This document shows, piece after piece, positions 1-64,000 of a stretch of DNA of 64,000 bases. The position numbers and the translations under genes were made by a program. Location of the stretch: NCBI GenBank assembly GCA_016872775.1, contig VGZA01000026.1, forward strand, positions 11,821 through 75,820, given 5' to 3'. Source of the DNA: Planctomycetota bacterium. Lineage in GTDB: Bacteria; Planctomycetota; Planctomycetia; Pirellulales; Pirellulaceae. Each line of letters opens with the position of its first letter. Position 1 is the first letter of the stretch. The notes under the pieces are model-generated. The model saw only the letters and a list, made by a program, of their open reading frames with translations, ran no database searches and was not told where the DNA came from.

Positions 1-1436
1 GTCTTGCCCAGCGTGCGAACCGCCACGATGCGCACCTCGAACTTCTCGACCGACACCAGACGTCGCAAGCGGGCAACCTGGGCCTGCAACTTGGTCGGGT
101 TTTTGAAATCGAGCGCCAGATAATCGACCGAGGCCGCGATTCCCTCGACGTCCGAGTTCTTGGAATCTTCGAGTGCGTTCAGCAGGTCTTCGACCGCATT
201 GGTCTTCGGAACGGCGACAATCTTGCCGTCATCACGCAGTTTGGCTTTGGTCATGTCGCCGTTGAAATTTTTGCCACCAGACAACAGACCCTCGCCCGGC
301 ACCAGCTTCTCAATTTTCTTCTTGGTGCTGCGCGTCAGAAACATGATCGCAAAAGCGGTATCACCGCCAATCCCCGCACCACCGGTGCCGTGCCAGGTAC
401 CATCTTTGAGTTGGTTCTGCCGCAGGTACTCCACTCCCTCATTGTACCAGCGAGGCTCCGCGACGCCTCCACCTTCGACCGCCTCGCGGAAACTCATGTA
501 GCGCTCCAAAGTGTATAGGTAATAATAATTCCACATGCCCGGGTTGATCTTGTAGACCGCGTCGAAGTAGCGATTGCCGTCCTGCTGGTACCTCTTGAGC
601 AGTTCCCGGTTGACGTTGCGCGCCACGCGTTTGACTGCCGTTTTTTCCTCGGCGTCATCTTTGATCAGGCGCAGGGCGGGCGGTATGTCATCCTCCTTTA
701 CCCTCTGCTTTTCGCCCTGTCCCAATCCGACCAGATCGCCGCCAATATACAACGATGCCGTTCCTGCCGCCGAAAGGCCGATCGACACACTGCCCTGGGA
801 ATTGCGGTTGAAGGTTCCCGGGTCCATCGGATGGTAGCCGAACCCGCCTTGCGCATCCTGCGTTCGCATGAACCAGTTGACCGCTTTCTCGCCGCATTCG
901 AGCGATACGTCGAAACCGGCCTTTTGTGCCGTCCAGAGCCCGAGCACGGCGTACTGCGTCTGCGACGAATCGCCGTTCGGCATGCCGGGGTATGTCCAGC
1001 CTCCGATGACAAGCTGACTTTCCTGCAGCATCTTGACCAACGTCTCAATCTCCGGCTTGTACTGCACCGGGTCGAGTTCCGTCAGGAAGATCAAGGAAAC
1101 GGCCCTGGCGTAGGTCGGAGCGTGCCCGTCGCGCCCCTGGCCCCCGCCGGGAGTCGCGAATTGACGCGCGACGCCGATTGCGGTCTTTACATGGGGATGG
1201 TCGCGATCATCGGCTTTCACGAACGGCAGCGCCAGCAGAGGAATCACTCCAATGCCATGTTCTCCGCTCGTGTCGATCAGTCGCGACAGGCCCGCCATCG
1301 CCCGATCGACCATCTCCACGACCTCCGGGCTTTCCGGGCTGTAAGCCTGGAGCCGTTGCCCCAAATCGGACACAAGCAACCCAACTGCCAATACAACTCG
1401 CAAGCCGATCGGTATCTGCACCATCATCGGTAAAGT
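1..1436 (-). CDS. Prenyltransferase/squalene-cyclase-repeat (α/α-toroid) secreted protein. The 3' end runs off the window start.
   Basis: Manual reverse-strand translation from the ATG at 1436 gives an uninterrupted frame of more than 475 codons. It is absent from the track because there is no in-window stop. The N-terminus MMVQIPIGLRVVLAVGLLVS is signal-like. Motifs QLVIGGWTYP and QDAQGGFGYHP match the QxxDGGW/F repeats of the prenyltransferase/SQ-cyclase fold. The + strand ORFs 160..501 and 831..1433 are antisense shadows. Confidence 0.6.
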
Positions 1437-1563
1437 CCTCGATTCCTTTTGTGAATTTGATGCAAATCCCCATGGTCGTCGTTATTGCCCCGGCAGGCGG
1501 CCTTATCGATCGGGGGCCCGCAAGGGAAGTGACTGCCATGCAATTGCCGACGGATCCACGATT

Positions 1564-2217
1564 TCATACCACTCTTTCCATGCCATCGCCGCCGTATGCC
1601 GCTGGGACGGAATCGTCATTGATCAGTCGCAAGGCCGGCGGCAGATCCGCCTCACAATGCTGCATCGGCATGCCATGTCTCAGCCCTAAGAGTTCGCTGC
1701 CGATATACAGGGACGCCGAGCCGGCCGCCGACAAACCCAGGGCAACGCCACTTTGCATTCGACGGTCCCAACTCCTCGGATCGATCGGGTGATACCCAAA
1801 GCCGCCTTGGCTGTCCTGGATCGAATGCAACAGGGCCTCGATTTCCGGCCGGTATTGGGCGGGGTCGAGTTCCGTCAGAAAGATCAGCGAGACTGCTCGC
1901 GCGTAGGTTGGAGCATGACCGTCGTTCTGCATGGCGAGCGGGCCGAAAACAATTTGCCGCGCAACGCCGATTGCCGTCTTGACGTGTGGATGTTCAGGTT
2001 CGTTAGCCTTGACGAATGGCAACGCGATCAACGGAATCGCCGTTCGGCCACGTTCTCCGTACAGGTCGCGAAGATTCGTCAAACCGGTCATCGCCCGATC
2101 GACCATCTCGCAGACTTCGGGGCTCTCGGGGCTATGAGCCATCAAGGGCGAAAGAAAGGACGAGAACAGCAACGCAAAGACGAGTATGCCGCCGCAATCG
2201 GCTCGCCATTGGATCAT
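1564..2217 (-). CDS. Truncated tandem paralogue (217 aa) of the upstream prenyltransferase-repeat protein, with an internal deletion.
   Basis: The track ORF shares SPESPEV.EMVDRAM.GL, HPHVKTAIGVARQ, DGHAPTYARAVSLIFLTELDP, QDSQGGFGYHPIDP and LSAAG.ASLYIG with the gene at 1..1436. It lacks about 55 aa between them (the GGW repeat) and stops early. The + ORF 1753..2382 is its antisense. Confidence 0.5.
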   Translation of the reverse strand: MIQWRADCGGILVFALLFSSFLSPLMAHSPESPEVCEMVDRAMTGLTNLRDLYGERGRTAIPLIALPFVKANEPEHPHVKTAIGVARQIVFGPLAMQNDGHAPTYARAVSLIFLTELDPAQYRPEIEALLHSIQDSQGGFGYHPIDPRSWDRRMQSGVALGLSAAGSASLYIGSELLGLRHGMPMQHCEADLPPALRLINDDSVPAAYGGDGMERVV

Positions 2218-2690
2218 TTGCTATGCCCCTTTGTTCCTTTGTTCCTTGCCACAATCAGCCTCGATTGTTCCAACCTCAATCGGGATCCTCCCAACCGGCG
2301 ACTCCGATCGGGCGAATCGGACCGTGCGAGGGAAACCGCACCACGGAAACAGAGGAAATTCGAACGCGAAACACAGCGTTGATCGTACTGCTGCCAGGAG
2401 CAACTGTCAAGAAACGGTGGCGTCCCAAGTCCTTACCAGTGGCGAGTTTGTCGAAAACTCCCCGGACACCGCGAAGTCGATGCCGCCAAGTTGGGGGTGG
2501 GGGTGGTTTTTGCGGTCTCCGTGAGAATCCCGCGATCAGGAATTCGGATGCCCGAATCAGGTCCGACACAGTTTCCGGATACTGCTTTGATTCTGCAGTG
2601 AAGGCGGACCCCCAAGTTGCGCGCGCCTTGCGACGTTCGACCCGCGCCCCGATCGCAACGAGACTCTGAAATCGATCGACCGCGGTATCA

Positions 2691-3492
2691 TCACGCGTGG
2701 CCACCCAGCCGATGTCGCAGCGGAAAGCCGTAATGGCGGCCTTCTTCAATCCGCAGCAACTCGTCGAACGGGTTCCCATTGGGCAGCCATGTTGCACCTT
2801 CCTGATCGGTGCAAAACAACTGTCCGCCTGGATCCACGGTCAGCCCGACTGGGAAACGGATTCCACTGCAGAACGGTTCATGCCGCGTCGCGCCAGACTT
2901 CAGCCGTTGAATGGTACCTCTCTGGCCGCGCGGATCGTATTGGCTTCTGCCGTCCGCGCCGATCAGGTAGGGGTTCGTGAAGTCAGCCGTTCCCAGGCCG
3001 AAGAAGATCTCGCCTCGCGCGCCGATCGCCACTCCCAAAGCGTCGACATTGTGCGGCAATTCCGCCCAGATCGTCGCGAGAATGGACTCGGATTCCGCGG
3101 TGCCATCCCCATCTTCATCCGAGATTCGGACGATCTTACCTTTGGCCGTGACCACAACTCCTTTGCCCCATGGCGAATTCGCTGGCAGGATAGACCAGCG
3201 TCGGGCGATGGTCCTGGAATGGCTGCTGCAGATCCCATCGTTATCCGCTGCCGTCGTGCCAGACGGCGATTGGCGGCGCGAGGCGCGAGCCGGGATTCGG
3301 CGGCGGAACGACGTGCCCGTTTGCGGCCGCCGCGGCTGGAATCGTTGACGCATCGAGCCACAACTCGAGGCCTTCCGAGACCGGCAGGCGCCGGTCGATC
3401 CAAGGCTCGGTTGCGGCCAGTGGAAGACCCTCGCCCCCCACGCAGGCAAGTGCGATTCCAGCGAGGTACAGGGAGCGAAACCAGCCGGTCAT
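2691..3492 (-). pseudogene. Decayed glucose/sorbosone-dehydrogenase-like (SGL/PQQ β-propeller, PVC-type dehydrogenase) gene. It has an in-frame stop, a frameshift and a C-terminal truncation.
   Basis: The signal peptide MTGWFRSLYLAGIALACVGG starts at the ATG at 3492. That frame ends VWHDGSG then TAA at 3241. The homologous sequence continues in another frame (ORF 2691..3449: NSPWGKGVVVTAKGKIVRISDEDGDGTAE...NGNPFDELLRIEEGRHYGFP) and stops well short of a full-length family member. Confidence 0.4.
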
Positions 3493-3626
3493 GCGAAACA
3501 CGATGGTTGGAGAACCGGCGCGGAATTGCATGGGCGGAATTTCGTGAAGATCGAAGAAAAAGAGCCCCACTGGCGGTCGGCCAGGGGGCTCGATATTTCT
3601 CCGCGTACGAACACGGCACGATCCGG

Positions 3627-4927
3627 TTACAGCGTGTAGCCGGCTCGGTATTCGTGCTTGATGATGCTGGCGACTTCCGGTGCGTTCGTCGCGACCATGT
3701 TCTTGGCATCCCATTCGATCTTCTTGCCGGAGGCCCAGACCGCGAGATTGCCGAGCAGGATCGTTTCCGTGAGCGGACCAGCGTAGTTCGGGAAGTTCGA
3801 CATCGCCGGTTCACCGCCGCGAATGGCATTGACCCATTCCTGGAAATGGCCAGGCGACTTCTTGAACTCCACATCGGGTTCGTCGCAATCGATGTAGTGA
3901 ATCTTCTGGTCGGCATAATCGCCTTCCGCGTACATTCGTCCCTTGTCACCGACAATCAGGGCACCGCTGTCGGTCAACTTCTTACCCTTCAACAGGGCCG
4001 GATCAACCTTCTTGCCACCGTCGTACCAAATGAACTTGATTGGGCCTCGTTCCTTGTTTGCGGGGAACTCAAAGTGGATGACACTCCAACTCGGGTACGT
4101 TTCCTTGTTGTGACCGGAAGTTTCGGCCACGACGCTTGTCGGATCGTGCAACCCCAGTGCGGCGTAAGGCATGTTGAGCGTATGGCAAGCCATGTCGCCC
4201 AGAGCGCCGGTGCCGAAGTCCCACCAGCCGCGCCACTTGAACGGGTGGTAGGCGGGATGATATGGACGCTCCGGAGCCGGGCCAAGGAATTCGTTCCAAT
4301 GGATCGACTTGGGTGTCTCGACTTTCTCCGTGGGTCGGTCGAGTCCTTGCGGCCAGACGGGACGATTGGTCCAGACGTGGACTTCGGTGACTTTTCCGAG
4401 CGTTCCGGCCTTGATCGCTGCTGCTGCCTTGCGGAGATAGCTCTGGCGGTGCCCTGATTTCCCATTTGCGTGGCGACACCCTTTTCCTTGGCGATGTTCC
4501 CGAGCGTGCGGGCTTCGAAAATCGAATGGGTCAACGGCTTCTGCGCGAAGCAGTGTTTGCCCATCCGCATTGCCATCGCGGCGGCGACGGCGTGGCAGTG
4601 GTCGGGAGTGCTGACGGTGACCGCGTCGATGTTCTTTTCGGTTTCCAGCATTTTGCGGAAATCGAAGTAGGTCTTGGCACCGCGAAAGCGGACCTTGCCT
4701 TTTTCCAACGTCGATTCATCGATATCGCAGACGGCCACGATGTTGCCGGACGAGCGAGCGTCGTTGGAATCGCTTTCGCCTTTGCCGCCGATGCCGATGC
4801 AGGCGAAATTGATCTGTTCGTTGGCCGATTTGCTCGGCGCGGCCTGTAGGCCGGCGGCGGCAAAATAGCCGGCGCCGATCACGGCCGATGTTTGCATGAA
4901 TTCGCGACGATTGGACCTTCGAGCCAT
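3627..4927 (-). pseudogene. Gfo/Idh/MocA-family oxidoreductase with a Tat signal, interrupted by one single-nucleotide frameshift near 4443.
   Basis: The N-terminal frame starts at the ATG at 4927 and reads MARRSNRREFMQTSAVIGAGYFAAA...INFACIGIGGKGESD...QMGNQGTA. A second frame carries the C-terminal part ...RKAAAAIKAGTLGKVTEVHVWTNRPVWPQG...ACHTLNMPYAALG...HEYRAGYTL* (track ORF 3627..4193). The two join if one base is restored around 4440-4448. Confidence 0.65.
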
Positions 4928-5179
4928 TTGGGGGAATCCTCCAAAAAGGGTAGGGTGGTCGCGGCGGGCCGGCCCGCCACGACGAAGCAGTAAGTTCACG
5001 AGGGCGGTCGCCGACGATTCTGGGCGGCAAAAGTCGGCCTCGACCACTCCTTCGCGGCATCTAAAGTAGCGAACTTTCGCCGCGAATTCAATCATTCGAT
5101 CGGCCCACGCCACCAAAATTGCAGCCTGGCGCCTGCGAGAATCCTTGCGAGGAGCCTTGTGAGAATCGCCAGGGGATCG

Positions 5180-6106
5180 TTACGGGAACCGGGCCAGTTC
5201 TTCCGCCGTCGGCAGCGACGGCTGGGCGCCAAGGCGAGTGACCGACAGGGCGGCGGCCCGAGCCGCATACCGGATCGAATCCCCGGCCGCCATGCCGCGC
5301 GACAAGCCGGCCGCAAAAGCCCCACAAAAGGCGTCGCCCGCCGCGGTCGTGTCGACGGCGCCCACCTTCAACGCTTCGAATCGCTCCAACCCAGCGAGCC
5401 CCGCAACCACCCCTCCTTCCTCCGCCAGCGTGACAATGGCCGATCTGCAGCCCAACTGCAACAACCGATCGGCCGCCTGTTGTGCTGCCTGCTGCGTGTT
5501 CGAAGCGTCCCGTTTGGCCGCCGCAACCCCCGACAAGACTTCCGCTTCCTGCTGGTTGGGAATGATCCAATCGACCAGGCGAGCGATCTCCGCATCGAGC
5601 ATTCCCGGCGCCGGAGCCGGATTCAGAAGGGTGACCATCCCGGCGGCCCGAGCCCGGCGCAATCCGGTCAGCACGGCCTCCTGCGGCGATTCAAAACAGC
5701 TAAGAAAAATGCCGCCCGATCGAAAAAGTTCGCCGGGCAGGTGGTCCACATCGGACGAAGTCAAATCCAGGTTGGCACCGGAAGCGACGCTGATCTGATT
5801 TCGGCCATCGTGATCCACCATGATCAGTGCGATACCTGTGGCGGAGGACGTACGTCGTACTTGGGAAACATCAATTCCCTCGCCGGAAAGGCTCGTCAAC
5901 GACTGCGTTCCAAAGTCGTCATTGCCAACCGCGCCGACGAACTTCACGGCCGTGCCTAGCCGAGCGGCAGCAACGGCCTGGTTCGCGCCCTTGCCGCCAA
6001 ATGCCCGATAGAATTCGCCGCCACCCACGGTTTCCCCTGGCTGGGGCAAGGTCCTGCCTCGAACCACGAGGTCGATATTGATCGACCCCAGGACCAACAG
6101 GGACAC
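5180..6106 (-). CDS. rbsK: Ribokinase (PfkB family).
   Basis: The 308-aa ORF carries the ribokinase signatures [15 protein letters not shown] and [17 protein letters not shown]. Confidence 0.85.
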
Positions 6107-6117
6107 GACCGACGTCC

Positions 6118-6720
6118 TTAATGGCCGCTGGGCGCGTAGTACGGATTGCGGCCCGCGGCATGATCGGTCGTGTCGAGGATGTCGCCGATTTCCGGAACAG
6201 CCGCTCGGATTGCGACTTCAACGCCTTGCCGCAAAGTGACGTTCGCCATGCCACAACCTTGGCAACCGCCGCCCATCTGCAGGAACGCGGTGTTGTCGCG
6301 CACGTCAATTAGCCGTACGACTCCACCGTGGGCCGCAACATACGGGTTGACCTGGCTCCGCAAGACCTCTTCGACCCGTGATCGCAGGACCTCGGCCGGC
6401 GGCAGGCTCGAACGTAAGTCGCGAGACACCACTTCCTGGCCCGACGCTATGGTCGATCGAATCGCCGCACCGATGGCCTTGCCAAGCGCCGGCCAGTCAT
6501 CGGATGTCGATTTGCCGATCGTGATCGCGTCGTGGGAAACGAGAACGTTCGAGATCCCCGGAATTGCGAACAAGGCTTCCGCCAGCGGCGAACCCTTCGC
6601 GGAGTCCTGGTTGGCAAAGTAATGGGCTTGATTTTCATAGACCGGCCGGTTGACCACGAATTTGCACTTGGTTGCCGAAACCGGCTCGCCCCGGATCTGG
6701 ATTGTCGCGGGATCAATCAT
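6118..6720 (-). CDS. NifU/Nfu-type Fe-S cluster scaffold protein (Nfu_N plus NifU C-terminal domain).
   Basis: The 200-aa ORF has the C-terminal motif [18 protein letters not shown] typical of the NifU C-domain and an Nfu-like N-terminal half. Confidence 0.75.
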
Positions 6721-6980
6721 CGAACAATACCTCCCTCATCACGAATCGGAACACACTCGATCAGCCGCCCCGGAACGGGCACAGGAACCCGATCGAGGCG
6801 GTTTCGACCGCAGCGAACGAGCTAGAAAATCCCCTGCGGTCACTGCTTTGCCCGTATTCTAGCGTTCCCCGCCGGCTTGGAAACACCCGCTCTCTCTTTC
6901 CACGGAAGGCATCCGGGTGGTCGGCGAGATCGGGGGAGGATGGAAGCGCGTTCAATTTTAGGCGGCAAACAGCGGGCGGT

Positions 6981-7334
6981 TCAGGCCGCACGTCGCAAGA
7001 CGTGAGTCCTGGCGGGCACCGTGGCAGCGCGTTGCAGCATGGTTCGGATGACGATTTCACCGGCCAGGTCCAGTACCTTGGCGTGTCGGGAACCGGGCAG
7101 CGATCCTTGGGAGATCATCGCTGCAATCTGCTCGTTGAGCACCGGAACGGCTCGGGTCCGAATGTAGCCGCGAGCTTCGTTCATTCCTAGCGTCGGCAGG
7201 CGAGACCGCACGCGATGCCAGACACTTTCCGCAGCCTGCACCGCTACGATTTCAGCGGTACCTTGAAGATCCGGACTGCCGCTGAGTTTCGCGAGTAACT
7301 TGCCGAACATTGTTTCGGGTCCTTTCCGTGCCAT
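6981..7334 (-). CDS. Hypothetical protein (~117 aa).
   Basis: This is the protein-like C-terminal part of track ORF 6981..7820 (MARKGPETMFGKLLAKLSG...). The upstream part of that ORF overlaps the tRNA-Cys gene and is unlikely to be coding. Confidence 0.3.
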   Translation of the reverse strand: MARKGPETMFGKLLAKLSGSPDLQGTAEIVAVQAAESVWHRVRSRLPTLGMNEARGYIRTRAVPVLNEQIAAMISQGSLPGSRHAKVLDLAGEIVIRTMLQRAATVPARTHVLRRAA

Positions 7335-7608
7335 CGAATGCCAGAAATTACCCTCCGTGTCGCGCGGCTCTGGCCATGCCGCCGCGGTGCTACTTCCCTT
7401 CCATCGAATCAGAATCCAGACGATCTTGATTCCCGGGCCGGTCGTATCAGATGGTGCAGGTACATCGAGTTTTTGGCGTGTCGCAACGGGGACCCCGGTC
7501 GGAATGTCGAGGAAATATTGCGCCTCTTCGCGCCGTCGCGCCACTCTAGTCACCGCAGTCCGCCGGAATTCACACATCGGTAATGCCTGCGCCATCCGTC
7601 GATCCCTC

Positions 7609-7637
7609 TTGACCCTTTTTTCTGAAACCCGTACTCT
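7609..7637 (+). promoter_or_regulatory. Candidate σ70-like promoter for tRNA-Cys (TTGACC-17 nt-TACTCT).
   Basis: TTGACC at 7609..7614 and TACTCT at 7632..7637 sit about 20 nt upstream of the tRNA 5' end. Confidence 0.3.
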
Positions 7638-7656
7638 CACTCCAGGTTGATGCGAC

Positions 7657-7727
7657 GGCGCCGTAGCCAAGTGGTAAGGCAGTGGATTGCAAATCCACCA
7701 TCCCCGGTTCAAATCTGGGCGGCGCCT
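7657..7727 (+). tRNA. tRNA-Cys (anticodon GCA).
   Basis: A 71-nt cloverleaf reads GGCGCCG-TA-GCC-AAGTGGTAA-GGC-A-GTGGA-TTGCAAA-TCCAC-CATC-CCCGG-TTCAAAT-CTGGG-CGGCGCC-T. The 7-bp acceptor stem, U33-GCA-A37 anticodon loop and TΨC loop are present. The discriminator is U73, as in Cys tRNAs. No CCA is encoded. Confidence 0.9.
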
Positions 7728-7841
7728 CTTTTTTCGTTTTCGCAATAGCGCGACCGGGACTTCGCCGTCGCGGCGTTGTAGCCGGTTCCTATCAATCCCC
7801 GTTGCCGTTCGGGTTGACAATGTGTCGACGAAGTAGGAAAA

Positions 7842-8489
7842 ATGCGATTCGTTGCACTCCTGACGCTAAGTTTCCTGCCGATATCATCGCTCCCCGCCAC
7901 CGCAGCGGAGTCGGACGCTCAGGAACGGGCGAGTAAAGTCATCGAGGCAGCCGGCGGCGAATCGCAGTTGTTGGATTTGTTTCGATTCCGCGAGCGTGTC
8001 CTGATTACGGATACGCCGGCGCCCCCGGTTGTGAAGGACGAGAAAGAGAATCGCACGTCCGTCGTACGGGTTGGCGGCGACTGGTGGGTCGGCAGCGATA
8101 AACGCGACAAAGACAAGGTCCGCGTATTGTGCTGGGCTTGGAGTCTCCGCATCCTGCGAGACTCGAAGTCGATCCTTCAAACGATTCCCGACATCAAAGT
8201 GGCCGACCAGCCCGCGTTCGGTCTTCGCGTGACCGGGTCCGTTAAGGATCCGATCGACTTGTACTTCGATCATGAAACGAAGCGCCTGGCAGCGATCGAT
8301 TATGACGACACGCGTCACATCTTCAGCGATTGGAAGAAGTCCGAAGATGGCCGCCACTATCCATCGCACGTCGCCGGATTCCGCTTCGAAAATCGCGCGG
8401 CAGGTACCCTCAAATCCAGGCAGTGGTATCAAACCGACATTCTTGAGCTTACGCTGTTGAAAGAACTGCCCAGCGAATTAAAGCGCTAG
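7842..8489 (+). CDS. Secreted hypothetical protein.
   Basis: The 215-aa ORF starts with the signal peptide MRFVALLTLSFLPISSLPATAAE. Confidence 0.5.
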   Translation: MRFVALLTLSFLPISSLPATAAESDAQERASKVIEAAGGESQLLDLFRFRERVLITDTPAPPVVKDEKENRTSVVRVGGDWWVGSDKRDKDKVRVLCWAWSLRILRDSKSILQTIPDIKVADQPAFGLRVTGSVKDPIDLYFDHETKRLAAIDYDDTRHIFSDWKKSEDGRHYPSHVAGFRFENRAAGTLKSRQWYQTDILELTLLKELPSELKR

Positions 8490-8662
8490 CGCCGAACCCG
8501 ACTTCAAAAGATGGCGTTGGACGGCGTAGGACGAGCGTAGGACGAGCCGCCAGGCCCGTCCAGAAGTGCGAAACGACTTCGATAAAAAGAACAATCATGT
8601 TCGATCGAGCGCGAGAGACGGGTCTGGAGACCCGTCCTACCTACTGCCGGGAGCGTTTGAGG

Positions 8663-9874
8663 ATGACGAACAAGCTTCGACGAACGGGGATCGTGCCGCG
8701 ATTCCTTGCGGTGTGGCTGATGGCGACCAGCGCGTGCGGCGCGCTGACGGCGGCGGATCGGGTTTTTCGCGTCACCGAATACCAGCGTCGAACGATCTAC
8801 CACTCCCCCGAGACACCCGGCTACACCTGTTGGGTTTACGCTTGGGCGATGCCCGACAACGATCTAATGGTGAGTTTCTACGAGGCCACTGGTCCGACGG
8901 ACGAGAGTGTACGGGCTCCGCTTGAGGTCCAGAAGAAGTTGAGCTGGCCGCACCTCGCCGATGCGCGTCGTGATATGAGCGGCCTGAGTGCCCGCAACGT
9001 CTACTTGCGCTCCTCGGATGGCGGCGCGACCTGGAATTCCGTGAGTGCTGACGCATTCCGCAGCCCGATGAACGGGCTTGTGCTGGGAGGTTTGGGATTG
9101 CGCGATGGCGTTATTCTGCGCGCGGTCTATGGTGCGTATCTCCCGTACGATGCGGACGTGCCGCGCACCGGGCTCCTGCAGCGCTCAACCGACGGCGGAA
9201 AAACGTGGGGCAGGATGGAGAGCGTTCTGCCCGCGGACCAGTACCTGGTCTACCCCGTGGGTTTGCGACAGTTACGGGACGGTCGCGTCGCGCTTTTGGG
9301 AGGAATCGCACGCGGCCCGGCGGACCGCGCTTGGGATGAATACGGTCCATCGATGGAGCCGCTGCTCATGGTCTCGGACGACGGAGGCAAGTCGTGGGGG
9401 CAACCGATCCAGGTGATTCCCGAAGAGAATCGAAGGGACTGGTCGTGCGAGGAGTGCGATGCGGTGGAATTGCCCAATGGAGACCTGTTCTGGGTCTTTC
9501 GCCGCTGCGATCCTCAGGACCGGGATCGCCCGTTGGCGCAGCGCAGGCACGTGCAATGGCAAGGTCGCATGCGAAAGCAGGACAATTCGTGGGTCCCCGA
9601 TTCGGTCGGCCCCGCGCCTTTCCCCAACACGGGGCTCCCCAATCTGCTGCTCACCCGCGAAGGCGTGATTGTGCACGTCCCTGCCGGGCACTGGACCGCC
9701 GACGAAGGCAAGAACTGGCATCGATTCGACCTGCCGCCCAGGCCGTACTACGCCAAAGGGCTGCAGCTCGCGGATGGCCAGATACTGATCTTAGGGCACC
9801 TCGGCAGCGACGACCCTTATGGGACCGTCGATCAACAGATTGTCATGGACCGCTTTCGCCTGGAAGCAAAGTGA
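8663..9874 (+). CDS. BNR/Asp-box repeat (sialidase-like) secreted glycosidase-fold protein.
   Basis: Three Asp-box SxDxGxTW motifs are present (SSDGGATW, STDGGKTW, SDDGGKSW). A signal peptide follows the internal ATG (MTNKLRRTGIVPRFLAVWLMATSACGALTAA). Confidence 0.7.
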   Translation: MTNKLRRTGIVPRFLAVWLMATSACGALTAADRVFRVTEYQRRTIYHSPETPGYTCWVYAWAMPDNDLMVSFYEATGPTDESVRAPLEVQKKLSWPHLADARRDMSGLSARNVYLRSSDGGATWNSVSADAFRSPMNGLVLGGLGLRDGVILRAVYGAYLPYDADVPRTGLLQRSTDGGKTWGRMESVLPADQYLVYPVGLRQLRDGRVALLGGIARGPADRAWDEYGPSMEPLLMVSDDGGKSWGQPIQVIPEENRRDWSCEECDAVELPNGDLFWVFRRCDPQDRDRPLAQRRHVQWQGRMRKQDNSWVPDSVGPAPFPNTGLPNLLLTREGVIVHVPAGHWTADEGKNWHRFDLPPRPYYAKGLQLADGQILILGHLGSDDPYGTVDQQIVMDRFRLEAK

Positions 9875-9921
9875 CGCTCGCCACGGTGCCGAGCGTCAAC
9901 AAATGCGAGGAGATCGAAACG

Positions 9922-10887
9922 ATGCGAATGGTCTGTAATTCGATGGTGATTATTGTCCTTGGGGCGACATCGGCGCTGTCGCAGGAACGGTCGACGATTT
10001 TCAGTTCCACACCGGTGATGATCCAGGAGACGGGCGCGGGGGAAGGTCCGGCGTGGCATCCGGAACTGGGGCTGCTCACCAGCGGCGATGGCGATATTCA
10101 TCGCCGTGATCGCGATGGAAAGCAGACGGTGTATCTCAAGCAGGCGGGATCGAACGGCCTGATGTTCGATCGACAAGGCAGGCTGGTAGTGTGCGAGCCG
10201 GTACGGAGGCGCGTGTCACGAATTGAACCCGATGGAGCAGTGACGGTTCTGGCAGCGACGTATGGCGGCAAGAAATTCAATCAGCCGAACGACCTGACGA
10301 TTGACCGCCGCCAGCGGATCTATTTCTCCGATCCTCAATACGGAGACCGGAGTGGCATGGAGATGTTGGACGAAAACCGAAAACCGATCGAAGGGGTGTA
10401 CCGGATCGATCCCGACGGACGCGTGACTCGGATCATCGCACACGAAGTCGATCGTCCCAACGGGCTGGTCGTCACCGACGACGACAAATACCTTTATGTC
10501 GCGGACAACAATAACAACACGCAGGGCGGCGCGAGAAAACTGTGGCGATTCGACTTGCGCGCGGATGGCACGGTCGACTTTGCCAGCCAGAAGCTGATCC
10601 ACGATTGGAAGACGACTCGCGGTCCCGACGGCATGAAACTCGACGCCGAGGGTCGCTTGTACGTAGCGGCCGGGCTGAACAAGCCGCAGCCTCCGTTTGA
10701 AACGGCCGAACGGCCCACGGCCGGCATTTACGTCTTTTCCCCAGCGGGAGACTTGTTGGAGTTTGTTCCGATCCCGCGCGATGAAACAACCAACTGCGCC
10801 TTCGGTGGCGACGACTTTCGCACGCTTTTTGTCACCGCTGGCGGCAGCCTGTGGAGCCTTCGCGCAAGAACGCCGGGAAAACGGTGA
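9922..10887 (+). CDS. SMP-30/gluconolactonase/LRE-like (SGL) β-propeller protein.
   Basis: The signal peptide MRMVCNSMVIIVLGATSALSQE follows GAGGAG by 9 nt. Motifs NGLMFDRQGRL, PNDLTID, NGLVVT and the C-terminal TNCAFGGDDFRTLFVT are typical of the SGL family. Confidence 0.7.
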   Translation: MRMVCNSMVIIVLGATSALSQERSTIFSSTPVMIQETGAGEGPAWHPELGLLTSGDGDIHRRDRDGKQTVYLKQAGSNGLMFDRQGRLVVCEPVRRRVSRIEPDGAVTVLAATYGGKKFNQPNDLTIDRRQRIYFSDPQYGDRSGMEMLDENRKPIEGVYRIDPDGRVTRIIAHEVDRPNGLVVTDDDKYLYVADNNNNTQGGARKLWRFDLRADGTVDFASQKLIHDWKTTRGPDGMKLDAEGRLYVAAGLNKPQPPFETAERPTAGIYVFSPAGDLLEFVPIPRDETTNCAFGGDDFRTLFVTAGGSLWSLRARTPGKR

Positions 10888-10891
10888 GTGG

Positions 10892-10962
10892 CAGGGGCTT
10901 CCAGCCCCTGCAAAGTGAATTGCTGGGGCAAGATGCCCCAGCCACGCCCAAGATGCCCCAGC
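10892..10962. terminator. Two GC-rich hairpins plus a 14-nt direct repeat between convergent genes.
   Basis: CAGGGGCTTCCAGCCCCTG lies at 10892..10910 and GCTGGGGCAAGATGCCCCAGC at 10922..10942. CAAGATGCCCCAGC is repeated at 10929 and 10949. There is no U-tract. Confidence 0.35.
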
Positions 10963-11063
10963 AAGAATCACAGCCCCGTTCCTCTAGCCCTTTCTTCCTC
11001 CGTTTCCTCCGCGGTAGAGGACTCCCCGCGGCAAACGACCTTCGCGGTAAAGCACCGCCGCGG

Positions 11064-11672
11064 TTACCCCATGACGCCGCCGAATTCGCGCAGCATTCTC
11101 GCGAGCAACTCCATGGGCAGTCCGACGACGTTGGAGGGGCTGCCTTCGAGCAGCTTTACCCATTCCAGGCCGTCCTGGAAACCGAACGCGCCGGCTTTGC
11201 CTTCCCAGGCGTTGCTATCGAGGTATTCCTGCAGTTGGGATTCGGAGAGCCCATCCATGCGCAGTCGGCTGACGGCGACGTCGAGTCGCTGGCGGTTATC
11301 GGGGCGTCGCCAGAGACAGATTCCGCTGTAGACATGATGGACGCGGCCGCTCAGCCGTTGCAGCATGCTTTGGGCATGTTCGCGATTCTCGGGCTTGCCC
11401 AGGATCTGCCCCGCGCACTCGGCGACCGTATCGCATCCGATCACAATTCCGGTCGCAATGCTTGGCGCGACATTCGCTGCCTTCTGTAGCGCCAGTCGCG
11501 CGACCAGTTCGGGAGGCGTCTCGCGACTGCATACACCGCATTCGGCCGACGGGTCGGGAGCGATCACTTCGAACGTGTAACCTGCCTCCAGCATCAGTTG
11601 TCGCCGACGGGGCGATTGGCTGGCCAGGATCAGCTTGGGAGGGGGCGCGTCCGCATGCGGCGAGTCGATCAT
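11064..11672 (-). CDS. maf: Maf-like nucleoside triphosphate pyrophosphatase.
   Basis: The 202-aa ORF reads LILASQSPRRRQLMLEAGYTFEVIAPD...GCDTVAE...GKAGAFGFQ, the Maf family signature. Confidence 0.85.
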   Translation of the reverse strand: MIDSPHADAPPPKLILASQSPRRRQLMLEAGYTFEVIAPDPSAECGVCSRETPPELVARLALQKAANVAPSIATGIVIGCDTVAECAGQILGKPENREHAQSMLQRLSGRVHHVYSGICLWRRPDNRQRLDVAVSRLRMDGLSESQLQEYLDSNAWEGKAGAFGFQDGLEWVKLLEGSPSNVVGLPMELLARMLREFGGVMG

Positions 11673-11800
11673 CGTGGTGGTCCTTGTAAGGCGACTCGGA
11701 TTCCGTTCGCGGCTGCCGTAGGATGGATGTTGGGATTCGTGAATCCGTGGGCGTGGCGCGGGCGAAAGCGGTACCAGGTTCGGAGAGGGTGGCGTTCGTC

Positions 11801-12502
11801 ATGGCAATCAACGTGCTGTACGAAGATAATCACTTGCTGGTTGTGAACAAGCCATCGGAGCTGCCGACGATGGGGGCGACTCCCGGCATGCCCAGTTTGC
11901 ATGCGCTGGCCTGCGATTATGTACGCGTGCGGTACGCCAAGCCAGGGAAGGTCTATCTGGGAGTGGTGATGCGTTTGGACGCCGGCACCAGCGGCGTCGT
12001 GGTGTTCGCCCGCACGTCGAAGGCGGCGGCCCGCGTTTCTCAGGCATTGCGCGAGCATCGCTGTGACAAATGGTATTGGGCGGTCCTGGAACGACGTCCC
12101 GCGGAGTCCCAAGCCGTTCTCGAGGATTGGCTGGTGAAAGACGAAGAGGCCCAGCGCATGCGCGTGGTCGCGCCGCGTACTTCCGGGGCAAAACAGGCGC
12201 GATTGCAGTATCGAGTGGTCCGGGAACTGCGGCGCGGGTTTCTGATTGCGGTCGCGCTCGAAACTGGCCGCAAGCACCAGATTCGCGCTCAATTCTCTTA
12301 CCGAGGGTGGCCGCTGCTTGGTGATCGCAAATACGGGGCGCGGCACGATTTTTCGAGCACCGGATTTGCATTGCATGCCGCCATGCTGGGCCTGCAGCAT
12401 CCGGTGAAACAGGAGCCGATGCGGTTCCGGGCCCCCCTGCCCTCGAACTGGATTGCGCGGGGAGTAGGTCCCGACGAGTGGCCGGAGTTTCCCCTGAAGT
12501 AG
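11801..12502 (+). CDS. RluA-family pseudouridine synthase.
   Basis: MAINVLYEDNHLLVVNKP, the catalytic motif VMRLDAGTSGVVVFA and GRKHQIRAQF are present. Confidence 0.85.
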   Translation: MAINVLYEDNHLLVVNKPSELPTMGATPGMPSLHALACDYVRVRYAKPGKVYLGVVMRLDAGTSGVVVFARTSKAAARVSQALREHRCDKWYWAVLERRPAESQAVLEDWLVKDEEAQRMRVVAPRTSGAKQARLQYRVVRELRRGFLIAVALETGRKHQIRAQFSYRGWPLLGDRKYGARHDFSSTGFALHAAMLGLQHPVKQEPMRFRAPLPSNWIARGVGPDEWPEFPLK

Positions 12503-12564
12503 GCGGTTGTTTTTGCCGGCCTTAGGACAGCTCGGCCGGCGAAAATCCCGGGCGGCGAAGCCGA

Positions 12565-13599
12565 TCAGTGGTCCGAGACGTGGTGGGTATCCTGTTCGGT
12601 TTCCCGTCCGGTGCCAACGTTCACGCTGGCATGGCATTTCAACCTGGTCTCGCCATGCAGATTGGTCGTGATCTCGAGAGTGGTTGCAATCTTGCGAATG
12701 TCTTTGGTGGCCTGGAAAGTCACCGGGATCACATGGACTTTGCTCGCCTTGTCGGGGATCTGAAAGGCGAATCCCGCTTCGTCGCAGTCGATGTTCTTGA
12801 TCTTGAATGGTTGCTTCCCTTTGACCACCAGTTTACCGGTGGCCGTGCCGTCCGGCGCGACCTCTCCGAGGAAGAACGGTGAGGGGCTTACCGACAGTGC
12901 GGGCGCGATGCGCCCCGTTACCGCCAGGGGAATCTTCTCCATTTTTGCGTCATCGGTCACGATCAGCAGTCGATCGCGCAAGTTGCCTTCCGGTGCGTCG
13001 GGTTTGAGTTCGACGAGCATATCGTAGACCACGCGTCCGCCCGCGCGTTGCACCTCTTTCAATTCGACTTCGAAATGGGAGTTCGAACTCTGGACATCGC
13101 GAATCTGCCAGTCGCCGCGTCCCGCGTAGGTTACTTGGACTTTTTTGCTTGCGGTGGTGCCCAGGTCGACCGCGCCGAAGTCAATTTCACCCGGGCTGAA
13201 CACCACGTCGCTGCGGATATAGCCGCGAATCTGCAACTGCACCTGCGCGTAGAACGGTTTGTCGATGGTGACGGTGAGCGTGGCGCTGCGCTGGCCCAGG
13301 AAGGTTCGTGTATTGAACACCGCCAGAATCGAGCTCTTTTCCCAGGTCTTCAAGTCGTGCTTGGTCACGGTGGGGGTTGTGCACCCGCAACTGGTCTGCA
13401 CGCCGACAATATGCAAGTCTTCTTCGTACAGGTTTTCCAGTTCAAACGCGAATTCCTGACGCGATCCTTTCGCGACGGAACCGAAGTCATGCTCACTGAC
13501 CTTGAACATCTTGCGTGCCCATTCCTGCGCCGCAAGCGGAGGCGGGGTCAGCCAGGCGAGGACGATCAGAGGAGCCAGTAACAATTTTCGCGCTGTCAC
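12565..13599 (-). CDS. DUF1573 domain-containing secreted protein.
   Basis: Signal peptide plus HDFGSVAKGSRQEFAFELENLYEEDLHIVGVQTSCGCT, the DUF1573 hallmark common in Planctomycetota. Confidence 0.75.
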   Translation of the reverse strand: MTARKLLLAPLIVLAWLTPPPLAAQEWARKMFKVSEHDFGSVAKGSRQEFAFELENLYEEDLHIVGVQTSCGCTTPTVTKHDLKTWEKSSILAVFNTRTFLGQRSATLTVTIDKPFYAQVQLQIRGYIRSDVVFSPGEIDFGAVDLGTTASKKVQVTYAGRGDWQIRDVQSSNSHFEVELKEVQRAGGRVVYDMLVELKPDAPEGNLRDRLLIVTDDAKMEKIPLAVTGRIAPALSVSPSPFFLGEVAPDGTATGKLVVKGKQPFKIKNIDCDEAGFAFQIPDKASKVHVIPVTFQATKDIRKIATTLEITTNLHGETRLKCHASVNVGTGRETEQDTHHVSDH

Positions 13600-13948
13600 G
13601 GAGCCAGTTCCTTATCGATCGGTTCAGCAAGATATCATGACCACCGACCGCTTGGAGAATCGGCGGACACGCTCAAGCCCACGTCATTATCGGTTGATTC
13701 GGCGAAATTTGCGCAGAACATCGCCTGAATGAATACTCAAAGTGTAATTTCGGATAAGCTGGGGGGGACAAACAAGGATTTCCGACGGAAAAAACAGTTT
13801 TCCTGGCCCAGGATTGGCCGAGCTTCTCCCGAAATCGGTTTTCCCGGATCGGCGGTTCGGCTACGATGGATGCCAATCTGGTCGGCTGACGCTGGCCCCG
13901 CCCGGGTGCTCGCGGACGCCGATCGATCGCAAACTTCGGAGCCAACGC

Positions 13949-16228
13949 ATGATCCTACCGTTCTTTACGCCGCGACCTGCGACGCATGGCGACCTGTTTT
14001 GCCGTCGCTGCCGGTTGTTTCCTGGATTGATCCTGGTTTTTCTGTTCGCTGCCGGTGGTTTCGACGGCAATCTGAGGGCATCGGCGGTTGGCCAGGAAAC
14101 AACGGCGGCGGGTGACGACGACGAGCCGGCGGCCCCCAAGCGTCGGCCAGGGAGCCAGACAAAGCAGGGTGCCGAGCAGGGTGCCGAGCAGGGTGCCGAG
14201 CAGGGTGCCGAGCAGGGTGCCGACGGGCAGCGGCGTGCGCTCCCTCGACGGCGTGCCGTCGAAGATTTCCCTCGCGATTTGCAGTGGATGAACACCCAGG
14301 GCCCGCTGCGGAAGCAGGACCTCAAAGGCAAATTCGTGTTGCTCGACTTTTGGACCTATTGCTGCATCAACTGCATGCATATTCTCCCCGAGCTGAAAAA
14401 ACTCGAACAGGCATTTCCCAATGAGTTAGTCGTGATCGGGGTGCATTCGGCCAAATTTGATGGCGAAAAAGATTCGCAGAACATTTCGGACGCGATCTTG
14501 CGCTATGAAATCGAGCACCCCGTGGTCAACGATTCGGAACGGGAAATTTGGAACAATTTCGCCGTTCAGAGCTGGCCGACGATCGTGCTGCTCGATCCGG
14601 AAGGCTATGAACTGGGGCGGCACAGCGGCGAGTTTCGTTTCGAGATGCTGGCTCCGGTGTTCAAGGAGTACATTCCGATTTATCGCGAGCATGGCCTGCT
14701 GGATCTTACGCCGATCCGCTTTGACCTGCTGGCGCATCGACAGGAACCGACCCCGTTGCGTTACCCGGGAAAAGTGTTGACGGACGATGCCGGCAAGCGT
14801 GTTTTCATCGCCGACAGCAACCACAATCGGATTGTCGTTGCCGGATACGATGGTGCCTTGCAGGCGATTATTGGTTCCGGTGAACTGGGGAGCAACGATG
14901 GCTCTTTCGAATCGGCGACATTTCATCACCCGCAGGGGATGGCGCTGCACGGTTCGCAGTTGTATATCGCGGATACGGAGAACCATTTGATTCGCCGCGC
15001 CGATCTGAACCAGCGTACGGTGGTTCGCGTGGCAGGGATCGGTGAACAGGCGACGAGTGCCTGGCCGGGGATGGACCGCTATCAGGAAACGGGAGAGATT
15101 CCCAGTCGATGGGTGGGGCCGCCCTTAAAGACAGCGCTGAACAGTCCCTGGGACCTTTGGGCGCACGACGATGCGCTTTGGATCGCGATGGCGGGGCCCC
15201 ATCAGATCTGGCGCATGCCGCTGAACGGGGACGAAATTGGTCCTTTTGCCGGCAACGGCCGCGAGGATATTGTGGACGGCAGGCTGCTCCCGAAGCGTCC
15301 CTACGAACTGGGATATTCTTCGTTTGCGCAGCCGAGCGGCCTCACGTCCGATGGCAAGCGGCTGTTCGTCGCCGACAGCGAGGGAAGTTCGATTCGCGCG
15401 GTCCCGTTTGACGTTCGAGAGCGGGTGGAGACGGTGGTTGGCACGGCGCATCTGCCGGCGGGACGACTGTTTCATTTCGGGGACGTCGATGGTCCCGCCG
15501 AGGAAGCTCAGCTGCAGCACGCCTTGGGGGTCGCCTACTCCCGCGGAAAGATCTACGTGGCCGACACATACAACAACAAGATCCGTGTCGTCGACGCGAA
15601 GACCGGCACCACTTCGACGCTTGCGGGAACCGGTAAACCGGGCGGCAGCGACGATGAAGGTACGTTTGACGAGCCGGCGGGGATTGCGGTCGGTGAGGGG
15701 ATCGTCTGGGTGGCCGATACGAACAATCACCGTATTCGCAAGGTCGACCCGTCCACGGGCGAGGTCCGTTCGTTCGAGATCCCGGGGCTGACGCCCCCGG
15801 AACGAAAAGCGGTACGGCGCGAGCCCGATTTTTCGGATGCGAAGCGCATTGCCGCGGCAGCGGTGCGCCTCAAGCCGATCGACGGCCGAATCACGTTGCA
15901 GGTGCAACTGGTTTTGCCGCTCGGCTGGAAACTCAACCCGCGCGCAAGGATGGCGTATCATCTCATGGTCGACGGCGAGCAAGGCCCCTTGCAGCGAAGC
16001 GCGATGGGCGAAAAGGAACTGGATCGCCCACGCCAGGAATTTGAGGTTACGCTCCCGGTCGATGCGGCGGGAACCGATACGTTGCAAGTCGGATTTCATT
16101 TCTACTACTGCGAGGAAAACGATCAGGGGTTGTGCAAAGTCGGCAGCGTCCTGTTCACCCAGCCGATCACGGTGGCGGACGACGGCCAGGAACAGGCCAA
16201 AATCACCCATAGCGTCTCCCTGGAGTGA
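13949..16228 (+). CDS. Thioredoxin-like (redoxin/TlpA-type) plus NHL-repeat β-propeller protein (NHLRC2-like architecture).
   Basis: An N-terminal TM/signal segment (MILPFF...LILVFLFAAGG) is followed by the redoxin domain LKGKFVLLDFWTYCCINCMH...WPTIVLLDPEG. NHL repeats follow (ADSNHNRIVV, YVADTYNNKIRVVD, VWVADTNNHRIRKVD). Start chosen at the internal ATG at 13949. Confidence 0.8.
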   Translation: MILPFFTPRPATHGDLFCRRCRLFPGLILVFLFAAGGFDGNLRASAVGQETTAAGDDDEPAAPKRRPGSQTKQGAEQGAEQGAEQGAEQGADGQRRALPRRRAVEDFPRDLQWMNTQGPLRKQDLKGKFVLLDFWTYCCINCMHILPELKKLEQAFPNELVVIGVHSAKFDGEKDSQNISDAILRYEIEHPVVNDSEREIWNNFAVQSWPTIVLLDPEGYELGRHSGEFRFEMLAPVFKEYIPIYREHGLLDLTPIRFDLLAHRQEPTPLRYPGKVLTDDAGKRVFIADSNHNRIVVAGYDGALQAIIGSGELGSNDGSFESATFHHPQGMALHGSQLYIADTENHLIRRADLNQRTVVRVAGIGEQATSAWPGMDRYQETGEIPSRWVGPPLKTALNSPWDLWAHDDALWIAMAGPHQIWRMPLNGDEIGPFAGNGREDIVDGRLLPKRPYELGYSSFAQPSGLTSDGKRLFVADSEGSSIRAVPFDVRERVETVVGTAHLPAGRLFHFGDVDGPAEEAQLQHALGVAYSRGKIYVADTYNNKIRVVDAKTGTTSTLAGTGKPGGSDDEGTFDEPAGIAVGEGIVWVADTNNHRIRKVDPSTGEVRSFEIPGLTPPERKAVRREPDFSDAKRIAAAAVRLKPIDGRITLQVQLVLPLGWKLNPRARMAYHLMVDGEQGPLQRSAMGEKELDRPRQEFEVTLPVDAAGTDTLQVGFHFYYCEENDQGLCKVGSVLFTQPITVADDGQEQAKITHSVSLE
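14165..14224 (+). repeat. Perfect 12-nt tandem repeat (CAGGGTGCCGAG)×4 plus one 1-mismatch unit, encoding (GAEQ)n inside the Trx-NHL gene.
   Basis: The units are read directly at 14165, 14177, 14189 and 14201 (+14213). The protein reads KQGAEQGAEQGAEQGAEQGAD. Confidence 0.85.
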
Positions 16229-16443
16229 CGGTAATGGGTTGATTGGCGCGGTGGGGCGCGATCTTCGGCGGCCCGTTGCCTCCCGATGCGGCGACCCGAT
16301 GCGGGAGAGTGGGCAGAGTGGGCTCGCCGTTTACAGAAGGCCCAGGTTTTCGCTAAGATAGCGGGCTTCGAGAATCCCAGGCTCCCCTGTCAGGGGGAGC
16401 CGGCGCGGAAACCACGCTCAAATCCTGTGCACTGAATGCCTTT

Positions 16444-17952
16444 ATGTTCGAGTCGCTTCAAGATGGAATTCGGTCAGCCCTGAAGACATTGCAGGGCAAG
16501 GGGAAGTTGACCGAATCCAACATGCGGGATGGTTTGGCTCTGGTGGAGCGATCGTTGCTCGAGGCGGACGTAAGCTATTCCGTCGTGAAGGACTTCATGG
16601 CGGCGGTGACCGAGAAAGCGCTTGGTGAAAAAGTCCTGCTTTCGCTCGATCCTTCCCAACAGATCGTCGGGATCGTGCGCGACGAGTTGTTGCAGATCCT
16701 GGGCCCGGTCGACGCGAGCCTGCACCTGAACCGGGATGTGAACGTATTGATGTTGTGCGGCCTGCAGGGGTCGGGTAAGACGACAACCTGCGGCAAACTG
16801 GCGCGACTGATCCAGCAACATGGCCGCCAGTGTTTATTAGTCGCGGCCGACCTTCAGCGCCCGGCGGCGGTCGAGCAGTTGTTTGTGATCGGTCGGCAGC
16901 TCGGCTTGCCAACCTATTCCGATCCCCGCGCTTTGGACGCTTCGGTCGACCGTTCGAAATTGGATCCGGTGCAGGTCTGCCAGGACGGCGTCAAAATGGC
17001 CCATGCGCAGCAGATCCCGGTGGTCATTCTCGACACGGCTGGCCGCTTGGCGATCGACCAGGAATTGATGCAGCAGCTGGTGCGCGTCGAGCAGCGGGTC
17101 AAGCCCGATCACGTCTATCTGGTTGTCGACGGAATGACCGGTCAAGACGCCGTGAACAGTGCCAAGGCGTTTAACGACGCGCTGGAACTGGACGGCGTGA
17201 TCATGACCAAACTGGACGGCGACGCGCGCGGCGGGGCGTTGCTTTCGGTGAAGCATGTCACCGGAGTACCGATCAAGTTCATCGGTACGGGCGAGCATCT
17301 CGAGGCGTTGGAACCGTTCCGGGCGGAGGGAATGGTCTCGCGCATTCTGGGAATGGGCGACATCATTGGATTGGTGGATGCGGCCCGCCAGGTGGTCGAC
17401 GAGAAGCAGCAGCAGGAGATCGAAGCCCGACTGCGGGCCGGACAGTTTACGCTGGACGATTTTCGCTCGCAGTTGATGACGGTGGCCAAACCGGGCCTGA
17501 TCGCCAAAATGATGGATCTCATGCCCGGGGTCGCTTCGTTGAAAGAAATGATGGCGGGTACTGACGCGGAAAAGGACGTCAAACGGTTGATCGGGATCAT
17601 CGATTCGATGACTCCGCAGGAACGCCGCAATCCCAACCTGATCGATCCGTCGCGGCGAAACCGGATCGCGAAGGGTGCCGGGGCTCAGGGGTCGGAAGTC
17701 ACGCTGCTGCTGAAGCAGTACGACATGACGCGCGGGGTCATGGCGTCGATGGCTGGCGAAGGCATGCTGGGGCGGCTGAAGAAGCTGCGGGAACTGCAGA
17801 CGAGCGGTTTGCTCGACCCCGGGGCAAAGCTGGTCCGGGAGAAACAGGGGACCGGCAAGCGGCTTACGTCGAAGGAAAAGGCCGAATTACGGAAAAAACG
17901 CGAGAAAGACCTGCGTCGACGCCGCCGGGAGGACCGGGGCCCAGGCGGCTGA
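16444..17952 (+). CDS. ffh: Signal recognition particle protein Ffh.
   Basis: NG-domain GTPase motifs (LCGLQGSGKTTTCGKLA, DTAGR, TKLDGDARGGALLS) are followed by an M-domain and a basic tail. Confidence 0.95.
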   Translation: MFESLQDGIRSALKTLQGKGKLTESNMRDGLALVERSLLEADVSYSVVKDFMAAVTEKALGEKVLLSLDPSQQIVGIVRDELLQILGPVDASLHLNRDVNVLMLCGLQGSGKTTTCGKLARLIQQHGRQCLLVAADLQRPAAVEQLFVIGRQLGLPTYSDPRALDASVDRSKLDPVQVCQDGVKMAHAQQIPVVILDTAGRLAIDQELMQQLVRVEQRVKPDHVYLVVDGMTGQDAVNSAKAFNDALELDGVIMTKLDGDARGGALLSVKHVTGVPIKFIGTGEHLEALEPFRAEGMVSRILGMGDIIGLVDAARQVVDEKQQQEIEARLRAGQFTLDDFRSQLMTVAKPGLIAKMMDLMPGVASLKEMMAGTDAEKDVKRLIGIIDSMTPQERRNPNLIDPSRRNRIAKGAGAQGSEVTLLLKQYDMTRGVMASMAGEGMLGRLKKLRELQTSGLLDPGAKLVREKQGTGKRLTSKEKAELRKKREKDLRRRRREDRGPGG

Positions 17953-18049
17953 CCCCTTTCCGCTGCCCGCATGGTACGCTCGGCTCAAGTTGGCTATCAT
18001 GAGCCATTACCGTTTTGGTTGAATCATTGAAGTTAGGGAGGAAGGTTCG

Positions 18050-18448
18050 GTGGCAGTTCGAATTCGTATGAAACGCCTCGGTCGAAAGCACCGGCCGTTT
18101 TATCGCGTCTGCGCAATCGATTCTCGGCGCGGACGGGATGGGCGGGTGATCGAAGAACTGGGTCATTACGACCCGCTGGTTCCCGAGGTCGATGCGCGAG
18201 CGATCTTGAATGGTGAGCGGATCGCGTATTGGATGGGCGTTGGGGCTCTGCCAAGTGACCGGGTGCGAGTGCTTGTGAAGAAATATGGAAAGAACGGCAC
18301 GCACGCCCAGGCACAGCAGCACGCGCTGCAGCGTTTATCGGCGAACAAGCCCAAAGCGCCGCCGCCGCAAAAAGTGCCGATGCCGGTAAAGGAAGTGGCG
18401 GTTCCGCAGACGGAAGACGGCGCCCCTGCGGAAGCCGCCAGCGGTTGA
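18050..18448 (+). CDS. rpsP: 30S ribosomal protein S16.
   Basis: MAVRIRMKRLGRKHRPFYRVCAIDSRRGRDGRVIEELGHYDP matches the S16 family. Confidence 0.95.
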   Translation: MAVRIRMKRLGRKHRPFYRVCAIDSRRGRDGRVIEELGHYDPLVPEVDARAILNGERIAYWMGVGALPSDRVRVLVKKYGKNGTHAQAQQHALQRLSANKPKAPPPQKVPMPVKEVAVPQTEDGAPAEAASG

Positions 18449-18535
18449 CCTCCCCTTACGAAATAACTGCCGAAATAACGGGCGAAATATCCGCCAGAAA
18501 TGAAGTCAGGCGGACCGACAGCGGGATGCGATGGC

Positions 18536-19282
18536 ATGCGCTTCGATATTGTGACGTTGTTTCCGGAGATTTTTTCGGGATTCGTCGGCGAGAGTTTACT
18601 GAGAAAAGCGATCGACAAACGACGGTTGGAAGTCGTCACACACGATCTGCGGAACTGGTCAAAGGACAAGCACCAGAAGGTGGACGACCGGCCCTATGGA
18701 GGCGGACCCGGAATGGTGATCAAAGTGGAACCGGTCGTGGAGTGCATTGAGGAGATACGACGGCTTCACGCGGAACCGGGCGAGTTGATTCTGCTGACCC
18801 CCCAGGGCGAACGGCTCACGCAGCCGCTCGTCGAACAGCTGGCGGAATTTCCTCGACTGATTCTGCTCTGCGGACGATATGAAGGCTTTGATCAGCGCGT
18901 CGTCGATTTGCTTCAACCGCGGGAATTGTCGATCGGCGATTATGTGCTCAACGGAGGGGAAGTGGCGGCGATGGTGGTCATCGACACGGTGATGCGGCTG
19001 ATTCCCGGGGTGCTGGGAGACGAACAGAGTGCCCGAAGCGATTCGTTTTCCCAGGAAAACCGTGGTTTGGAGGCGGCCCAATACACGCGGCCTCGCAGTT
19101 ATCGAGGTTGCGATGTGCCCGAAGTATTGCTCAGCGGAGACCATGCCGAGATCGACGCCTGGAGGCAATCGCAAAGTTATCATAAAACATTGAGCCGACG
19201 AGCGGACCTGGTTGGTTCCGAGGGCGATTCGCCGCGGCGACCTGAAACGAACGAAGGAGAGAAGCGTGAGCCAGTTAATTGA
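18536..19282 (+). CDS. trmD: tRNA (guanine37-N1)-methyltransferase TrmD.
   Basis: MRFDIVTLFPEIF...DRPYGGGPGMV...LCGRYEGFDQRV are TrmD motifs. The rimM gene usually found between rpsP and trmD is absent. Confidence 0.9.
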   Translation: MRFDIVTLFPEIFSGFVGESLLRKAIDKRRLEVVTHDLRNWSKDKHQKVDDRPYGGGPGMVIKVEPVVECIEEIRRLHAEPGELILLTPQGERLTQPLVEQLAEFPRLILLCGRYEGFDQRVVDLLQPRELSIGDYVLNGGEVAAMVVIDTVMRLIPGVLGDEQSARSDSFSQENRGLEAAQYTRPRSYRGCDVPEVLLSGDHAEIDAWRQSQSYHKTLSRRADLVGSEGDSPRRPETNEGEKREPVN

Positions 19283-19625
19283 TAAAGTTGAAGCAGCCAA
19301 CCTGAAGTCCGATCTGCCGTCGTTTGCGATCGGCGACACCGTGGATGTGCATACCCGGATTCTGGAAGGCGACAAGGAACGCACACAGATTTTCAGCGGC
19401 ACGGTGATCGCACGAGCCGGCCGCGGAACCCGCACCATGTTTACGGTGCGGCGGATCGTCGCTGGAGAAGGTGTGGAACGCAAATTTCCCCTGCATTCGC
19501 CGCGGATCGCTCGCATCGAAGTGAAGCGATCAGGCATCGTGCGGAGAGCGAAATTGTATTACCTGCGCGATCGCGTCGGCAAATCGGTTCGGCTTCGCGA
19601 GCGTCGCGCTGCGGCGGCCGACTAG
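19266..19625 (+). CDS. rplS: 50S ribosomal protein L19 (GTG start).
   Basis: V/MSQLIDKVEAANLKSDLPSFAIGDTVDVHTRILEGDKERTQIFSGTVIA...FTVRRI matches L19. The GTG follows GGAGAG by 6 nt and overlaps the trmD end. Confidence 0.85.
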   Translation: MSQLIDKVEAANLKSDLPSFAIGDTVDVHTRILEGDKERTQIFSGTVIARAGRGTRTMFTVRRIVAGEGVERKFPLHSPRIARIEVKRSGIVRRAKLYYLRDRVGKSVRLRERRAAAAD

Positions 19626-19654
19626 TACTCTGCCAACTCTTCGACTTGGGGTAC

Positions 19655-19710
19655 GACGGACTTCCCGTCCGTCGCAACACACGTCTCGCCACGGACTTGG
19701 AAGTCCGTGG
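19655..19710 (+). terminator. Two tandem hairpins 3' of rplS (GACGGAC-TTCCC-GTCCGTC and CCACGGACTT-GG-AAGTCCGTGG).
   Basis: Inverted repeats are read at 19655..19673 and 19689..19710. No U-tract follows. The first stem sequence recurs at 35851..35869. Confidence 0.4.
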
Positions 19711-19959
19711 CACGGAGTGCCAACCCCAAGACTTGGCTGTTTGCCGCTCGCTTGCCGCCAATTTACTTGTCGTCCGTCGACGCCGGCTACGGTTGCCGGG
19801 GACGGATTGCAGGTGCAAGACATTCTGCGCGCGAGGCATGCGTTGGGTATTCTTGCGTCGATTCGAAAATATCGTGGTCGCCTGCGGGAGTACGTAACGG
19901 GCATTTGTCGAGCCTTGCGGGGGTCGTCTGGCGAAGCTGGCGACGCTGAAAAGCCCAAC

Positions 19960-20331
19960 ATGGGAACCATCGGCGAGCAGCTTGCGGAGCGATATCTGCG
20001 GAAGCTTGGCTACCAGATTGTCGAGCGTTCCAATCAGAGCCGCGCGGGGGAAATCGACCTCATTGCGATCGATCGGCGGACCGTCGTATTTGTCGAAGTG
20101 AAAACACGGCGCTCGCACGAGCGAGGGCATCCGGCGGACGCGGTCGATCGGGACAAACAACGTCGCCTGGTGCGACTTGCCCTCGCCTGGCTCAAGCGCC
20201 AGCGACTGTTGGACGCTCGAGTTCGTTTTGACGTCATCGCGATCACGATGGCAGACGCCGCATCGTCGGCCGACGTGCGGCATTACCAAAGTGCGTTTGA
20301 ATCCGATCTGCGGTGGCAATTTTTCGCTTGA
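19960..20331 (+). CDS. YraN-family (UPF0102) endonuclease-like protein.
   Basis: MGTIGEQLAERYLRKLGYQIVERSNQSRAGEIDLIAIDRRTVVFVEVKTRRS matches the YraN family. Confidence 0.75.
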   Translation: MGTIGEQLAERYLRKLGYQIVERSNQSRAGEIDLIAIDRRTVVFVEVKTRRSHERGHPADAVDRDKQRRLVRLALAWLKRQRLLDARVRFDVIAITMADAASSADVRHYQSAFESDLRWQFFA

Positions 20332-20347
20332 CCGCGGGGAACGGTGG

Positions 20348-20758
20348 TCATTCCGAAAGCGGAATCGCTCGCAGCATCGAACTGCCTTCCTGTGTGGGAG
20401 CCAGCACCCGGTACCGGCGTCCAATCGCCAGCACAGGCCGACGCGCCGGGTCGGAGACGGCAGTGGGGAACTGCGACGTCGACCGCGAGTTGTCGGCGGG
20501 CAGGCGATGGGGCAATGCGTCGCAAGACTCCGAAGGCAACGCCGGCGACGTGCGATTCGCGATCGCGGCAAACGGTGGCGATTCGACCGAAGCCGTCGGG
20601 TCGGTTTGCTCCGCCTTCAATTCCGTCCGTTTCACGCGCACGTCCCGGGGAGCATCGATGCCAATTTGAACGGTGCGGGCGCTGATCTTGAGGACGGTAA
20701 TATGGATGTTGTCGCCGATCTGGATCTGTTCCTTCAGTTTCCGGGTGAGGATGAGCAT
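20348..20758 (-). CDS. csrA: CsrA/RsmA-family RNA-binding regulator with a ~85-aa C-terminal extension.
   Basis: The N-terminus MLILTRKLKEQIQIGDNIHITVLKISARTVQIGIDAPRDVRVKRTEL aligns to the CsrA core (MLILTRK..E.I.IGD.I.ITVL......V.IGI.AP..V.V.R.E). A low-complexity S/P/A-rich tail follows. Confidence 0.8.
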   Translation of the reverse strand: MLILTRKLKEQIQIGDNIHITVLKISARTVQIGIDAPRDVRVKRTELKAEQTDPTASVESPPFAAIANRTSPALPSESCDALPHRLPADNSRSTSQFPTAVSDPARRPVLAIGRRYRVLAPTQEGSSMLRAIPLSE

Positions 20759-21035
20759 GGTGGGACACTCCTTTGTGCGCTGGGGACGAGAAGCTGTTGA
20801 CGAGATGGAATCCGAGAATATGCAGGTCGTGTGCCAATCCCGTTAAGAGCTGGAAAATCGTGTTTTCCACGGAATTAGCCGGAATCTGGGTAAACGGTAG
20901 CGAAGAAGTGCCACCCGGGCATTGTACGGATTGCAAGAGTACTGCAATTCCTGCAATCGGGCCCACAGTGGAACCGTCCGTCGTGCGGGTTTTTTGAAAA
21001 GTGCGAAATCAGGAGCGGGCCGGCGGCCTGCGCAA

Positions 21036-21791
21036 TCAGCGGCGGCCTGGATTCCGGCGGTTCAATTCGTCGCGAATTCTGGCGGCAACTTCGTACTGTT
21101 CCGACGCGATCGCTTCCGCCAGTTGTTCCTGAAGCGTTTTGCCAACGTCATGCTTTTGCCGCAGCGTTTCACGCGTTTCGACCAGTCGGGCGACGAGCTC
21201 ATCATCTTCGTACTGATCGAGTGCTTCGTAGCGTTCGAACACGCTGCGCATTTTCTCCAGGCCTTCGCTGATTTCCTGGATTGCTTCCTCCGCGCCGCTG
21301 CGTTCGAGCGCCGCCATCGCTGCCGCCTGAGTGCGGTGGAAAAGTACAAAAGGGCGGTACTGTTCGTGGGTGATCGTCCATTGTTCGTCGGCGGAACGAT
21401 CACGGCAAAAATCCATCAGACCCAAGGTATGGTCGGCATCTTCAACCGCCTTGGAAAAATTCCCCAACGCCAGCCAGCAGACACGGCGATGATAGTATTG
21501 GACGAACTCGCGGTCCGCTTCTGCCGACTGCTCTTCGTTGAGCACAAAGTCGTCGCCCGCGTTCAGGGCCTCATGGATCAAATAGTCGTGATAGGTTTCG
21601 AAACCGTTCGGCCAGCTGCCGTCCGGGCGGCCCGTGGTTTCCAATTGCAGGATTCCCAGGTCGATCCGCATCTGGATGACGTCACGTTTGTCGGCGCCTA
21701 GTACCAGACGCACGCTGATTCCGGTCGGATCAAAGGGCCATTTGCGAAAGTGGTCGTCGAGATGTTCGGATTGGGATCTGCGGCGTGCCAT
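21036..21791 (-). CDS. Hypothetical protein with a C-terminal UVR-like motif.
   Basis: The ATG at 21791 gives MARRRSQSEHL.... The C-terminus LQEQLAEAIASEQYEVAARIRDEL resembles a UvrB/UvrC (UVR) helix. Confidence 0.45.
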   Translation of the reverse strand: MARRRSQSEHLDDHFRKWPFDPTGISVRLVLGADKRDVIQMRIDLGILQLETTGRPDGSWPNGFETYHDYLIHEALNAGDDFVLNEEQSAEADREFVQYYHRRVCWLALGNFSKAVEDADHTLGLMDFCRDRSADEQWTITHEQYRPFVLFHRTQAAAMAALERSGAEEAIQEISEGLEKMRSVFERYEALDQYEDDELVARLVETRETLRQKHDVGKTLQEQLAEAIASEQYEVAARIRDELNRRNPGRR

Positions 21792-21996
21792 TGCGGAACA
21801 TCGGTCCAGGGATGTAGGGAACCTCTCCAGCGAATTATAGCAGATGGCCCGCCGGAGCAAATTGCCGCCCCGCCGATAAACAGGCACGAACCGGTCGGAA
21901 CCGCTTGACTTTCATCGACGTGGGCTTCGTTGGGGCGCCGAATAGTCGTTATGATACTTCCCCGTGGAAGTTCGTCGATTCTTGAGGAGCAACAGC

Positions 21997-23775
21997 ATGT
22001 CGGTTTCGGAGCAGGAACGCGAGCAGCAGATGCGGCAGGCCGAGGAGATTCTGGGGGATGAAGCGCAAAAACGAAGCTTTGCCAAGGGACTTTTTTTTGG
22101 CGAATACTCGAACGACGAATTGTTGCCGTATCCCGATCGGGACCATGATGAGCTTACCGACCAGCTTGTGGAACGTCTGCGCGACTTTTGTCGCACGGAA
22201 GTTGATCCGCAACGGATCGATCGACAGGCGGAGATTCCCGCGACGGTCGTATCGGGCTTGGGGAAACTGGGCATCCTTGGCGCCTGTTTGCCTCGTTCAT
22301 GCGGTGGAATGGAGCTGTCGCAGGCGTCGTATTGCCGGCTGCTGGAGGTGCTTGGCGCCCATTGCGGCAGCACGGCGCTGTTTGTGAACGCGCATCATTC
22401 CATTGGACCGCGCGCGGTGGTGCTGTTCGGAAGCCAGGACCAGAAGCAACGCTGGTTGCCGAAGATGGCGACCGGCGAATGGATCAGTGCATTCGCGCTG
22501 ACGGAGCCGGAAGCGGGGAGTGACGCCGCCAATGTGCAGACCACGGCGACGCCGGCCGACGACGGCCAGTCGTTCCGGATCAACGGGCAGAAACGCTGGA
22601 TCACCAACGGCGGGATCGCCGACGTGCTGACCGTGATGGCGCGCACGCCGGTTTCTGGTGGCAAGGAAACCAAGATCACCGCGTTCATTGTCACTCCCGA
22701 CATGCCGGGCTTCACGGTGCTGGAAAAACGCATGGAGAAATGCGGAGTGCGGGGCACCGCCACCAGTCGACTCGAATTTCGCGACATGCCGGTTCCCCGC
22801 GCCAACATTCTGGGGCAGCCGGGGAAGGGCCTGCGCGTGGCGCTGACGGTCCTTGATTTTGGTCGCACGACATTCGGCGCCAGTTGCACGGGTACCGCCA
22901 AGCGTTGTCTGGAACTTGCCTGCGCGCATGCCCGGAGCCGTGTACAATTCCAGCATCCGCTGGCTGATTTTGAACTGGTGAAGGAAAAGATTGCCTGGAT
23001 GGCGGCAGGCGCGTTTGCCATGGAAGCCTGCACCTACCAGACGGCCGCGCTTATCGATTCCGGCGCCGGCGATTTCATGCTCGAAACGGCCATGCTCAAG
23101 GTCTTCTCCACCGAAGTCCTTTGGCGGATCATCAACGACACGTTTCAGATTTACGGAGGCAAAGCCTATTTCACTGACGAGCCGCTGGAGCGAATGCTGC
23201 GCGATGCGCGGATCAACATGATTGGCGAAGGCGCGAATGATGTCTTGCGCGCATTTACGGCCCTGGTCGGCATGCGGGATGTCGGGAAGGAACTCGAAGG
23301 GATCCTGCACGGGATTCAGAACCCGTTGGCCAACTTGATCCCGTTATTCCAATTTGCCGGCAGGAAGCTCGGTTCCCTGGTTACGGCACCGTTGGTGCGG
23401 GTGCGAAACGCCGAACTGGAACCGGACGCTTCGTCGCTCGCCTGGCTGGTCCGGGCGCTCGGCATGAACGTCGAGCGGCTTTTGCGCACCTATCAGCTCG
23501 AGATTCTGGAACGCCAGTATCAACTCGGACGTGCGGCGGACGCTGCCACCGAGATCTACGTTTCCGCCTGCGTGCTCAATCGAATGGACCAGTTGCTTCG
23601 CGATCATCACCTGACCGATGTCGCCCGGAATACGGCGTTGGAAACCGGGCGCTACTATCTGCGGACCGCTCGGCGGCGCATCGAACGCGGGTTCCGCGAA
23701 ATGTGGTCCAATGACGACCAGCCGACGACATCCCTTGCCAACCGTATTCTCAAATTCGGTCTGGCGGGTTTTTAG
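21997..23775 (+). CDS. Acyl-CoA dehydrogenase family protein (long form).
   Basis: The ATG follows GAGGAG. ACAD motifs GGMELSQASYCRLLEVLG, FALTEPEAGSDAANVQTTA, QKRWITNGGIADV and IYGGKAYFTDEPLERMLRDARI are present. Confidence 0.85.
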   Translation: MSVSEQEREQQMRQAEEILGDEAQKRSFAKGLFFGEYSNDELLPYPDRDHDELTDQLVERLRDFCRTEVDPQRIDRQAEIPATVVSGLGKLGILGACLPRSCGGMELSQASYCRLLEVLGAHCGSTALFVNAHHSIGPRAVVLFGSQDQKQRWLPKMATGEWISAFALTEPEAGSDAANVQTTATPADDGQSFRINGQKRWITNGGIADVLTVMARTPVSGGKETKITAFIVTPDMPGFTVLEKRMEKCGVRGTATSRLEFRDMPVPRANILGQPGKGLRVALTVLDFGRTTFGASCTGTAKRCLELACAHARSRVQFQHPLADFELVKEKIAWMAAGAFAMEACTYQTAALIDSGAGDFMLETAMLKVFSTEVLWRIINDTFQIYGGKAYFTDEPLERMLRDARINMIGEGANDVLRAFTALVGMRDVGKELEGILHGIQNPLANLIPLFQFAGRKLGSLVTAPLVRVRNAELEPDASSLAWLVRALGMNVERLLRTYQLEILERQYQLGRAADAATEIYVSACVLNRMDQLLRDHHLTDVARNTALETGRYYLRTARRRIERGFREMWSNDDQPTTSLANRILKFGLAGF

Positions 23776-24122
23776 CGGCTCTGCACGACAAAACGCGGAG
23801 TTTCCAGGAACTGGATTTCATGGTCCGGCGTTGTCCCAGCCGTGGGAAACGTCGGGCAGTTGTCGGCCGCCGGCCGTCCCGTGGACGTTCCCGCGATCGG
23901 AGTTGGCGCAACCCCGCGGAAAGCACTGCGCAGGTCCCAGAACATGAGCCCGGCCACCGCCCACGGCCAGACCAGCGATTCGGGAAAGTGCTGTCGGGCC
24001 ACCAGGATGGTCCAGGGAAGGGCCAGGAAAGCGCCCCAACCGGCGAAATAGGCCCAAGCCTTCCAATGGACCGGCCAGGGAAATCGTGGAGCGGCCGAAA
24101 ACCAGGTGCGCTGCGCGATCAT
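23772..24122 (-). CDS. Small hypothetical membrane protein (2 predicted TM helices).
   Basis: MIAQRTWFSAAPRFPWPVHWKAWAYFAGWGAFLALPWTILV... overlaps the ACAD stop tail-to-tail by 4 nt. Confidence 0.3.
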   Translation of the reverse strand: MIAQRTWFSAAPRFPWPVHWKAWAYFAGWGAFLALPWTILVARQHFPESLVWPWAVAGLMFWDLRSAFRGVAPTPIAGTSTGRPAADNCPTFPTAGTTPDHEIQFLETPRFVVQSR

Positions 24123-24280
24123 CGTGAATCCTCCGAGTCGTTGTGCGTTCTGACCCAACCTCCTGTTCGGCAACCGAAGCCACATATTCGAAACGACGGG
24201 GTGAATCGACGCAAAAAAACAATAAACGGTGGCGTTCCCCCGATCGTGGAGGGCAACCCAGGTTATGGCAATGACCCGAG

Positions 24281-25693
24281 TTATCCGATCTTCAGCTGAT
24301 CTTCCACCCGTCGCAGCGCATCTTCGACGGGGCAGTGATGCTGGTCGAGTCGGATCGTACATTGCTCGGCGACGAGCTGGTCGACTTTACGTTGGGCGGC
24401 GAGCACGCTGGTGTGGCTGCGCTGGCCGAAGAACTGGCCTATTTCGCTGAGTGCCGCTCGCGTGTGCTTGCGCGCCAACCACATTGCCAGCATCCGCGGG
24501 TGGCTTACCGCCCGCGCTTTGCCACCGGTCTGCAGCGTGCGCGCATCCATGCCGAATACCGTGCAGATCGCCCGCTGAATGTCGGCGAGCCGCACGATCC
24601 GTTTGGTGGCTCGGAAAAGGTCGGCCAGACAGGATCGGGCAAATTCGACGTCGATCGGTCGCTCCAGTGCCGTGCTGCCCGCGTGGATCCGATGCAGCGC
24701 GCCACTCAGCTGCCGCGCGTCCCCGAGCAGTTCCGTCGCGATCAAGGTCAGGACGTCGGAGCTGAGATTCATTCCGCGGCGTTGGGCAAGCTGGGTGACG
24801 ATTGCCAGTCGGGTCTCGAACTCCGCCGGCTGAATTCCACAGACCAAGCCACTTGCCATGCGTGTGATGATCTCGGCGCCCAGGCCGAACAGTTCGGCAG
24901 GCGGTCGATCCGCGGTAAGGACGATCTGGCTTCCGGATCGCTGCAGCATGTCGAGTGTATGTTGGAATTCGACCAGCGTCGCTTTCTTGCCGACGAGAAA
25001 CTGCACATCGTCGATCGCCAGCACGTCGGCATCGCGGCATTTGCGACGGAAGCTCGGCAAGCCACTGTCCTGCAATGCCTCGAGAAACTGGCTGGTGAAC
25101 TGTTCCGACGAAAGATAGACCGCGCGGCGCATTCCTCGGCTTCGCACCGCTTGCACAATCGCCTCGGCAAGGTGGGTCTTTCCACAGCCGGAAGGGCCGA
25201 ACAGGAACAGGGGTGAAACGATGCCGGGCCGCGCCAGCGCGGATTGCGCGGCGGCGTGCGCGACGCGATTATGATCGCCCAGGACAAACTCTTCTAACGT
25301 GGCAAGTCGCCGTCGTCCGCCGGGCACTCCCGCTTGTGGACTGGTCGCCGGTTTGAACGGAAACGTCTGCTGTTTGAGTTGCCCGCGGGGCTCACTGGAC
25401 TCTAGCGGAGACGACAACGGTAACGCCGGCGATGGCAGGAGCGACACGGGCTGCTTCGGGGCGCCAACCACGAATTGGACTTCGACCGACTCGCCGACGA
25501 CCGACCGCACGGCGGTTCGGATCTCCGCCGACAGTTTCGCCCGCAGGCGCTCCCGGGAAAATGCGTCCTGGGCGACTACCGACACGGTGCCCTCCGACAG
25601 TTCGAAGTGCACGTGGTCGCCGAACCACAGTTCGTATCGTTCTTTTCCGACCTTGTCGATCAACTGCTCGCGCAGTCTCGACACGATCTCCAT
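24281..25693 (-). CDS. dnaA: Chromosomal replication initiator DnaA.
   Basis: AAA+ motifs (PLFLFGPSGCGKTHL, VLAIDDVQFL) and the C-terminal DNA-binding domain (SHPRMLAMWLARKHTRAALSEIGQFFG.RSHTSVL) are present. Start chosen at MEIVSRL (25693). The ORF is open up to 25810. Confidence 0.9.
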   Translation of the reverse strand: MEIVSRLREQLIDKVGKERYELWFGDHVHFELSEGTVSVVAQDAFSRERLRAKLSAEIRTAVRSVVGESVEVQFVVGAPKQPVSLLPSPALPLSSPLESSEPRGQLKQQTFPFKPATSPQAGVPGGRRRLATLEEFVLGDHNRVAHAAAQSALARPGIVSPLFLFGPSGCGKTHLAEAIVQAVRSRGMRRAVYLSSEQFTSQFLEALQDSGLPSFRRKCRDADVLAIDDVQFLVGKKATLVEFQHTLDMLQRSGSQIVLTADRPPAELFGLGAEIITRMASGLVCGIQPAEFETRLAIVTQLAQRRGMNLSSDVLTLIATELLGDARQLSGALHRIHAGSTALERPIDVEFARSCLADLFRATKRIVRLADIQRAICTVFGMDARTLQTGGKARAVSHPRMLAMWLARKHTRAALSEIGQFFGQRSHTSVLAAQRKVDQLVAEQCTIRLDQHHCPVEDALRRVEDQLKIG

Positions 25694-26250
25694 ATCGTCC
25701 TTGGCCACGTTCCGACGTATCCCCTGCGCGCACCACATCGTTCGTCCCGCTAACCACCAAGATCCTCGCGAGCATAAAAACACGCGCGTGATGGAGGAAG
25801 GATGTGGCACATTCCGTTAAAGGAAAGCTGGCATCGACCGTCCGTCGCATCCAGCCGAAGGTACTTTACGAAACCGATTCCCTTCAAGCCGGCAAGCCGA
25901 AAACTCCCCGGCCCACAAGCCGGAATTTTTCGCCCCGCTGGCTGAAGCGGAGCCCGATTTTAGTGATGCTAGCACCTCTGTCAAACCTCCTTACGACCCG
26001 CGGCCGAACTTTTTTCGCCGTCGCCTGAATTCGCGAACATTTCTCCGTAAAACTCGGTACGACACACCGGGACATTCCCGGTGTGAATTTTGGCGCGCCG
26101 GTGGAAAAGCTGTCGGCCAAACAGCGTGCCACGTACTGGAATTTTCTGCCGGCGAAATCCGAGACCGCGGCTCGCCTTCGGAACCGCTTACCTTTTCAGG
26201 ACTTTGATGAAAATCCGGCGCCGTACCCACTTGCGGAACCCCTGCCGCTG

Positions 26251-26719
26251 TTAGACCTGCAATGCCGGCTGATTCCGTGTGTCGACCGCCAGGGACATCG
26301 CCCGGCCACCGTGCCGGGACGCATACGATTGCGCGAAGATGACCATCCATTTTCCCAGGCCCGCAACCGCGCGATTCGGGCGCGATTCCCATATAGATCA
26401 GTCCCCATTGATGCGATTCATGTTCCCCCAGTAAGAGACACCCCACAGGGCGATCCTGATAACGCAGCAGGTGCCAGTGCCGATCGCCGCTGACGCCGGT
26501 TGGCCGATACCCCAGCAGAATGTCGTCGATTGCTCGAACACCATCGATCTCGGGACAATCGAGCGATCCCTGATACGTTTTCAAAATCATTTCGCGCACG
26601 CCGAATTGGCGGTCATCCGCCATCGCGATCAGCCGAACCTCGTCGGGTAACGGGCGGGCAGCTGCCGCTAATTGATCGTTAACAAGAAAGGCGACTTCAC
26701 CAACGCGAAAATACTGCAT
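26251..26719 (-). pseudogene. GNAT-family N-acetyltransferase with a probable single-base frameshift near 26340.
   Basis: The frame from the ATG at 26719 reads MQYFRVGEVAFLV...LIYMGIAPESRGCG, the start of GNAT motif A. The rest of the fold (GLGKWMVIFAQSYASRHGGRAMSLAVDTRNQPALQV*) is only in the +1 frame and ends at TAA 26251..26253. The track ORF 25991..26767 runs on into an R/P/S-rich non-protein-like tail. Confidence 0.5.
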
Positions 26720-26741
26720 TGCCCCCAGAATCGGCTCGGGA

Positions 26742-27023
26742 TCAAGCTGCCCGCCAGGCTCGACCAATCACCTGCAGCACGTTGCATCCACGCGCTACGA
26801 GGAATCGCTCGAGCTGTTGGTAGAACATTGTCGCCGCTTCCGCGCCAAGCTCAGCGTCGACGCCCGCGGGATAGACGACTCCGATCTTTCCGGGTGCAGG
26901 ATATCCATAGATGGCCCCCCGGCAGACCCCCGAATCGGAAACGATGCCACGATCCGTTCCGATCGAAAACAGTTCCAGGAGTCCTCCGTCATCAAGTTCG
27001 CCGCTCCGCAGCCGTTGAAGCAC
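26742..27023 (-). CDS. Hypothetical 93-aa ORF (GTG start) immediately after an in-frame TAG that ends a 42-aa ORF (27150..27024).
   Basis: ...ALESEGLQE-TAG-VLQRLRSGELDDGGLLELFSIGTDRGIVS...YGYPAPGKIGVVYPAGVDAE... is read in one continuous frame on the minus strand. Composition is protein-like and function is unknown. Confidence 0.3.
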   Translation of the reverse strand: MLQRLRSGELDDGGLLELFSIGTDRGIVSDSGVCRGAIYGYPAPGKIGVVYPAGVDAELGAEAATMFYQQLERFLVARGCNVLQVIGRAWRAA

Positions 27024-27273
27024 CTATTCCTGCAATCCTTCGCTTTCCAGGGCGGAAGCGGATGCGAAAACTCGCCGCAGTGCCGCCAGCCGCCGTGCCG
27101 GCGCGACATGCCGTACTTCGAAATCAATCTGGCCAGCCGGATCGGACATGCAGTTGAAGATAACCCAGGTCGCTGGAACTGGCAGCCGGGCACAGCGATT
27201 GTCTATAATGATTTTGCGATTGCTCGTTTGCTGCCGCTGTCGTGCAACCATGGAGAACCAGGAGGGCCTTACG

Positions 27274-28305
27274 ATGACCAGGGTAGGACGGATTCTTGTT
27301 GTGACAATCGGTTTCGCATTCTTCTCTCCCGAGTCCGTGCGTGGCCAGTCTTTGCTGGAACGGTTGGAAAAGCGGCTGCAGTCGATTGGCGACGAGTTCA
27401 AAGAACCGCTCCGCGGTTCGGCGGGCGACGGTGAGCCGGCGGAGGACCTCGGGCGACCGGCGGACGGGCGGCCCGGTGCGTTGGGCTTGGTGGTCACCGA
27501 CGATCCGGACAGCGATCAGTTGCGCGTCGTTTCGGTTCGTGCCGGCAGTCCGGCGGAAAGAGCGGGATTCGAAGTGGACGACATCATCACTTCGATTGGC
27601 GGTCGCGGCATCCGCACTGCCGAAGAGATGGCCGAAGCGCTCTCGGAAGGCGGACGCGGCGAAAATATCCGGTTCGACGTGCTGCGTGATGGCGACCCCT
27701 TACGCCTGACGGTGATCTGGGGGACTCGTGAACTGCCTGCGAGCGCTCCGCGGATCGCTGTCTCCGAACGCCCATCGCTCGGTATTACCGTGAGACCGGT
27801 CACGGACGACGCTCGGGCTCGCTATGGACTCACCGTTCGACGCGGCGCCTTGATCTCAACCGTGAAGAGTGGAGGTGCCGCCGCCAAATACGGACTACCG
27901 GTCGGCGGGGTCATCGTGACGTTCAACGGGCAACCGATTGAAACGCCTCAGCAGCTCATCGCCGCGGTTCACGGCGCGCAGGTCGGCGAGGAAGTCGAGC
28001 TACGTTATTACCAAGGCGCCGAACTGCATCGGAAGCGCGTTCCGCTGGCGCCCGAGTTGGAACCGACGTCGCCGAACATGAACCGCAATCGGTCCGATGT
28101 CCCCCCCGCAGCGCGCCGCCGCGAAACGCTCGGCACCGAACTGCCGGCGGTTCGGCGCCTGGAAGAACTGCTGGAACGCACGCTGTCGCCCGCGGAACAG
28201 GCCGGCGCGACGCGTCTGGCCGACGAAGTGCAGATGCTGCGGCAGGAAGTCGAGGCCTTAAAGCGGCAGGTTGAGGAATTGACGCGCAAACTCGAGAATC
28301 GATAG
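27274..28305 (+). CDS. Secreted tandem-PDZ domain protein with a C-terminal coiled coil.
   Basis: The ATG follows GGAGGG. The signal peptide is MTRVGRILVVTIGFAFFSPESVRG. Two PDZ-like segments are present (GLVVTDD...GSPAERAGFEVDDIITSIGG and GITVRPVT...GGAAAKYGLPVGGVIVTFNGQPIETPQQL). The C-terminus LRQEVEALKRQVEELTRKLE is a coiled coil. Confidence 0.7.
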   Translation: MTRVGRILVVTIGFAFFSPESVRGQSLLERLEKRLQSIGDEFKEPLRGSAGDGEPAEDLGRPADGRPGALGLVVTDDPDSDQLRVVSVRAGSPAERAGFEVDDIITSIGGRGIRTAEEMAEALSEGGRGENIRFDVLRDGDPLRLTVIWGTRELPASAPRIAVSERPSLGITVRPVTDDARARYGLTVRRGALISTVKSGGAAAKYGLPVGGVIVTFNGQPIETPQQLIAAVHGAQVGEEVELRYYQGAELHRKRVPLAPELEPTSPNMNRNRSDVPPAARRRETLGTELPAVRRLEELLERTLSPAEQAGATRLADEVQMLRQEVEALKRQVEELTRKLENR

Positions 28306-28366
28306 CGTGGCAGGTCGGCCCGGCGTCTTTCCTGCTGTCTGAGGCATTCTGCCTCTGCTGCGGCTT

Positions 28367-28385
28367 CTGGGGCTGGAAGCCCCAG
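28367..28385. terminator. GC-rich hairpin CTGGGGCT-GGA-AGCCCCAG between convergent genes, followed by CCACG as at 10943.
   Basis: The inverted repeat is read directly. No U-tract follows. Confidence 0.35.
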
Positions 28386-28416
28386 CCACGAGCAACGAAT
28401 GACTGGCGCAGGTCTA

Positions 28417-29499
28417 TCAGAATCGCGCGTTGGCCTTGTCGTGGTCCAGGACCTCCTGGAATTCTTTGCTCAGCGAATAGTACGCTCGTGGACGATTAAT
28501 CTCCAGCATCACCTCGATGCGATGGTGCGGATCGTTTGCGCGCACGACCGGTGCGAAGGTCAAGCGCAGGACACTGCGAGGTTTGCCATTCCAGCTCACC
28601 ATGTACAATCCGGCTCCCAGCGTCGGAATCGTTTTCATTCCGAACAGCTCGGTCGCCAGTTCCACCAGCCGATGTTCGTCGCCGGTGTAGCCTTGGAACG
28701 TGATCCGCTGCACAACTTTTTTTTGGTCGAAGTAGTAGGTCAGCGCTCCGGAAAGGTCATCGGGGTCTTTGCCCGTGACCAGCGGCACGCGCAGGCCTTC
28801 GAGTGCCGGCTCCGCCAGCACGGTTGTGACCCGCGGCCAGCGCGCGAAGATCGCTTTGGGGTGCAGGTCGAACCGGAACACCTCGTGCAGTTCCTGGAAC
28901 GATGGGCCTTCGATTCCCGGTTCAAAATCATCCGGCCTCGCCGAGCCGTTCGAAAGTGAATTGGAATTCGTCGCGGGCGTGGAACCGCTGCGCGAATCCC
29001 CGGAAATACTGTTCGTCCCGCGCGGTTCGTTGGCGTTGCCGATCAGCCAGCTGCCAGCCTTGTTGCTTGCGGAACTGCCCGCCGAGTTGCCCAGGGAATT
29101 GCTTCCGGTACCGCTCGTCGAACTACTTGCCGATCCGCCACCCGAACCTCCGGCGGTGCCGCCTGCCGTATTCGACGAACCACCGTACTGGCTGGAGGAA
29201 CTGCCGGGCGTAGGCGTATTTGTCCAGGACGGACTGTTACCGGTTCCTTGATTCGAGCTGTTCGTGGACCCCGAGCCTCCTCCGCTGGTACTACCGCTGT
29301 AGCCGCTGCTGTTATTGCCACCGTTGTTGTTCGTGTTGGAATTGGATGGGTAAGTTTGCAGTGGAGGCGAAGCACTGTTGGTGGAAACGGGGATGGAGCG
29401 GATCCAATCGCGCCATTGAGCGATCCATTGTTCCTGCGCCAGGCCAAAAGGAACGAAGCCGGCCAGGGCCAAGAGCGTCAGAAGTTTCCAGGCGCGCAT
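28417..29499 (-). CDS. Secreted protein with a ~150-aa S/G/N/T-rich low-complexity linker and a conserved C-terminal domain.
   Basis: The signal peptide MRAWKLLTLLALAGFVPFGLAQE is followed by NSSGYSGSTSGGGSGSTNSSNQG... repeats. The C-terminal domain reads ...FRFDLHPKAIFARWPRVTTVLAEPALEGLRVPL.... Confidence 0.6.
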   Translation of the reverse strand: MRAWKLLTLLALAGFVPFGLAQEQWIAQWRDWIRSIPVSTNSASPPLQTYPSNSNTNNNGGNNSSGYSGSTSGGGSGSTNSSNQGTGNSPSWTNTPTPGSSSSQYGGSSNTAGGTAGGSGGGSASSSTSGTGSNSLGNSAGSSASNKAGSWLIGNANEPRGTNSISGDSRSGSTPATNSNSLSNGSARPDDFEPGIEGPSFQELHEVFRFDLHPKAIFARWPRVTTVLAEPALEGLRVPLVTGKDPDDLSGALTYYFDQKKVVQRITFQGYTGDEHRLVELATELFGMKTIPTLGAGLYMVSWNGKPRSVLRLTFAPVVRANDPHHRIEVMLEINRPRAYYSLSKEFQEVLDHDKANARF

Positions 29500-29666
29500 G
29501 ATTCAGAGGCCTAAGGATGGGGAACGGGGTTCGGTTTTAAGTGGGATCGGCAGATTTCTGGGTTGGAGTTCGCTGAGAAGCGGCTGTCCAGATCAATCGC
29601 TGGATTCGATGTGACCGGGTTGGAGAATGGGAAGGGTCGATCGGTACGGTCGTGCGAAGGCCTATT

Positions 29667-30089
29667 TCAGGCAGGATCGTCAAAGTCGCCGAACTCTTGG
29701 GCCAGTCGTTGGGGCGAGGTGCCCAGCAGCGACGCGGCGTACTCCTCGTCGGAAAAGTAGGCGGTTCTTTCGCCGTCGGCTTGCATGCCCAGGTTGTGCA
29801 GCAGCCGTTCGGAATACTCGGGGGAGTAATGGTGCTGGAGTTGCTGCAGGAGTGTCTGGAATTCAGGTTGCTGGCAGGCCTGGCCGAGGGAAGGCCAGCG
29901 GGCGAGCAGGTGATTGGGGTTTTCCGCTAGGACGATTTGGCGGCAGAGTGCGGCGATGCGTGGCAGGCGCATGTGCGCGGCGAGTGCGCCGGCGAGCACC
30001 AGCAGTCGTCCGCGGACATAGGGCCGTTTGCGTTTTTCGCTGGCCCGCGCCAGATGCAGATAAATTCCCAGCAGCTCGATCGGTGGCAT
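29667..30089 (-). CDS. Hypothetical protein (140 aa).
   Basis: Track ORF with protein-like composition. It is divergent from the methyltransferase gene. Confidence 0.4.
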   Translation of the reverse strand: MPPIELLGIYLHLARASEKRKRPYVRGRLLVLAGALAAHMRLPRIAALCRQIVLAENPNHLLARWPSLGQACQQPEFQTLLQQLQHHYSPEYSERLLHNLGMQADGERTAYFSDEEYAASLLGTSPQRLAQEFGDFDDPA

Positions 30090-30187
30090 GACACTCTACC
30101 TTGCTTGCTTGTTCGCAACTCGATCATAATCCGTTTGTCGAAACGGCGGCAGCCAGGGCAGTTCAAACAGGTTGGTGGTGTTGTTGC

Positions 30188-31444
30188 ATGCCTGAAGGTT
30201 GGAGCATCGAGGAAGCAGAGTGGCTGACGGCGCAAGATTCGCAACCGTGGCTCGAACTTCTCGCCGAAACAACAACCGTACTTCCCAGCCTGGTCGCGCG
30301 GTTACGTCGCACGGTAGGGCCGGCTCGGACTGCCGCTCTGCTCGAGCTTTCCGAGGCGAGGCGGCGCGGGGCAGCGAAGTTTCCTCGGTCCGACGAGCTT
30401 TTCTTTACGCGCAAGGGCGTGGAGCAATCGACCGACGTCTGGATCGCGGCCTGGAAGGCGCGGCGGTTCCGCGACCGCTCGTCTACCGTCGACTTGGGGT
30501 GCGGGATCGGCGGCGATTTGATGGGGTTGGCGGCCCTTTCACCGACGCTTGGCGTCGATTCCGATCCCGTATCCGCGCATTTTGCCCGGTTCAATGCCAT
30601 GCGGATCGGATTGAAGGCGAGGTTGCGCACGGCGCAGGTCGAGGAATTGGATCCATGGGAGTTTGATGGCTGGCACTGCGATCCGGATCGGCGGGTGAAT
30701 GCCCGTCGTACGACCCGTCTGCAGTGGAGCGCTCCGTCGGATTTCTGGATTGACACCTGGCGTGCCGCGTTGCCGCACGGCGCGGTGAAGTTGGCGCCTG
30801 CGGCCGAGCTGCCGCCGAATTGGCATGGTGTCGAGCGGGAGTGGATCGAGAGTCGCGGTGAGTGCCGTCAACAAGTGGTCTGGTTCGGCGATCTGGCTTG
30901 GAATTCCGGACTGCATACGGCGACGATCGTGCCGGTGCAAGGTGAGCCGTGTAGTTTTTCGGGACTTCCCGATGAACATTCGGGTCGATCAATGGTGACC
31001 ACGGGACGCGAGGCGGCTTGCGGCCCCATGCCGAGGTACCTTTTTGAACCGGCGCCGTGCATCTTGGCGGCCGGGTTGACGCAGTCTTTCGCGCGCGATG
31101 TTGACTTGGAGTGGTTTGACCCCGCGCCGGTGATGCTCTGCGCCGACGCTCCTCGCAGGCATCCGTTGCTCCAGTCGTTTGAAGTGCTGGAGGCGCTCCC
31201 CTTCGACCGCAAGCGGCTGATCGAACTGCTGCGTCGACTGGACGGCGGAACGATCGAAGTCAAGACGCGGGGGGTGCGCGTCGATGCCATGCGGGCTCAG
31301 GAGATGCTGCGACCCGATGGCAGCCGCCCGCTTACCGTGTTACTGCTGCCGCGCGGCGGTTCGACCATAGCCGTCGTCGCGCGACGGCTCGACCTCCAAG
31401 CCGAAACCGGCGGCCTCCAACTCAATTCGAATCCAGGCCCGTGA
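30188..31444 (+). CDS. Class I SAM-dependent methyltransferase with a C-terminal extension (THUMP-like?).
   Basis: Motif [16 protein letters not shown] and an acidic [11 protein letters not shown] motif (the DPPY-type substrate loop of RNA/DNA methyltransferases) are present. Start chosen at ATG 30188 ([13 protein letters not shown]). The track ORF begins at an upstream TTG. Confidence 0.6.
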
Positions 31445-32789
31445 GCTTCTCCTCCGCCTGGTCGGCCTGGAACGCGATCGATGAAATCGTTCGGGAGACA
31501 TCCAGCACCGTGGCGGTATCGGCCATCTGATTCGCCTGGATCACCACCATGTCTCCCGACGGAGTACTCTGCACGGCAAACGCGCCGTGGACCAGTTGGG
31601 CATTGAGCTTCAGCAGCACCGTCGCGTTCTTTTCGTTCATGGGGCCGCATGTCGAGGAATACGACAGCAGCGGATGCCCCTGGGCGTCTTTCCCCGCGAA
31701 GCTCACTTCAACGGTCTGTTTGCGCAGGGCACCGATCGGTACCACGACGGCGAAGCTGTCGGCGGATTCCGTCAACTGCCAGCCCGACGACTGGGCTACA
31801 GCCCGCACCAACTGCCTGGGGTCGGCCGGCGTCAGTCCGCTCAGGTCCATCGGTCGCGCGGCGGCAGCCAAACCGCCCGCCACACCCGCAGCAGCGCCGG
31901 CAGCAGCGGCGCCCGCGGCGGGAGCCGCTGGTCGCGCGGTCTGTTGCATCGCTTGCTGGAGAATTCCCGGCATCAACATTCCGAAACCGGCGCCCATACC
32001 CATTCCCAGGGCGCCCGCGCCAAGTCCGCCGCCGCCTTGCTCGGCCATCTTGGACATGCTGTTGGCCGCCTGGAACATCGTGTAGGCGTGCAGATCGCCC
32101 ACGGCACCCATGCTGCTGCGGGCATCGATCGCCTTCTGCACTTCCTCTGGCGGCGTGATCGCGTTGATGAAGAAGTCGACCAGTTCCAATCCGTATTTGC
32201 CAAAATCATCGGCCAGCTTGACGCGCGTCGCCGAACCTAGTTCCTCGAACTTGGCCGGCAGATCGAGCATGCTGATGTTGGCGGTCCCCATCACATCGGT
32301 CATGCGCGAGACAATCTGATCCTTGAGATACGATGTGACATCGTCCGTCGTATATTTGCCCTGGGTACCGACCAGCGTGTTGATCAGAACTGCGGAATTC
32401 GTAACGCGAAACGAGAACTTGCCGAATCCGCGCAGCCGCACGATTCCAAAATCCTTGTCGCGCACGATGATCGGTTGCTTGGTGCCCCACTTCTGGTCGA
32501 GAAATGTCTGTTTGCCGACGAAATAGACTTGAGCCTGAAACGGCGACTTTTCCCAAGGGATCGTCAACAGCCTCGTCAGGACCGGCACGTTCAATGTCGA
32601 GAGGGTATGGCGGCCCGGCCCGAAGGTGTCCAGCGCCTTGCCGTCGCGGAAGAAAACGGCTTCCTGGTTTTCCTGGACAATCAATTGAGCGCCAAGTTTA
32701 ATGTCGGCCGAACCCTCGGGCGGAATGCGATGGACCAACGAACGATTCGACTCGTCAAAGAACTGTAAGACCTCGAGGCGAATACCCAT
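31422..32789 (-). CDS. SPFH/band-7-like domain protein with an Ala/Gly-rich linker and a distinct C-terminal domain.
   Basis: The ATG at 32789 follows [66 protein letters not shown] matches the SPFH-type (virion-core/band-7-like) fold. [19 protein letters not shown] forms a linker. The ~130-aa C-terminal domain may be YbjN-like. Confidence 0.65.
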
Positions 32790-32859
32790 GCTGTTTTTTC
32801 CTTGTGCGATTGCAATGAGTGCGGGACAAACCGTGTTGGTCAGCGACAACGCGAAAAAG

Positions 32860-33414
32860 CTAGCTCGAGGAAAGTCCTCGCAGGATTTCCGCACGCTTGC
32901 CGAATTCAGAATCCACTTTATCGACGTGGGTCAACATTTCACTGGCAGCCTGCGGATTGCTCGACGCAGGACGCTCCAGCGCTTCCGCCAACCCGCGCAC
33001 CGACTCCATCAAAGTCATGTCGGCCTGATAAACCTGCCCCAACACGTCCTCGGTGACCTTGACGTAATCAAAGAAACCGCTGTACCCACGCTCGGCCGAC
33101 CGGATTTTGTTGATCAGGCCATCCAGTCTCGATCGGACGCGTTCCCAAGGTGGCAGGGCGTCCAACTGCGCGGCATCGGCAAGCTGTCGCAGAGTATTGT
33201 CGAGCCCCTTTTTTGCCTGCTGCAGTCGATCGGCCATCCACTTGCGCGCCAGAAAATCGCTTTCGCGACGTTCCTCGCGCTCCAGGTACCCGCTGAATCC
33301 CGGAATCCAGTTCGCGATTGTTTCCAACCAACCCTTGTTCTGTCCATGTCGACTCGGGTCAATCATCGTCGGAAATCCTGCCCTTGCATTTGCGCTCCCC
33401 TCAAAAAACTCCAT
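32860..33414 (-). CDS. Hypothetical coiled-coil protein upstream of and co-oriented with the SPFH gene.
   Basis: The 184-aa track ORF lies 70 nt upstream of the SPFH gene start. Confidence 0.45.
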
Positions 33415-33604
33415 GGCATTAATCTAGATGTTTACCGTCCATGCCGCTAGCTGCTCGCAAAATCTGTTCCCGGGAACCGGCCCAGGACCGTCCACCCGTC
33501 CGTCGGTCCCGGCCCGCACGTCCAAGGTGATTGGTTTCGTCTGGCGGCGGCGGGGCGGTTCTGCTATTGTCCCGCGTTCCGTTATTTCCGGAAGCGCCTT
33601 ATCC

Positions 33605-34303
33605 ATGACTACATTTCGCTCGTCGATCCCTGTTCTTTATCTCTGTCTGGCGTCCGTCATCAGTGCCGGCTGCGCAGGGATGCCGCTGGCCTCATGGAAC
33701 CCGTACTATCGGAACCAATGGGAACACGACGAAAAGATCGCTCCGACGTACCATGCCAAGATCCGGGATCTGGTCGCTATTCGTTCGGCAGCGCCCCAAA
33801 TGACAGCCGCCGAGCAGGAAGATCATTCGCAAAAGCTGTTGGTCATTTATCGAGAAGACCGCAACACGCAGATTGCCGCTCACGCGATCGCGGCTCTGGC
33901 GGAATTTCCCACGGCGGCTTCGCTGGAAGGCCTGCGCCTGGCGGTCGAGCATGCGGATCAGGAGGTACGTATGGCAGGCTGTCGCGGCTGGGGCAGAAAG
34001 CAATCGCCCGAAGCGTTGGACACTTTGGCGCGTATTCTTGGCTCCGACTCCGATCTGGACGTGCGGCTCGCTGCCGCCGACGAACTGAAAGCTTATCGCG
34101 ACCCCAAAGCGTTGCAGGCGTTGGGCTTAGTACTCGGTGAAAATAACCCGGCATTGCAATACCGGGCGATCGCGTCGCTGAAACAGAATACGGGCCGCGA
34201 TCTGGGTAACAACGTCGACGCCTGGCGGCAGTCGCTGCAGGACGGCAATCTGGCACCAGCACAGAATGAAAACGTGGTCCAGAAACTCCGCTCCTGGTTC
34301 TAA
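33605..34303 (+). CDS. HEAT-repeat (PBS-lyase-like) lipoprotein.
   Basis: The ATG at 33605 gives MTTFRSSIPVLYLCLASVISAGC, a lipobox. Repeated A.ALAEF...LR.A.EH.D..VR.AAA.EL.AYRDPKALQAL helices are HEAT-like. Confidence 0.6.
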   Translation: MTTFRSSIPVLYLCLASVISAGCAGMPLASWNPYYRNQWEHDEKIAPTYHAKIRDLVAIRSAAPQMTAAEQEDHSQKLLVIYREDRNTQIAAHAIAALAEFPTAASLEGLRLAVEHADQEVRMAGCRGWGRKQSPEALDTLARILGSDSDLDVRLAAADELKAYRDPKALQALGLVLGENNPALQYRAIASLKQNTGRDLGNNVDAWRQSLQDGNLAPAQNENVVQKLRSWF

Positions 34304-34493
34304 CAGCATGGATCCCAAGGCCCCTATAGCCCACCCAGGCCGCAAACTCCTACAGGATTTGCCAATGGGAACTTGCTGAGTACAGGTTCACGCCTCGACG
34401 GGAAATTCCGATAGTGCTTGATGCACTTTCCCTGGGAAGGTCGTTCGCCATTTCCTGCAAGCTGTCGCCAAGTACTGGATAAGGGAGTTCCGC

Positions 34494-35807
34494 ATGCTTC
34501 GTCGGAGTCTGTCGATCTGCGCCGTAATGGCGGCTTTGGTCCATGCCGGGTGGTCAGCTACGGCCGACGCAGAACAGGGCCGCGGTGCATCGTCTCGCAT
34601 TGGACGCCCCCTAAGCGATCCCGCGACGGTCGCAGTGCCGGAGGCGGTGCCGGACGAGGCGACGATCAATACCGACGCGCAAACGCCTCCCGATTTGCCC
34701 GGCACGACTGCGCCGGGTACGCAGCCAGCTTCGCCCGATTCCGGCACAACCGCTTCCCCCCCCACAAGCTCGTCCGCCGAGGAACAGTTCAGTCCATCGA
34801 TGCTGGCACTTCGGTCCAAAGTGCGCAAGTGCCTTTCGACCTACTATCACGAACCGATACAGGTCGCTGATCACAGCCCCTGGGGCATTATGCACGCATT
34901 GATTGCCTATGGAGTGGATACCGAAATCCTCTCCAATGGGCGGAACGTGAATGCAGTCGGGCATCTTTGCTTCAATCAGCCTGGCCGCGGCATGCAGTTG
35001 ATGACGTTGAACAAGCAGCGAATCGAGGTCAGGATCGGGCCGGGCTACCAGGGCCATTCCGGACAATTCCTCGCGATGCTGGCCCAATCGAAAGTCAGAA
35101 CCGATTATCCGATTCGAATCGAAGGGCACGAATTCACGGTTGCCGACTTGATTGAATCGGAAAAGCTCGGCTGCCGAACGCGCACCGAATTGACGTTCAA
35201 GTTGATCGGATTGTCGCACTACCTGCCGCTTGACGCCCAGTGGAAAAATGACCTGGGAGAACCCTGGAGTATTTCCCGGCTGATCAAGGAGGAGTTGGCT
35301 CAAAATGTGGTCGGCTCTGCCTGCGGTGGAACGCATCGAATGACGGGATTCAGCTACGCGGTAAACAAGACGATCAAGCTGGGCGGCGAGTTCGAAGGTC
35401 AGTTCTTGCGAGCGAAAAAGTTCGTCGACAGCTACCACGAGTACATTTTCAAGCTGCAGAACGCGGACGGCAGTTTCAGCACGAATTGGTTTGAAGGTCG
35501 CGGCGAGGCGCCCGAGGCGAAACGCCGCGTGGAGACTACCGGGCATATGTTGGAATGGCTGGTCTGTTCGCTTGCGGCCGACGAATTACAGGATCCACGC
35601 GTCGTCAAATCGGTAGATTACCTTTCCGGTCTGCTGTTGCAGTTGGCGAAGCAGAAACAGACGGTCGAAATCGGGCCTCGCGGCCACGCGATACACGGCC
35701 TGGCAATCTACGCCGACCGGGTCTTTGGCGACCGTCCCGGCGAACGCGATACCGTCCTGGCGCGGAAAGCCGCAACCAAAAGCGACTCCCCACCGGCCAA
35801 ACGTTAA
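34494..35807 (+). CDS. Secreted hypothetical protein (437 aa).
   Basis: AAGGGAG RBS. The signal peptide MLRRSLSICAVMAALVHAGWSATADA is followed by a P/T/S-rich linker. Confidence 0.55.
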   Translation: MLRRSLSICAVMAALVHAGWSATADAEQGRGASSRIGRPLSDPATVAVPEAVPDEATINTDAQTPPDLPGTTAPGTQPASPDSGTTASPPTSSSAEEQFSPSMLALRSKVRKCLSTYYHEPIQVADHSPWGIMHALIAYGVDTEILSNGRNVNAVGHLCFNQPGRGMQLMTLNKQRIEVRIGPGYQGHSGQFLAMLAQSKVRTDYPIRIEGHEFTVADLIESEKLGCRTRTELTFKLIGLSHYLPLDAQWKNDLGEPWSISRLIKEELAQNVVGSACGGTHRMTGFSYAVNKTIKLGGEFEGQFLRAKKFVDSYHEYIFKLQNADGSFSTNWFEGRGEAPEAKRRVETTGHMLEWLVCSLAADELQDPRVVKSVDYLSGLLLQLAKQKQTVEIGPRGHAIHGLAIYADRVFGDRPGERDTVLARKAATKSDSPPAKR

Positions 35808-35816
35808 GGTAATTCT

Positions 35817-35872
35817 TAGGACGGACATCCTGTTCGTCCGGGAAGGCTTAGACGGACAGGATGTCCGTCCTA
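35817..35872. repeat. 17-bp perfect inverted repeat TAGGACGGACATCCTGT ... ACAGGATGTCCGTCCTA with a 22-nt spacer, containing the inner hairpin GACGGAC-AGGAT-GTCCGTC.
   Basis: Read directly. It sits 3' of the secreted-protein gene and 5' of guaA. Confidence 0.6.
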
Positions 35873-35966
35873 CATAAAAAGGGGCACTGGTTCTGTCCGT
35901 CCATCGACCCTATAATCTTCAGGCTTAACTTCCCGCTGTTTTCCGCAGCGGGCTTTTTGTTTACGG

Positions 35967-37553
35967 ATGACAAAACGCGATATGAGCCATTCCGGGAAAA
36001 CGTCCTCACGCGCGGCGGACGAACGGGTTCTGATCCTTGACTTCGGTTCGCAATACGCTCAGCTGATCGCTCGCCGGGTTCGAGAGCAGCATGTCTATTG
36101 CGAAATCGTACGGCATGACATCACCGCTGAGCAAGTCAGACGCCATCATCCCGCCGGGTTAATCCTGTCGGGTGGGCCGTCCAGCGTTTACGACGCGAAC
36201 GCTCCGCGCTGCGACGCGGAAATGTTCCGACTGGGCATTCCGGTGCTCGGCATCTGCTACGGGATGCAGCTCGCTTGTGAGATTCTGGGCGGCAAGGTCG
36301 AGAGCGCTCCAGCGCGCGAGTACGGTCGAGCTCATTGCACGATCACCGACACCACCGACCTTTTCGCCGGAATTCCCGGTGAGATGGATGTCTGGATGAG
36401 CCATGGCGACCAGGTGGCACGAGTGCACGACGATTTCGTTCCGTTGGCCCGTACCCGTACCTGTCCGATCACGGCGGTACGTCATCGGCGGATGCCTGTC
36501 TACTGCATACAGTTCCATCCGGAAGTGACCCACACGCCTCTGGGCGGAACCATCCTGCACAATTTTCTCACCTTGATCTGCGGCTGTGCCGGCAAGTGGC
36601 GTCTCGGCGAATTTGCGCAAGAGACGATCGGCCTGCTTCGTGAACGGGTAGGCGCCGGACGTGTCATCTGCGGGTTGTCGGGCGGGGTCGATTCGTCGGT
36701 GACCGCCGCGCTGCTCTATCAGGCGCTCGGATCTCGCTTGTCGTGCATTCTGGTCGACAACGGGTTGCTGCGCAAGGACGAGGAAGCGTCGGTGATTTCC
36801 GAGTTCAGTAACCACTTTCAAACCGACCTGCACGTGGTGAAAGCCGAGCAGCGGTTTCTCGACGCCTTGCGTGGAATTCGCGATCCCCAGGAAAAGCGAA
36901 AAAGAATCGGCCACGCGTTCATCGACTGTTTCAAGGAAGAGGCCGCCAAGATCGGCGACGCAAAATTCCTGGCCCAAGGCACGCTTTACCCCGATGTGAT
37001 TGAAAGCGGTGCCGCGCCCGACGGGCCGGCCGCGACGATCAAGTTGCATCACAACGTCGGCGGACTGCCGGACGAGTTGGGATTTGAACTGATCGAACCG
37101 CTGCGGGACCTGTTCAAGGACGAAGTCCGCCGGCTTGGTTCCGAATTGGGACTGCCGGACGACCTGGTCTGGCGACATCCGTTTCCCGGTCCCGGCCTGG
37201 CGGTGCGCTGCCTGGGCGAGGTCACCCATGAGCGGCTGGCGGTCCTGCGGGAGGCGGACGCGATCTGTGTCGCCGAGATCAAAGCCGCGGGACTCTACCG
37301 GCAAACTTCGCAGGCGTTTGCGGTCCTGCTGCCCGTGCAGAGCGTCGGAGTGATGGGGGATGCGAGGACCTACGAGGACGCGGTAGCGATCCGCTGCGTC
37401 AACACGGACGATTTTATGACCGCCGATTGGACCCGGCTGCCCTACGAAGTCCTGGCGCAAATCTCCACGCGGATTATCAACGAAGTCAAGGGAGTGAATC
37501 GCGTCTGCTACGATATCAGCAGCAAGCCGCCGGCGACCATCGAATGGGAATGA
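35967..37553 (+). CDS. guaA: GMP synthase (glutamine-hydrolysing).
   Basis: The GATase domain (GICYGMQL, catalytic Cys) and the ATP-PPase SGGVDSSV motif are present. Length 528 aa. Confidence 0.95.
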
Positions 37554-37930
37554 GATGTTTGCCCGGCGCAAAAAAAGAGCCCCGCTGCTGGGAACAACGG
37601 GGCTCGGGGCGGGAGTCGACCCCCGGATTCCCTGCAGGTGGGTCGAGCACGAGAGAGTGGAGGTAATGCTCGGAGCGGGAATCAGGCGGCTGGCAGGCAA
37701 TGGGCAGGCGGTGACCATGTGCAGGGTCTGGTTTTGGACACGATTCACCTTTTCCAAGTCATCGGCCGGCAATGCTGGAATCCTTGATGTCGGCTGTCCT
37801 GGACGGCACGTCTTTGGCAGTTTGTCGAATCGTCAGAATCGGCACTCTTTCGCGGACCTGGCACGATCGGGCCGTTGCGGACCGCGGATTTGACGGGCCG
37901 CGAGACAACTTGAAATTCCTCGGAAAGACC

Positions 37931-39613
37931 ATGATGGCTCAACAATATATCTTCACGATGGAGCGGCTGACCAAGAAACATGGTCCCCGCGAGGTCCTTA
38001 AGGAAATCTGGCTGGCATTTTATCCCGGCGCCAAAATTGGCGTGCTGGGACGGAATGGCGCCGGCAAAAGTACGTTGCTGCGGATCATGGCGGGCACCGA
38101 CCGCGACTTCGACGGAACGGCGCGGCTCAGCGACGGATTCTCGTCCGGCTACCTTCCCCAGGAACCGCAGTTGAATCCGGAACGGGACGTCTGGGGCAAC
38201 ATCGCCGAAGCGGTCGAGCCCCGTCGACGAATGCTCGACCGATACAATGAAATCAGCGCCCGGCTCGGGGACCCTCTGGACGAATCCGAAATGCAGAAAC
38301 TGTGCGACGAACTGGCGCGTCTGCAAGATCGGATCGAGGCCGACAATACCTGGAATCTGGATCATGAATTGGAAGTCGCGATGGACGTGATGAACTTGCC
38401 CGAACGGGACGCCGATGTCACGCGGCTGTCGGGAGGGGAACGTCGACGCGTCGCGCTTTGTAAATTGCTCCTGCAACGCCCCGACATGCTTTTGCTGGAT
38501 GAACCGACCAACCACCTCGACGCCGAAGCGGTCGCATGGCTCGAACGGCACCTCGCCGAGTACCATGGAACGATCGTCGCGATCACCCATGACCGTTACT
38601 TCCTCGATAATGTCGCCAAGTGGATCCTGGAACTCGATCGCGGCCAAGGCATTCCTTGGGAAGGGAACTATTCTTCGTGGCTCGAACAGAAACAGGCCCG
38701 CCTGCAGCGCGAGGAAAAATCGCAGGAAGCGCGGCAAAAAACCCTGGCACGCGAACTGGAGTGGGTCCGCATGTCGCCGCGCGCCCGGCAGTCAAAAAGC
38801 AAGGCACGCATCAAGGCCTACGAACAGATGGCGTCCGAGCGATTCGAGGAACGGCCGGACGAATTCGAATTACAGATTCCACCGGGAAAACACCTGGGCG
38901 AACTGGTGATCGACGCGGACGGAATTAGCAAAGCGTATGGCGATCGGTTGTTGTTCGAGAATCTCAGTTTTCGATTGCCGGCCGGCGGAATCGTTGGCGT
39001 GATTGGACCCAACGGAGCAGGAAAGACAACTTTGTTCCGCATGTTTGTGGGTGAGGAACGCCCCGACGACGGTCAACTGCGCCTGGGTGAAACCGTGGAA
39101 TTGGGCTATGTCGACCAGAACCGCGACGCCTTGTCGCCGGAGAAAACGGTCTACGAGGAGATTTCGGGCGGAAACGACCTGCTGGAAATGGGCGGCAGGA
39201 AGATCCATGCCCGGGCCTACGTATCGCGCTTCAATTTCCGCGGACCCGACCAGGAGAAAAAAGTCGGCCAGCTTTCCGGAGGAGAACGCAATCGCGTGCA
39301 TCTCGCTAAACTGCTGCGCCGTGGTTCGAACGTACTGCTGCTGGATGAACCAACGAACGATCTCGATGTCGATACCCTGCGGGCACTTGAAGAGGCGATC
39401 TTGAACTACGTCGGCTGCGTGGTCGTGATTACGCACGATCGCTGGTTCCTCGATCGTATCGCCACCCATATTCTCGCCTTTGAGGGCGACGCTTATGTGC
39501 ATTGGTGCGAGGGCAATTTCCAGACCTACGAGGAACAACGCCGCGCCCGGCTGGGCATCGCCGTCGACGAGCCCCAGCGGTTTCGATACAAACGATTACA
39601 GAAACGATCATAA
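37931..39613 (+). CDS. ettA: Energy-dependent translational throttle protein EttA (ABC-F ATPase).
   Basis: MMAQQYIFTMERLTKKHG starts the protein. Two ABC cassettes are present (GRNGAGKST and GPNGAGKTT). The ABC signature LSGGERRRVALCKLL is seen in cassette 1, and LSGGERNRVHLAKLL in cassette 2. Length 560 aa. Confidence 0.9.
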   Translation: MMAQQYIFTMERLTKKHGPREVLKEIWLAFYPGAKIGVLGRNGAGKSTLLRIMAGTDRDFDGTARLSDGFSSGYLPQEPQLNPERDVWGNIAEAVEPRRRMLDRYNEISARLGDPLDESEMQKLCDELARLQDRIEADNTWNLDHELEVAMDVMNLPERDADVTRLSGGERRRVALCKLLLQRPDMLLLDEPTNHLDAEAVAWLERHLAEYHGTIVAITHDRYFLDNVAKWILELDRGQGIPWEGNYSSWLEQKQARLQREEKSQEARQKTLARELEWVRMSPRARQSKSKARIKAYEQMASERFEERPDEFELQIPPGKHLGELVIDADGISKAYGDRLLFENLSFRLPAGGIVGVIGPNGAGKTTLFRMFVGEERPDDGQLRLGETVELGYVDQNRDALSPEKTVYEEISGGNDLLEMGGRKIHARAYVSRFNFRGPDQEKKVGQLSGGERNRVHLAKLLRRGSNVLLLDEPTNDLDVDTLRALEEAILNYVGCVVVITHDRWFLDRIATHILAFEGDAYVHWCEGNFQTYEEQRRARLGIAVDEPQRFRYKRLQKRS

Positions 39614-39696
39614 TCTGGGCGCCTGCCGGCATTGGTGGTCAATGTTCCCGTGGCAGGCGACTCAACCGCGATCCGAATCCCAAGGAGTGATATGCG

Positions 39697-39936
39697 ATGA
39701 CCGTCCTGAATTCCGGAGCCACCCGGGAATATTCCGACAACTTCGCGCGAGCCTTCGGCGCCAAGTCTGCTGGATTGAAAAGTGTAACCGCCAAGGCAGC
39801 CAACACCAGGACCACCAAAGCCAATAAGGTCGCCAAAGCCGGTTCCGCAAAAAAGTCGAAAACGGCAAGCCCTGCTGGAACCCGAACGGCGTCCAGGAAG
39901 TCTCCCTCTGGAAAAAAATCGGCACGCAAGGCCTGA
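39697..39936 (+). CDS. Lysine/alanine-rich histone H1-like small basic protein.
   Basis: AAGGAG is 9 nt upstream. The C-terminus ...KANKVAKAGSAKKSKTASPAGTRTASRKSPSGKKSARKA is lysine/alanine-rich. Confidence 0.5.
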   Translation: MTVLNSGATREYSDNFARAFGAKSAGLKSVTAKAANTRTTKANKVAKAGSAKKSKTASPAGTRTASRKSPSGKKSARKA

Positions 39937-40001
39937 GAACAGTCCCGCGTTTATTGCCCGTCGATGTAACTCGAAGTTTAATCCTCGCTGGAGCCACCCC
40001 G

Positions 40002-40238
40002 ATGCGCGTCCATCTCAAATACTGTGCAGCTTGAGGCTACGAACGGCAAGCGGTCAGTTTGACCGCCCGCATTCTTACCGAGTTCAAGCAGCAAATCACC
40101 AGTTTCGAACTCGAACCGTCCCGCGGCGGTTGTTTCGAACTCACCGTCAATAACGGCCTGGTCTATTCCAAGCTGGCGACGGGGCAGTTCCCAGACGAGG
40201 AGGAAATGGTCGCTGCCGTTCGCAATCGAATGAAGTGA
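40002..40238 (+). CDS. selW: SelW/Rdx-family selenoprotein (78 aa) with an in-frame UGA (Sec) at 40032..40034.
   Basis: GGAG lies 9 nt upstream of the ATG. Translation reads MRVHLKYCAA-U-GYERQAVSLTARILTEFKQQITSFELEPSRGGCFELTVNNGLVYSKLATGQFPDEEEMVAAVRNRMK*. The Y-C-x-x-U-G-Y redox motif and the GG.FE..VNG.L.(W)SK...G.FP tail match SelW-like proteins. The ORF track misses it because of the TGA. Confidence 0.7.
40050..40066 (+). other. SECIS-like hairpin GCGGTCA-GUU-UGACCGC, 16 nt 3' of the UGA.
   Basis: A perfect 7-bp stem is read directly. The apical loop contains G and U, and the position fits bacterial SECIS spacing. Confidence 0.45.
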
Positions 40239-40330
40239 AGATCGACGACGTGTCGATCGCAAAACTGGATCAGAATATGGAACATGACGCAAGGCAGAAA
40301 GGTGTGGGGCATGGTGGGTCCTGCGTGTAG

Positions 40331-40420
40331 GGCGAAACTTGTTTCGCGGGACTTGTGATGCGAAACTTGTTGCGCGGGACAGGTCACGAAACAAGTTTCG
40401 TGTTACGTAGCGCGAAACCC
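40331..40420. repeat. Cluster of 3-4 copies of a palindromic element with core CGAAACTTGTTTCG (two direct 21-mers GCGAAACTTGTTTCGCGGGAC, one inverted copy, one partial).
   Basis: Copies are read at 40331..40352, 40360..40380 and 40385..40402 (inverted), plus a partial copy at 40410..40420. Confidence 0.7.
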
Positions 40421-40421
40421 T

Positions 40422-40679
40422 CTAGAATTCATCTTCTTGTCCGATGCCGCCCTGCCAGGCTTCGAGTGCCGCGAGCACGGCGTCGCGTTCTTGGCGGTTA
40501 GCCCAGACCGATTCATCCTGTTCCAGGCGAACTTCATACAGGCCTTCGCACTGGCATTCTTCATCGCCACAGAAATGGGGCACGGCGGCAATCCACATCA
40601 CGCGATAAAGGGGCACGTGTTTGTCGTCGACGAGGCAGAAAATCGATCGCGACTTCTCACCGCCGTTATCGTTCGCCAT
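40422..40679 (-). CDS. Small hypothetical Cys-containing protein (85 aa) downstream of proC.
   Basis: Track ORF containing CGDEECQCEG. It lies 10 nt after proC. Confidence 0.4.
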   Translation of the reverse strand: MANDNGGEKSRSIFCLVDDKHVPLYRVMWIAAVPHFCGDEECQCEGLYEVRLEQDESVWANRQERDAVLAALEAWQGGIGQEDEF

Positions 40680-40688
40680 GATTCGGTC

Positions 40689-41504
40689 TCACTGTTTCTG
40701 GCCCAATTCCTGCGATCGCCGCGTGGCTGCTACCACAGCCGCCATAAGTCCGCTGCGAATGCCGTGATCTTCTAGCGCCTGTAAGCCTGCGATTGTCGTG
40801 CCACCGGGACTAGCGACACGATCCTTAAGTATTCCCGGATGTTCGCCGGTGGCAAGGACCATTTCGGCCGCGCCGGCGACCGTCTGGGCGGCGAGCTGCG
40901 TGGCGACGTCGCGCGGCAGTCCCACCCGCACCCCGCCGTCACTCAACGCCTCGATCATCACGTAAACAAATGCCGGACCGCTGCCCGAAAGGCCGGTGAC
41001 CGCGTCCAGCAGCGATTCGTCAAGCCGATACGTGCCTCCGACGGCCCGCAACATCGAATCGACCCAAACGGCGTCGTCGGCGGTGGCAGCCGCCCCTAAA
41101 CTGTAGGCCGACGCCCCCTGTCCGACCAAGCACGGTGTGTTCGGCATGACGCGGATCACACGCTGGATGCCGCTTTCCGCAGCCAGTCTGGCAAGCGTCA
41201 CACCGGCGGCGACACTGATCAGCAGGTGCCGCGCGGTCAGCACCGGTTTCAGTTCGGCGAGCACCACCGGAATCTGCAGCGGCTTGACCGCCAGAATGAT
41301 CACCTGGCAATGCTGGGCAAGTTGACTGTTGCCCGCCATGAGGCGACAACCCGGCACAATCGAAGCAAAAGTGCCGACAGCGTCCTGCGAGGTATCATAA
41401 GCGGCGATACGTTCCGCCGGGACGAGACCGGCATCGACGATGCCGCGTGCCAGGGCGCGCGCCATTTGCCCGGCGCCAACAAATCCGATCATCTCGTTTG
41501 GCAT
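40689..41504 (-). CDS. proC: Pyrroline-5-carboxylate reductase.
   Basis: MPNEMIGFVGAGQMARALARG, LAVKPLQIPVVLAEL and SPGGTTIAGL are ProC motifs. Start chosen at ATG 41504. Confidence 0.9.
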   Translation of the reverse strand: MPNEMIGFVGAGQMARALARGIVDAGLVPAERIAAYDTSQDAVGTFASIVPGCRLMAGNSQLAQHCQVIILAVKPLQIPVVLAELKPVLTARHLLISVAAGVTLARLAAESGIQRVIRVMPNTPCLVGQGASAYSLGAAATADDAVWVDSMLRAVGGTYRLDESLLDAVTGLSGSGPAFVYVMIEALSDGGVRVGLPRDVATQLAAQTVAGAAEMVLATGEHPGILKDRVASPGGTTIAGLQALEDHGIRSGLMAAVVAATRRSQELGQKQ

Positions 41505-41748
41505 TCCAGTTCCCGCAGTTAATTCTGGCCGCCCCCATGCTAAGTCATCCCCCCACCGGCTGCAAGACGCAAAGTGCCGCACTGGCCGTCGCCCGGCGGG
41601 TCCGCGAAAAATCTGGGCTTTACGCCTACGCCATTTTTTGGCAAACTCCCGCCGCTTTTCCCGGAACGATCGATTCCCAATTCAGGCCGGCGGCCAGACC
41701 AGGCCGCACGTGCGGAAACTGAAATCTCGGCAGGAAGGAGCTTGGACC

Positions 41749-42249
41749 ATGTCTTTCGCCCCGTCGCTGACGCGCAAACTCGCCATGGCCGCCGCACTCG
41801 TTTTCGCGGCGGGATTTACCACGGATGGCCGCCTGCAGGCCGATGACGGCTGGAAATTCCCGAATTTGAATCCGTTCAAGAAGTCGGAAGAGACCGGTTC
41901 GGCGGGCAAAAAGAAAACCTCCGCGAAATTCAGCGACAAGAACCAAGACAGCTCCTGGAAATGGTGGGGCTCAACAAAAGACGCCTCGAGATCACGAGCG
42001 GCCGAGCCGTCGACATGGGACAAGATGAGTTCCGGAACGAAATCGCTGATGGCGAAAACCAAATCGGCGATCACTCCTTGGAAGTCAGAGGAGACAACAA
42101 CCAAGCGTCCCGCGACCGGCACCAATCGGTTGGTGTCGAAGAAAAAGCAGGAAAAATCGAGCTGGCTGCCGACCTGGAAAACGGAAAAGGAATCATCGGA
42201 TGGCCCCAGGACATTATCGGACTGGGTCGGCCTGCCCAAACCGGAGTGA
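41749..42249 (+). CDS. Secreted Lys/Ser/Thr/Trp-rich hypothetical protein.
   Basis: AGGAAGGAG RBS. The signal peptide is MSFAPSLTRKLAMAAALVFAAGF. A W-x-K motif recurs (SSWKWW, STWDKM, TPWKSE, SSWLPTWKTE). Confidence 0.5.
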   Translation: MSFAPSLTRKLAMAAALVFAAGFTTDGRLQADDGWKFPNLNPFKKSEETGSAGKKKTSAKFSDKNQDSSWKWWGSTKDASRSRAAEPSTWDKMSSGTKSLMAKTKSAITPWKSEETTTKRPATGTNRLVSKKKQEKSSWLPTWKTEKESSDGPRTLSDWVGLPKPE

Positions 42250-42333
42250 CCGGTCGATTTCGCAATGAGACCAGGCGGGCCCCGTTCGTCGCGTCGTCGC
42301 CGCCGGGCCTGTTTTTCGCTACAATAGTCGATC

Positions 42334-44250
42334 ATGGCGATCGACCTGATTCTGGGAACCGCGGGCCACATCGATCACGGAAAGACCTCGTTGATCCGTG
42401 CGCTGACCGGTACCGACCCGGACCGACTGCCCGAGGAAAAACGCCGGGGGATCACGATCGACATCGGCTTCGCCCATCTCGACCTGGGCGCGTATCGGCT
42501 TGGAATCGTCGACGTACCGGGTCACGAGCGTTTTGTCCGCAACATGCTGGCCGGCGCCACCGGAATGGACCTGGCGATGCTGGTGGTGGCTGCCGACGAT
42601 TCGATCAAGCCGCAGACGCTGGAACACCTCGAAATTCTCCGTTTGCTGAAGCTGCCAGCTGGCGTGATCGTATTGACCAAGTCGGACATGGTGGATGCGG
42701 AATGGCTCGATCTGGTCGAGAGTGAAATCCGTGAACTGGTGGCCGGTACGTTCCTGGAATCGGCTCCGATTGTGCGGACGAGCATCGTCCGCAATTCCGG
42801 GTTTGACGAGCTGAAATCGGCGCTGCGTGTTGCGGCGGAGCGTGCCGCCGTGGCGCGCGGGCAAACCGACTCGAATAACCCGTTCCGCATGGCGATCGAC
42901 CGCGTATTCACTCTGGCGGGGCACGGGACGGTCGTCACCGGAAGCGTGAGCAGCGGCAGCTGTGCGACCGGGGACGAACTGCACCTGGAACCGGGCAGCA
43001 TTCCGGTTCGGGTACGGGGTATTGAGAACCATGACCACAGCGTTGAACGGGTGGTGCGCGGGCAACGAGCGGCGATCAATCTGGTAGGCGTCCATCACGA
43101 GCAGGTCCACCGCGGGCATGAGCTGGCGACACCGGGCCATTTGCGTTCCAGCCGCGTGTTAACGGTTCAGTTTACGTTGCTGCCGACCGCCGCGCATCCG
43201 CTGAAGAGCCGACAACGCGTACGACTGCACGTGGGAACAGCCGAAATCCTCGCGTCGGTAATGCTGCTCGACCGCGACCGGTTGGAACCGGGCGAATTGG
43301 GCTCCCTGCAGCTGTTTCTGCTGCAGGGAGCGGCCACGACCTGGGGACAGCCGTTCGTCTTACGCAGCGAATCGCCGGTAATCACGATCGGCGGCGGAAG
43401 GGTGCTCGATCCCGATGCCGAACGGTTGCGCCGACCTGATGCGGACACGCTCGAACAAGTTCGCTCGCTCAGCAGCGACGAGCCTTTGGTACGTGCTGGA
43501 GCGGCGTTGTTCCTGGCCGGATTTCGTGACTGGCGTCCCGACGACTGGCAGCGGTCGGCCGGCATCACAGCCACCGCGCCGGTTTACGACGCCTTGAAAG
43601 GTCGAGGAGACGTCATTGAAATCCCCCTGTCGCCGACCCGAAATTGGCGGGGCCACCGACTCGTGCTCGACCGACTTTGCGACCGGATCGCCGCCGCGCT
43701 GGAAACGTTGCATCGCCAGAACCCGTTACGCATGACCCTGGACCGTTCGCGTGTCGGCAGCGGATTCGCCTACTTGCCTGACCCGGCCTTGTTTGATGCG
43801 GCACTGGAGCGAATGCGCCGGGCCGGTCGGCTGAGGATCGTCCCGAACGGAATCACGCTGGCGGGACAGGGGCCCAAGTTGTCGGCCAATGAGCAGAAGC
43901 TGTTGACGCAGATTGTCGACCAGTATCGTGCGGCCGGCGTTGAGCCGCCCACGGTTAAAGAACTCCAGGCGCAAACGGTGAAAAATCAAAATGCCGTTCC
44001 GCAACTCGTGTCGCTGGCGGCCGATGACGGGCAGCTGGTCAAGATCAATAACGATTTCTACCTCCATGCCGACGTCGACCGGGAGATTCGCGAGAAGCTA
44101 CGGCCGCAGTTGGCCGACCAGGGCCTGACGGTCAGCCAGATCCGGGAGTTGCTCGGGACCTCGCGCAAGTACGCCTTGCCCCTTTGCGAACATTTCGACA
44201 AGGTCGGATTCACGCGCCGTCTGGGCGATGTACGATATCTTGGGAGTTAA
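42334..44250 (+). CDS. selB: Selenocysteine-specific elongation factor SelB.
   Basis: The EF-Tu-like GTPase starts [34 protein letters not shown] and the C-terminal winged-helix extension are present. Length 638 aa. Confidence 0.9.
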
Positions 44251-44294
44251 CCAGCGACGCGTCAGCGAACCTGTCGTAGAAAGGTCACCCTTCG

Positions 44295-45689
44295 ATGGCA
44301 CCCAACGTGCTTCGCAACATCCCGTCCGTCAACGAATTGCTGGAGAGCCCGCCGCTGCGCGGGCTGGTCGAGCGGGTTAATCGCAACGTGGTGGTGAGCG
44401 GTGTCCGCTCCTTCCTGGACAACCTGCGGGGCGACCTGCAGTCGGTGACCGACTTCCGCGTGCCAACGCCGACCGAATTGGCCGAGACGATTGCGTCCTG
44501 GATCCTGGCCGGCGAGGAACCGCCGCTGCGGCCCGTAATCAATGCCACGGGAGTCCTGCTGCATACCGGGCTGGGCCGAGCGCCCTTGGCGGAAGAAGCG
44601 GTGGCGGCGATGGTGGAAGTCAGCCGCGGCTACGCCAGCGTGGAACTCGACTTGAAATCCGGTGAGCGTTCCCAGCGCATCGTGGCGGTCGAGAAGCTGC
44701 TTTGCCAGGTCACCGGCGCCGAAGCTGCCGTCGTCGTGAATAACAACGCCGGCGCGACTCTGCTGGCCCTGACCGCGTTGGGATTAGGACGGGAAATCAT
44801 CGTCTCCCGCGGGCAGCTGATCGAGATCGGCGGCAGCTATCGCCTGCCCGACATCATGACCGCCAGCGGCGCCCGACTGCGGGAAGTGGGGACGACAAAC
44901 AAGACCCGCATCGCCGATTTCGCCAACGCGATCGGCGAACAGACCGCCGCGATGATGCGGGTGCACACCAGTAACTACGTTGTCTGTGGTTTTACCGAAC
45001 AGCCAACCCTGGAGGAACTCGTCGTGCTGGGCCGGGACAAGAACCTGCCGGTGATCGACGACATTGGGTCCGGTGCTTTGATCGACTTCGCCGAATTCGG
45101 CCTGAAAGGCGAACCGATCGCTTCGCAGAGCGTCGCGACCGGGGCCGACCTGGTGCTGTTCAGCGGCGACAAGCTGCTTGGCGGTCCTCAGTGCGGTGTC
45201 GTCGTCGGCAAACGACGCTGGGTGGACCGATTGAGTAAGCATCCGTTGACCCGCGCGCTGCGTGTCGATAAGGTGACGCTGGCCGGCCTCGCCGCCACGT
45301 TGAGGCTGTATCAGGATCCCGCCAAAGCACGCGAGGCGGTGCCGCTGCTGGCCTTGTTGGGAACGTCGATGGAGAACCTGCATCTGCGGGCGGAACGCAT
45401 CGCTCAAAAACTGGCCGTCGTGCCTGGCGTCCGATCGGCGGCGGTCCAGGAGGGTACCACGTTTCTTGGCGGCGGCTCCATCCCCACCCAACAGATCGGT
45501 ACCTGGTGCGTGGCGATCGAACCTCAGTCGGCGTCAGTCGACCTGTTCGCCAACTCCTTACGCGCCGGGATGCCGGCGGTTGTGGGACGCATCCAGCAGG
45601 GAAAACTGCTGCTCGACCTCCGCTCGGTACTGCCCCGGCAGGACATCGAATTGTCCGACGCCGTCGAAACCGTAACGCGAAACTTGTAG
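44295..45689 (+). CDS. selA: L-seryl-tRNA(Sec) selenium transferase SelA.
   Basis: LRNIPSVNELL...VINATGVLLHTGLGRAPL...GGPQCGVVVGKRRWV...DKVTLAGL matches the SelA family. Length 464 aa. Confidence 0.9.
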   Translation: MAPNVLRNIPSVNELLESPPLRGLVERVNRNVVVSGVRSFLDNLRGDLQSVTDFRVPTPTELAETIASWILAGEEPPLRPVINATGVLLHTGLGRAPLAEEAVAAMVEVSRGYASVELDLKSGERSQRIVAVEKLLCQVTGAEAAVVVNNNAGATLLALTALGLGREIIVSRGQLIEIGGSYRLPDIMTASGARLREVGTTNKTRIADFANAIGEQTAAMMRVHTSNYVVCGFTEQPTLEELVVLGRDKNLPVIDDIGSGALIDFAEFGLKGEPIASQSVATGADLVLFSGDKLLGGPQCGVVVGKRRWVDRLSKHPLTRALRVDKVTLAGLAATLRLYQDPAKAREAVPLLALLGTSMENLHLRAERIAQKLAVVPGVRSAAVQEGTTFLGGGSIPTQQIGTWCVAIEPQSASVDLFANSLRAGMPAVVGRIQQGKLLLDLRSVLPRQDIELSDAVETVTRNL

Positions 45690-45769
45690 CTCGAAACTTG
45701 TTTCGAGTCGCCCTGTCGCGCGGAACTTATTTCGGCTCGACCCTGTCTCGAAACAAGTTTCGAGCTACG
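45677..45769. repeat. Second cluster of the CGAAACTTGTTTCG element, forming 22-bp inverted arms (GTAGCTCGAAACTTGTTTCGAG / CTCGAAACAAGTTTCGAGCTAC) around a 39-nt spacer, plus a degenerate copy.
   Basis: Read directly. The first copy overlaps the selA stop codon. Confidence 0.7.
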
Positions 45770-45802
45770 TCCCCCATCGTCGCTAACGTGCATTTCGGCG
45801 AA

Positions 45803-46388
45803 ATGACAATGGGTGCTTCGCGGATTACATGGGAATTCCCATTTGCTTTGTGCGGTTTACTGGCCTCTGCTTTGGGTTGTTCACGGACCGCGATCTTGCC
45901 GCAAGACGGTGCCGTCGCCAAGGATCCGGAGTCGGCGGATCCGCTGCAATTCCGTGGCGCTGAAGCTGGCAATGAACGGTCGATCCAGGGAGTTCGTTTC
46001 TGCTGGTGTCCGTGGGGCAGTTTCCTGATGGGCAGTCCGCCCGGCGAACTTCCAAGGAAAGCCGTATAACGGGGGCGAGCGGGGGCCTGTGCGGGGCGTA
46101 CCGCACCGGTTGGCAGCTACCCGACCAACGCCTGGGCCTGCACGACAGGCATGGGAATGCGTTCGAATGGTGCCGCGACTGGTATCATGCTCGACTCCCG
46201 GGCGGCGTCGACCCGGACCTTTATGCGGCGAAAGCGAGTGCGACCCGCAGCGAGCACGGCCACGGTCCCGGCGCGGCGGATGCTGGGCGGACGATGGTTG
46301 GCCTTGCCGATCCGCTTTTCGGCTGCGATTTGAGCCCGAACGGCGGTACGATCATATCGGTTTTCGCGTCTTGGCGGTCCGAAAATGA
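45803..46388 (+). pseudogene. Decayed formylglycine-generating-enzyme (FGE-sulfatase) family gene with 2 frameshifts and an internal deletion.
   Basis: Three consecutive frames each carry pieces of the FGE domain. The first reads GVRFCWCPWGSFLMGSPPGE, the second YRTGWQLPDQRLGLHDRHGNAFEWCRDWY, and the third RGGCWADD...YDHIGFRVLAVRK. Together they cover only ~195 aa. Confidence 0.6.
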
Positions 46389-46472
46389 CGCCTGCGGCGG
46401 CGCGGCGACCGACCTGTCGCGCCATGGAACCCCTCTGGCTGGGAATATACAGCCGTTGCCGACCGTTCGACA

Positions 46473-47375
46473 ATGACCGGCCATCAGCGCATGCCAATTC
46501 CTCGTTCCTCACATCCTGGTTGGGCTCGTTCGGCCTGCTTCGGCACGTTCATCATGTGCTGTAGTTTCGCCTGTCTGCAACTTTGGGCGGACGAGTCGGC
46601 TCGGGCTAGGCACCAATGGGGCCGTTTTTCGCCCGGCGCGTGGAAGCGGGTCCGGATCCAGACGGAGACGATGGACGAGCGGGGCGGCGTGGCCAGCACG
46701 TCGACCACGGAATCGTTTACAACGCTGACCGACGTCAACGATGCCGATTACACGCTGCGGATCGAAGTCCAGGTGGATGTCAAGGGAAAGCGGTTCTCGG
46801 CCCAGCCGCAGACGATCCGTCAAGGGTATTACGGTGAAACCGAAGGCCAGACGGTGACTGTCCGCAACCTGGGTCCTGTGAGTGTCCTGATCGGGGGTCA
46901 GACGATCCCTAGCGAGACGCAGGAAGTCACGATCCTGGCTCCGAATCTTCGTCGTCAGATGACGATGCAGGTATCGGAACGGGTGCCGTTTGCGGTGCTG
47001 AAACGGGATTGCCGCGCCACCGACGCGGAAGGAAAGCAGGTGAACTATACCACGGCGGTCGAGGTCCTGGCGCTGCAGATGCCGCAGAAGGTCTTGTCGG
47101 AGATTCGCGACACTAGCTACGTCAAAACGGTGCATAAGCAGGGAAAGAACACGGCGATTACGATCGAGATTGAGTGTCTGGAAGTGCCGGGGGGCGTGAT
47201 CGCTCATTCGTTGCGGGAAGAGGACGACAAGGGCCGCCTCCTCCGCAAAAGCACTTTGGAACTCGTCGATTTCGGCCCGGGGGCGGGTAACGCCGAAGAG
47301 ACAACCGCTTCGCATCGGCGCATCCTCAATCGCAGCCGAACACGCAGTAATGACCGGGGAAACCGGACCGAATAG
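46473..47375 (+). CDS. Hypothetical protein (300 aa).
   Basis: Track ORF with protein-like composition. The N-terminus contains a Cys-rich hydrophobic stretch. Confidence 0.45.
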
Positions 47376-47530
47376 CGTGCGCTGCCCCCCCAATCCGCGC
47401 GTACAATCCGTTGTCAATTGTGCCGTGGATCGGCATAATGCCGGATTACATTTTTCCGTTGGGCCAGGGCCATTACGACTCCCGATTCCCATGGCGTGGA
47501 AGGGGCGTTCGCAGCAGCGAAAGCGAGGGC

Positions 47531-49015
47531 ATGATCATGGAAAGCCGGTTCGATCGCACGGGGATTACTTTCGACGATGTGCTCCTGGAGCCCCGTTACA
47601 GCGACGTCGTTCCGGCGGAGGTAAGCGTCGCCACGCAGGTTACCCGCTCGATTTCGCTCAATGTGCCCCTGCTGAGCTCACCGATGGACACCGTGACCCA
47701 GAGCGCCATGGCGATCGCACTGGCCAAAGAGGGCGGAATCGGCGTGATCCACAAAAATATGTCGGTGGAGCATCAGACCGAAGAAGTCAACAAGGTGAAG
47801 CGGAGCGCCAACGGCATCATCCGCGATCCGGTCACCCTCCCCCCCGACCAGCCCGTTTCACGCGCCTTGGAACTGATGGCGCAGCAGAACGTTTCGGGGA
47901 TCCCGATCACGCTAGCATCCGGGCGGCTGGTCGGCATCCTGACGCGACGCGACATGAAGTTCCTCGAGCGCAGCCACCTTGCCATTTCAGAAGTTATGAC
48001 GAAAGAGGGATTGGTAACGGCTACGGGAACTGTGTCGTTGGAGGAAGCGGAGAAGATTTTGACGGCTAAAAAGGTGGAGAAACTGCTCCTGGTTGACGAA
48101 AATTACAACCTGACCGGATTAATTACGATCCGGGACATCGACATGATGAAGCGGTTCCCCAATGCTTGCAAGGACAGCCTGGGCCGATTGCGGGTGGGGG
48201 CGGCCATTGGAGTCAACGATTTCGAGCGTGCGGAGAGCCTGATCGCCAAAGACGTCGATCTGCTGGTCGTCGATTCGGCCCATGGGCATTCGGCGAATGT
48301 GATCGCAACGGTCAGGGAACTCAAGCGACGCTGGTCGATCGACGTCGTGGCGGGCAACGTGGCAACGTATGAAGGGAGTCAGGATCTGATTCGGGCGGGT
48401 GCGGACGCGGTCAAGGTCGGAATTGGGCCTGGATCGATCTGTACGACGCGCGTGATCTCCGGAGTCGGCGTACCACAAGTGACCGCCATTTACGAAGCGG
48501 CACGGGCGGCGAGCGGCACTGGGACGCCGATTATTGCCGATGGCGGAATTCGTTATTCGGGTGACATTACGAAAGCGATTGCGGCGGGAGCTCACTGTGT
48601 AATGATCGGGGGCTTGTTCGCCGGGTTGGCGGAGAGTCCTGGGACGACGATTCTGTACAAGGGTCGAACGTTCAAGGCCTACCGCGGGATGGGATCGTTA
48701 GGTGCGATGGTAAAAGGGTCCAGTGAACGGTATCGCCAGGGCGAGTCGGGCACGGGGAAACTGGTACCGGAAGGAGTCGAAGGGCGGGTGCCGTTCAAAG
48801 GCCCGCTCAGCGACTTCATATATCAGCTTGTGGGGGGGCTCCGAGCTGGTATGGGTTACTGTGGAACGCGGACGATTGCCGAATTGCGCACGGATGCACG
48901 GTTCATTCGTGTTACTGCGGCCAGCGTAAGAGAGAGCCACCCCCATGATATTGCGATCACTCAAGAATCTCCGAATTACAGCCCGGATTATTCCACGACA
49001 GGTGAGGACCAGTAA
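47531..49015 (+). CDS. guaB: IMP dehydrogenase.
   Basis: [21 protein letters not shown] starts the protein. Two CBS domains, the catalytic loop [11 protein letters not shown] and [17 protein letters not shown] are present. Confidence 0.95.
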
Positions 49016-50330
49016 CGGGCTCAATCCGGGCCTGCTGCGCGGACTGTTGAAGACCACCGGCAAAACGGTCGTGTGGAGTGGCTTGCTGGCGTCTTGCTTC
49101 CCCTGTTTTGCCGCTGACGGTCGTCCAACCGAGGCCCGTGTAACCCGTTCGGCGCTGCAGTGGCAGCCACGGCGCGCGGTCGAAAGGATCGCCGTCGATC
49201 TCTCGGATTCTCCGATCGAGGAGGCCGCGGAAGGCAAACAGGTCGGGTACGAATCGAAAGGCTGCGGTTGGGAGTCGGGGCTGAAATGGCGCGTTAAGGC
49301 ACCGACGGAATTCGCCACGGCTCGGGAGATTTCCCCGATGCCGGAGCGGCATTCGTTCATTCGCACCGTCAGCCACACTGCCGCGGCCAAAGCGGTGCGC
49401 GATGCGGAATCGGACGGTAACCGGCGCGCGGTCGATCCGTTCGACGAACCGTTCGGCGATCGTTCCAGCAGCGAGACGGACGCCCGTGACGAGAGCGTTC
49501 TCAATGCGCCCCAGACGCTGGTCGCCAGGCGTGCGGAAGCGCAAAAGCCGGCTGCCGCTCCCCGACCAATCGCCTATCGGGACGATCGAGCGTCTCGCTT
49601 GAACGACCTGCGGGCGACCAACGAGCGCGACTGTGTTGCCGCGATCGGCAAGTGCACCGACGCTCGCAAGAGACTCCGCAGCGAGAGCATCGCGGATATC
49701 TCGGTTGATATTACGCCGGCTTACAAAACCGATCCCAAGAATGTCGAAGAGGCCCAGGCGGAACTCGAGAAGCTCTACAACAATCGGGACTTCAAGGAAC
49801 ACACGTTCAAAGATCGGGCGGGCAACATCGTGGCCCACGGTAAGCTTAAGAACTACCTTCGCGGCAAGATCGTGGTCACCAGGGAAGATGGGACCGACAC
49901 CCTGATCCCGTATCGGGACTTGAGCGACGAGGATATGTGCTTTCTGTCAGCCTGGTGGCGGCTGCCGACCGAATGTACGCTCGGCGGCGAACCGCTCCTG
50001 GCCCGCAACTGGAATCCGTCGACGATGACCTGGAAAGCGTCCGCACTCTGCCACAAGCCGCTCTACTTCGAAGAGACGCAGTTGGAACGTTACGGACATA
50101 CCACGGGACCGCTTTCGCAGCCGATACTCTCCAGTGCTCATTTCTTCACGAATATCGCGGTTTTGCCCTACAAGATGGGCATCAATCCGCTCAACGAGTG
50201 CCAGTACGCCCTCGGCTATTACCGGCCTGGAAGCTGTGCGCCCTGGCTGCTGCCACCCATACCGATCAGTGTTCGAGGCGCCTTGGCGGAGGCGGGAACG
50301 GTGATCGCTGGCGTGGCGGTACTACCCTGA
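49002..50330 (+). CDS. Hypothetical secreted/membrane protein.
   Basis: Track ORF 48945..50330. A GTG at 49002 gives a signal-like [30 protein letters not shown] and reduces the overlap with guaB. The start is uncertain. Confidence 0.45.
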
Positions 50331-50430
50331 TCGATTCTGTTCTTCGGGAGCGATTGGCTCGCAAACGGTGGAGTGCACCCGCACTCCACCGTTTGACTTT
50401 TCATGCGTTGATCTTGCAATCGTTGCCTTT

Positions 50431-50652
50431 TCATCCCATCCCCATGCAGCGGCCCGTGCCACACTGGGGGCGACCACAGCCGCCTTCCATTGTCGGCAGA
50501 GAAGAGGAGGTCGTCGCCGGGCTGGCGGGAACGCTCCATTCCTTTGTCAGGCTGGGACGCTGGCAATTCGGACACAGAGGTTCCTCGTTACCGCGCACCA
50601 AAATCTCGCATTTCTGCCCGCACTCGCGACAAGAATATTCGTAAATAGGCAT
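50431..50652 (-). CDS. FmdB-family zinc-ribbon protein.
   Basis: MPIYEYSCRECGQKCEIL...CPNCQ matches the FmdB CxxC-N-CxxC signature. Confidence 0.7.
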   Translation of the reverse strand: MPIYEYSCRECGQKCEILVRGNEEPLCPNCQRPSLTKEWSVPASPATTSSSLPTMEGGCGRPQCGTGRCMGMG

Positions 50653-50724
50653 GATGATCTCGCTGCGTAAGGACGTTGGGGATATTGCCCGCGTTGTTTT
50701 CGATCCGATCGGTGCTGGTTAATT

Positions 50725-51408
50725 ATGGATACCTTCTGCTTGAATCGGGAGCAAGCCCAAGCGATCGACCGGTACGCGATCGATCGGCTGGCGATCCCCG
50801 GGACGATTCTGATGGAGAATGCGGGGCGGGGCTGCGTGGACGCGATGTTGGATGCCGGTCTGCGCGGTCCGGTCACGGTCTGTTGCGGCCGTGGCAACAA
50901 TGGTGGCGACGGGATGGTGATTGCCCGCCACTTGTTGCGGCACGGCATCACCTGCCGGACCATGGTCTGGGGCCCCGCTGACAAATTGGCTCCCGACGCG
51001 CTCCGGAATTGGACGATTCTGCAGCGGGCGGGGCATCCGGTCGCCAGGATCGATCAGGAGTCGGACGTGGACGCCTGCCGCGAGTTGCTGGAGGGGGCCG
51101 CCTGGATTGTCGACGCGCTGTTGGGCACCGGTACGCGCGGCGCGCCGCGCTCGCCTCTGGATCACTGGATCGACGCCATCAACCGCAGCGCCGCACGGCG
51201 GGTCGCGATCGACATTCCCAGCGGACTCGATGCCGACACCGGTGAGCCGGCCAGCAGCACGGTTCGCGCTGCGATCACCTGCACGATGGTGGCGCCCAAG
51301 ACCGGTTTCGCCAATCCTCGGGCACGGGAATTTTTCGGGGAACTGCGGGTGGTCGATATCGGCGTCCCGTTGGACTGGCTGCATCAGGCCGCATTGCCGG
51401 GAAATTGA
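50725..51408 (+). CDS. nnrE: NAD(P)H-hydrate epimerase (YjeF N-terminal domain).
   Basis: LIPGTILMENAGRGCVDAM and VCCGRGNNGGDGMVIARHL match the YjeF-N family. Confidence 0.8.
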   Translation: MDTFCLNREQAQAIDRYAIDRLAIPGTILMENAGRGCVDAMLDAGLRGPVTVCCGRGNNGGDGMVIARHLLRHGITCRTMVWGPADKLAPDALRNWTILQRAGHPVARIDQESDVDACRELLEGAAWIVDALLGTGTRGAPRSPLDHWIDAINRSAARRVAIDIPSGLDADTGEPASSTVRAAITCTMVAPKTGFANPRAREFFGELRVVDIGVPLDWLHQAALPGN

Positions 51409-51481
51409 AAACAATTTACCATGCGAAGGCTTCGCCAGGCGGAACGGCGAACCAACCAGGAATCCTTTCGGGCGCGGATGC

Positions 51482-52414
51482 ATGATGCGGTTCGACGATT
51501 TATTCGGCAAATTGATCGACTTGGCCGTGCGGCTGTGCGCGGAAGCCCAGGCCGACGCGCTGCTGATCATGCTTCCCGGCCCCACCGATTGGGAACGGCT
51601 CCGCGAACACTGCGACCGCTACAAGGTGATCGTCAGTGCCGAATCGGCGGAACATCTGGCAGGCGCCGCGGAAGCCGGCCTGGAAGCACTCGCCCTGGAA
51701 CAGTCCGATGTTCCGGTCGCGGAAAAAATGACGCAGGCCCTGCTGCTTGGTGTCGCCCGGGAAATGCTGCAACCAGGCGCTGGCGTCGTGGCCGTCTACA
51801 GCGGATTCGAGGACGACGTCGTTGACTCGCTGAGCTTCATCTGGTTAGACGAGCACCTGGGCCGATTGACCGCACGCGACCTGCAGAAACTGGGGACCAG
51901 CGTCCCGCTGGAAACATTGAAGACCGTGGTCGACGTCGCTGTCGAGATCGGCCGCGAGGGTCGCGAAGGCAAGCCGGTGGGAACGATGTTTGTCGTGGGC
52001 GACACGCGCCGCGTCTTACAACATGTTCATCCGGCCGGCTTCGATCCCGTCAAGGGATATGGCCGCAAGGACCGATCGCTGCACGATTCCAGAGTCCGCG
52101 AAGCGATCAAGGAAATTGCGCCGCTGGATGGTGCGTTCATCATCTCGTCCGATGGCACCGTCGAGAAGGCCTGTCAATTGATCGACGCCACGCACGCCAG
52201 CCTGACGCTGTCGCGTGGACTTGGATCCCGGCACTGGGCCGCCGCCGCGATCAGCAAAGTCACCAGCGCCGTTGCGGTGGTGGTCAGTGAATCGAATGGG
52301 ACCGTGAGAATATTTCAGAACGGCGAGGTTGTTTTGCGCGTCGAACCGTTTCGGCGAGCGATGAAGTGGAAGGGGTTCGACTCCGATCTGCCATCGACAT
52401 CGACCGCGGAATAA
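51482..52414 (+). CDS. Diadenylate cyclase (DAC/DisA_N) domain protein with an unrelated ~150-aa N-terminal region and no TM segment.
   Basis: GKPVGTMFVVGDT ... LHDSRVREAIKEIAPLDGAFIISSDGTVEKACQLIDA ... LGSRHWAAAAISKVTSAVAVVVSESNGTVRIF matches the DAC fold (DGA/RHRAA/VSEE-type motifs). Confidence 0.7.
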   Translation: MMRFDDLFGKLIDLAVRLCAEAQADALLIMLPGPTDWERLREHCDRYKVIVSAESAEHLAGAAEAGLEALALEQSDVPVAEKMTQALLLGVAREMLQPGAGVVAVYSGFEDDVVDSLSFIWLDEHLGRLTARDLQKLGTSVPLETLKTVVDVAVEIGREGREGKPVGTMFVVGDTRRVLQHVHPAGFDPVKGYGRKDRSLHDSRVREAIKEIAPLDGAFIISSDGTVEKACQLIDATHASLTLSRGLGSRHWAAAAISKVTSAVAVVVSESNGTVRIFQNGEVVLRVEPFRRAMKWKGFDSDLPSTSTAE

Positions 52415-52442
52415 TCGCCGGGCGACGCGGGGAACGGTAGCG

Positions 52443-53225
52443 ATGCGAATACTGCTGACGAACGACGACGGCATTTACGCTCCGGGTCTGGCGGCATTGG
52501 AACAAGAATTACGCCACCTTGGCACCGTCGACGTGGTCGCCCCGGCTGTCGAACAGAGCGGCGTCGGCCACTCGATTACCTTTCTCAGTCCCTTGATCTG
52601 CAAGGAAGTTTTTGACGGGGCCCGCCGCCGGGGCTGGGCCGTTGAGGGAAGTCCGGCCGACTGCGTGAAAATCGGCATCTTTGAATTCTGCGAACAGCGC
52701 CCCGACCTGGTCGTGAGTGGCATCAATGGCGGCCTGAACGTCGGGATCAACGTTCTCTATTCCGGAACGGTCGCCGCCGCGATCGAGGGCGCGTTTTTCG
52801 GCATCCCCAGCGTCGCCGTTTCGCTGGAATACAACGAACATCCGCAGTTCGCAAAGGCCGCTCGCATCGCACGCCAGGTGATCGAACAACTGCTGGCCCG
52901 CAGGGATGAGCAATCGACCCTGTTCAACCTGAATATTCCCACGACCGCCCTGCAACAGGAACCCGAACTGCGCGTCGTCCCGATGGGAATCGAACGTTAT
53001 GGCGAACATTTTATCAAACGCGTCGATCCCAAAGGCCGGCCCTATTACTGGGCGACCAACGATCCGCCACCACGTCCGGGAGCGGCGGAAACCGATCTGA
53101 CCGCGATCGCCCAGGGTTGTATCACCTTGACACCGCTCCAGTACGACATGACTCGTCATCCCGCACTGGATTCGATGCGCAAATGGAACCTGAAATTGCT
53201 CGGGCCCGAGCCTTCTTTCGATTGA
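52443..53225 (+). CDS. surE: 5'/3'-nucleotidase SurE.
   Basis: MRILLTNDDGIYAPGLAAL...GVGHSITF matches the SurE family. Confidence 0.9.
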   Translation: MRILLTNDDGIYAPGLAALEQELRHLGTVDVVAPAVEQSGVGHSITFLSPLICKEVFDGARRRGWAVEGSPADCVKIGIFEFCEQRPDLVVSGINGGLNVGINVLYSGTVAAAIEGAFFGIPSVAVSLEYNEHPQFAKAARIARQVIEQLLARRDEQSTLFNLNIPTTALQQEPELRVVPMGIERYGEHFIKRVDPKGRPYYWATNDPPPRPGAAETDLTAIAQGCITLTPLQYDMTRHPALDSMRKWNLKLLGPEPSFD

Positions 53226-53301
53226 ACGGTCCACAAAGGGTCCGCCAGCCGCGTCCAACCTGCGGTTGCATTCGACGCCAGATTCAATTCACCTTGAGAC
53301 T

Positions 53302-53421
53302 ATGGAACTCCTTGTTTGTCCACATTGTCATGTTCGCGTCGCAATTACTTGCGATCGCACCTGCCCGAGTTGCCGTACCGGTCTAGGCAACTTGACGACG
53401 CGTGAAACTGCCGGGAATTAA
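53302..53421 (+). CDS. Possible 39-aa zinc-ribbon microprotein (MELLVCPHCHVRVAITCDRTCPSCRTGLGN...).
   Basis: CPxC...CPxC is spaced like Trm112/zinc-ribbon proteins and lies inside a 349-nt gap. There is no clear RBS. Confidence 0.2.
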   Translation: MELLVCPHCHVRVAITCDRTCPSCRTGLGNLTTRETAGN

Positions 53422-53574
53422 AGTAGCGGCGGTTCTGCGAATATCAACGCAACGCAGAGCGCCGCGCTGCGCGACGGCGACGGACACATTGCGATTCGGC
53501 TGCGGTTGCAACGGGGCGCCGATCGTCGATAGACTGTTATGGTCTTGTTTGGACAGTTCCGCAGGAGCCAGCTC

Positions 53575-54087
53575 ATGTACCGTCCCCGTTCGTGGATTCA
53601 ACGATCCGTTTTCGCACCGGCCGCAGTGGGTTCCGCCGCGTTGACCGTCTTGCTTGCCGTCCCGTGTGTTATCGGTTGCAAGCCGAACGCGGTGGTACCG
53701 CCCACCGCGACAGATAGTCCCCCTGCGGCCGCTTCACCGAGCGTTCCGCCGGCTGGTGCCACGGAAGATGTCAAAGCGGGTGTTGGCGTTGGCGCCCAGG
53801 GACGCAGCCTGGATGGCCATTCCGGCCTGATTGTCACTCCCGCCAAAACCCTGTTCGCCGCAAAAGAGAAAATCGTCTTCGAAATCGCCATTCCGCACGC
53901 GCTGAACCTCTACAACGCTGCCGAAGGCAATTACCCGCGTTCCCATGACGAGTTTATGGAACGGGTGGTGCGGGCAAACAACATCGTGTTGCCAAAACTC
54001 CCCGAAGGAAACAGTTACGTTTATGACCCGGAAACGTACGAACTGATGGTTCGACGGCCGGTCGCCGCGGCAAACGGGACAAAGTAA
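53575..54087 (+). CDS. Lipoprotein, hypothetical.
   Basis: AGGAG lies 7 nt upstream. The signal peptide is MYRPRSWIQRSVFAPAAVGSAALTVLLAVPCVIGC (lipobox). Confidence 0.55.
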   Translation: MYRPRSWIQRSVFAPAAVGSAALTVLLAVPCVIGCKPNAVVPPTATDSPPAAASPSVPPAGATEDVKAGVGVGAQGRSLDGHSGLIVTPAKTLFAAKEKIVFEIAIPHALNLYNAAEGNYPRSHDEFMERVVRANNIVLPKLPEGNSYVYDPETYELMVRRPVAAANGTK

Positions 54088-54477
54088 ATCCGATTTGGCG
54101 GTCCCGCGAAAACCGGAACGCTGCTTGCAGTTCCCACGTGGCACGCCAAACGTTGCCATCAACTCGATCGGCCGCAGTCCAACGGCGCTGCCTGACTGGA
54201 CGCTGCTCCCTGCGATCGTCGCGCTGCTGCTCGCATTGCCAGCCGATTCGACGTCTGCGGCGGACCCGGTGCGGATCCTGCGGGCTTTGGGCGCAGTCCC
54301 CACCAACCATGGATGGATGGCCACTACCCGAAGTACGAGCGGCATGATCGAGCGCCGTACTACTTTCCTTACCGTGAACCGTATCGATCGAATCGCGGGT
54401 ATGGAGGAGCGGACGGCGACACGGGCCTTCCCTGATCGATCCGGCAAGGGCAGCCCGGCAAAAGTGCCTGGGGTGCT

Positions 54478-55038
54478 TCACGGTCCAAACGCTTCGCTGA
54501 ACTGATCGGGGCTACCAAGCACACTGTTATGGGAATAGTTCCATAATCGCCAATCGTTGCCCTGTTTGGCAAATGTCAGCTGCACCGTTCTCGCGATATG
54601 CTGGTCCGTCACCATCCCCCCCGCATCGCCCAGCACCACCACGACATTGAAATGGGCGACGGCCTGATCCGTGGTGGGGGAACTCATTTCCACGCGCAGA
54701 TTGTTCTTCACGACGACGCGCACGAATTTATAGTTGCCCATTTCCCGGCTGGCGCGAGCGCGGACGTTCGTCGCGTCGGAATGGATGTATTCGAGTAATC
54801 CCGGGACATCGTTTTCCTGCACACGCTGGGCCATGGCCAGCACCGTGTTTTCGACGCGTTCCCGTTCGGTGACAACCTGGCGCTCGAGCACCACCAGGCC
54901 GGCGGTGATGCCCAGGGCGGCCAGTGCCAACAGCAGCATCCAACGATGACCGGTCTTCAGCCAGCCACCGACAAACAGGGCCGTGGTGAGTCCTCCCACC
55001 ATCAGCGCTGGCACGGGCGATTCCAGCCAGGAACTCAT
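54478..55038 (-). CDS. Hypothetical membrane protein.
   Basis: Track ORF with two N-terminal TM helices. It overlaps the upstream gene by ATGA. Confidence 0.45.
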   Translation of the reverse strand: MSSWLESPVPALMVGGLTTALFVGGWLKTGHRWMLLLALAALGITAGLVVLERQVVTERERVENTVLAMAQRVQENDVPGLLEYIHSDATNVRARASREMGNYKFVRVVVKNNLRVEMSSPTTDQAVAHFNVVVVLGDAGGMVTDQHIARTVQLTFAKQGNDWRLWNYSHNSVLGSPDQFSEAFGP

Positions 55039-55367
55039 TGCGGGACCTGTCCTTTCTCAAGGCGGAGCCGATAACGCAACTGCCGCCAGAACAATCCCCA
55101 GGCGATCGCAACCACCAGTGCCACACCCCAAACGATGGGGCTCAGCCCGACGATCGTTTGACCGGGAGTTGAGTAGGCGACGCTGGACTCGCCGCCCGGC
55201 GAACCGGTCTGTGCGAATTGCCGTCCTTGGAACTGCTGTTCGATTTGCGTCTGGCGTTTTCCGAATTTGGGTTGCGCCAGCGCCAGTGCCGCCAGTGCCG
55301 CTGTCCCGAAAACGCAGGCCCAGAACCAAGGTGAATCGGTCACGGGCGAGTTGCGGGAGGCGGCCAT
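55035..55367 (-). CDS. Hypothetical membrane protein.
   Basis: Track ORF with two TM helices, translationally coupled to 54478..55038. Confidence 0.4.
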   Translation of the reverse strand: MAASRNSPVTDSPWFWACVFGTAALAALALAQPKFGKRQTQIEQQFQGRQFAQTGSPGGESSVAYSTPGQTIVGLSPIVWGVALVVAIAWGLFWRQLRYRLRLEKGQVPQ

Positions 55368-55391
55368 GGCAATTCCGACGAACGGCTACGA

Positions 55392-56693
<1,302 letters not shown>

Positions 56694-56873
56694 TTATCGG
56701 TGTGCCGATCGCTTCGGGCTTGCCGATCGTCTGGTCGATTACGGTTTACCGCCGATCATGGCGGTCATGGCTGCGATTCGATCGCCGTTTGCTCTATACT
56801 GACGCAACGTATTCTGCCCGAATGACGCTCGATTGACTAGCACCAACGGAATCTAGGAGCCGAACCGACTCGA

Positions 56874-57470
56874 ATGTTCACCGGTCTAATAGAAGGTACC
56901 TGTCGCGTCGTGGAACCGCGCAACGTGGAACCTGGAATGCGATTGATCGTTGAATCCCAGGCGATGGCCAGCGAGGCCCACATCGGCGACAGCATTGCGC
57001 TCAGCGGCTGTTGCCTTACTGTCGTGCAACTTGATACCGCGCTGCTGCACTTTGAATTGGGCCCGGAAACGCTGCAAAGAACGAAACTGGGGCGCATCCA
57101 GACCGACCAGTTGTTGAACTGGGAACGCTCGTTGCGTGCCGGGGATCGACTGGGCGGCCATTTTGTCACCGGGCACGTCGATGCCACCGCCGTGCTCGAG
57201 GAGCGTCACGACGATCGCGAATGGTCGACGTTCTGGTTTCGCCTTCCCGCGTTGTGGACGCGCCAGATGGTCCCCAAAGGCTCGATCACGGTGGATGGCG
57301 TGAGCCTGACCCTGGTCGAAGTGGAATCCGAGCGATTCAGCGTCTGTTTGATCCCTCATACCCTGGCGGTAACGACGCTCGGCAGGTTAAAACGGGGTGA
57401 TACAGTGAATATCGAAACTGACCTCCTCGCCAAGTACGTCGAAAAACAGCTCGCAGGATTCCGCGCGTGA
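56874..57470 (+). CDS. ribE: Riboflavin synthase α-subunit.
   Basis: MFTGLIEGTCRVV...GDSIALSGCCLTVV, the repeated lumazine-binding half VNIETDLLAKYV and NGVSLTLVEV match riboflavin synthase. Confidence 0.9.
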   Translation: MFTGLIEGTCRVVEPRNVEPGMRLIVESQAMASEAHIGDSIALSGCCLTVVQLDTALLHFELGPETLQRTKLGRIQTDQLLNWERSLRAGDRLGGHFVTGHVDATAVLEERHDDREWSTFWFRLPALWTRQMVPKGSITVDGVSLTLVEVESERFSVCLIPHTLAVTTLGRLKRGDTVNIETDLLAKYVEKQLAGFRA

Positions 57471-58390
57471 CCACCAGTTCGCCTCGCCAGACCGTTTCCT
57501 ACTTGATGCGTCGTTTCGGCGAGGTAGGAATCCAGCCGCAGACCCGCTACGGCCAGAATTTTCTGATCGACATCAACCTGATCGACCTGCTGGTCCAGTC
57601 GGCGAATTTGAGGCCGACCGACATCGTGTTGGAAGTCGGTACCGGAACCGGCAGTTTAACCGCCAATCTTGCCGCGCGGGTGGCGGGGGTACTGACCGTC
57701 GAGATCGACCCACACCTGTTTGCCCTGGCCAGCGAAACATTGATCGATCTGCCCAACGTCACGATGCTGCAGGTCGACGCTCTGAAAAACAAAAACCGCC
57801 TGCATCCGGAATTGCTGGCGGCGCTCGAAGAACTCCGCACTCGTTACTCGCCGGGCCCCCTGAAGCTGGTCGCCAACCTGCCGTATAACATTGCCACTCC
57901 GCTGATTTCCAACCTGCTCGATCTGCCGGTCCCGCCGGAGTCGATGACGGTTACGATTCAGAAGGAGCTTGCCGAGCGGATTGCCGCTCGACCCCGAACC
58001 AAGGACTACAGCGCACTGAGTTTCTGGATTCAATCGCAGTGCGACGTCGAAATCAAACGGATCATGGCGCCGACCGTGTTCTGGCCTCGCCCCAAGGTCG
58101 AGTCGGCGATCATTCAGATCACATTCAACCCTGAATTGCGAAGCCGGATTTGCGATCTGAGCTACTGGCACGCGTTCTTGCGGGCGATGTTCTTCCATCG
58201 TCGTAAGTTCCTGCGCAGCGAACTGCTGAGCGCCTTCAAGGGTCGGTTGAGCAAGCCGGAGGTCGATGCGATCTTGGTGGAAATGGGCTTTGCTCCCGAG
58301 ACCCGGGCGGAAGAACTCGATGTCGCCGCGATGCTGCGACTGTGCGACCGCATGCGGAGCCAGTTTCCCGACTGGAAACTGCCCGGATGA
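57467..58390 (+). CDS. rsmA: 16S rRNA (adenine1518/1519-N6)-dimethyltransferase RsmA/KsgA.
   Basis: YGQNFLIDINLIDLL, VLEVGTGTGSLTANLA and VANLPYNI are RsmA motifs. Confidence 0.9.
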   Translation: MTTSSPRQTVSYLMRRFGEVGIQPQTRYGQNFLIDINLIDLLVQSANLRPTDIVLEVGTGTGSLTANLAARVAGVLTVEIDPHLFALASETLIDLPNVTMLQVDALKNKNRLHPELLAALEELRTRYSPGPLKLVANLPYNIATPLISNLLDLPVPPESMTVTIQKELAERIAARPRTKDYSALSFWIQSQCDVEIKRIMAPTVFWPRPKVESAIIQITFNPELRSRICDLSYWHAFLRAMFFHRRKFLRSELLSAFKGRLSKPEVDAILVEMGFAPETRAEELDVAAMLRLCDRMRSQFPDWKLPG

Positions 58391-58490
58391 TGGCGAACCG
58401 GTCGGACCTGAACCGATCCGAACCAATCCATCCGCGCCTTGCGGCGGCGTCGCCCATGAGTAGACTTACCGCTGGGAGCGTTGTCCACGC

Positions 58491-58590
58491 GGAAGTGCCT
58501 GCACACCTGGTGGTGGCCACAGTCTTCAAAACTGCTGTGCCGTACGATAACCGTGCGGCAGGTGGGTTCGATTCCCATGCACTTCCGCCA
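58491..58590 (+). tRNA. selC: tRNA-Sec (selC), anticodon UCA, with CCA encoded.
   Basis: The 100-nt gene has an 8-bp acceptor stem (GGAAGTGC / GCACTTCC). The anticodon loop is CTTCAAA, identical to E. coli selC. A long extra arm (GCCGTACG-ATAAC-CGTGCGGC, 8 bp) is present. The T-arm is GTGGG-TTCGATT-CCCAT (5 bp), giving the 8/5 bacterial Sec structure. Discriminator G plus CCA at 58588..58590. One irregular position (bulged C) lies in the anticodon stem. Confidence 0.8.
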
Positions 58591-58642
58591 TTTAATTGCG
58601 GCAATTCGCGTAGACTCGTCGCGATGGGCGCAAGCCACGGAG

Positions 58643-58830
58643 TCATCTTGCGTTGGGTGGGCTGACTGCGATTCGCCGCCATTCCGCGTCCGGGGCCGCA
58701 GCGATGATCTTGCTTGTTTCATCCCGTGTCACGAAGTATTGCCGCGCAGCATTCCCTGCCGGCGCGGAAACCAGCTTGGCAAATGGGTTGACGGAAACTA
58801 TTTCGTGTTCCACGGCCCGCGCGAAAAGTC
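58643..58830 (-). pseudogene. Remnant of a tyrosine recombinase/phage-integrase gene (N-terminal core-binding segment only) abutting tRNA-Sec.
   Basis: The C-terminal part of track ORF 58643..58984 reads [53 protein letters not shown]. This fits the integrase pattern NP..k.p.....r.lT.eE...l..A....w. The catalytic domain, which would lie toward and over the tRNA, is absent. Confidence 0.4.
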
Positions 58831-59260
58831 CGCGTCTTGAACGAACTGGGGCTGGGATGTCTGAAGCTGGGACATCCATCGACGATTCTCTCCGGGGGCG
58901 AAGCGCAACGGGTGAAGCTGGCCGGGGAACTGGGCAAAATGACGCGTGGCAAGCACAACCTGTATTTGCTGGACGAACCGACAACGGGCTTGCATTTTGC
59001 CGACATTGACCGGCTGCTGATCAGTCTGAATCGGGTGGTGGACCACGGTCATTCCGTGGTGGTGATTGAACACAATCTGGACGTGGTCAAGACCGCCGAT
59101 TATGTGTTCGACCTGGGGACGGAGGGCGGGCATAACCGGGGGCTGCCTGATTGCCTGCGGCCCGCCGGAGGCGGTCGCTGCTTGCCCGGTATCCCATGCC
59201 GGACGGTTCCTTACGGACTACCTGGACCGCCAGTTTGCCCGATCGTCAGGCAACCCATAA
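58791..59260 (+). pseudogene. uvrA: UvrA C-terminal fragment (last ~150 aa of excinuclease ABC subunit A), frameshifted, with no upstream body.
   Basis: The frame after TGA 58788 reads [110 protein letters not shown]. This matches the UvrA signature II/Walker B/H-loop. The terminal [29 protein letters not shown] is in a different frame (track ORF 59066..59260). Confidence 0.6.
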
Positions 59261-59482
59261 TCCGAATCGTCGGCAAACGCCGTCGCTTCGTTGCCTCGCC
59301 GGGGCTCGGGTGACGATGCTAAGATACCGGACGGTTGTGCGGCCGGAGGCTCGATACATTCGTACAGGTAACGTCGACCGTTCGGGAATTTCCCCCGCCT
59401 GCAATCTGGGGTAAACTGCCAAGTCCAGGCCGGGGCAAATTCGCCAGCCTGGGCCCAGCTGGTCCTGCGGAGGTTTTCGTAA

Positions 59483-62869
<3,387 letters not shown>

Positions 62870-63012
62870 AGCCAACGCCCGGACAGTGTCGGCGAGCCCG
62901 GTGGCGTGCGATTCCTTCGTCTGATATTGCGTGAATCAAGTCGTCTAATAGAATAAGGTCTGTAGCCAGCACCGATCGAAAACCATCCCCATCACCTTAC
63001 CTGGAGGCCGCC

Positions 63013-63195
63013 TTGCTAACCGAAGCCGAAGTGCAACGCAGTTTCAGCCAGCTATTTCGAGGCGGAGATCGATCCACCGAAACTTTCGATAAGGCCGAAG
63101 CGCTGTTGGAAGAACTCCGCGCTGAAAGCCCGTTACGCCACCGATTGTCGCTGGAGTTGGACGAATTGCGAAAGCTGTGCGACGCCGGCTCGTAA
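63013..63195 (+). CDS. Small hypothetical protein (60 aa, TTG start).
   Basis: GGAGG lies 5 nt upstream of the TTG. The sequence LTEAEVQRSFSQLF...LEELRAESPLRHRLSLELDELRKLCD is helical. Confidence 0.3.
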   Translation: MLTEAEVQRSFSQLFRGGDRSTETFDKAEALLEELRAESPLRHRLSLELDELRKLCDAGS

Positions 63196-63254
63196 TACCG
63201 TCACCCGCTTTCCGAGTCAGTTTTCAACCCGACACCCACAAGTATTGCTCCAGC

Positions 63255-63304
63255 AAAAAAGAAAGGACTCACCTTGGTATCAAGGTGAGTCCTTTCTTTG
63301 TTTG
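63255..63304. terminator. Bidirectional intrinsic terminator: a 19-bp perfect stem (AAAGAAAGGACTCACCTTG-GTAT-CAAGGTGAGTCCTTTCTTT) flanked by an A-run and a T-run.
   Basis: Read directly between convergent genes, with a poly-A run upstream and TTTGTTTG downstream. Confidence 0.75.
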
Positions 63305-63318
63305 CGGTTGTTGGACGT

Positions 63319-64000
63319 CTAGCGATTGACGGTCACACCAAAGTTGATGCCGGCCATCACCACATCTTCGCCCTTCTGCGTGAAGTCCTGTCCTCGCAGC
63401 ACACCCTTGCCGATGTCCATGAAGCTGAAACCGAAGTTCAGGGCGATGTCGCGAGTAATCTGGTAAGCCGCTTCCGCTCGAGCTTCTATACCAAAGACAA
63501 ATTCCGCACCATGGTCGTAGGTGGTGGTTCGGCTGTACTGGTTTACCGAAGGAGCCTCCGTCTGCTGGCCACCACCGCCGCCGCCACCACCGCCGCCCTG
63601 GGCACCGGCTTGGTCGAAGAGCGTGAGCATGCTGTCAACCTGCCGGCTGAAGTCGGCGAAGTTCTGCAGGGCAAAGACCCGCAGTTCGGCGCTCGTCCGC
63701 CACAAGTTGCGTTGACGGAAGTAACGCAAACCCAACTGGCCGCCGAACATGTTATTAATCGTTTCCGTGGTGGTAAGCGAAATATCTTCGACCCGCGCGT
63801 CGTCAAGGTTCTCGATGTCGATCAGAACCCCTTCATCGTCGAATCGAGCGTACGATCCTAGTTCGGTGAAGTCGACGTAGCGGATGTATCGAGCCCCAAG
63901 AAACGGCTCCAGGAACCCGCCGTTGTGGAACGGCGCCAATCGAAACGATTTGTTAATTTCGACGCTCATCATGTCCGCTGCGTTCAGCGAATCCCGCTGA
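63319..64000 (-). CDS. Outer-membrane β-barrel-like protein, C-terminal part (5' end beyond the window), with a poly-Gly tract.
   Basis: The minus-strand frame is open to the window end. Alternating hydrophobic β-strand pattern (IALNFGFSFMDIG, MAGINFGVTVNR*). GGGGGGGGGG is encoded by a (GGY)10 tract at about 63565..63600. Confidence 0.5.
   Translation of the reverse strand, partial: QRDSLNAADMMSVEINKSFRLAPFHNGGFLEPFLGARYIRYVDFTELGSYARFDDEGVLIDIENLDDARVEDISLTTTETINNMFGGQLGLRYFRQRNLWRTSAELRVFALQNFADFSRQVDSMLTLFDQAGAQGGGGGGGGGGQQTEAPSVNQYSRTTTYDHGAEFVFGIEARAEAAYQITRDIALNFGFSFMDIGKGVLRGQDFTQKGEDVVMAGINFGVTVNR

Follow-up and report, generated by a model that had tools for sequence, protein, structure and literature searches.

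The window analyzed here, a 64-kb stretch of DNA, comes from a MAG of an uncultured Pirellulales planctomycete from Lake Tanganyika. It contained six relics of protein-coding genes fixed in the population and one break in a Gfo/Idh/MocA gene, the positions of which are listed in Table 1. The initial annotation had reported six or more pseudogene-like loci in the 64 kb, and this count was borne out. The six loci that it listed were all found where, or close to where, it had placed them, with corrections to several of their descriptions. The core genes that it had regarded as intact (ffh, dnaA, guaA/B, eno, selA/B and the FAAL gene) were indeed called as full-length genes with the expected Pfam domains.

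Table 1. Decayed or interrupted genes and associated features in the 64-kb window
Feature	Position	Strand	Basis or description
1454-aa gene relic	2612..3531	-	Laminin_G_3 + DUF7133/GSDH propeller + cytochrome c + ThuA; PVC-type haem-binding family
Surviving piece, aa 1-117 of the 1454-aa gene	3531-3181	-	tblastn map, 71% identity
Surviving piece, aa 402-562 of the 1454-aa gene	3194-2712	-	tblastn map, 87% identity (propeller)
Surviving piece, aa 1420-1452 of the 1454-aa gene	2713-2615	-	tblastn map, 73% identity
Gfo/Idh/MocA gene (glycoside 3-dehydrogenase-like, TAT signal)	3627..4926	-	One G missing after 4443, codon ~161 of 433
GNAT pseudogene, from a 307-aa tandem-GNAT acetyltransferase	26188..27035	-	Joined-frame domain match, sister orthologue
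FGE-sulfatase pseudogene, from a 284-aa FGE-sulfatase-domain protein	45803..46388	+	Joined-frame match, sister gene
Secreted-protein relic, from a 221-aa protein conserved across Pirellulales	54143..54435	+	Sister ORF match, nucleotide alignment
tRNA-Sec, anticodon TCA	58491..58590	+	ARAGORN; Rfam RF01852, 66.9 bits
Integrase fragment, ~60 codons	58646..58831	-	BLASTP, PHROG; boundary uncertain by ~30 bp
UvrA C-terminal stub, last ~140 of ~945-970 residues	58807..59260	+	PDB 2r6f_A, NCBIfam UvrA

Contigs matching the window were found in assemblies from ENA, JGI and Logan that cover many samples, and at each locus five to seven independent assemblies matched with 99.85-100% identity. Those from JGI seem to be the Lake Tanganyika set; the study of that lake used Illumina 2x150 reads and metaSPAdes, with a single assembly per sample (PMC8245535). 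The assemblers differed among the sources, being metaSPAdes for JGI, MEGAHIT-style k141 contigs for ENA, and Logan. The lesions were mapped at both the protein and the nucleotide level against the orthologues of a sister species (dS ~0.8). This comparison provided intact syntenic orthologues for four relics, which were those of the GNAT, FGE-sulfatase, 1454-aa and 221-aa secreted proteins. The UvrA and integrase remnants had no intact syntenic orthologue in the sister, and the sister UvrA was also a stub. The six loci carried the same lesions in the five to seven independent assemblies with no indel differences. The identical lesions and the four intact orthologues supported the earlier view that the multi-lesion loci represent genuine decay.

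The relic initially described as an SGL-like gene retained 21% of the 1454-aa gene, an intact orthologue of which was located immediately after the GFO gene in the sister. It was interrupted by two frame-changing internal deletions of ~852 and ~2571 bp. The frameshift and truncation formerly assigned to this locus were really these two deletions. The original 3' tail survived at 2615-2713. The in-frame stop in the same description was real: TAA at 3241-3243 is a nonsense change of the Gln codon CAA of the sister. The relic matched DUF7133 (5e-5) and GSDH in Pfam and TIGR02604 (1e-9) in NCBIfam, its homologues were ~50% identical, and zero indels were observed in 5 assemblies. The fragments of this gene were called as separate small ORFs, for which Pfam hits were absent or weak, and gaps in the accessions suggest that they were deposited as 'hypothetical proteins'.

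The GNAT gene had been described as carrying a single indel near 26340, which was incorrect. The indel was a +1 frameshift at 26359, and the relic additionally contained a +4 frameshift at 26764-26767, a TAG at codon 4 (27025-27027), an in-frame gap of 81 bp at ~26958, and a TAT-to-TAA change at 26251-26253 that placed a stop at a conserved Tyr. The domain score rose from 13.9 bits in a single frame to 44.2 bits over the whole domain when three frames were joined, and the relic showed 53% identity to P0001 (E = 9e-100). The sister possessed an intact 307-aa orthologue between the PDZ gene and dnaA. Zero indels were found among 7 assemblies.

In the FGE-sulfatase relic, the internal deletion noted earlier was confirmed as an out-of-frame loss of ~318 bp with a junction at 46044-46060, which removed aa 58-163. 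In place of the two frameshifts noted with it, the C-terminal half contained three frame changes, from the loss of a single base after each of 46092 and 46133 and of 7 bp after 46260. Joining the frames gave one continuous domain match of 74.3 bits, compared with 22.8 and 21.4 bits for single frames, and the C-terminal half was ~80% identical to homologues. The intact 284-aa gene of the sister was located between selA and the next gene. The relic showed zero indels in 6 assemblies and six SNP sites in 743 bp, when 0.56 were expected. An antisense shadow ORF of 102 aa was called over this relic.

The small secreted-protein relic was a seventh decayed gene, absent from the earlier list. More than 50 related loci encoded the 221-aa protein at the same place, downstream of surE, and the sister copy was found after surE/h170. 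The start codon had been lost by an ATG-to-ACG change at 54143-54145, and a frame-changing deletion of ~360 bp had removed the conserved core 'ADWITxPSYYTHD...WGPPFAG'. Only aa 1-40 and 163-221 were retained, the latter with 78% identity to the sister ORF (L194, 16465-17130). No indel differences were seen in any population locus aligned to this stretch. Antisense ORFs of 175 aa and 265 aa were called over the relic and its sister orthologue.

Two further remnants were located beside the tRNA-Sec gene, whose adjacency to ksgA was kept in relatives. The integrase, reported earlier as a stub, was indeed a scrap corresponding to the junction of the SAM-like and catalytic domains, with both gene ends lost. 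It began 56 bp past the tRNA-Sec gene, at its 3' end, and read towards it. In a single pairwise BLASTP comparison (E = 8e-7), it was 31% identical to aa 167-221 of the integrase adjacent to tRNA-Sec in a relative (L041), an ORF with Phage_int_SAM_5 and Phage_integrase domains, and the best PHROG match was the integrase phrog_1 (E = 0.016). Recognizable family homology was found for the relics, weakly supported in the case of this scrap, as each piece of sequence evidence for it is weak when taken singly. The neighboring UvrA remnant was a C-terminal stub with a frameshift, as had been proposed, the frameshift being an additional C at 59136 that shifted the final 40 codons. The stub aligned with residues 819-958 of PDB 2r6f_A (E = 4e-75) continuously across the repaired junction and covered positions 804-942 of the 943 in NCBIfam UvrA. 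It showed zero indels in 6 assemblies. The sister stub was shorter and lacked the extra C. The FAAL gene was located 93 bp after tRNA-Sec in the relative L049, compared with a gap of 892 bp in the window; the region spanned 1.3 kb in the sister, with different content except for the UvrA stub. A direct repeat of the tRNA-Sec 3' end, expected of an att site, was not found at the far boundary. The best local match, at 59337-59355, had a score of 11, which was reached by 46% of random windows.

The Gfo/Idh/MocA gene was different from these six loci. Exactly one G was missing after 4443, in agreement with the single missing base reported near this position, so that the window reads AGCTCTGG where the seven other assemblies read AGCTGCTGG. 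The G was present in 7/7 of these assemblies, all of which encoded an intact 433-aa protein matching NF058561 of NCBIfam over its full length (1e-118), and the sister protein aligned to the window in two frames. The 188-aa ORF of the 3' fragment occurred on one contig only (75,820 bp), when compared to six contigs with the intact form. The suspicion that the two apparent single-base cases might be assembly indels was thus appropriate for this gene, the break being private to one contig, but not for the multi-lesion GNAT pseudogene. This was the only one of the seven loci with a lesion confined to a single assembly. The deletion represents either an error of assembly or consensus, or a null allele that is rare and very young; the surrounding sequence is no homopolymer, and an Illumina error there would be unusual.

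Divergence and polymorphism were compared between the relics and intact genes, and the differences pointed in the direction predicted for relaxed selective constraint, although with overlapping ranges and small counts; the UvrA stub, however, looked constrained. The ratio of divergence at codon positions (1+2)/3 was 0.33-0.45 in the relics and 0.12-0.34 in nine intact neighbors. The dN values were 0.12-0.37 for the relics and 0.01-0.16 for intact genes; dN/dS of the relics was modestly raised (0.17-0.26). The density of SNP sites per kb was 0.50 in CDS, 1.54 in intergenic regions and 1.59 in the relics, the last being approximately 3-fold that of CDS on small counts. Eight deletions were scored in the relics against three insertions, and every relic showed a net DNA loss against the sister (from 4.4 kb to 0.93 kb in coding sequence; from 852 bp to ~475 bp; from 666 bp to 294 bp). 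Since the divergence from the sister built up mainly when the genes still worked, the ages of the relics are rough.

From these comparisons we consider it very probable that the window represents ordinary bacterial gene decay of several ages within a single wild population of this uncultured member of the Pirellulales. Judged by their sequences, the six wrecks are taken as genuine and old decay, fixed in the population. Four chromosomal accessory genes, those for the 1454-aa LamG/propeller/cytochrome-c/ThuA protein, the tandem-GNAT acetyltransferase, the FGE-sulfatase-domain protein and the small secreted protein, were probably inactivated in this lineage after the split from the sister species and later eroded, chiefly by deletions but also by small indels and point mutations. 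The dispensability of these genes, the neutral and deletion-biased course of the erosion, and the relative ages of the relics are what we infer from these data. The integrase scrap beside tRNA-Sec, together with the uvrA-like gene tail, is probably a leftover of an integrated element. The kind of decay is ordinary, and the local density is somewhat high; the unusual aspect is the predominance of old, multi-lesion wrecks.

It is highly improbable that the lesions are errors of the MAG contig, with undamaged genes in the living cells. The Gfo lesion fits such an artefact, and an assembly of the sister species contained a similar one-off split in a DUF6690 gene, but the other six loci had the same lesions in assemblies from different samples and assemblers. 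Deletions of 318-2571 bp and several lesions per gene are untypical of assembly errors, and the relics also showed added divergence and polymorphism. Recoding by selenocysteine codons or programmed frameshifts instead of decay has a negligible probability, even though selA, selB and tRNA-Sec are all within the window together with a true selenoprotein gene of the Rdx family with an in-frame TGA (40002-40238). The in-frame stops of the relics are TAA or TAG and not TGA, and are therefore not selenocysteine codons; those replacing the conserved Tyr of GNAT and the Gln of the LamG relic are both TAA. Several frame changes per gene and large deletions removing catalytic domains also argue against recoding. 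We regard as quite improbable the idea that some relics function as shortened genes or regulatory DNA, for which the UvrA stub, as a small ORF or as a promoter or leader of the FAAL gene, is the chief candidate. Divergence of this stub between the window and the sister was of the coding type (0.149/0.044/0.395 at codon positions 1/2/3), which does not fit a long-dead relic shared by both species. The 220 nt downstream of the stub were 20% diverged, when compared with ~36-50% at third positions of neighboring genes, and an open ORF of 106 aa was kept in the sister. Nevertheless, the +1 frameshift inside the stub is fixed in the window population, and the Walker A motif is absent, as is also the signature motif in the sister. 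Even without function, the pattern would follow from a truncation that occurred recently and independently, or from conversion of the stub by the canonical uvrA gene.

Another explanation supposes a lineage-wide state in which genes are lost unusually fast or wrecks are purged unusually slowly, owing to relaxed selection, a low effective population size or a genome reduction still in progress, and the window is representative of it; this is conceivable but unlikely. Six to seven of ~63 gene-like loci in the window were decayed (~9.5-11%), whereas the published background of pseudogenes is 1-5% (PMC522871, Liu et al. 2004). The binomial probability of at least 6 of 62 loci was 0.01 at a background of 3% and 0.09 at 5%. 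In addition, five of the six fixed relics had several lesions or large deletions, when 346/378 pseudogenes of Salmonella carried a single lesion and most were strain-specific (PMC2916853, Kuo & Ochman 2010). The four losses were lineage-specific with none reciprocal among the sister loci compared, and the coding density without the relics was 81.6%. However, the density is that of one window picked beforehand, with the source genome read over the window and ~7 kb flanks, and the sister loci were chosen around the relics, which biases the asymmetry. No transposase or IS domains were detected in the gene calls of the window or in a six-frame scan of its gaps, and the core genes were under strong purifying selection (dN/dS 0.01-0.2). 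The 'unusually high density' of the initial annotation is only weakly supported: the excess appears modest, and as a value from a single pre-selected window it does not extend to the whole genome.

The value of these observations is mostly practical. In the assemblies examined, the FGE and secreted-protein relics carried only shadow or fragment ORF calls; the sole lesion that would be readily flagged by an annotation pipeline is the Gfo frameshift, yet this is the likeliest artefact or rare allele. The locus also provides dated cases of eroding pseudogenes from a free-living bacterium that is wild and uncultured, with an intact sister reference and population data from many samples. A genome-wide count matching the local figure, if true, would bear on the rate at which free-living bacteria purge dead genes. 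It is distinctly unlikely that the window represents a free-living freshwater planctomycete lineage with ~10% of old, multi-lesion and population-fixed pseudogenes. If this were true, wrecks would be purged far more slowly, or genes lost faster, than the rapid purging described for enteric bacteria suggests, and the UvrA stub would pose a separate puzzle, either held in a coding-like state by gene conversion or shortened in both species in parallel.

The tRNA-Sec site resembles degraded integrative elements at tRNA genes in that a tyrosine-integrase fragment lies directly 3' of the tRNA and faces it, with a cargo fragment adjoining, and in that an 'empty' site (L049) and a full integrase at tRNA-Sec (L041) exist in related loci. 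Unlike such elements, the site had no detectable att repeat and only ~0.65 kb of recognizable gene remnant, and its cargo remnant was uvrA-like and appears to have evolved as a functional gene until recently. For the erosion of non-functional DNA, Mira, Ochman & Moran in 2001 reportedly described a deletional bias in bacteria. The net DNA loss at each relic is likewise in accord with this bias, with no difference in kind, and here the example is a free-living uncultured planctomycete, not a host-restricted bacterium. As in surveys of in-situ decay (PMC522871; PMC2916853), the disabled genes lie between intact conserved neighbors and were disrupted by frameshifts, nonsense changes and mostly deletions, with large accessory families and mobile-element genes over-represented and the core untouched. 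Unlike the pseudogenes of Salmonella (PMC2916853), the relics here are mostly old, multi-lesion and population-fixed, and in contrast to the surveyed background of 1-5% (PMC522871), they account locally for a fraction of ~10%.

Seven window proteins, among them those of selA, ffh, nifU and eno, were used in exact-protein look-ups, which recovered the window population in many independent metagenome assemblies, including eight from JGI, one from ENA that has a 448-kb contig, and nine Logan runs. All population contigs were 99.85-100% identical to the window, whose own proteins were tied by cluster look-ups to accessions MBM4003965-4004020 with locus tags FJ295_. Base-by-base comparison of all contigs with the window detected very few frame-changing differences: a G absent from the window after 4443, an in-frame 24-bp repeat at 14163-14186, and a few indels each private to a single other contig. 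Every one of the six relics was spanned end to end, with zero indels, by 5-7 independent assemblies. The JGI assemblies appear to be a Lake Tanganyika series, the Ga0194120 prefix of L199, a JGI contig of this population, being shared with the title of a Tanganyika MAG; in the Lake Tanganyika study, Illumina 2x150 reads were assembled with metaSPAdes for each sample separately (PMC8245535).

A scan of GTDB species representatives assigned the organism to Pirellulales or Pirellulaceae, and none of these representatives exceeded 75% identity to the window SurE. Homologue and cluster look-ups led to a sister species on contigs ERZ27250187 k141_379905, ERZ27250211 k141_706196 and Ga0233425_10000362, which shared the gene order of the window across most regions compared. 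Sister and window proteins were 73-100% identical, with dS of about 0.8 and dN/dS of 0.01-0.22 in intact genes. An exact look-up of a 73-aa zinc-ribbon protein retrieved only the window's own population and no sister. Among the matches listed by a SurE scan of metagenome contigs with a generic peptide pattern, neither the window population nor the sister was present.

In the sister, the orthologous Gfo/Idh/MocA gene is followed directly by an intact 1454-aa gene, of which the SGL-like relic retained three pieces in three different frames. This required two deletions of about 852 and 2571 bp, by which 79% of the gene was lost. The in-frame stop proposed in the initial annotation was found, while its "truncation" proved to be internal deletion with the original 3' end still present. 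Within one frame, the ORF at 2691-3488 (-) matched Pfam DUF7133 (5e-5), GSDH and, at 1e-9, positions 82-203 of 367 of TIGR02604, the PVC-type haem-binding CxxCH family. The homologues were DUF7133 proteins of approximately 50% identity, some with a Laminin_G_3 domain.

The GNAT locus had been described as a single indel, perhaps an assembly error. A single frame gave a weak half-domain match of 13.9 bits, and joining the frames raised this to 44.2 bits, with model positions 32-116 of 116 aligned. The closest homologue, P0001, a tandem GNAT protein of 307 aa (53% identity, E = 9e-100), is a sister protein whose gene is flanked by the PDZ protease gene and dnaA, precisely as the relic is in the window. 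Comparison with the sister gene identified multiple frameshifts, stops and a gap, and protein identity was 45-58% for the relic against 74-98% for the flanking genes. An assembly indel is thereby ruled out. An N-terminal extension (27149-27036), joined at first, lay outside the sister orthologue and was discarded. Nor was the sister ORF h189 counted as a gene; its match in the window, 25804-26361, contains an in-frame stop, and the ORF shares sequence with the conserved dnaA upstream region and with the GNAT antisense strand.

For the FGE-sulfatase relic, joining three frames merged the matches into one alignment of 74.3 bits, which covers the last 105 positions of the Pfam model, at its C-terminal end. 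Conservation in this family is high: homologues of approximately 300 aa share about 80% identity across the C-terminal half. In the sister, selA and the gene after it flank an intact 284-aa copy. The previously noted internal deletion was confirmed, and the two frameshifts were replaced by an out-of-frame large deletion with three small ones. A TAA at 46067-46069 sits in the frame read beyond the deletion junction and was therefore not counted as an independent lesion. Polymorphism was concentrated in this region, where 743 bp contained 6 SNP sites vs 0.56 expected (P = 3e-5).

A further relic, not listed in the initial annotation, was detected between the features h170 and h186, where gene finders call antisense ORFs and the sister + strand encodes a 221-aa secreted protein. 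Over 50 Pirellulales loci keep the core of this protein ("ADWITxPSYYTHD...WGPPFAG") at the same position. The window has ACG as the start codon, and a deletion of approximately 360 bp removed the core and altered the frame. The ORFs of 175 and 102 aa called over relics in the window, and the 265-aa ORF of the sister, were rejected as genes and regarded as antisense shadows. Such long ORFs are called over relics in these GC-rich genomes, and one covers tRNA-Sec; in the sister, gene finders missed the conserved 221-aa gene and called the 265-aa ORF instead. A 204-aa call at 6981-7595 was likewise rejected as a pseudogene, its in-frame conservation being limited to a 109-aa core.

Features of the window and of the sister loci (window coordinates unless a sister locus or protein is named)
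Feature	Position	Strand	Observation
SGL-like relic, piece 1	3531-3181		aa 1-117; 71% identity to sister
SGL-like relic, piece 2	3194-2712		aa 402-562; 87% identity to sister
SGL-like relic, piece 3	2713-2615		aa 1420-1452; 73% identity to sister
SGL-like relic, stop	3241-3243		TAA; CAA (Gln) in sister
Sister 1454-aa protein	aa 142-293		Laminin_G_3
Sister 1454-aa protein	aa 369-660		DUF7133/GSDH
Sister 1454-aa protein	aa 1047-1087		cytochrome c
Sister 1454-aa protein	aa 1250-1423		ThuA
GNAT relic	codon 4		TAG
GNAT relic			81-bp in-frame gap
GNAT relic	26764-26767		+4
GNAT relic	26359		+1
GNAT relic	26251-26253		TAT>TAA, conserved Tyr
dnaA upstream region	25739-25990		strong nucleotide conservation with sister; spurious "protein" match containing an in-frame stop; probably dnaA promoter or origin-related sequence
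FGE relic, junction	46044-46060		~318-bp out-of-frame deletion; aa 58-163 lost
FGE relic	after 46092		1-bp deletion
FGE relic	after 46133		1-bp deletion
FGE relic	after 46260		7-bp deletion
Secreted-protein relic	54143-54435		aa 1-40 and 163-221 left
UvrA stub	59136	+	+1 C, frame shifted
FAAL gene	59483-62869	+	1128-aa fusion: AMP-binding (FAAL-like), carrier-protein, class I/II aminotransferase
Rdx gene	40002-40238	+	in-frame TGA 40032-40034
Thioredoxin/NHL-repeat gene	14163-14186		24-bp copy-number polymorphism (2 x 12 bp, AGCAGGGTGCCG); extra copies in window, missing from the ENA contig and one JGI contig
Shadow ORF, 175 aa	53954-54481	-	antisense
Shadow ORF, 102 aa	46117-46425	-	antisense
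Shadow ORF	58387-58665	-	antisense
Shadow ORF, sister	L194 16342-17139	-	antisense
Sister 221-aa gene	L194 16465-17130	+	conserved

The remaining two relics are gene scraps inside the 892 bp that separate tRNA-Sec from the FAAL gene in the window; in another relative (L049), FAAL follows tRNA-Sec after just 93 bp. Both had been recognized as stubs, and the comparisons agreed. The integrase scrap, on the - strand and reading towards tRNA-Sec, comprises about 60 codons with 31% identity (E = 8e-7) to aa 167-221 of the integrase that adjoins tRNA-Sec in relative L041 and contains Phage_int_SAM_5 and Phage_integrase domains; its best PHROG was an integrase family (E = 0.016). The frameshifted UvrA stub retains the last ~140 residues, corresponding to residues 819-958 of 2r6f (E = 4e-75) and positions 804-942 of 943 of the NCBIfam UvrA model. 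We read this arrangement as what is probably left of an integrated element. At the tRNA-Sec site no att repeat was demonstrable, the best candidate, a copy of the tRNA-Sec 3' end at 59337-59355, being no better than chance. The sister contains about 760 bp downstream of tRNA-Sec (L197 9190-9948) that are unrelated to the integrase scrap and include a 60-aa ORF. Together with the full integrase in L041, this stretch suggests that the site has been repeatedly used and repeatedly eroded in the group. Several Pirellulales carry the FAAL fusion directly after ksgA and tRNA-Sec, and the window and sister copies share 93% identity.

The sister UvrA is also a stub, lacking a further ~36 codons at its 5' end and free of the frameshift. 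Divergence between the two stubs was 0.149/0.044/0.395 at codon positions 1/2/3, as is typical of coding sequence, and the 220 nt from the stub stop to the FAAL start were merely 20% diverged (window 58807-59482 vs L197 9948-10513). The stub and the following 220 nt thus look constrained despite truncation in both species. Candidate readings are a long-lived paralogue with independent recent truncations, gene conversion by the canonical uvrA, and a stub that may have residual function.

Assembly error may bear on one locus, the Gfo/Idh/MocA gene, which reads AGCTCTGG in the window vs AGCTGCTGG in seven other assemblies. There it encodes 433 aa with a twin-arginine signal and has a full-length match to a glycoside 3-dehydrogenase model (1e-118); the two frame pieces in the window were 94-97% identical to the sister protein. 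The intact protein was recorded on 6 contigs, none from NCBI, while the 188-aa 3' fragment ORF was recorded on exactly one contig, of 75,820 bp and taken as the source of the window, and a look-up of the predicted 312-aa 5' fragment returned no record. The missing base was therefore private to one assembly, which makes the break either an artefact or a rare allele; the non-homopolymer context leaves room for the latter. The assertion of genuine decay held for the six relics, whose lesions recur in 5-7 assemblies. A parallel disruption in a single assembly was seen in the sister DUF6690 gene (L109 3435-4547, ERZ27250211), called as 284 + 82 aa, with two other sister assemblies having one undivided 370-aa gene.

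Recoding of stops had also to be considered, as selA, selB and tRNA-Sec are all within the window and the organism uses selenocysteine. An Rdx-family (SelW/SelT-like) selenoprotein gene, called by no gene finder in any assembly, encodes MRVHLKYCAA-U-GYERQ... with a CxxU motif and matches the full PF10262 model (E = 3.7e-13). A SECIS-like hairpin with a 7-bp stem starts 16 nt past its TGA, with an unexceptional fold energy (z = -1.2), and Rfam matches in the window were limited to two tRNAs. The gene lies less than 20 kb from selB, selA and tRNA-Sec. The in-frame stops in the relics are TAA or TAG, which rules out recoding.

Population SNP sites per kb numbered 0.50 in CDS, 1.54 in intergenic regions and 1.59 in relics. 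For divergence from the sister at codon positions 1+2 relative to position 3, relics ranged from 0.33 to 0.45 and nine intact genes from 0.12 to 0.34; dN was 0.12-0.37 and 0.01-0.16, respectively. The direction of both divergence and SNPs fits relaxed selection, with overlapping ranges of relics and intact genes.

Besides the six fixed relics and the Gfo/Idh/MocA case, the window holds approximately 57 protein genes that are intact, so that 9.5-11% of gene-like loci are decayed, vs a published background of 1-5% of gene-like sequences (PMC522871). Relics account for about 5% of the window's DNA when the secreted-protein relic is included (4.6% for the five relics scored), and coding density excluding relics is 81.6%. 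The binomial tail for at least 6 decayed among 62 loci was 0.01 for a background of 3% and 0.09 for one of 5%. The excess is thus modest, in a window pre-selected by the first stage, and the unusually high density proposed initially is plausible for the window and unproven for the genome. A six-frame Pfam scan of 8 intergenic gaps detected zero further relics, just the Rdx selenoprotein, and relics of sister-specific genes (PQQ474, the Pkinase-TPR gene, the ECF sigma gene and others) were absent from the window. The reciprocal search found no gene intact in the window yet decayed in the sister loci compared, a comparison biased by the choice of loci around the relics.

Gene decay in the window is a known kind of phenomenon, and its initial observation was confirmed and extended. 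More telling than the relic count is the age structure of the relics, five of the six bearing large deletions or more than one lesion, and every one being fixed in the population. By contrast, just one lesion is present in 346 of 378 pseudogenes of Salmonella, where strain-specific pseudogenes form the majority (PMC2916853).

Follow-up and report, generated by a model that had tools for sequence, protein, structure and literature searches.

An in-frame UGA very probably decoded as selenocysteine in a SelW-like (Rdx family) gene of a planctomycete

Results and Discussion

A reading frame continuing across a UGA codon

The region 40002..40238 of the window, by which we mean the whole 64-kb stretch of DNA analysed here, very probably encodes a SelW-like selenoprotein of the Rdx family with 78 residues, in which the UGA at codon 11 is decoded as selenocysteine. 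Read directly, the sequence from the ATG to the terminal TGA at 40236..40238 consists of 78 sense codons and a stop, with a single further TGA in frame, and our rereading thus agrees with the first-pass annotation of this DNA, in which the frame had been described as broken by this one codon only. The translation reads MRVHLKYCAA*GYERQAVSL...RNRMK (in full MRVHLKYCAA*GYERQAVSLTARILTEFKQQITSFELEPSRGGCFELTVNNGLVYSKLATGQFPDEEEMVAAVRNRMK) and, with the UGA taken as U, contains the sequence Y-C-A-A-U-G-Y, which corresponds to the redox motif Y-C-x-x-U-G-Y that had been pointed out before. A ribosome binding site had also been suggested; the GGAG motif is indeed present, although its spacing to the ATG is 8 nt and not 9 nt as had been given. 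All features discussed in the following are collected in Table 1.

Table 1. Positions of the SelW-like gene, its sequence elements and the genes for selenocysteine incorporation in the window
Feature	Position	Strand	Remarks
Full-length SelW-like/Rdx selenoprotein CDS (very probable)	40002..40238	+	78 aa, Sec is codon 11, terminal TGA included; based on profile matches and orthologues
GGAG Shine-Dalgarno-like motif (putative)	39990..39993	+	8 nt 5' of the ATG; sequence read directly
C-A-A-U redox motif, Cys8 (TGT) to Sec11 (TGA)	40023..40034	+	same register as CxxC in MIEN1 (2ljk) and Atu0228 (2fa8)
Selenocysteine UGA codon (very probable)	40032..40034	+	TGA in 79/80 orthologous loci (best 80 of 556), TGC in L065
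Bacterial SECIS hairpin (predicted)	40050..40066	+	7-bp stem, apical loop GUU at 40057..40059, UGA-to-loop distance 22 nt
Truncated public ORF, TTG start, 59 aa	40059..40238	+	identical to P0001 (NCBI planctomycete MAG); not the true gene start
selB, Sec-specific elongation factor	42334..44250	+	TIGR00475, 360 bits; acts in trans; about 2.3 kb downstream
selA, selenocysteine synthase	44295..45689	+	TIGR00474, 538.6 bits, profile 1-453/455; acts in trans
tRNA-Sec (selC), anticodon UCA	58491..58590	+	ARAGORN; Rfam RF01852, 66.9 bits vs gathering score 47

The gene had been called unannotated, which holds only in part: a 59-aa fragment of its 3' portion is already deposited at NCBI and bears the right family name (P0001, "SelT/SelW/SelH family protein"), but the N-terminus and the CxxU motif are absent there. 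A database search returned 45 homologues, nearly all of which are 58-62 aa long with a start codon 3' of the UGA; the short homologues are named either "SelT/SelW/SelH family protein" or "selenoprotein W-related protein". Since most public homologues have this length and start past the UGA, a truncation by the ORF callers is supported, and the earlier suspicion that such programs split or miss the gene is borne out. Evidently the gene callers drop the first ten codons together with the active site because the selenocysteine codon resembles a stop. The two full-length database entries, P0002 and P0004, have C-x-x-W at the motif, and this tryptophan is best explained by a TGA=Trp table which the gene callers applied to short contigs.

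Conservation on both sides of the UGA

For a comparison one genome per species was scanned for related loci, 556 of which were confirmed. We compared the best 80 of these 556 loci, nearly all of them labelled Planctomycetota (Pirellulaceae, Gemmataceae, Isosphaeraceae, Planctomycetaceae), and combined them with the window in an ungapped alignment of 81 sequences. At the homologous codon 79 of the 80 loci have TGA, whereas a single one (L065) has TGC and thus encodes cysteine. Cysteine-containing orthologues had been proposed as something to look for; besides this one among the best 80 of 556, the homologues in the PDB also have CxxC. Few cysteine homologues of SelW-like proteins have been found in selenocysteine-using bacteria (PMC1794560), and the 79:1 ratio of TGA to Cys matches this reported scarcity.

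Upstream of the UGA the peptide M-K-[IVL]-H-L-R-Y-C-x-x is retained in these 81 sequences while its codons vary freely. The ATG ten codons 5' of the UGA is found in 77/81, the cysteine at position -3 relative to the UGA (Cys8) in 81/81 and the tyrosine at -4 in 99%, and the leucine at -6 is encoded by all six leucine codons (2.45 bits). The protein sequence encoded by the ten upstream codons is thus maintained in spite of free synonymous change, from which we conclude that translation passes through the UGA.

These data bear on two other readings of the locus. According to the first the UGA is an ordinary stop codon, the true product is the 59-aa protein starting from the TTG at 40059 and the upstream frame is an untranslated leader. 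Such a reading would agree with the dozens of database versions of 58-62 aa, including P0001 with its identity to the ORF 40059..40238, and also with the use of TGA as a normal stop by other genes of the window. However, in the best 80 of 556 loci both the ten upstream codons and the eight that separate the UGA from the TTG vary synonymously while the encoded peptide is maintained, the ATG at -10 is nearly always present, and the position of the TTG reads CTG in 21/81 sequences of the alignment. Moreover, judging from the structural model of P0002 described below, the 59-aa product would be without strand beta1 and without the CxxU site, both of which define the fold. We therefore consider an ordinary stop extremely improbable. 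The second reading, a pseudogene which arose through a nonsense mutation, could appeal to the in-frame stop codon of the window sequence, but a TGA occupies this very codon in 79 of the best 80 of 556 loci, which represent a number of planctomycete families, and purifying selection acts on either side of it. A pseudogene has next to no probability and is effectively refuted by the conservation of the TGA in the orthologues. Taken together, since purifying selection acts on the protein across the UGA, the pseudogene and the 59-aa product can be excluded in favor of a full-length protein.

The hairpin downstream of the UGA

The first-pass annotation had also described a perfect 7-bp hairpin beginning 16 nt after the UGA and had considered it similar to a SECIS. 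The sequence GCGGUCA-GUU-UGACCGC indeed forms seven perfect base pairs, its first base being the 16th nucleotide past the UGA, and the hairpin, which coincides with codons 17-22 (A-V-S-L-T-A), is contained in the minimum free energy structure calculated for 54-60 nt (-16.4 kcal/mol; the hairpin alone gives -9.9 kcal/mol). In the published model of bacterial SECIS elements an apical loop of 3-9 nt sits on a stem of 4-16 bp, a G is found within the first two positions of the loop, the distance from the UGA to the loop is 16-37 nt and the minimum free energy is at most -7.5 kcal/mol (PMC13188914). With its GUU loop, 7 bp, 22 nt and -16.4 kcal/mol the hairpin of the window lies within all four limits, and the similarity to a SECIS claimed before is further supported by the conservation of the hairpin and by its frozen synonymous sites, as detailed below. 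Of the 81 sequences (window and best 80 of 556 loci), 65 pass within these limits in the plain minimum free energy fold. As a control we used random TGA triplets of the window, 12% of which pass as well, and because of this the model taken alone is weak evidence. With a z-score of -1.35 relative to shuffled sequences the single-sequence fold is not statistically striking either, and the significance of the hairpin therefore rests on comparative data.

In the 81-sequence alignment (window and best 80 of 556 loci) each of the inner five base pairs can form in at least 96% of the sequences, and 76/81 have the complete set of five. The two outer pairs hold in about 55-60% in the ungapped register, and many sequences keep them by means of a one-base bulge. 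The first base of the loop is G in 81/81, and the loop reads GUY in 78/81. At the third pair 72 sequences have C-G, 4 have U-A, 1 has U-G and the window alone has G-C, the replacements being located at the synonymous third positions of an Ala and a Thr/Ala codon (GCC/ACG, GCG/ACC, GCU/GCA). A double compensatory change was found in only one of the seven pairs of the stem. In the proposed register 86% of the cells of the alignment are paired as compared with 21-49% in slid registers, and the observed covariation score was reached by none of 500 shuffles (0/500). It had been stated in advance that a stop codon shared by the orthologues without a SECIS, or a stem failing covariance, would speak against the gene; what we observe in these 81 sequences is an inner stem intact in 76 and one covarying pair.

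An RNAalifold analysis of the 81-sequence alignment did not yield the hairpin in its consensus structure (-0.41 kcal/mol). We therefore relied on explicit pair counts, as given above, and on codon entropies. For the stem codons A-V-S-L-T (positions +6 to +10 relative to the UGA) the codon entropies in the window and the best 80 of 556 loci are only 0.43, 0.20, 0.10, 0.83 and 0.45 bits, whereas in other parts of the gene the codons of Leu, Ser, Pro and Gly residues that are just as conserved have 1.5-2.5 bits. Particularly the serine at +8 is encoded by AGU in 78/79 sequences, while the other two conserved serines of the protein use AGU in 1/70 and 0/81. This freeze of the synonymous sites at the stem is the most telling of our observations on the SECIS, and it shows a constraint at the RNA level.

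It could be objected that the peptide AVSL and codon bias give rise to the hairpin as a mere by-product, that it is no SECIS, and that any recoding is brought about by another signal. The stem sits on an almost invariant peptide, and because of the overlap with AVSL its conservation must in part be driven by the protein; the missing consensus hairpin in RNAalifold, the restriction of compensatory changes to one pair and the Cys form L065, which retains most of the hairpin sequence, would also fit a by-product. Against this stand the stem codons of 0.10-0.83 bits next to 1.5-2.5 bits for equally conserved residues of the same gene, a rare serine codon (AGU) that is fixed only at the stem, and changes at the third pair which are compensatory and synonymous at the same time. 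In addition, one locus (L061) has lost the hairpin but has a replacement at an allowed distance: 17 nt past its UGA there is another stem of 7 bp, CUCAGGC-CGUGA-GCCUGAG, whose loop includes a G. We judge a mere by-product to be very unlikely and continue to regard the hairpin as a candidate SECIS. In L065 the stem contains one mismatch and two wobbles, and the hairpin is absent from the minimum free energy fold of this sequence. The replacement in L061 and the degraded stem in L065 both fit a SECIS.

A known element of this type, the SECIS of Escherichia coli fdhF, is an in-frame hairpin which follows the UGA closely and is bound by the C-terminal winged helix of SelB; its small apical loop contains a G-U (positions 23-24, counting the U of the UGA as 1). 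In the window the G-U of the loop is at positions 26-27 in the same numbering. By the published bacterial SECIS criteria (PMC13188914) the two hairpins resemble each other in being in frame near the UGA and in having a G-U in a small loop. Their sequences differ, and the hairpin of the window is without an evident bulged U. Across the Pirellulaceae, Gemmataceae, Isosphaeraceae and Planctomycetaceae represented in the best 80 of 556 loci the SECIS consensus GCCGUCA-GUY-UGRCGGC is unusually uniform. According to the usual picture the bacterial SECIS elements of different genes or taxa share little sequence. The uniformity of the SECIS sequence across planctomycete families is the sole mildly unusual aspect of our findings. 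One could go further and suppose that the planctomycete SelW-like genes have a phylum-wide, near-invariant SECIS (GCCGUCA-GUY-UGRCGGC) which is locked onto AVSL, and we rate this as unlikely. If it were true, and if the planctomycete SelB reads the sequence as well as the shape, the hairpin would represent a clade-specific class of SECIS elements; it could then also be used to find the remaining selenoproteome of the planctomycetes. In the window the hairpin core gave 9 matches with up to 2 mismatches, 7.9 being expected by chance, and no additional copy stands out.

Selenocysteine machinery and the genetic code

That SelB, SelA and tRNA-Sec are all encoded in the window had been noted before, and all three assignments stand up to profile searches, ARAGORN and Rfam (Table 1). 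The SelB protein includes the domains which bind the SECIS (Pfam SelB-wing_3 with 61.8 bits and SelB-wing_2 with 29.3 bits). Among the 20 larger ORFs scanned in the 64-kb window there was none for SelD, which may lie outside the window or in another of its ORFs.

The presence of these genes bears on the question of how the UGA is decoded. Other than by selenocysteine, it could be read by a near-cognate tRNA (Trp or Cys) or in the framework of a reassigned code, and the W at this position in P0002 and P0004 could be cited for it. Under selenium limitation, Cys or Trp is known to be inserted by misreading at some selenoprotein UGAs. However, in the window ProC, GuaA, Eno and RsmA end at TGA, and they do so at the expected ends of the respective profiles. 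It follows that TGA is not reassigned, and a TGA=Trp code was rejected because these four conserved genes stop at TGA. In addition the full selenocysteine machinery (SelA, SelB, tRNA-Sec) is encoded nearby, the UGA is followed by a SECIS-type hairpin which is under constraint at the RNA level, and the corresponding residue in the rest of the family is the redox Cys/Sec. Decoding of the UGA as anything other than selenocysteine is thus highly unlikely, and selenocysteine is the reading on which we proceed.

We also considered the ORF 27148..28305 as a second selenoprotein of the window. It matches the PDZ half of a Trx7/PDZ (seleno)protein model, but the frame upstream of it is full of stop codons and it has a signal-peptide start, and the candidate was rejected.

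Family and fold of the gene product

Homology to the Rdx/SelW profiles with U treated as C had been suggested as a check of the gene. With C in place of U, the protein reaches 72.5 bits with Pfam Rdx (PF10262; cutoff 22.6, E = 3.4e-20) over profile positions 1-74/74 and 70.4 bits with NCBIfam TIGR02174 (CXXU_selWTH; cutoff 34.2, E = 1.2e-19) end to end, and thus exceeds both curated cutoffs over the full length. With the equivalog model NF041051 (SelTWH_Campy) it scores 65 bits, below the cutoff of 88. As judged by these profiles the protein is a member of the Rdx family but lies outside the Campylobacter-type subfamily described by NF041051. All sequence relatives in the PDB belong to the Rdx family (2ljk MIEN1, 2fa8 Atu0228, 3dex, 2obk, 2oka, 2p0g, 2ojl and 2npb, mouse SelW), and in the sequence alignment their CxxC is in register with C8-A-A-U11 of the window protein.

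A structure was modelled with AF2 for P0002, a full-length orthologue which is 65% identical to the window protein. The model (pLDDT 94) comprises beta1 (2-8), the CxxU loop, alpha1 (14-31), beta2, beta3, beta4 and alpha2, and its superposition with crystal structures of bacterial Rdx proteins (2obk, 2fa8, 2oka, 2p0g, 3dex and 2ojl) gives TM scores of 0.90-0.94. The structure matches which come after these bacterial proteins are SelW, MIEN1 and thioredoxins. In the model strand beta1 and the redox motif are located at or before the UGA, with CxxU between beta1 and alpha1. We accordingly propose from this model that the product of the window gene would adopt a small thioredoxin-like fold, beta1-alpha1-beta2-beta3-beta4-alpha2, with Cys8-x-x-Sec11 at the junction of beta1 and alpha1. 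Membership of the window protein in the Rdx family and its fold is demonstrated by these comparisons.

The bacterial Rdx proteins with cysteine (2fa8, 2obk, 2oka, 2p0g, 3dex, 2ojl) share the fold with an rmsd of about 1.0-1.3 A and the register of the motif, but they have Cys where the window protein has Sec and exceed it in length by about 20-30 residues, and the sequence identity is only 22-30%. Mammalian selenoprotein W (2npb) and MIEN1 (2ljk) have the Rdx family and the position of CxxU/CxxC in common with the window protein, whereas their structural likeness is lower (TM 0.70-0.72).

Proposed decoding and relation to known selenoproteins

On the basis of the established mechanism of selenocysteine insertion in bacteria, decoding of the gene could proceed as follows. 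When the ribosome arrives at the UGA of codon 11, the downstream hairpin would offer its G-U apical loop at a distance of 22 nt, and the C-terminal winged-helix domains of SelB would bind to this loop. SelB-GTP would bring Sec-tRNA(Sec), which would be formed by SelA on the tRNA-Sec encoded at 58491, to the A site; selenocysteine would be inserted and termination avoided. In the finished protein the Cys8/Sec11 pair would then cycle between the selenenylsulfide and the thiol/selenol. We infer the insertion of selenocysteine at codon 11, the binding of the hairpin by SelB and the redox role from this mechanism and from the family of the protein; Cys8 and Sec11 most likely act as a thiol-dependent oxidoreductase pair.

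That bacteria contain SelW-like selenoproteins has been known since 2004-2005, and the usage of selenocysteine in Planctomycetes has already been reported. The SelW-like CXXU proteins are a long-established and abundant family of bacterial selenoproteins (PMC1088965, PMC1794560); in the Sargasso Sea data they were, with 48 genes, the most abundant selenoprotein family, and the function of the bacterial members has been described as unclear (PMC1088965). The window gene has in common with the bacterial members of the family (PF10262, TIGR02174) the length of about 75-80 aa, the N-terminal CxxU between beta1 and alpha1 and the Rdx fold, and furthermore the in-frame bacterial SECIS after the selenocysteine codon and the rarity of Cys forms in selenocysteine-using organisms (PMC1088965, PMC1794560). 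There is no difference in kind, the window gene representing the planctomycete clade. In contrast, eukaryotic SelW is decoded by means of a SECIS in the 3'-UTR with SBP2/eEFSec (PMC1088965), whereas the window gene has an in-frame hairpin for which SelB is the proposed reader. In the one published table of a planctomycete selenoproteome examined here there is no SelW/Rdx entry (PMC4807772).

The biology described here is ordinary, a known family and a correction of the annotation, and it leaves our knowledge of selenocysteine decoding and of the Rdx family as before. In the public record, however, the window gene and dozens of its orthologues exist as fragments of 58-62 aa without the active site. 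By restoring the N-terminus with the CxxU motif the proteome is corrected, and a selenoprotein is added to a planctomycete lineage whose use of selenium is little described. The signature YC-x-x-UGA-[NG]-YEP-x-AVSL, in combination with a hairpin with a GUY loop 22 nt downstream, can be used for searches across the Planctomycetota.

Gene neighbourhood

Although selB and selA follow the SelW-like gene at a short distance in the window, SelB was found within the 4-kb downstream flank in only 3/80 of the best 80 of 556 loci. A conserved linkage to selB-selA as a trait of the family was rejected on this account, and the adjacency is specific for the lineage. As part of the unlikely reading considered above for the SECIS, the distance of 2-3 kb to selB-selA in the lineage of the window could hint at a role of the protein in the handling of selenium rather than in a general redox defence.

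On the 5' side the neighbours of the gene are ettA (37772..39613), followed by a small ORF rich in Lys and Ala, and on the other side the gene converges on an 85-aa gene of unknown function and proC. In the flanks of the best 80 of 556 loci EttA is encoded upstream in 21/80 and ProC downstream in 14/80, and this EttA/ProC neighbourhood is ordinary synteny among the Pirellulales.

Variation at the selenocysteine codon and the hairpin

Among the best 80 of the 556 related loci there is a single orthologue of the SelW-like gene with a cysteine codon (TGC), namely in locus L065 (L065:4031..4096), and the hairpin of this orthologue contains one mismatch and two wobbles. In L065 a SelB gene persists roughly 3 kb downstream of the orthologue (L065:7058..8197), and we therefore conclude that the change from selenocysteine to cysteine took place within a selenocysteine-using genome. 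Another of these loci, L061, has retained the UGA and lost the family hairpin (L061:4031..4096), the sequence at this place reading GUG AGC CUG AGC. A substitute hairpin of 7 bp, CUCAGGC-CGUGA-GCCUGAG, is found 17 nt after the UGA, and judged from its sequence L061 seems to exemplify turnover of the SECIS.

Annotation of the family in public records

Two public full-length protein entries homologous to the SelW-like gene product, P0002 and P0004, have a tryptophan in place of the selenocysteine (YCSAWNYEP and YCAMWNYEP), which likely stems from the application of a translation table with TGA as Trp to short contigs. This reading is a second type of mis-annotation in the SelW-like family, alongside truncation. 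Two of the best 80 loci, L033 and L069, are labeled as Alcaligenaceae MAGs and their genes cluster with Gemmataceae-type sequences; both are probably mis-binned contigs.

Further features of the window

Additional features in the window
Feature	Position	Strand	Remark
344-aa ORF	12565..13599	-	partial match to NCBIfam OS_HP2 family (seleno)protein model
PDZ ORF	27148..28305	+	match to Trx7/PDZ (seleno)protein model
79-aa ORF	39697..39936	+	basic, Lys/Ala/Ser-rich; between ettA and SelW-like gene
Palindrome cluster	40327..40418		14-nt palindromes; between convergent SelW-like gene and 85-aa gene
85-aa ORF	40422..40679	-	contains C-x-x-x-x-C-x-C motif

Two ORFs match models of other (seleno)protein families. 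The match of the 344-aa ORF to OS_HP2 covers residues 35-128 and scores 53 bits, below the cutoff of 100. This part is free of in-frame UGA codons, and because of this the ORF may, on sequence grounds, be related to another selenoprotein family as a Cys form. The PDZ ORF could be ruled out as a second selenoprotein, since only the PDZ half of the model is matched, the reading frame 5′ of the ORF is full of stops and a signal peptide is present at the protein start; it is an ordinary PDZ protein.

Of the small ORFs flanking the SelW-like gene, the 79-aa ORF gave no match in the NCBIfam search or by tblastn over the 80 related loci and may encode a histone-like protein or else be no gene. The 85-aa ORF, without a match in the family profile search, has homologues with 59-77% identity adjoining proC in 11 of the 80 loci, and is a conserved small protein without an assigned family.

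In the palindrome cluster, CGAAACTTGTTTCG stands at 40333, is repeated with one mismatch at 40361 and recurs as the reverse complement, CGAAACAAGTTTCG, at 40387; the cluster is flanked on both sides by the direct repeats GTAG[GC]GCGAAAC (40327 and 40407). Candidate interpretations are a terminator, a REP-like element and an operator array.

Follow-up and report, generated by a model that had tools for sequence, protein, structure and literature searches.

REPs that bear a GTAG tag have been assigned to 24 families in Proteobacteria, Cyanobacteria, Chloroflexi and the PVC group, Planctomycetes included (Di Nocera, De Gregorio and Rocco 2013, BMC Genomics 14:522; PMC3733652); their termini often supply a TAG stop codon, and their sites lie between unidirectional or convergent ORFs. 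In Planctomycetes, GTAG-tagged repeats have thus already been reported but are little described. Group-3 REPs combine GTAG with a short perfect palindrome (Corneloup et al. 2021, NAR 49:6982; PMC8266576). The example from Stenotrophomonas maltophilia, where the repeat comes with a TnpAREP/RAYT, measures 23 nt and consists of GTAG and an 8-bp perfect palindrome with a 3-nt loop. In E. coli, REPs that lie no more than 15 nt from a stop codon dampen translation (Liang, Rudd and Deutscher 2015, Mol Cell 58:431, as cited in PMC12306157).

The stretch of DNA analysed here (64,000 nt, hereafter the window) comes from an uncultured freshwater Planctomycetota bacterium and contains two clusters of a palindromic repeat, one downstream of a selenoprotein gene of the Rdx family (40002-40238, UGA at 40032-40034; cluster A) and one at the end of selA (cluster B). 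An initial annotation had suspected a link to selenium use, through a shared regulator or terminator or as the ends of a mobilised module. We argue that the clusters very probably mark two places where a dispersed GTAG-tagged REP family has inserted, and that their location beside Sec genes is best explained as coincidence.

Exact copies of the core CGAAACTTGTTTCG stand at 40333 (+), 40387 (-), 45692 (+) and 45749 (-), with degenerate middle copies at 40361 (one mismatch) and 45721 (two mismatches); the units they form are collected in Table 1. When up to two mismatches are allowed, the window holds 11 matches against 0.75 expected, a count reached in 0 of 100 shuffles, and the sole match beyond the two clusters, at 7304 with two mismatches, is at chance level. 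Much of the initial description stands. Each cluster holds three to four copies, the direct 21-mers that differ by one mismatch (GCGAAACTTGTTTCGCGGGAC at 40332 and GCGAAACTTGTTGCGCGGGAC at 40360) are 28 nt apart, the selA cluster has perfect 22-nt inverted arms (45686-45707 / 45747-45768), and the first copy there does overlap the selA stop, a TAG at 45687-45689 within the first arm. Both clusters also fold into long RNA hairpins, as had been proposed, with an MFE of -45.6 kcal/mol (z -4.4) for A and -50.4 kcal/mol (z -7.6) for B. Some statements need qualification. The repeat occurs only 3' of the selenoprotein gene and selA within the window, at least 62 other sites lying beyond it; and cluster A is indeed 3' of the selenoprotein gene, but 88 nt past its end, where it abuts the stop (40422) of a convergent ORF. 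The half-unit stub B0 is 94% complementary to the tail of A3. A strain SNP (G/A) is present at 45735, inside unit B2.

Table 1. Repeat units and derived features of clusters A and B, in window coordinates.
Feature	Position	Strand	Composition	Remark
Cluster A	40327..40418		composite REP cluster (BIME/REPIN-like)	Rdx stop 40238 on one side, stop 40422 of convergent 85-aa ORF on the other
Unit A1	40327..40348	+	GTAG-GG-CGAAACTTGTTTCG-CG	exact core
Unit A2	40355..40376	+	GTGA-TG-CGAAACTTGTTGCG-CG	degenerate: one core mismatch, decayed head
Unit A3	40385..40406	-	GTAA-CA-CGAAACTTGTTTCG-TG	exact core; inverted partner of A1
A4, half-unit stub	40407..40418	+	GTAG-CG-CGAAAC	head and left arm only
Cluster B	45669..45768		composite REP cluster	replaces selA 3' end and most of the spacer to the next gene
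selA last six codons and stop	45669..45689	+	ACC GTA ACG CGA AAC TTG TAG	repeat-derived
B0, half-unit stub	45672..45685	+	GTAA-CG-CGAAACTT	codes for part of the altered C-terminus of SelA (TVTRNL*)
Unit B1	45686..45707	+	GTAG-CT-CGAAACTTGTTTCG-AG	family consensus; head TAG is the selA stop
Unit B2	45715..45736	+	GTCG-CG-CGGAACTTATTTCG-GC	degenerate: two core mismatches
Unit B3	45747..45768	-	consensus unit	perfect 22-nt inverted partner of B1

A full unit comprises 22 nt, namely a GTAG head followed by the 18-nt palindrome CTCGAAAC-TT-GTTTCGAG, whose arms pair perfectly over 8 bp around the TT centre; the head reads GTAG or GTAA. The head is conserved in its own right: in 31 units that were not selected by the search pattern, its first three positions are G in 27, T in 23 and A in 23, and it matches GTAR exactly in 12 of the 31, where chance would give 1/128. 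The bases that flank the stem (-1/+1) form a Watson-Crick pair in 101 of 109 units, with four pair types represented, and such covariation fits base-pairing rather than base-specific contacts with a protein. Units stand alone, follow one another in direct tandems or form inverted pairs with their heads outward, and half-unit stubs also occur. Among the listed sites, 35 of 64 carry a single unit, whereas 17 of 64 (A and B included) carry heads-outward inverted doublets, each of which folds into one long hairpin, with the inverted units 24 to 111 nt apart and their spacers unrelated. Direct neighbours at these sites mostly follow at 19-36 nt, a range that includes the 28 nt of cluster A. Half-unit stubs, which consist of the head and left arm and end in ...ACTT(G), adjoin 20 of the 84 perfect units at listed sites elsewhere.

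A metagenome scan with GTARNNCGAAACTTGTTTCG matched at least 91 stretches; 73 of the 91 listed have a GC content of 0.57-0.64 and come from the Ga0194xxx series of lake samples, which holds this organism, or from a sister species (Ga02334xx). After de-duplication at least 64 distinct sites remain, at least 62 of them outside the window. Note that the window's own JGI contigs are not among the matches listed, so that the true number of sites must be higher. The GTDB representative collection does not include the source species, and the sites were assigned to the same genome or clade by sample of origin, GC content, tetranucleotide signature and hallmark genes of Planctomycetes rather than from a closed genome. 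Tetranucleotide correlation with the window has a median of 0.97 and reaches 0.99 when the stretches are pooled, which is the level seen among pieces of the window itself, whereas unrelated GC-matched controls score 0.73-0.85. By a hand count among the matches listed, contigs of at least 100 kb contain at least 17 sites in 1.55 Mb. The sites are intergenic in 58 of the 64 listed cases, whereas random positions are 81% genic, and by type of flank 13 listed sites lie in 3'/3' gaps, 12 in 5'/3' gaps and four in 5'/5' gaps. At 11 of the 64 a confidently called gene (selA and ten others) uses the TAG or TAA of the head as its stop. The genes that flank the other listed sites represent 70 functionally unrelated Pfam families, and SelA, SelB, Rdx and tRNA-Sec are near none of the 62 other sites listed. 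The repeat family is multi-copy, dispersed and extragenic, and the association with sel and selenoprotein genes that had been proposed for it gives way to an abundant, dispersed intergenic motif.

Comparison with a syntenic sister lineage, in which Rdx, proC, selB and selA are all conserved in place, points in the same direction, as clusters A and B are both absent there. In the gap orthologous to cluster A, homology stops at window position 40238 and resumes at 40422; at cluster B, homology with sister lineages ends at 45668. The end of selA provides one clean pair of a filled and an empty site, in which the REP has overwritten the C-terminus of the gene together with its stop codon. Where relatives read CGG GCC CTC GGC GAG AAG TGA, the window has repeat-derived codons, and the SelA C-terminus changes from RALGEK to TVTRNL. 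Because the last six selA codons derive from the repeat, we place the true start of cluster B at 45669. The sequence at this site was replaced, with no flanking direct repeat. The genes of the sister lineages are 83-87% identical, yet REP sites differ between them.

Might the clusters nevertheless be a cis-regulatory element specific to Sec genes, an operator bound by a dimeric regulator or else a common terminator, through which the selenoprotein gene and selB-selA are coordinated? The only two sites in the window do both fall in gaps next to Sec-related genes (naive P ~0.02, calculated post hoc), and the half-sites GAAAC-TT-GTTTC are perfectly symmetric. However, this scenario is hard to reconcile with at least 62 other sites amid diverse neighbours, none of those listed lying near a Sec gene, or with a syntenic sister lineage that lacks A and B but retains every Sec gene. 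In addition, the clusters lie 3' of genes and not at promoters, neither hairpin is followed by a T-tract or called terminator-like, and the stem-flank pair covaries over four pair types. We consider a Sec-linked regulator or terminator, as suggested by the initial annotation, highly improbable; its more general description, a protein operator or a REP/MITE-like hairpin, was right about the REP hairpin but finds no support as to the operator, given sites at 3' ends that are missing from orthologous loci. Hardly credible, too, is a mobilised selenium-utilisation module of 5.3 kb (proC-selB-selA) with A and B as its inverted ends. The two clusters bracket this block and are 70% complementary over 57 nt, but that complementarity follows simply from the palindromic units of which both consist. 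When the locus is compared across relatives, the sister lineage has the block in the same position but neither cluster. More than half of the other listed sites, moreover, are single units; the block takes in proC and an opposite-strand 85-aa ORF while leaving out the Rdx gene and tRNA-Sec (58491-58590); no transposase or integrase is found among the Pfam-scanned genes in or beside it; and with one site per 32-91 kb a neighbour no more than 5.4 kb away would be expected in 6-16% of cases.

A different kind of explanation would see in the repeat first and foremost an RNA element of the host: hairpins at 3' ends would stabilise mRNA or attenuate read-through, and would be kept by selection for this role instead of being spread by transposition. 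The hairpins are very stable, the listed sites fall mostly in 3'/3' and 5'/3' gaps near stop codons, and effects of this sort have been published for E. coli REPs (Liang et al. 2015, as cited in PMC12306157; PMC3733652). We nonetheless find it improbable, as it leaves unexplained the conserved single-stranded GTAG head and the half-unit stubs, as well as the four 5'/5'-gap sites and the turnover of sites between lineages with such similar genes, and no T-tract is present. Note that an RNA role and transposition are not mutually exclusive; the two explanations differ in which of them is primary.

Several known classes of element were also considered for the two clusters. Intrinsic (Rho-independent) terminators have a T-run directly behind a GC-rich hairpin, whereas the tails of A and B read GTTACGTAGCGCG and GTCCCCCATCG. 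A SECIS or SelB-binding hairpin does not fit cluster A, which starts at 40327, past the stop codon (40236-40238) of the gene whose UGA is at 40032-40034, nor cluster B, which follows a selA gene that has no UGA codon. As transcription-factor operators the sites would be oddly placed, mostly at 3' ends, beside unrelated neighbours and missing from orthologous loci. Ends of a MITE or composite transposon do not match a selA site replaced without a flanking direct repeat, or a block that is repeat-free in the sister lineage.

How would GTAG-tagged REPs have come to occupy these sites? By analogy with published REP/RAYT biology, a RAYT (an HUH/Y1 REP-associated tyrosine transposase) would cut and copy single-stranded hairpin units in trans, reading both the GTAG head and the stem-loop, and selection would spare copies that do little harm, chiefly those just past gene 3' ends. 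The sister lineage encodes a genuine RAYT (L107; NCBIfam REP_Tyr_transpos equivalog, E 2.6e-51). It is directly flanked by another GTAG repeat, GTAGGGTGGGTCGAGG..., while CGAAAC units, those of the window's family, are confined to the edge of its repeat array, and a second RAYT (L148) is flanked by that same other family and not by the family of the window. No RAYT directly flanked by the window's REP family was found in ~0.8 Mb of searchable sequence. RAYT homologues number 4,763, and the few with a source name are Planctomycete MAGs. Two further repeat families are co-resident with the window's family. As possible side effects, stable 3' mRNA hairpins may form behind the Rdx and selA transcripts, and SelA translation may be dampened since the selA stop codon marks the start of hairpin B, as happens with E. 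coli REPs closer than 16 nt to the stop. A bolder proposal is that the insertion at selA, which set a 22-bp hairpin stem on the stop codon, is non-neutral, with SelA throttled by ribosome stalling at termination, and that the family spreads on the RAYT of a co-resident GTAG family; we regard this as rather unlikely. If the RAYT were borrowed in this manner, half-unit stubs would mark the point of cleavage or template switching in the hairpin loop.

For the locus itself, these results chiefly dispose of a false lead, that of a selenium-specific regulator or terminator or of a mobile Sec module. In an uncultured lake Planctomycete they document a GTAG-tagged REP family along with two co-resident families and a RAYT. 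Such REPs account for unusual overlaps with stop codons and for short ORFs that are spurious, which is of use in annotation, and they sit where gene content differs between related genomes.

Among described systems, stop-proximal E. coli REPs share the geometry of cluster B, whose hairpin starts at the selA stop, an arrangement found at 11 of 64 listed sites; the translational effect, as relayed in PMC12306157, was shown in E. coli only. REPINs (Bertels and Rainey 2011, PLoS Genet 7:e1002132), which are conserved-spacer pairs replicating as one, resemble the heads-outward inverted doublets at 17 of 64 listed sites. They differ in that spacing here varies (24-111 nt), spacers are unrelated and 35 of 64 listed sites are singletons, with no single conserved replicator evident. 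In group-3 REPtrons the RAYT is flanked by its own REPs, whereas the RAYTs examined here are flanked by another family; the unit itself has nearly the same design (22 nt, GTAG head, 8-bp perfect palindrome, minimal loop and CT beside the head). With regard to the GTAG-tagged REPs of PMC3733652, the host differs in being an uncultured lake Planctomycete and the core CTCGAAAC-TT-GTTTCGAG is unmatched to a described family; GAAAC and GTTTC have no match in the text of that paper, whose family consensus sequences stand in a figure. The two agree in having a short stem-loop tagged with GTAG at one end, present in many dispersed extragenic copies, single and clustered, mostly between unidirectional or convergent ORFs, with the TAG of the tag often serving as ORF stop and several families coexisting in one genome.

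Both clusters sit at the 3' ends of selenocysteine (Sec)-related genes, in the context listed in the table. Cluster A lies 88 nt beyond the stop codon of an Rdx-family selenoprotein gene and abuts the stop of a convergent ORF, while cluster B occupies the end of selA. The gene for tRNA-Sec, which has no repeat unit beside it, lies 12.8 kb downstream of selA, with unrelated housekeeping genes in between (those for IMPDH, YjeF_N, a DAC-domain protein, SurE and enolase). An Rfam scan of the window returned tRNA-Cys and tRNA-Sec only, and neither cluster matched a known RNA family.

Repeat clusters and genes in their neighbourhood (window coordinates)
Feature	Position	Strand	Remarks
guaA and ABC-F gene			part of the gene context of the clusters
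Rdx-family selenoprotein gene	40002-40238		UGA at 40032-40034; Pfam E 3.4e-20
Cluster A	40327-40418		two direct units (second decayed), one inverted unit, half-unit stub
85-aa ORF	40422-40679	minus	convergent toward Rdx gene
proC		minus	near 85-aa ORF
166-aa ORF			in the gene context beside selB
selB	42334-44250
selA	44295-45689
Cluster B	45669-45768		stub, consensus unit, decayed unit, inverted consensus unit
tRNA-Sec	58491-58590

The initial annotation was accurate in its description of the repeats themselves. Copies of the palindrome do fall into two clusters: the 14-mer CGAAACTTGTTTCG is exact at four positions of the 64-kb window, 40333(+), 40387(-), 45692(+) and 45749(-), and degenerate at two mid-cluster positions, 40361 (one mismatch) and 45721 (two mismatches). 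Allowing up to two mismatches, the window holds 11 occurrences against 0.75 expected, a number reached by none of 100 shuffles, and GAAAC..GTTTC is absent from the rest of the window outside the two clusters. The two direct 21-mers spaced 28 nt apart were found as described, as were the 22-nt inverted arms, which are perfect (45686-45707 and 45747-45768); the first arm does take in the stop codon of selA, TAG (45687-45689). The unit common to both clusters measures 22 nt and consists of a head, GTAG or GTAA, followed by the 14-mer with two bases on each side that pair with one another, so that the consensus, GTAG-CT-CGAAACTTGTTTCG-AG, amounts to GTAG plus an 8-bp perfect palindrome centred on TT. 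Folding bore out the proposed hairpins, with each cluster forming a long one as RNA (A: -45.6 kcal/mol, z -4.4; B: -50.4 kcal/mol, z -7.6). Because they share these palindromic units, A and B are also 70% complementary to each other across 57 nt.

The window belongs to a 449-kb ENA contig (ERZ27247963, contig k141_503551) of an uncultured Planctomycetota MAG (NCBI MBM4004006.1), from which it differs at only three positions over 21 kb and which recurs in the JGI metagenome series Ga0194xxx. In Logan assemblies, strain-level G/A SNPs fall inside the repeats at 45735 (cluster B loop) and 40414 (cluster A stub). We considered whether Logan contig breaks just past selA might be a sign of the repeats and rejected this, since it is the SNP at 45735 that makes k=31 assemblies end 18 nt after selA.

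To establish how widely the family (henceforth CGAAAC family) is distributed, we scanned two collections with the pattern GTARNNCGAAACTTGTTTCG, which demands a GTAR head. GTDB-representative genomes yielded 23 single matches in unrelated taxa, where ~35 were expected by chance (hand calculation), and missed the locus of the window itself, so the species it comes from lies outside this collection and the scan is uninformative on copy number. In the metagenome collection the pattern matched at least 91 stretches. Among the matches listed, 73 of 91 combine a GC content of 0.57-0.64 (window: 0.604) with an origin in Ga0194xxx or in Ga0233424/425, the latter being samples of a sister lineage. After de-duplication by flanks there remain at least 64 distinct sites, at least 62 of them outside the window, and the true number must be larger because the window's JGI contigs, which carry both clusters, are not among the matches listed. 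On contigs of at least 100 kb, a hand count among the matches listed gives at least 17 sites per 1.55 Mb, compared with two sites per 64 kb in the window. Tetranucleotide composition of the repeat loci correlates with that of the window at 0.97 (median; 0.99 when pooled), as window pieces do with one another (0.97), against 0.73-0.85 for unrelated GC-matched controls, and the genes flanking repeat sites include the Planctomycete hallmark families DUF1501, PSCyt2 and DUF1552, in line with an origin of these loci in one genome or clade. The GTARNNCGAAACTTGTTTCG-type 20-mer pattern also occurs at an exact 122-nt period in seven copies (L041:3835-4586, on a 3.5-Mb contig; locus GC 0.41) and at an exact 164-nt period on low-GC contigs (L061:138-485 with L047, and L027:1097-1608), including an Acutalibacteraceae MAG; these tandem repeats of unrelated low-GC organisms are probably coincidental matches.

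Is there, then, any association with selenium genes? The statement that the repeats occur only beside such genes holds within the 64-kb window and fails beyond it. Six-frame translation of the listed repeat-bearing loci revealed no homologue of SelA, SelB or Rdx, and ARAGORN, run on the 641 kb of listed repeat loci with window-like GC, found three tRNA-Pro and no tRNA-Sec. We assigned 70 flanking genes to 70 Pfam families, and none of the families listed is Sec-related. This is the dispersed distribution that the initial annotation had itself set against a Sec-specific role. Under a naive model, and post hoc, the chance of both window sites falling in gaps that touch Sec-related genes is P ~0.02, and a site would have a neighbour within 5.4 kb in 6-16% of cases, but these figures are outweighed by what relatives show at the same two positions.

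Syntenic loci, reached through cluster members of guaA and IMP dehydrogenase, were compared from the sister lineage (the Ga02334xx organism; L134, L135, L137, L142) and from two further contigs (L145, L146). Their genes are 79-87% identical to the window's at the DNA level and keep the order Rdx-(...)-85 aa-proC-166 aa-selB-selA, yet there is no GTAG hairpin at the A or B position in any of these relatives. At A, homology ends exactly at the Rdx stop (w40238) and returns at the stop of the 85-aa ORF (w40422). Between these points lie 183 nt in the window (40239-40421), with cluster A inside, against 2.8 kb in the relative (L134:14246-17084), which hold no unit and two genes, for an LRR protein of 206 aa and a PQQ-repeat protein of 474 aa; the repeat cluster thus marks an indel breakpoint. 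At B, homology ends at w45668: selA of the relatives finishes CGG GCC CTC GGC GAG AAG TGA (RALGEK*) and that of the window ACC GTA ACG CGA AAC TTG TAG (TVTRNL*), that is, a stub plus a GTAG head, which indicates that the repeat replaced six codons and provides the stop. The CGAAAC family is itself present at many other sites of the sister lineage; which sites are occupied thus changes from lineage to lineage, around Sec genes that keep their place. Just downstream of selA, an FGE-sulfatase-family lipoprotein gene (45804-46476) appears broken: it has a split reading frame and, relative to the sister lineage, misses ~343 nt, not a multiple of 3 (w45974-46047 corresponds to L142 4087-4160, then w46044 to 4504). 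It is probably a pseudogene.

The initial annotation had offered a shared regulator, a shared terminator or the ends of a mobilised selenium module as explanations for the proximity of A and B to Sec genes. Site turnover around fixed Sec genes rules out both a conserved Sec regulator, as relatives that keep the genes lack both clusters, and mobile-module ends, as the genes stay in place when the repeats do not. As to termination, no T-tract follows hairpin A or B and neither is called terminator-like. A SECIS or SelB-autoregulation role is ruled out by cluster position. The Sec-specific reading is refuted.

What, instead, characterises the family? Since the search pattern required GTAR, we tested the head on 31 units outside that selection and found G in 27/31, T in 23/31 and A in 23/31, with exact GTAR in 12/31 against 1/128 by chance. 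In 101 of 109 units the two bases bordering the core form a Watson-Crick pair (T-A 79, G-C 13, A-T 8, C-G 1), a covariation that favours a hairpin over base-specific recognition of double strands. Having dropped a longest-stop-free-frame test as too blunt at 60% GC, we used a gene caller based on codon usage, which recovers the known genes of the window: 58 of the 64 listed sites lie outside genes, although 81% of random positions lie inside. Flank types among the 64 listed sites are mainly 3'/3' (13) and 5'/3' (12), with 5'/5' rarer (4). Units stand alone at 35 of these sites, and the others hold two (15 sites), three (12) or four (2); 17 sites have doublets with their heads outward, as A and B do. 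Spacing is 24-111 nt between inverted neighbours and mostly 19-36 nt between direct ones, the latter accounting for the 28-nt spacing in the window. A CRISPR-like mini-array, which that spacing might bring to mind, was rejected: the units are palindromes of 14-22 nt in mixed orientation, spaced elsewhere by 19-58 nt. At 11 of the 64 listed sites a confidently called gene has its stop codon in the head, as the TAG or TAA there, making the selA overlap a family trait. Directly 5' of 20 of 84 perfect units lies a half-unit stub, sometimes in tandem, comprising head and left arm (GTAG, two bases, CGAAAC), most often with its end in the loop at ...ACTT(G) (window 45672-45685 and 40407-40418; S001, S009, S010, S011, S012, S028, S044, S051, S061, S074). 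Stubs may be the footprint of a copying mechanism, for example cleavage or template switching within the loop. Short G-rich tandem repeats (GAACGGG/GGGGAAC runs, CCGCAACCC-type runs) adjoin some sites (S003 in L033, S030 in L067), and one directly follows the Rdx stop in the sister lineage (L134:14250-14280).

Family design suggests that CGAAAC units would be mobilised by a RAYT transposase. E. coli RayT as a probe matched one full RAYT, from the sister lineage (about L107:6727-7476, minus strand; phmmer E 1.5e-41; NCBIfam REP_Tyr_transpos equivalog E 2.6e-51), immediately flanked by arrays of a different GTAG-headed repeat, GTAGGGTGGGTCGAGGTACTCCGAGGCCCACC, whose REPIN-like units surround the gene around L107:6200-8110 with a period of ~178 nt. 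There, CGAAAC units occur only at the array edge, one of them cut off by a GTAGGGTGGGTCGAGGTACTCCGAGGCCCACC-family insertion, and the GTAGGGTGGGTCGAGGTACTCCGAGGCCCACC head at position 6207 is the TAG stop of the adjoining gene. A second RAYT (L148), 73% identical, is flanked by the same family, and a partial Y1 transposase in L033, matched by the E. coli probe, lies beside yet another hairpin family. Neither RAYT examined (L107, L148) is immediately flanked by GTAGCTCGAAACTTGTTTCGAG units of the CGAAAC family. RAYT homologues at E<=1e-20 number 4,763, and the small number with a named source are Planctomycete MAGs; those traced (P0013, P0015, P0010, P0011) led to unrelated samples, GTAGGGTGGGTCGAGGTACTCCGAGGCCCACC-family flanks or no DNA. 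The GTAGGGTGGGTCGAGGTACTCCGAGGCCCACC family also occurs in L055, L057, L060, L079, L084, L100, L104, L112 and L148; all loci in which it was seen belong to Ga02334xx or to a related ENA contig, and none to the window or Ga0194xxx. A third family of GTAG-headed hairpins, GTAGGACGGGTCTCCNGACCCGTC and GTAGGACGGACATCYTGTCCGTC, is scattered across both lineages (L084, L088, L100, L112, L118, L119), frequently in inverted pairs, and occurs in the window at 8617-8640 (-) and 35851-35873 (-); the genome thus carries several REP families.

Clusters A and B, then, belong to a generic GTAG-tagged REP family of an uncultured Planctomycete, in keeping with the REP-like hairpin that the initial annotation had listed as an alternative. 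One copy rewrote the SelA C-terminus and put a strong hairpin on its stop codon. According to the summary of Liang et al. (2015) in PMC12306157, E. coli REPs that lie less than 16 nt away from a stop codon cause ribosome stalling and reduce translation; by its placement, the cluster B hairpin might lower SelA synthesis. GTAG-tagged REPs are short stem-loops tagged by GTAG that sit between unidirectional and convergent ORFs; several families may coexist per genome, and they occur in Planctomycetes, R. baltica having many tyrosine transposases with flanking repeats (Di Nocera et al. 2013, PMC3733652). RAYTs recognise GTAG and the stem-loop, and group-3 REPs combine GTAG with a short perfect palindrome, as in a 23-nt S. 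maltophilia example with an 8-bp stem (Corneloup et al. 2021, PMC8266576). The CGAAAC family does not conform to a REPIN, defined as a conserved doublet. It agrees with a GTAG REP in every defining feature tested other than a RAYT flanked by its own units, the RAYTs examined being immediately flanked by another family.

Follow-up and report, generated by a model that had tools for sequence, protein, structure and literature searches.

The 100 nucleotides at positions 58491 to 58590 raise the question of whether this DNA encodes a working selenocysteine tRNA, how the extra bases in the stems of that tRNA are to be understood, and what the broken genes directly behind it record. In the window (i.e., the whole 64-kb stretch of DNA analyzed here), ARAGORN reports a tRNA-SeC gene with the anticodon TCA at 58491-58590 (+), the same coordinates at which the first-pass annotation had placed a tRNA-Sec gene of the bacterial 8/5 structure; tRNA-Cys at 7657-7728 is the only other tRNA that the program finds there (n = 2). 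A search of the whole window with Rfam 15 gives a match to the tRNA-Sec model RF01852 at 58491-58586, with a score of 66.9 bits (gathering score, 47; E = 1.8e-11). The alignment covers model positions 1 to 91, i.e., the full length, and outcompetes the general tRNA model within the tRNA clan, and RF01852 is the sole significant match in a permissive Rfam rescan of the region. The covariance score that had been suggested as a check therefore lies well above the threshold, and tRNA-Ser or tRNA-Leu, the alternative named in the same annotation, is disfavored by both the clan competition and the ARAGORN type, which is SeC. The gene had been called hidden, which is overstated because standard tRNA finders report it at their default settings. 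The call by ARAGORN, the RF01852 match, the cloverleaf of minimum free energy, and the covariation among 12 homologues described below all concern the same 100-nt gene for tRNA-Sec(UCA) with an encoded CCA, and we are highly confident that it is the functional selC of an uncultured Pirellulales (Planctomycetota) bacterium; that it is expressed, charged, and used in decoding we infer. It is a standard bacterial tRNA-Sec, structurally neither unusual nor new, and default annotation tools report it.

Folded without constraints in ViennaRNA, the 100 nucleotides reach a minimum free energy of -45.4 kcal/mol (z = -3.9), a stability attained by none of 200 shuffled sequences, and the fold reproduces the 8+5 cloverleaf. 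The 5' strand of the acceptor stem (58491-58498) forms 8 bp with 58579-58586; this stem, GGAAGTGC/GCACTTCC, is present in the sequence and in the fold as first described, and it is invariant in 12 Pirellulales-type copies. A linker, CU (58499-58500), leads to the D-arm (58501-58517), which has a 6-bp stem, a 4-nt loop, UGGU (58508-58511), and a bulged A at 58503 (11a in the Aquifex aeolicus numbering) that the first-pass annotation overlooked. The anticodon arm (58518-58537), on which ARAGORN, the folds, and the alignment agree, consists of a 6-bp stem with a bulged C at 58535 and the loop CUUCAAA, with the anticodon UCA at 58526-58528; as had been noted, this loop is identical to that of Escherichia coli K-12 selC. 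The extra (variable) arm (58538-58560) has a stem of 9 bp, not 8 bp as first counted, and a 5-nt loop, and a single linker G (58561) separates it from the T-arm (58562-58578). The T-arm is found by Rfam and the folds alike and is invariant; its 5-bp stem, GTGGG/CCCAT, opens with a G-U pair and closes on the loop UUCGAUU, in agreement with the earlier description. The 3' part of the gene (58579-58590) comprises the acceptor 3' strand (58579-58586), the discriminator G at 58587 (G73), and the encoded CCA at 58588-58590, again as previously read. The gene thus combines UCA in a 7-nt loop, a 13-bp acceptor/T helix (8+5), G73, and an RF01852 score above gathering with a 6-bp D-stem and 4-nt D-loop and with a very long extra arm, for which the bacterial range is a stem of 6 to 9 bp; these are features that define tRNA-Sec.

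The closest structural counterpart is the tRNA-Sec of A. aeolicus. In its crystal structure, the acceptor stem has 8 bp and the T stem 5 bp, the D-stem (with a 4-nt D-loop) and the anticodon stem have 6 bp each, and an extra stem of 9 bp is followed by the linker G48 (PMC3711452; Itoh et al. 2013). The tRNA in the window shares the 8-bp acceptor and 5-bp T stems, the 6-bp D-stem, the 4-nt D-loop, the 9-bp extra stem with its linker G, and a two-base linker that joins the acceptor stem to the D-arm, and its D-loop UGGU and T-loop UUCGAUU correspond to the description of the crystal structure (PMC3711452). The linker is CU here and UU in A. aeolicus, and apart from the shared elements the two sequences are not related. 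E. coli K-12 selC (b3658) has in common with the window gene the loop CUUCAAA, the 8+5 fold, G73, the encoded CCA, the G-U first pair of the T-stem, and the ends 5' GGAAG...CUUCC 3'. On the other hand, E. coli selC is 95 nt long, has no bulge in the D-stem or the anticodon stem and a shorter extra arm, and does not lie beside rsmA.

The same gene recurs in independently assembled DNA of the same population and, in diverged form, in relatives. An identical copy of the protein encoded by the neighboring ribE is present on each of 19 metagenome contigs; all five retrieved contigs that reach far enough, which come from independent metagenome assemblies of the same population, give the same tRNA-SeC call in the same place, and selC on one of them (L004) is base-for-base identical to that of the window. 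A search of species-representative genomes with RsmA, the product of the gene upstream, returned only Pirellulales/Planctomycetota metagenome-assembled genomes, the closest at 76% identity, and tRNA-SeC lies downstream of rsmA in 4 of the 80 Pirellulales loci examined. Further homologues were taken from metagenomes, in which a scan with the 27-nt 3' segment of selC hit at least 120 contigs and yielded 7 further distinct 97-nt sequences of the same architecture.

A consensus fold of five sequences is the same as the minimum free energy structure of the window and already shows compensatory changes in 9 of 34 pairs. In an ungapped alignment of 12 distinct Pirellulales-type sequences, 99.3% of the cells of these 34 pairs hold standard pairs, against 90.3% in shuffled alignments and 36 to 48% when the partners are slid; 13 of the 34 pairs have changed on both sides, and none of 500 shuffles reaches any of the observed measures. 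The covarying pairs cluster in the D-stem (4 of 6) and in the extra arm, where 8 of 9 carry compensatory changes. In the anticodon stem, 95.8% of the cells are paired once the bulge is allowed, and the A31-U43 pair of the window is G-C in the other 11 of the 12 homologues. Pair 29:46, beside the bulge, is the weakest, being unpaired in 3 of the 12, and in some homologues a 1x2 internal loop, with the invariant C28-G47 as its closing pair, describes this region better. In the acceptor and T stems, 100% of the cells are paired and no position varies among the 12 homologues, so that these stems provide no covariation evidence within the clade; this invariance arises partly by construction, because the 7 metagenome sequences were chosen by an exact match to a 27-mer spanning T-arm and acceptor 3' strand. 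Compared with E. coli selC, both bases have changed in two acceptor pairs. As read from this alignment, the compensatory changes indicate purifying selection on the structure of the tRNA.

The bulged C in the anticodon stem had been regarded as either a feature of the lineage or an assembly indel. An indel is rejected as its origin, since the base is present in the independent assemblies (five in number) and in all 12 homologues; the same holds for the bulged A, i.e., both extra bases (alignment columns 13 and 45) occur throughout, which is why neither is an assembly error. Both bases are thus real, but they are not peculiar to the lineage either. The A. aeolicus tRNA-Sec carries the bulges C11a in the D-stem and U43a in the anticodon stem, and such bulges are called frequent in bacteria (PMC3711452). 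The flipped-out C11a follows the second pair of the D-stem, as A58503 does here, and in both tRNAs a single base bulges from the 3' strand of the 6-bp anticodon stem; the anticodon-stem bulge in the window lies between the fourth and fifth pairs from the loop (3 of the 12 homologues having the 1x2 internal loop instead), whereas that of A. aeolicus is at 43a. The Secmarker survey likewise places bulges of bacterial tRNA-Sec at 43a in the anticodon stem and 13a in the D-stem (PMC5330540). The tRNA of the window agrees with the RF01852/Secmarker set in its full-length match above the gathering score and in having bulges of the kinds recorded in bacteria, although the survey emphasizes them mainly for an unusual 7+5 class without G73 and the present tRNA is a canonical 8+5, G73 molecule (PMC5330540). 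The bulged A at 58503 and the bulged C at 58535 are normal features of bacterial tRNA-Sec, and they should not be "corrected" as assembly errors.

A long extra arm and G73 are also common to tRNA-Ser, and when the bulge is left out, the Rfam alignment contains two noncanonical pairs at the base of the anticodon stem. These observations would fit a type-2 or UGA-reading tRNA that does not carry selenocysteine, whether a relative of tRNA-Ser or tRNA-Leu or a tRNA-Sec-like ("allo") tRNA inserting serine or cysteine at UGA. Such an identity is extremely improbable and largely refuted already: tRNA-Sec is set apart by its 8+5 helix, its 6-bp D-stem with a 4-nt loop, and its extra stem of 9 bp (PMC3711452), the model competition and the ARAGORN type favor tRNA-Sec as described above, the anticodon stem pairs almost completely when the bulge is admitted, and the window contains intact selA and selB genes.

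These two genes lie side by side on the same strand, 13 to 16 kb upstream of selC, and both products score above the curated equivalog cut-offs. selB (42334-44250, +), for the selenocysteine-specific elongation factor, matches TIGR00475 with 360 bits (cut-off, 242), and selA (44295-45689, +), for L-seryl-tRNA(Sec) selenium transferase, matches TIGR00474 with 539 bits (cut-off, 268). A scan of the larger ORFs of the 64-kb window recovered no selD. The proposal that the tRNA completes a selenocysteine-decoding set in the window consequently applies to selA, selB, and selC but not to selD. With the tRNA identified as selC, the established bacterial pathway suggests the following course from the computed 8+5 cloverleaf onward. 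SerRS would charge the tRNA with serine by way of the long extra arm and G73, and SelA, encoded 13 kb upstream, would convert the serine to selenocysteine on the tRNA. SelB-GTP, encoded beside selA, would then deliver the selenocysteinyl-tRNA to an in-frame UGA followed by a SECIS hairpin, and the 13-bp acceptor/T helix would exclude EF-Tu.

A crude GC3-based screen of the window for coding frames that continue through TGA produced no convincing selenoprotein gene; its output consists of extensions that are short or implausible, none with a motif of the CxxU type. Neither selD nor a convincing selenoprotein gene with an in-frame UGA is seen in the 64 kb, so the window by itself gives no proof that the tRNA is put to use. 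One ORF of 461 aa (48945-50396, +), which matches no family, ends at a TGA (50328), after which 21 further codons in the same frame have a GC3 like that of coding DNA; this TGA is most likely a plain stop, with no selenocysteine motif evident. A PDZ protein (27148-28305) matches a "Trx7/PDZ (seleno)protein" family weakly, and its reading as a selenoprotein was rejected, there being several stops upstream in frame and no Trx part. As selC, selA, and selB all occur in this genome, selenocysteine should be considered for an in-frame UGA elsewhere in the genome before a stop or a pseudogene is called.

Upstream of selC, the nearest ORF (57467-58390, +) encodes the 16S rRNA dimethyladenosine transferase RsmA/KsgA (TIGR00755, 219 bits; cut-off, 171) and ends 100 nt before the tRNA, which bears out the placement of the gene 3' of rsmA. 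The adjacency is not a conserved operon feature: only the closest relative, L008, has the two genes close together (65 nt), and in three more of the 80 genomes the arrangement is loose, at approximately 0.5 kb (L024), 2.7 kb (L056), and 3.6 kb (L086). A consensus scan of the plus strand found no sigma-70-like promoter or intrinsic terminator flanking selC. The tRNA is probably transcribed by read-through from ribE-rsmA or from a promoter that such a scan does not recognize.

The roughly 700 bases 3' of selC are a collection of gene fragments. The first of them (58591-58690, -) is a noncoding remnant with 79% DNA identity to a stretch of L008 (11050-11149) that still encodes the C terminus of a tyrosine integrase, i.e., it is the 3' end of an integrase gene that was once convergent on selC. 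This similarity covers approximately 100 nt directly after the tRNA, although the spacer upstream of the tRNA cannot be aligned between the window and L008. A structured RNA or terminator was considered as an explanation for the conserved trailer and rejected (z = 0.21 for the sequence of the window; no Rfam match) in favor of the integrase remnant. A second fragment (58670-58834, -) encodes 55 aa with 65% identity to residues 164 to 218 of the intact 434-aa integrase of L024 (tblastn E = 8e-20), and it has a weak PHROG integrase match. The third (58801-59224, +) is the C-terminal part of UvrA, approximately 140 of some 940 aa, which is frameshifted near 59114-59130 according to TIGR00630, the frame analysis, and tblastn alignments mapped from contig L001; the ORF at 58837-59313 matches positions 813 to 912 of the 924 in TIGR00630 only, and the similarity extends in a different frame as far as about 59224. 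All contigs with the UvrA fragment belong to the same population, and no full-length uvrA was found beside selC in the relatives.

Relatives show what the integrase fragments derive from. The homologues in L024 (434 aa) and L152 (455 aa) are tyrosine recombinases with PF00589 and SAM-like arm domains, and their intact genes (7001-8305, -, in L024; 3705-5072, +, in L152) lie directly 3' of selC in convergent orientation. The final codons of both genes (…EVHGNRTH…) read as the T-arm and acceptor 3' end of the tRNA in reverse complement. In L008, the C-terminal approximately 100 aa of the same integrase abut selC, and of the intact recombinase that stands beside the tRNA 3' end in L024 and L152 only 55 aa survive in the window. 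CCA is genome-encoded in 8 of the 12 Pirellulales-type selC loci; it is absent in L024 (TTA) and L152 (CTA), both of which have the intact convergent integrase. Integrases with approximately 40% identity occur on IMG/VR viral contigs, and behind one of them lies a 3' piece of another tRNA in antisense orientation, as is typical of int-attP arrangements.

tRNA genes, and selC particularly in enterobacteria, are classic integration sites, and a scar of this kind at selC is accordingly ordinary. The scar is most simply read as the decayed remains of an integrative element formerly inserted at selC. A broader model, to which we give somewhat less than an even chance, is that selC in Pirellulales is a recurrent target of a family of temperate elements whose tyrosine-integrase ORF is convergent with the tRNA gene and ends within that gene, on the other strand; selC in the window would then be an old attL junction, its 3' half supplied by the element and the element itself reduced to the integrase and UvrA fragments. 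If this is true, the selC integration hotspot of enterobacteria extends to Planctomycetota. The LEE and PAI-I are islands integrated at E. coli selC, and as with islands and prophages at tRNA 3' ends, a tyrosine integrase abuts the 3' end of selC in L024 and L152. Unlike those islands, the window retains fragments only (55 aa of the integrase and, from the 3' end of its gene, about 100 nt) and no attR, and the integrase family and the host phylum are different. A search for attR, as a repeat of the selC 3' 21-mer or 30-mer with at most three mismatches, found no other copy in the window, which contains only 5.4 kb downstream of the gene, and no GC or compositional step that would mark an island was found in the window. 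The integrase and UvrA fragments mark a past integration, which is useful for interpreting the local gene order.

The same debris could be taken to mean that selC itself is decaying or nonfunctional, e.g., an att-site hybrid left by the element, with the extra bases as damage or assembly indels: the integrase remnant and the UvrA fragment lie directly 3' of the tRNA, and the overlap of an intact integrase gene with the tRNA 3' end in the relatives implies that an element could have supplied the 3' part. We consider a decayed gene very unlikely. All stems are intact, the same two extra bases recur in every homologue and in the independent assemblies, the compensatory changes point to purifying selection on the structure, and no second copy or fragment of selC is seen in the 64-kb window. 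Moreover, integration at the 3' end of a tRNA gene normally regenerates a functional gene.

Partial and variant copies of tRNA-Sec were also encountered in the metagenomes. Twelve loci (L089, L091, L092, L119, L124, L151, L158, L161, L167, L179, L188, and L193) contain only the 3' part of a tRNA-Sec, either from the anticodon loop onward or the last approximately 27 nt, and the DNA that precedes it is unrelated and mostly AT-rich; these loci look like partial att-site copies left by elements integrated at the selC of other bacteria. Approximately 50 loci among L088 to L207 (e.g., L095, L102, and L126) hold a class of tRNA-Sec that starts with GGAAGTGG, lacks both bulges, and has the exact 27-nt 3' segment. 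In this class, a G stands opposite a G at the eighth acceptor pair, and the GGAAGTGG class could be a natural variant of the 7+5 type or could have arisen when an integrating element replaced the 3' end.

Several other genes of the window were identified along with these. dnaA (24281-25810, -) matches TIGR00362 with 348 bits (cut-off, 344), and its presence in the window means that the chromosomal replication origin may be nearby. Beyond the fragments 3' of selC, an ORF at 59483-62869 (+) encodes a fusion protein of 1,128 aa with a fatty-acyl-AMP ligase-like AMP-binding domain, a carrier-protein (PP-binding) domain, and a class I/II aminotransferase domain, which were assigned from precomputed Pfam matches on the identical gene in L001. 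The genes for EttA, the ABC-F translational throttle (37772-39613, +; 911 bits), and for a DacZ-like diadenylate cyclase (50921-52414, +) provide a housekeeping context.
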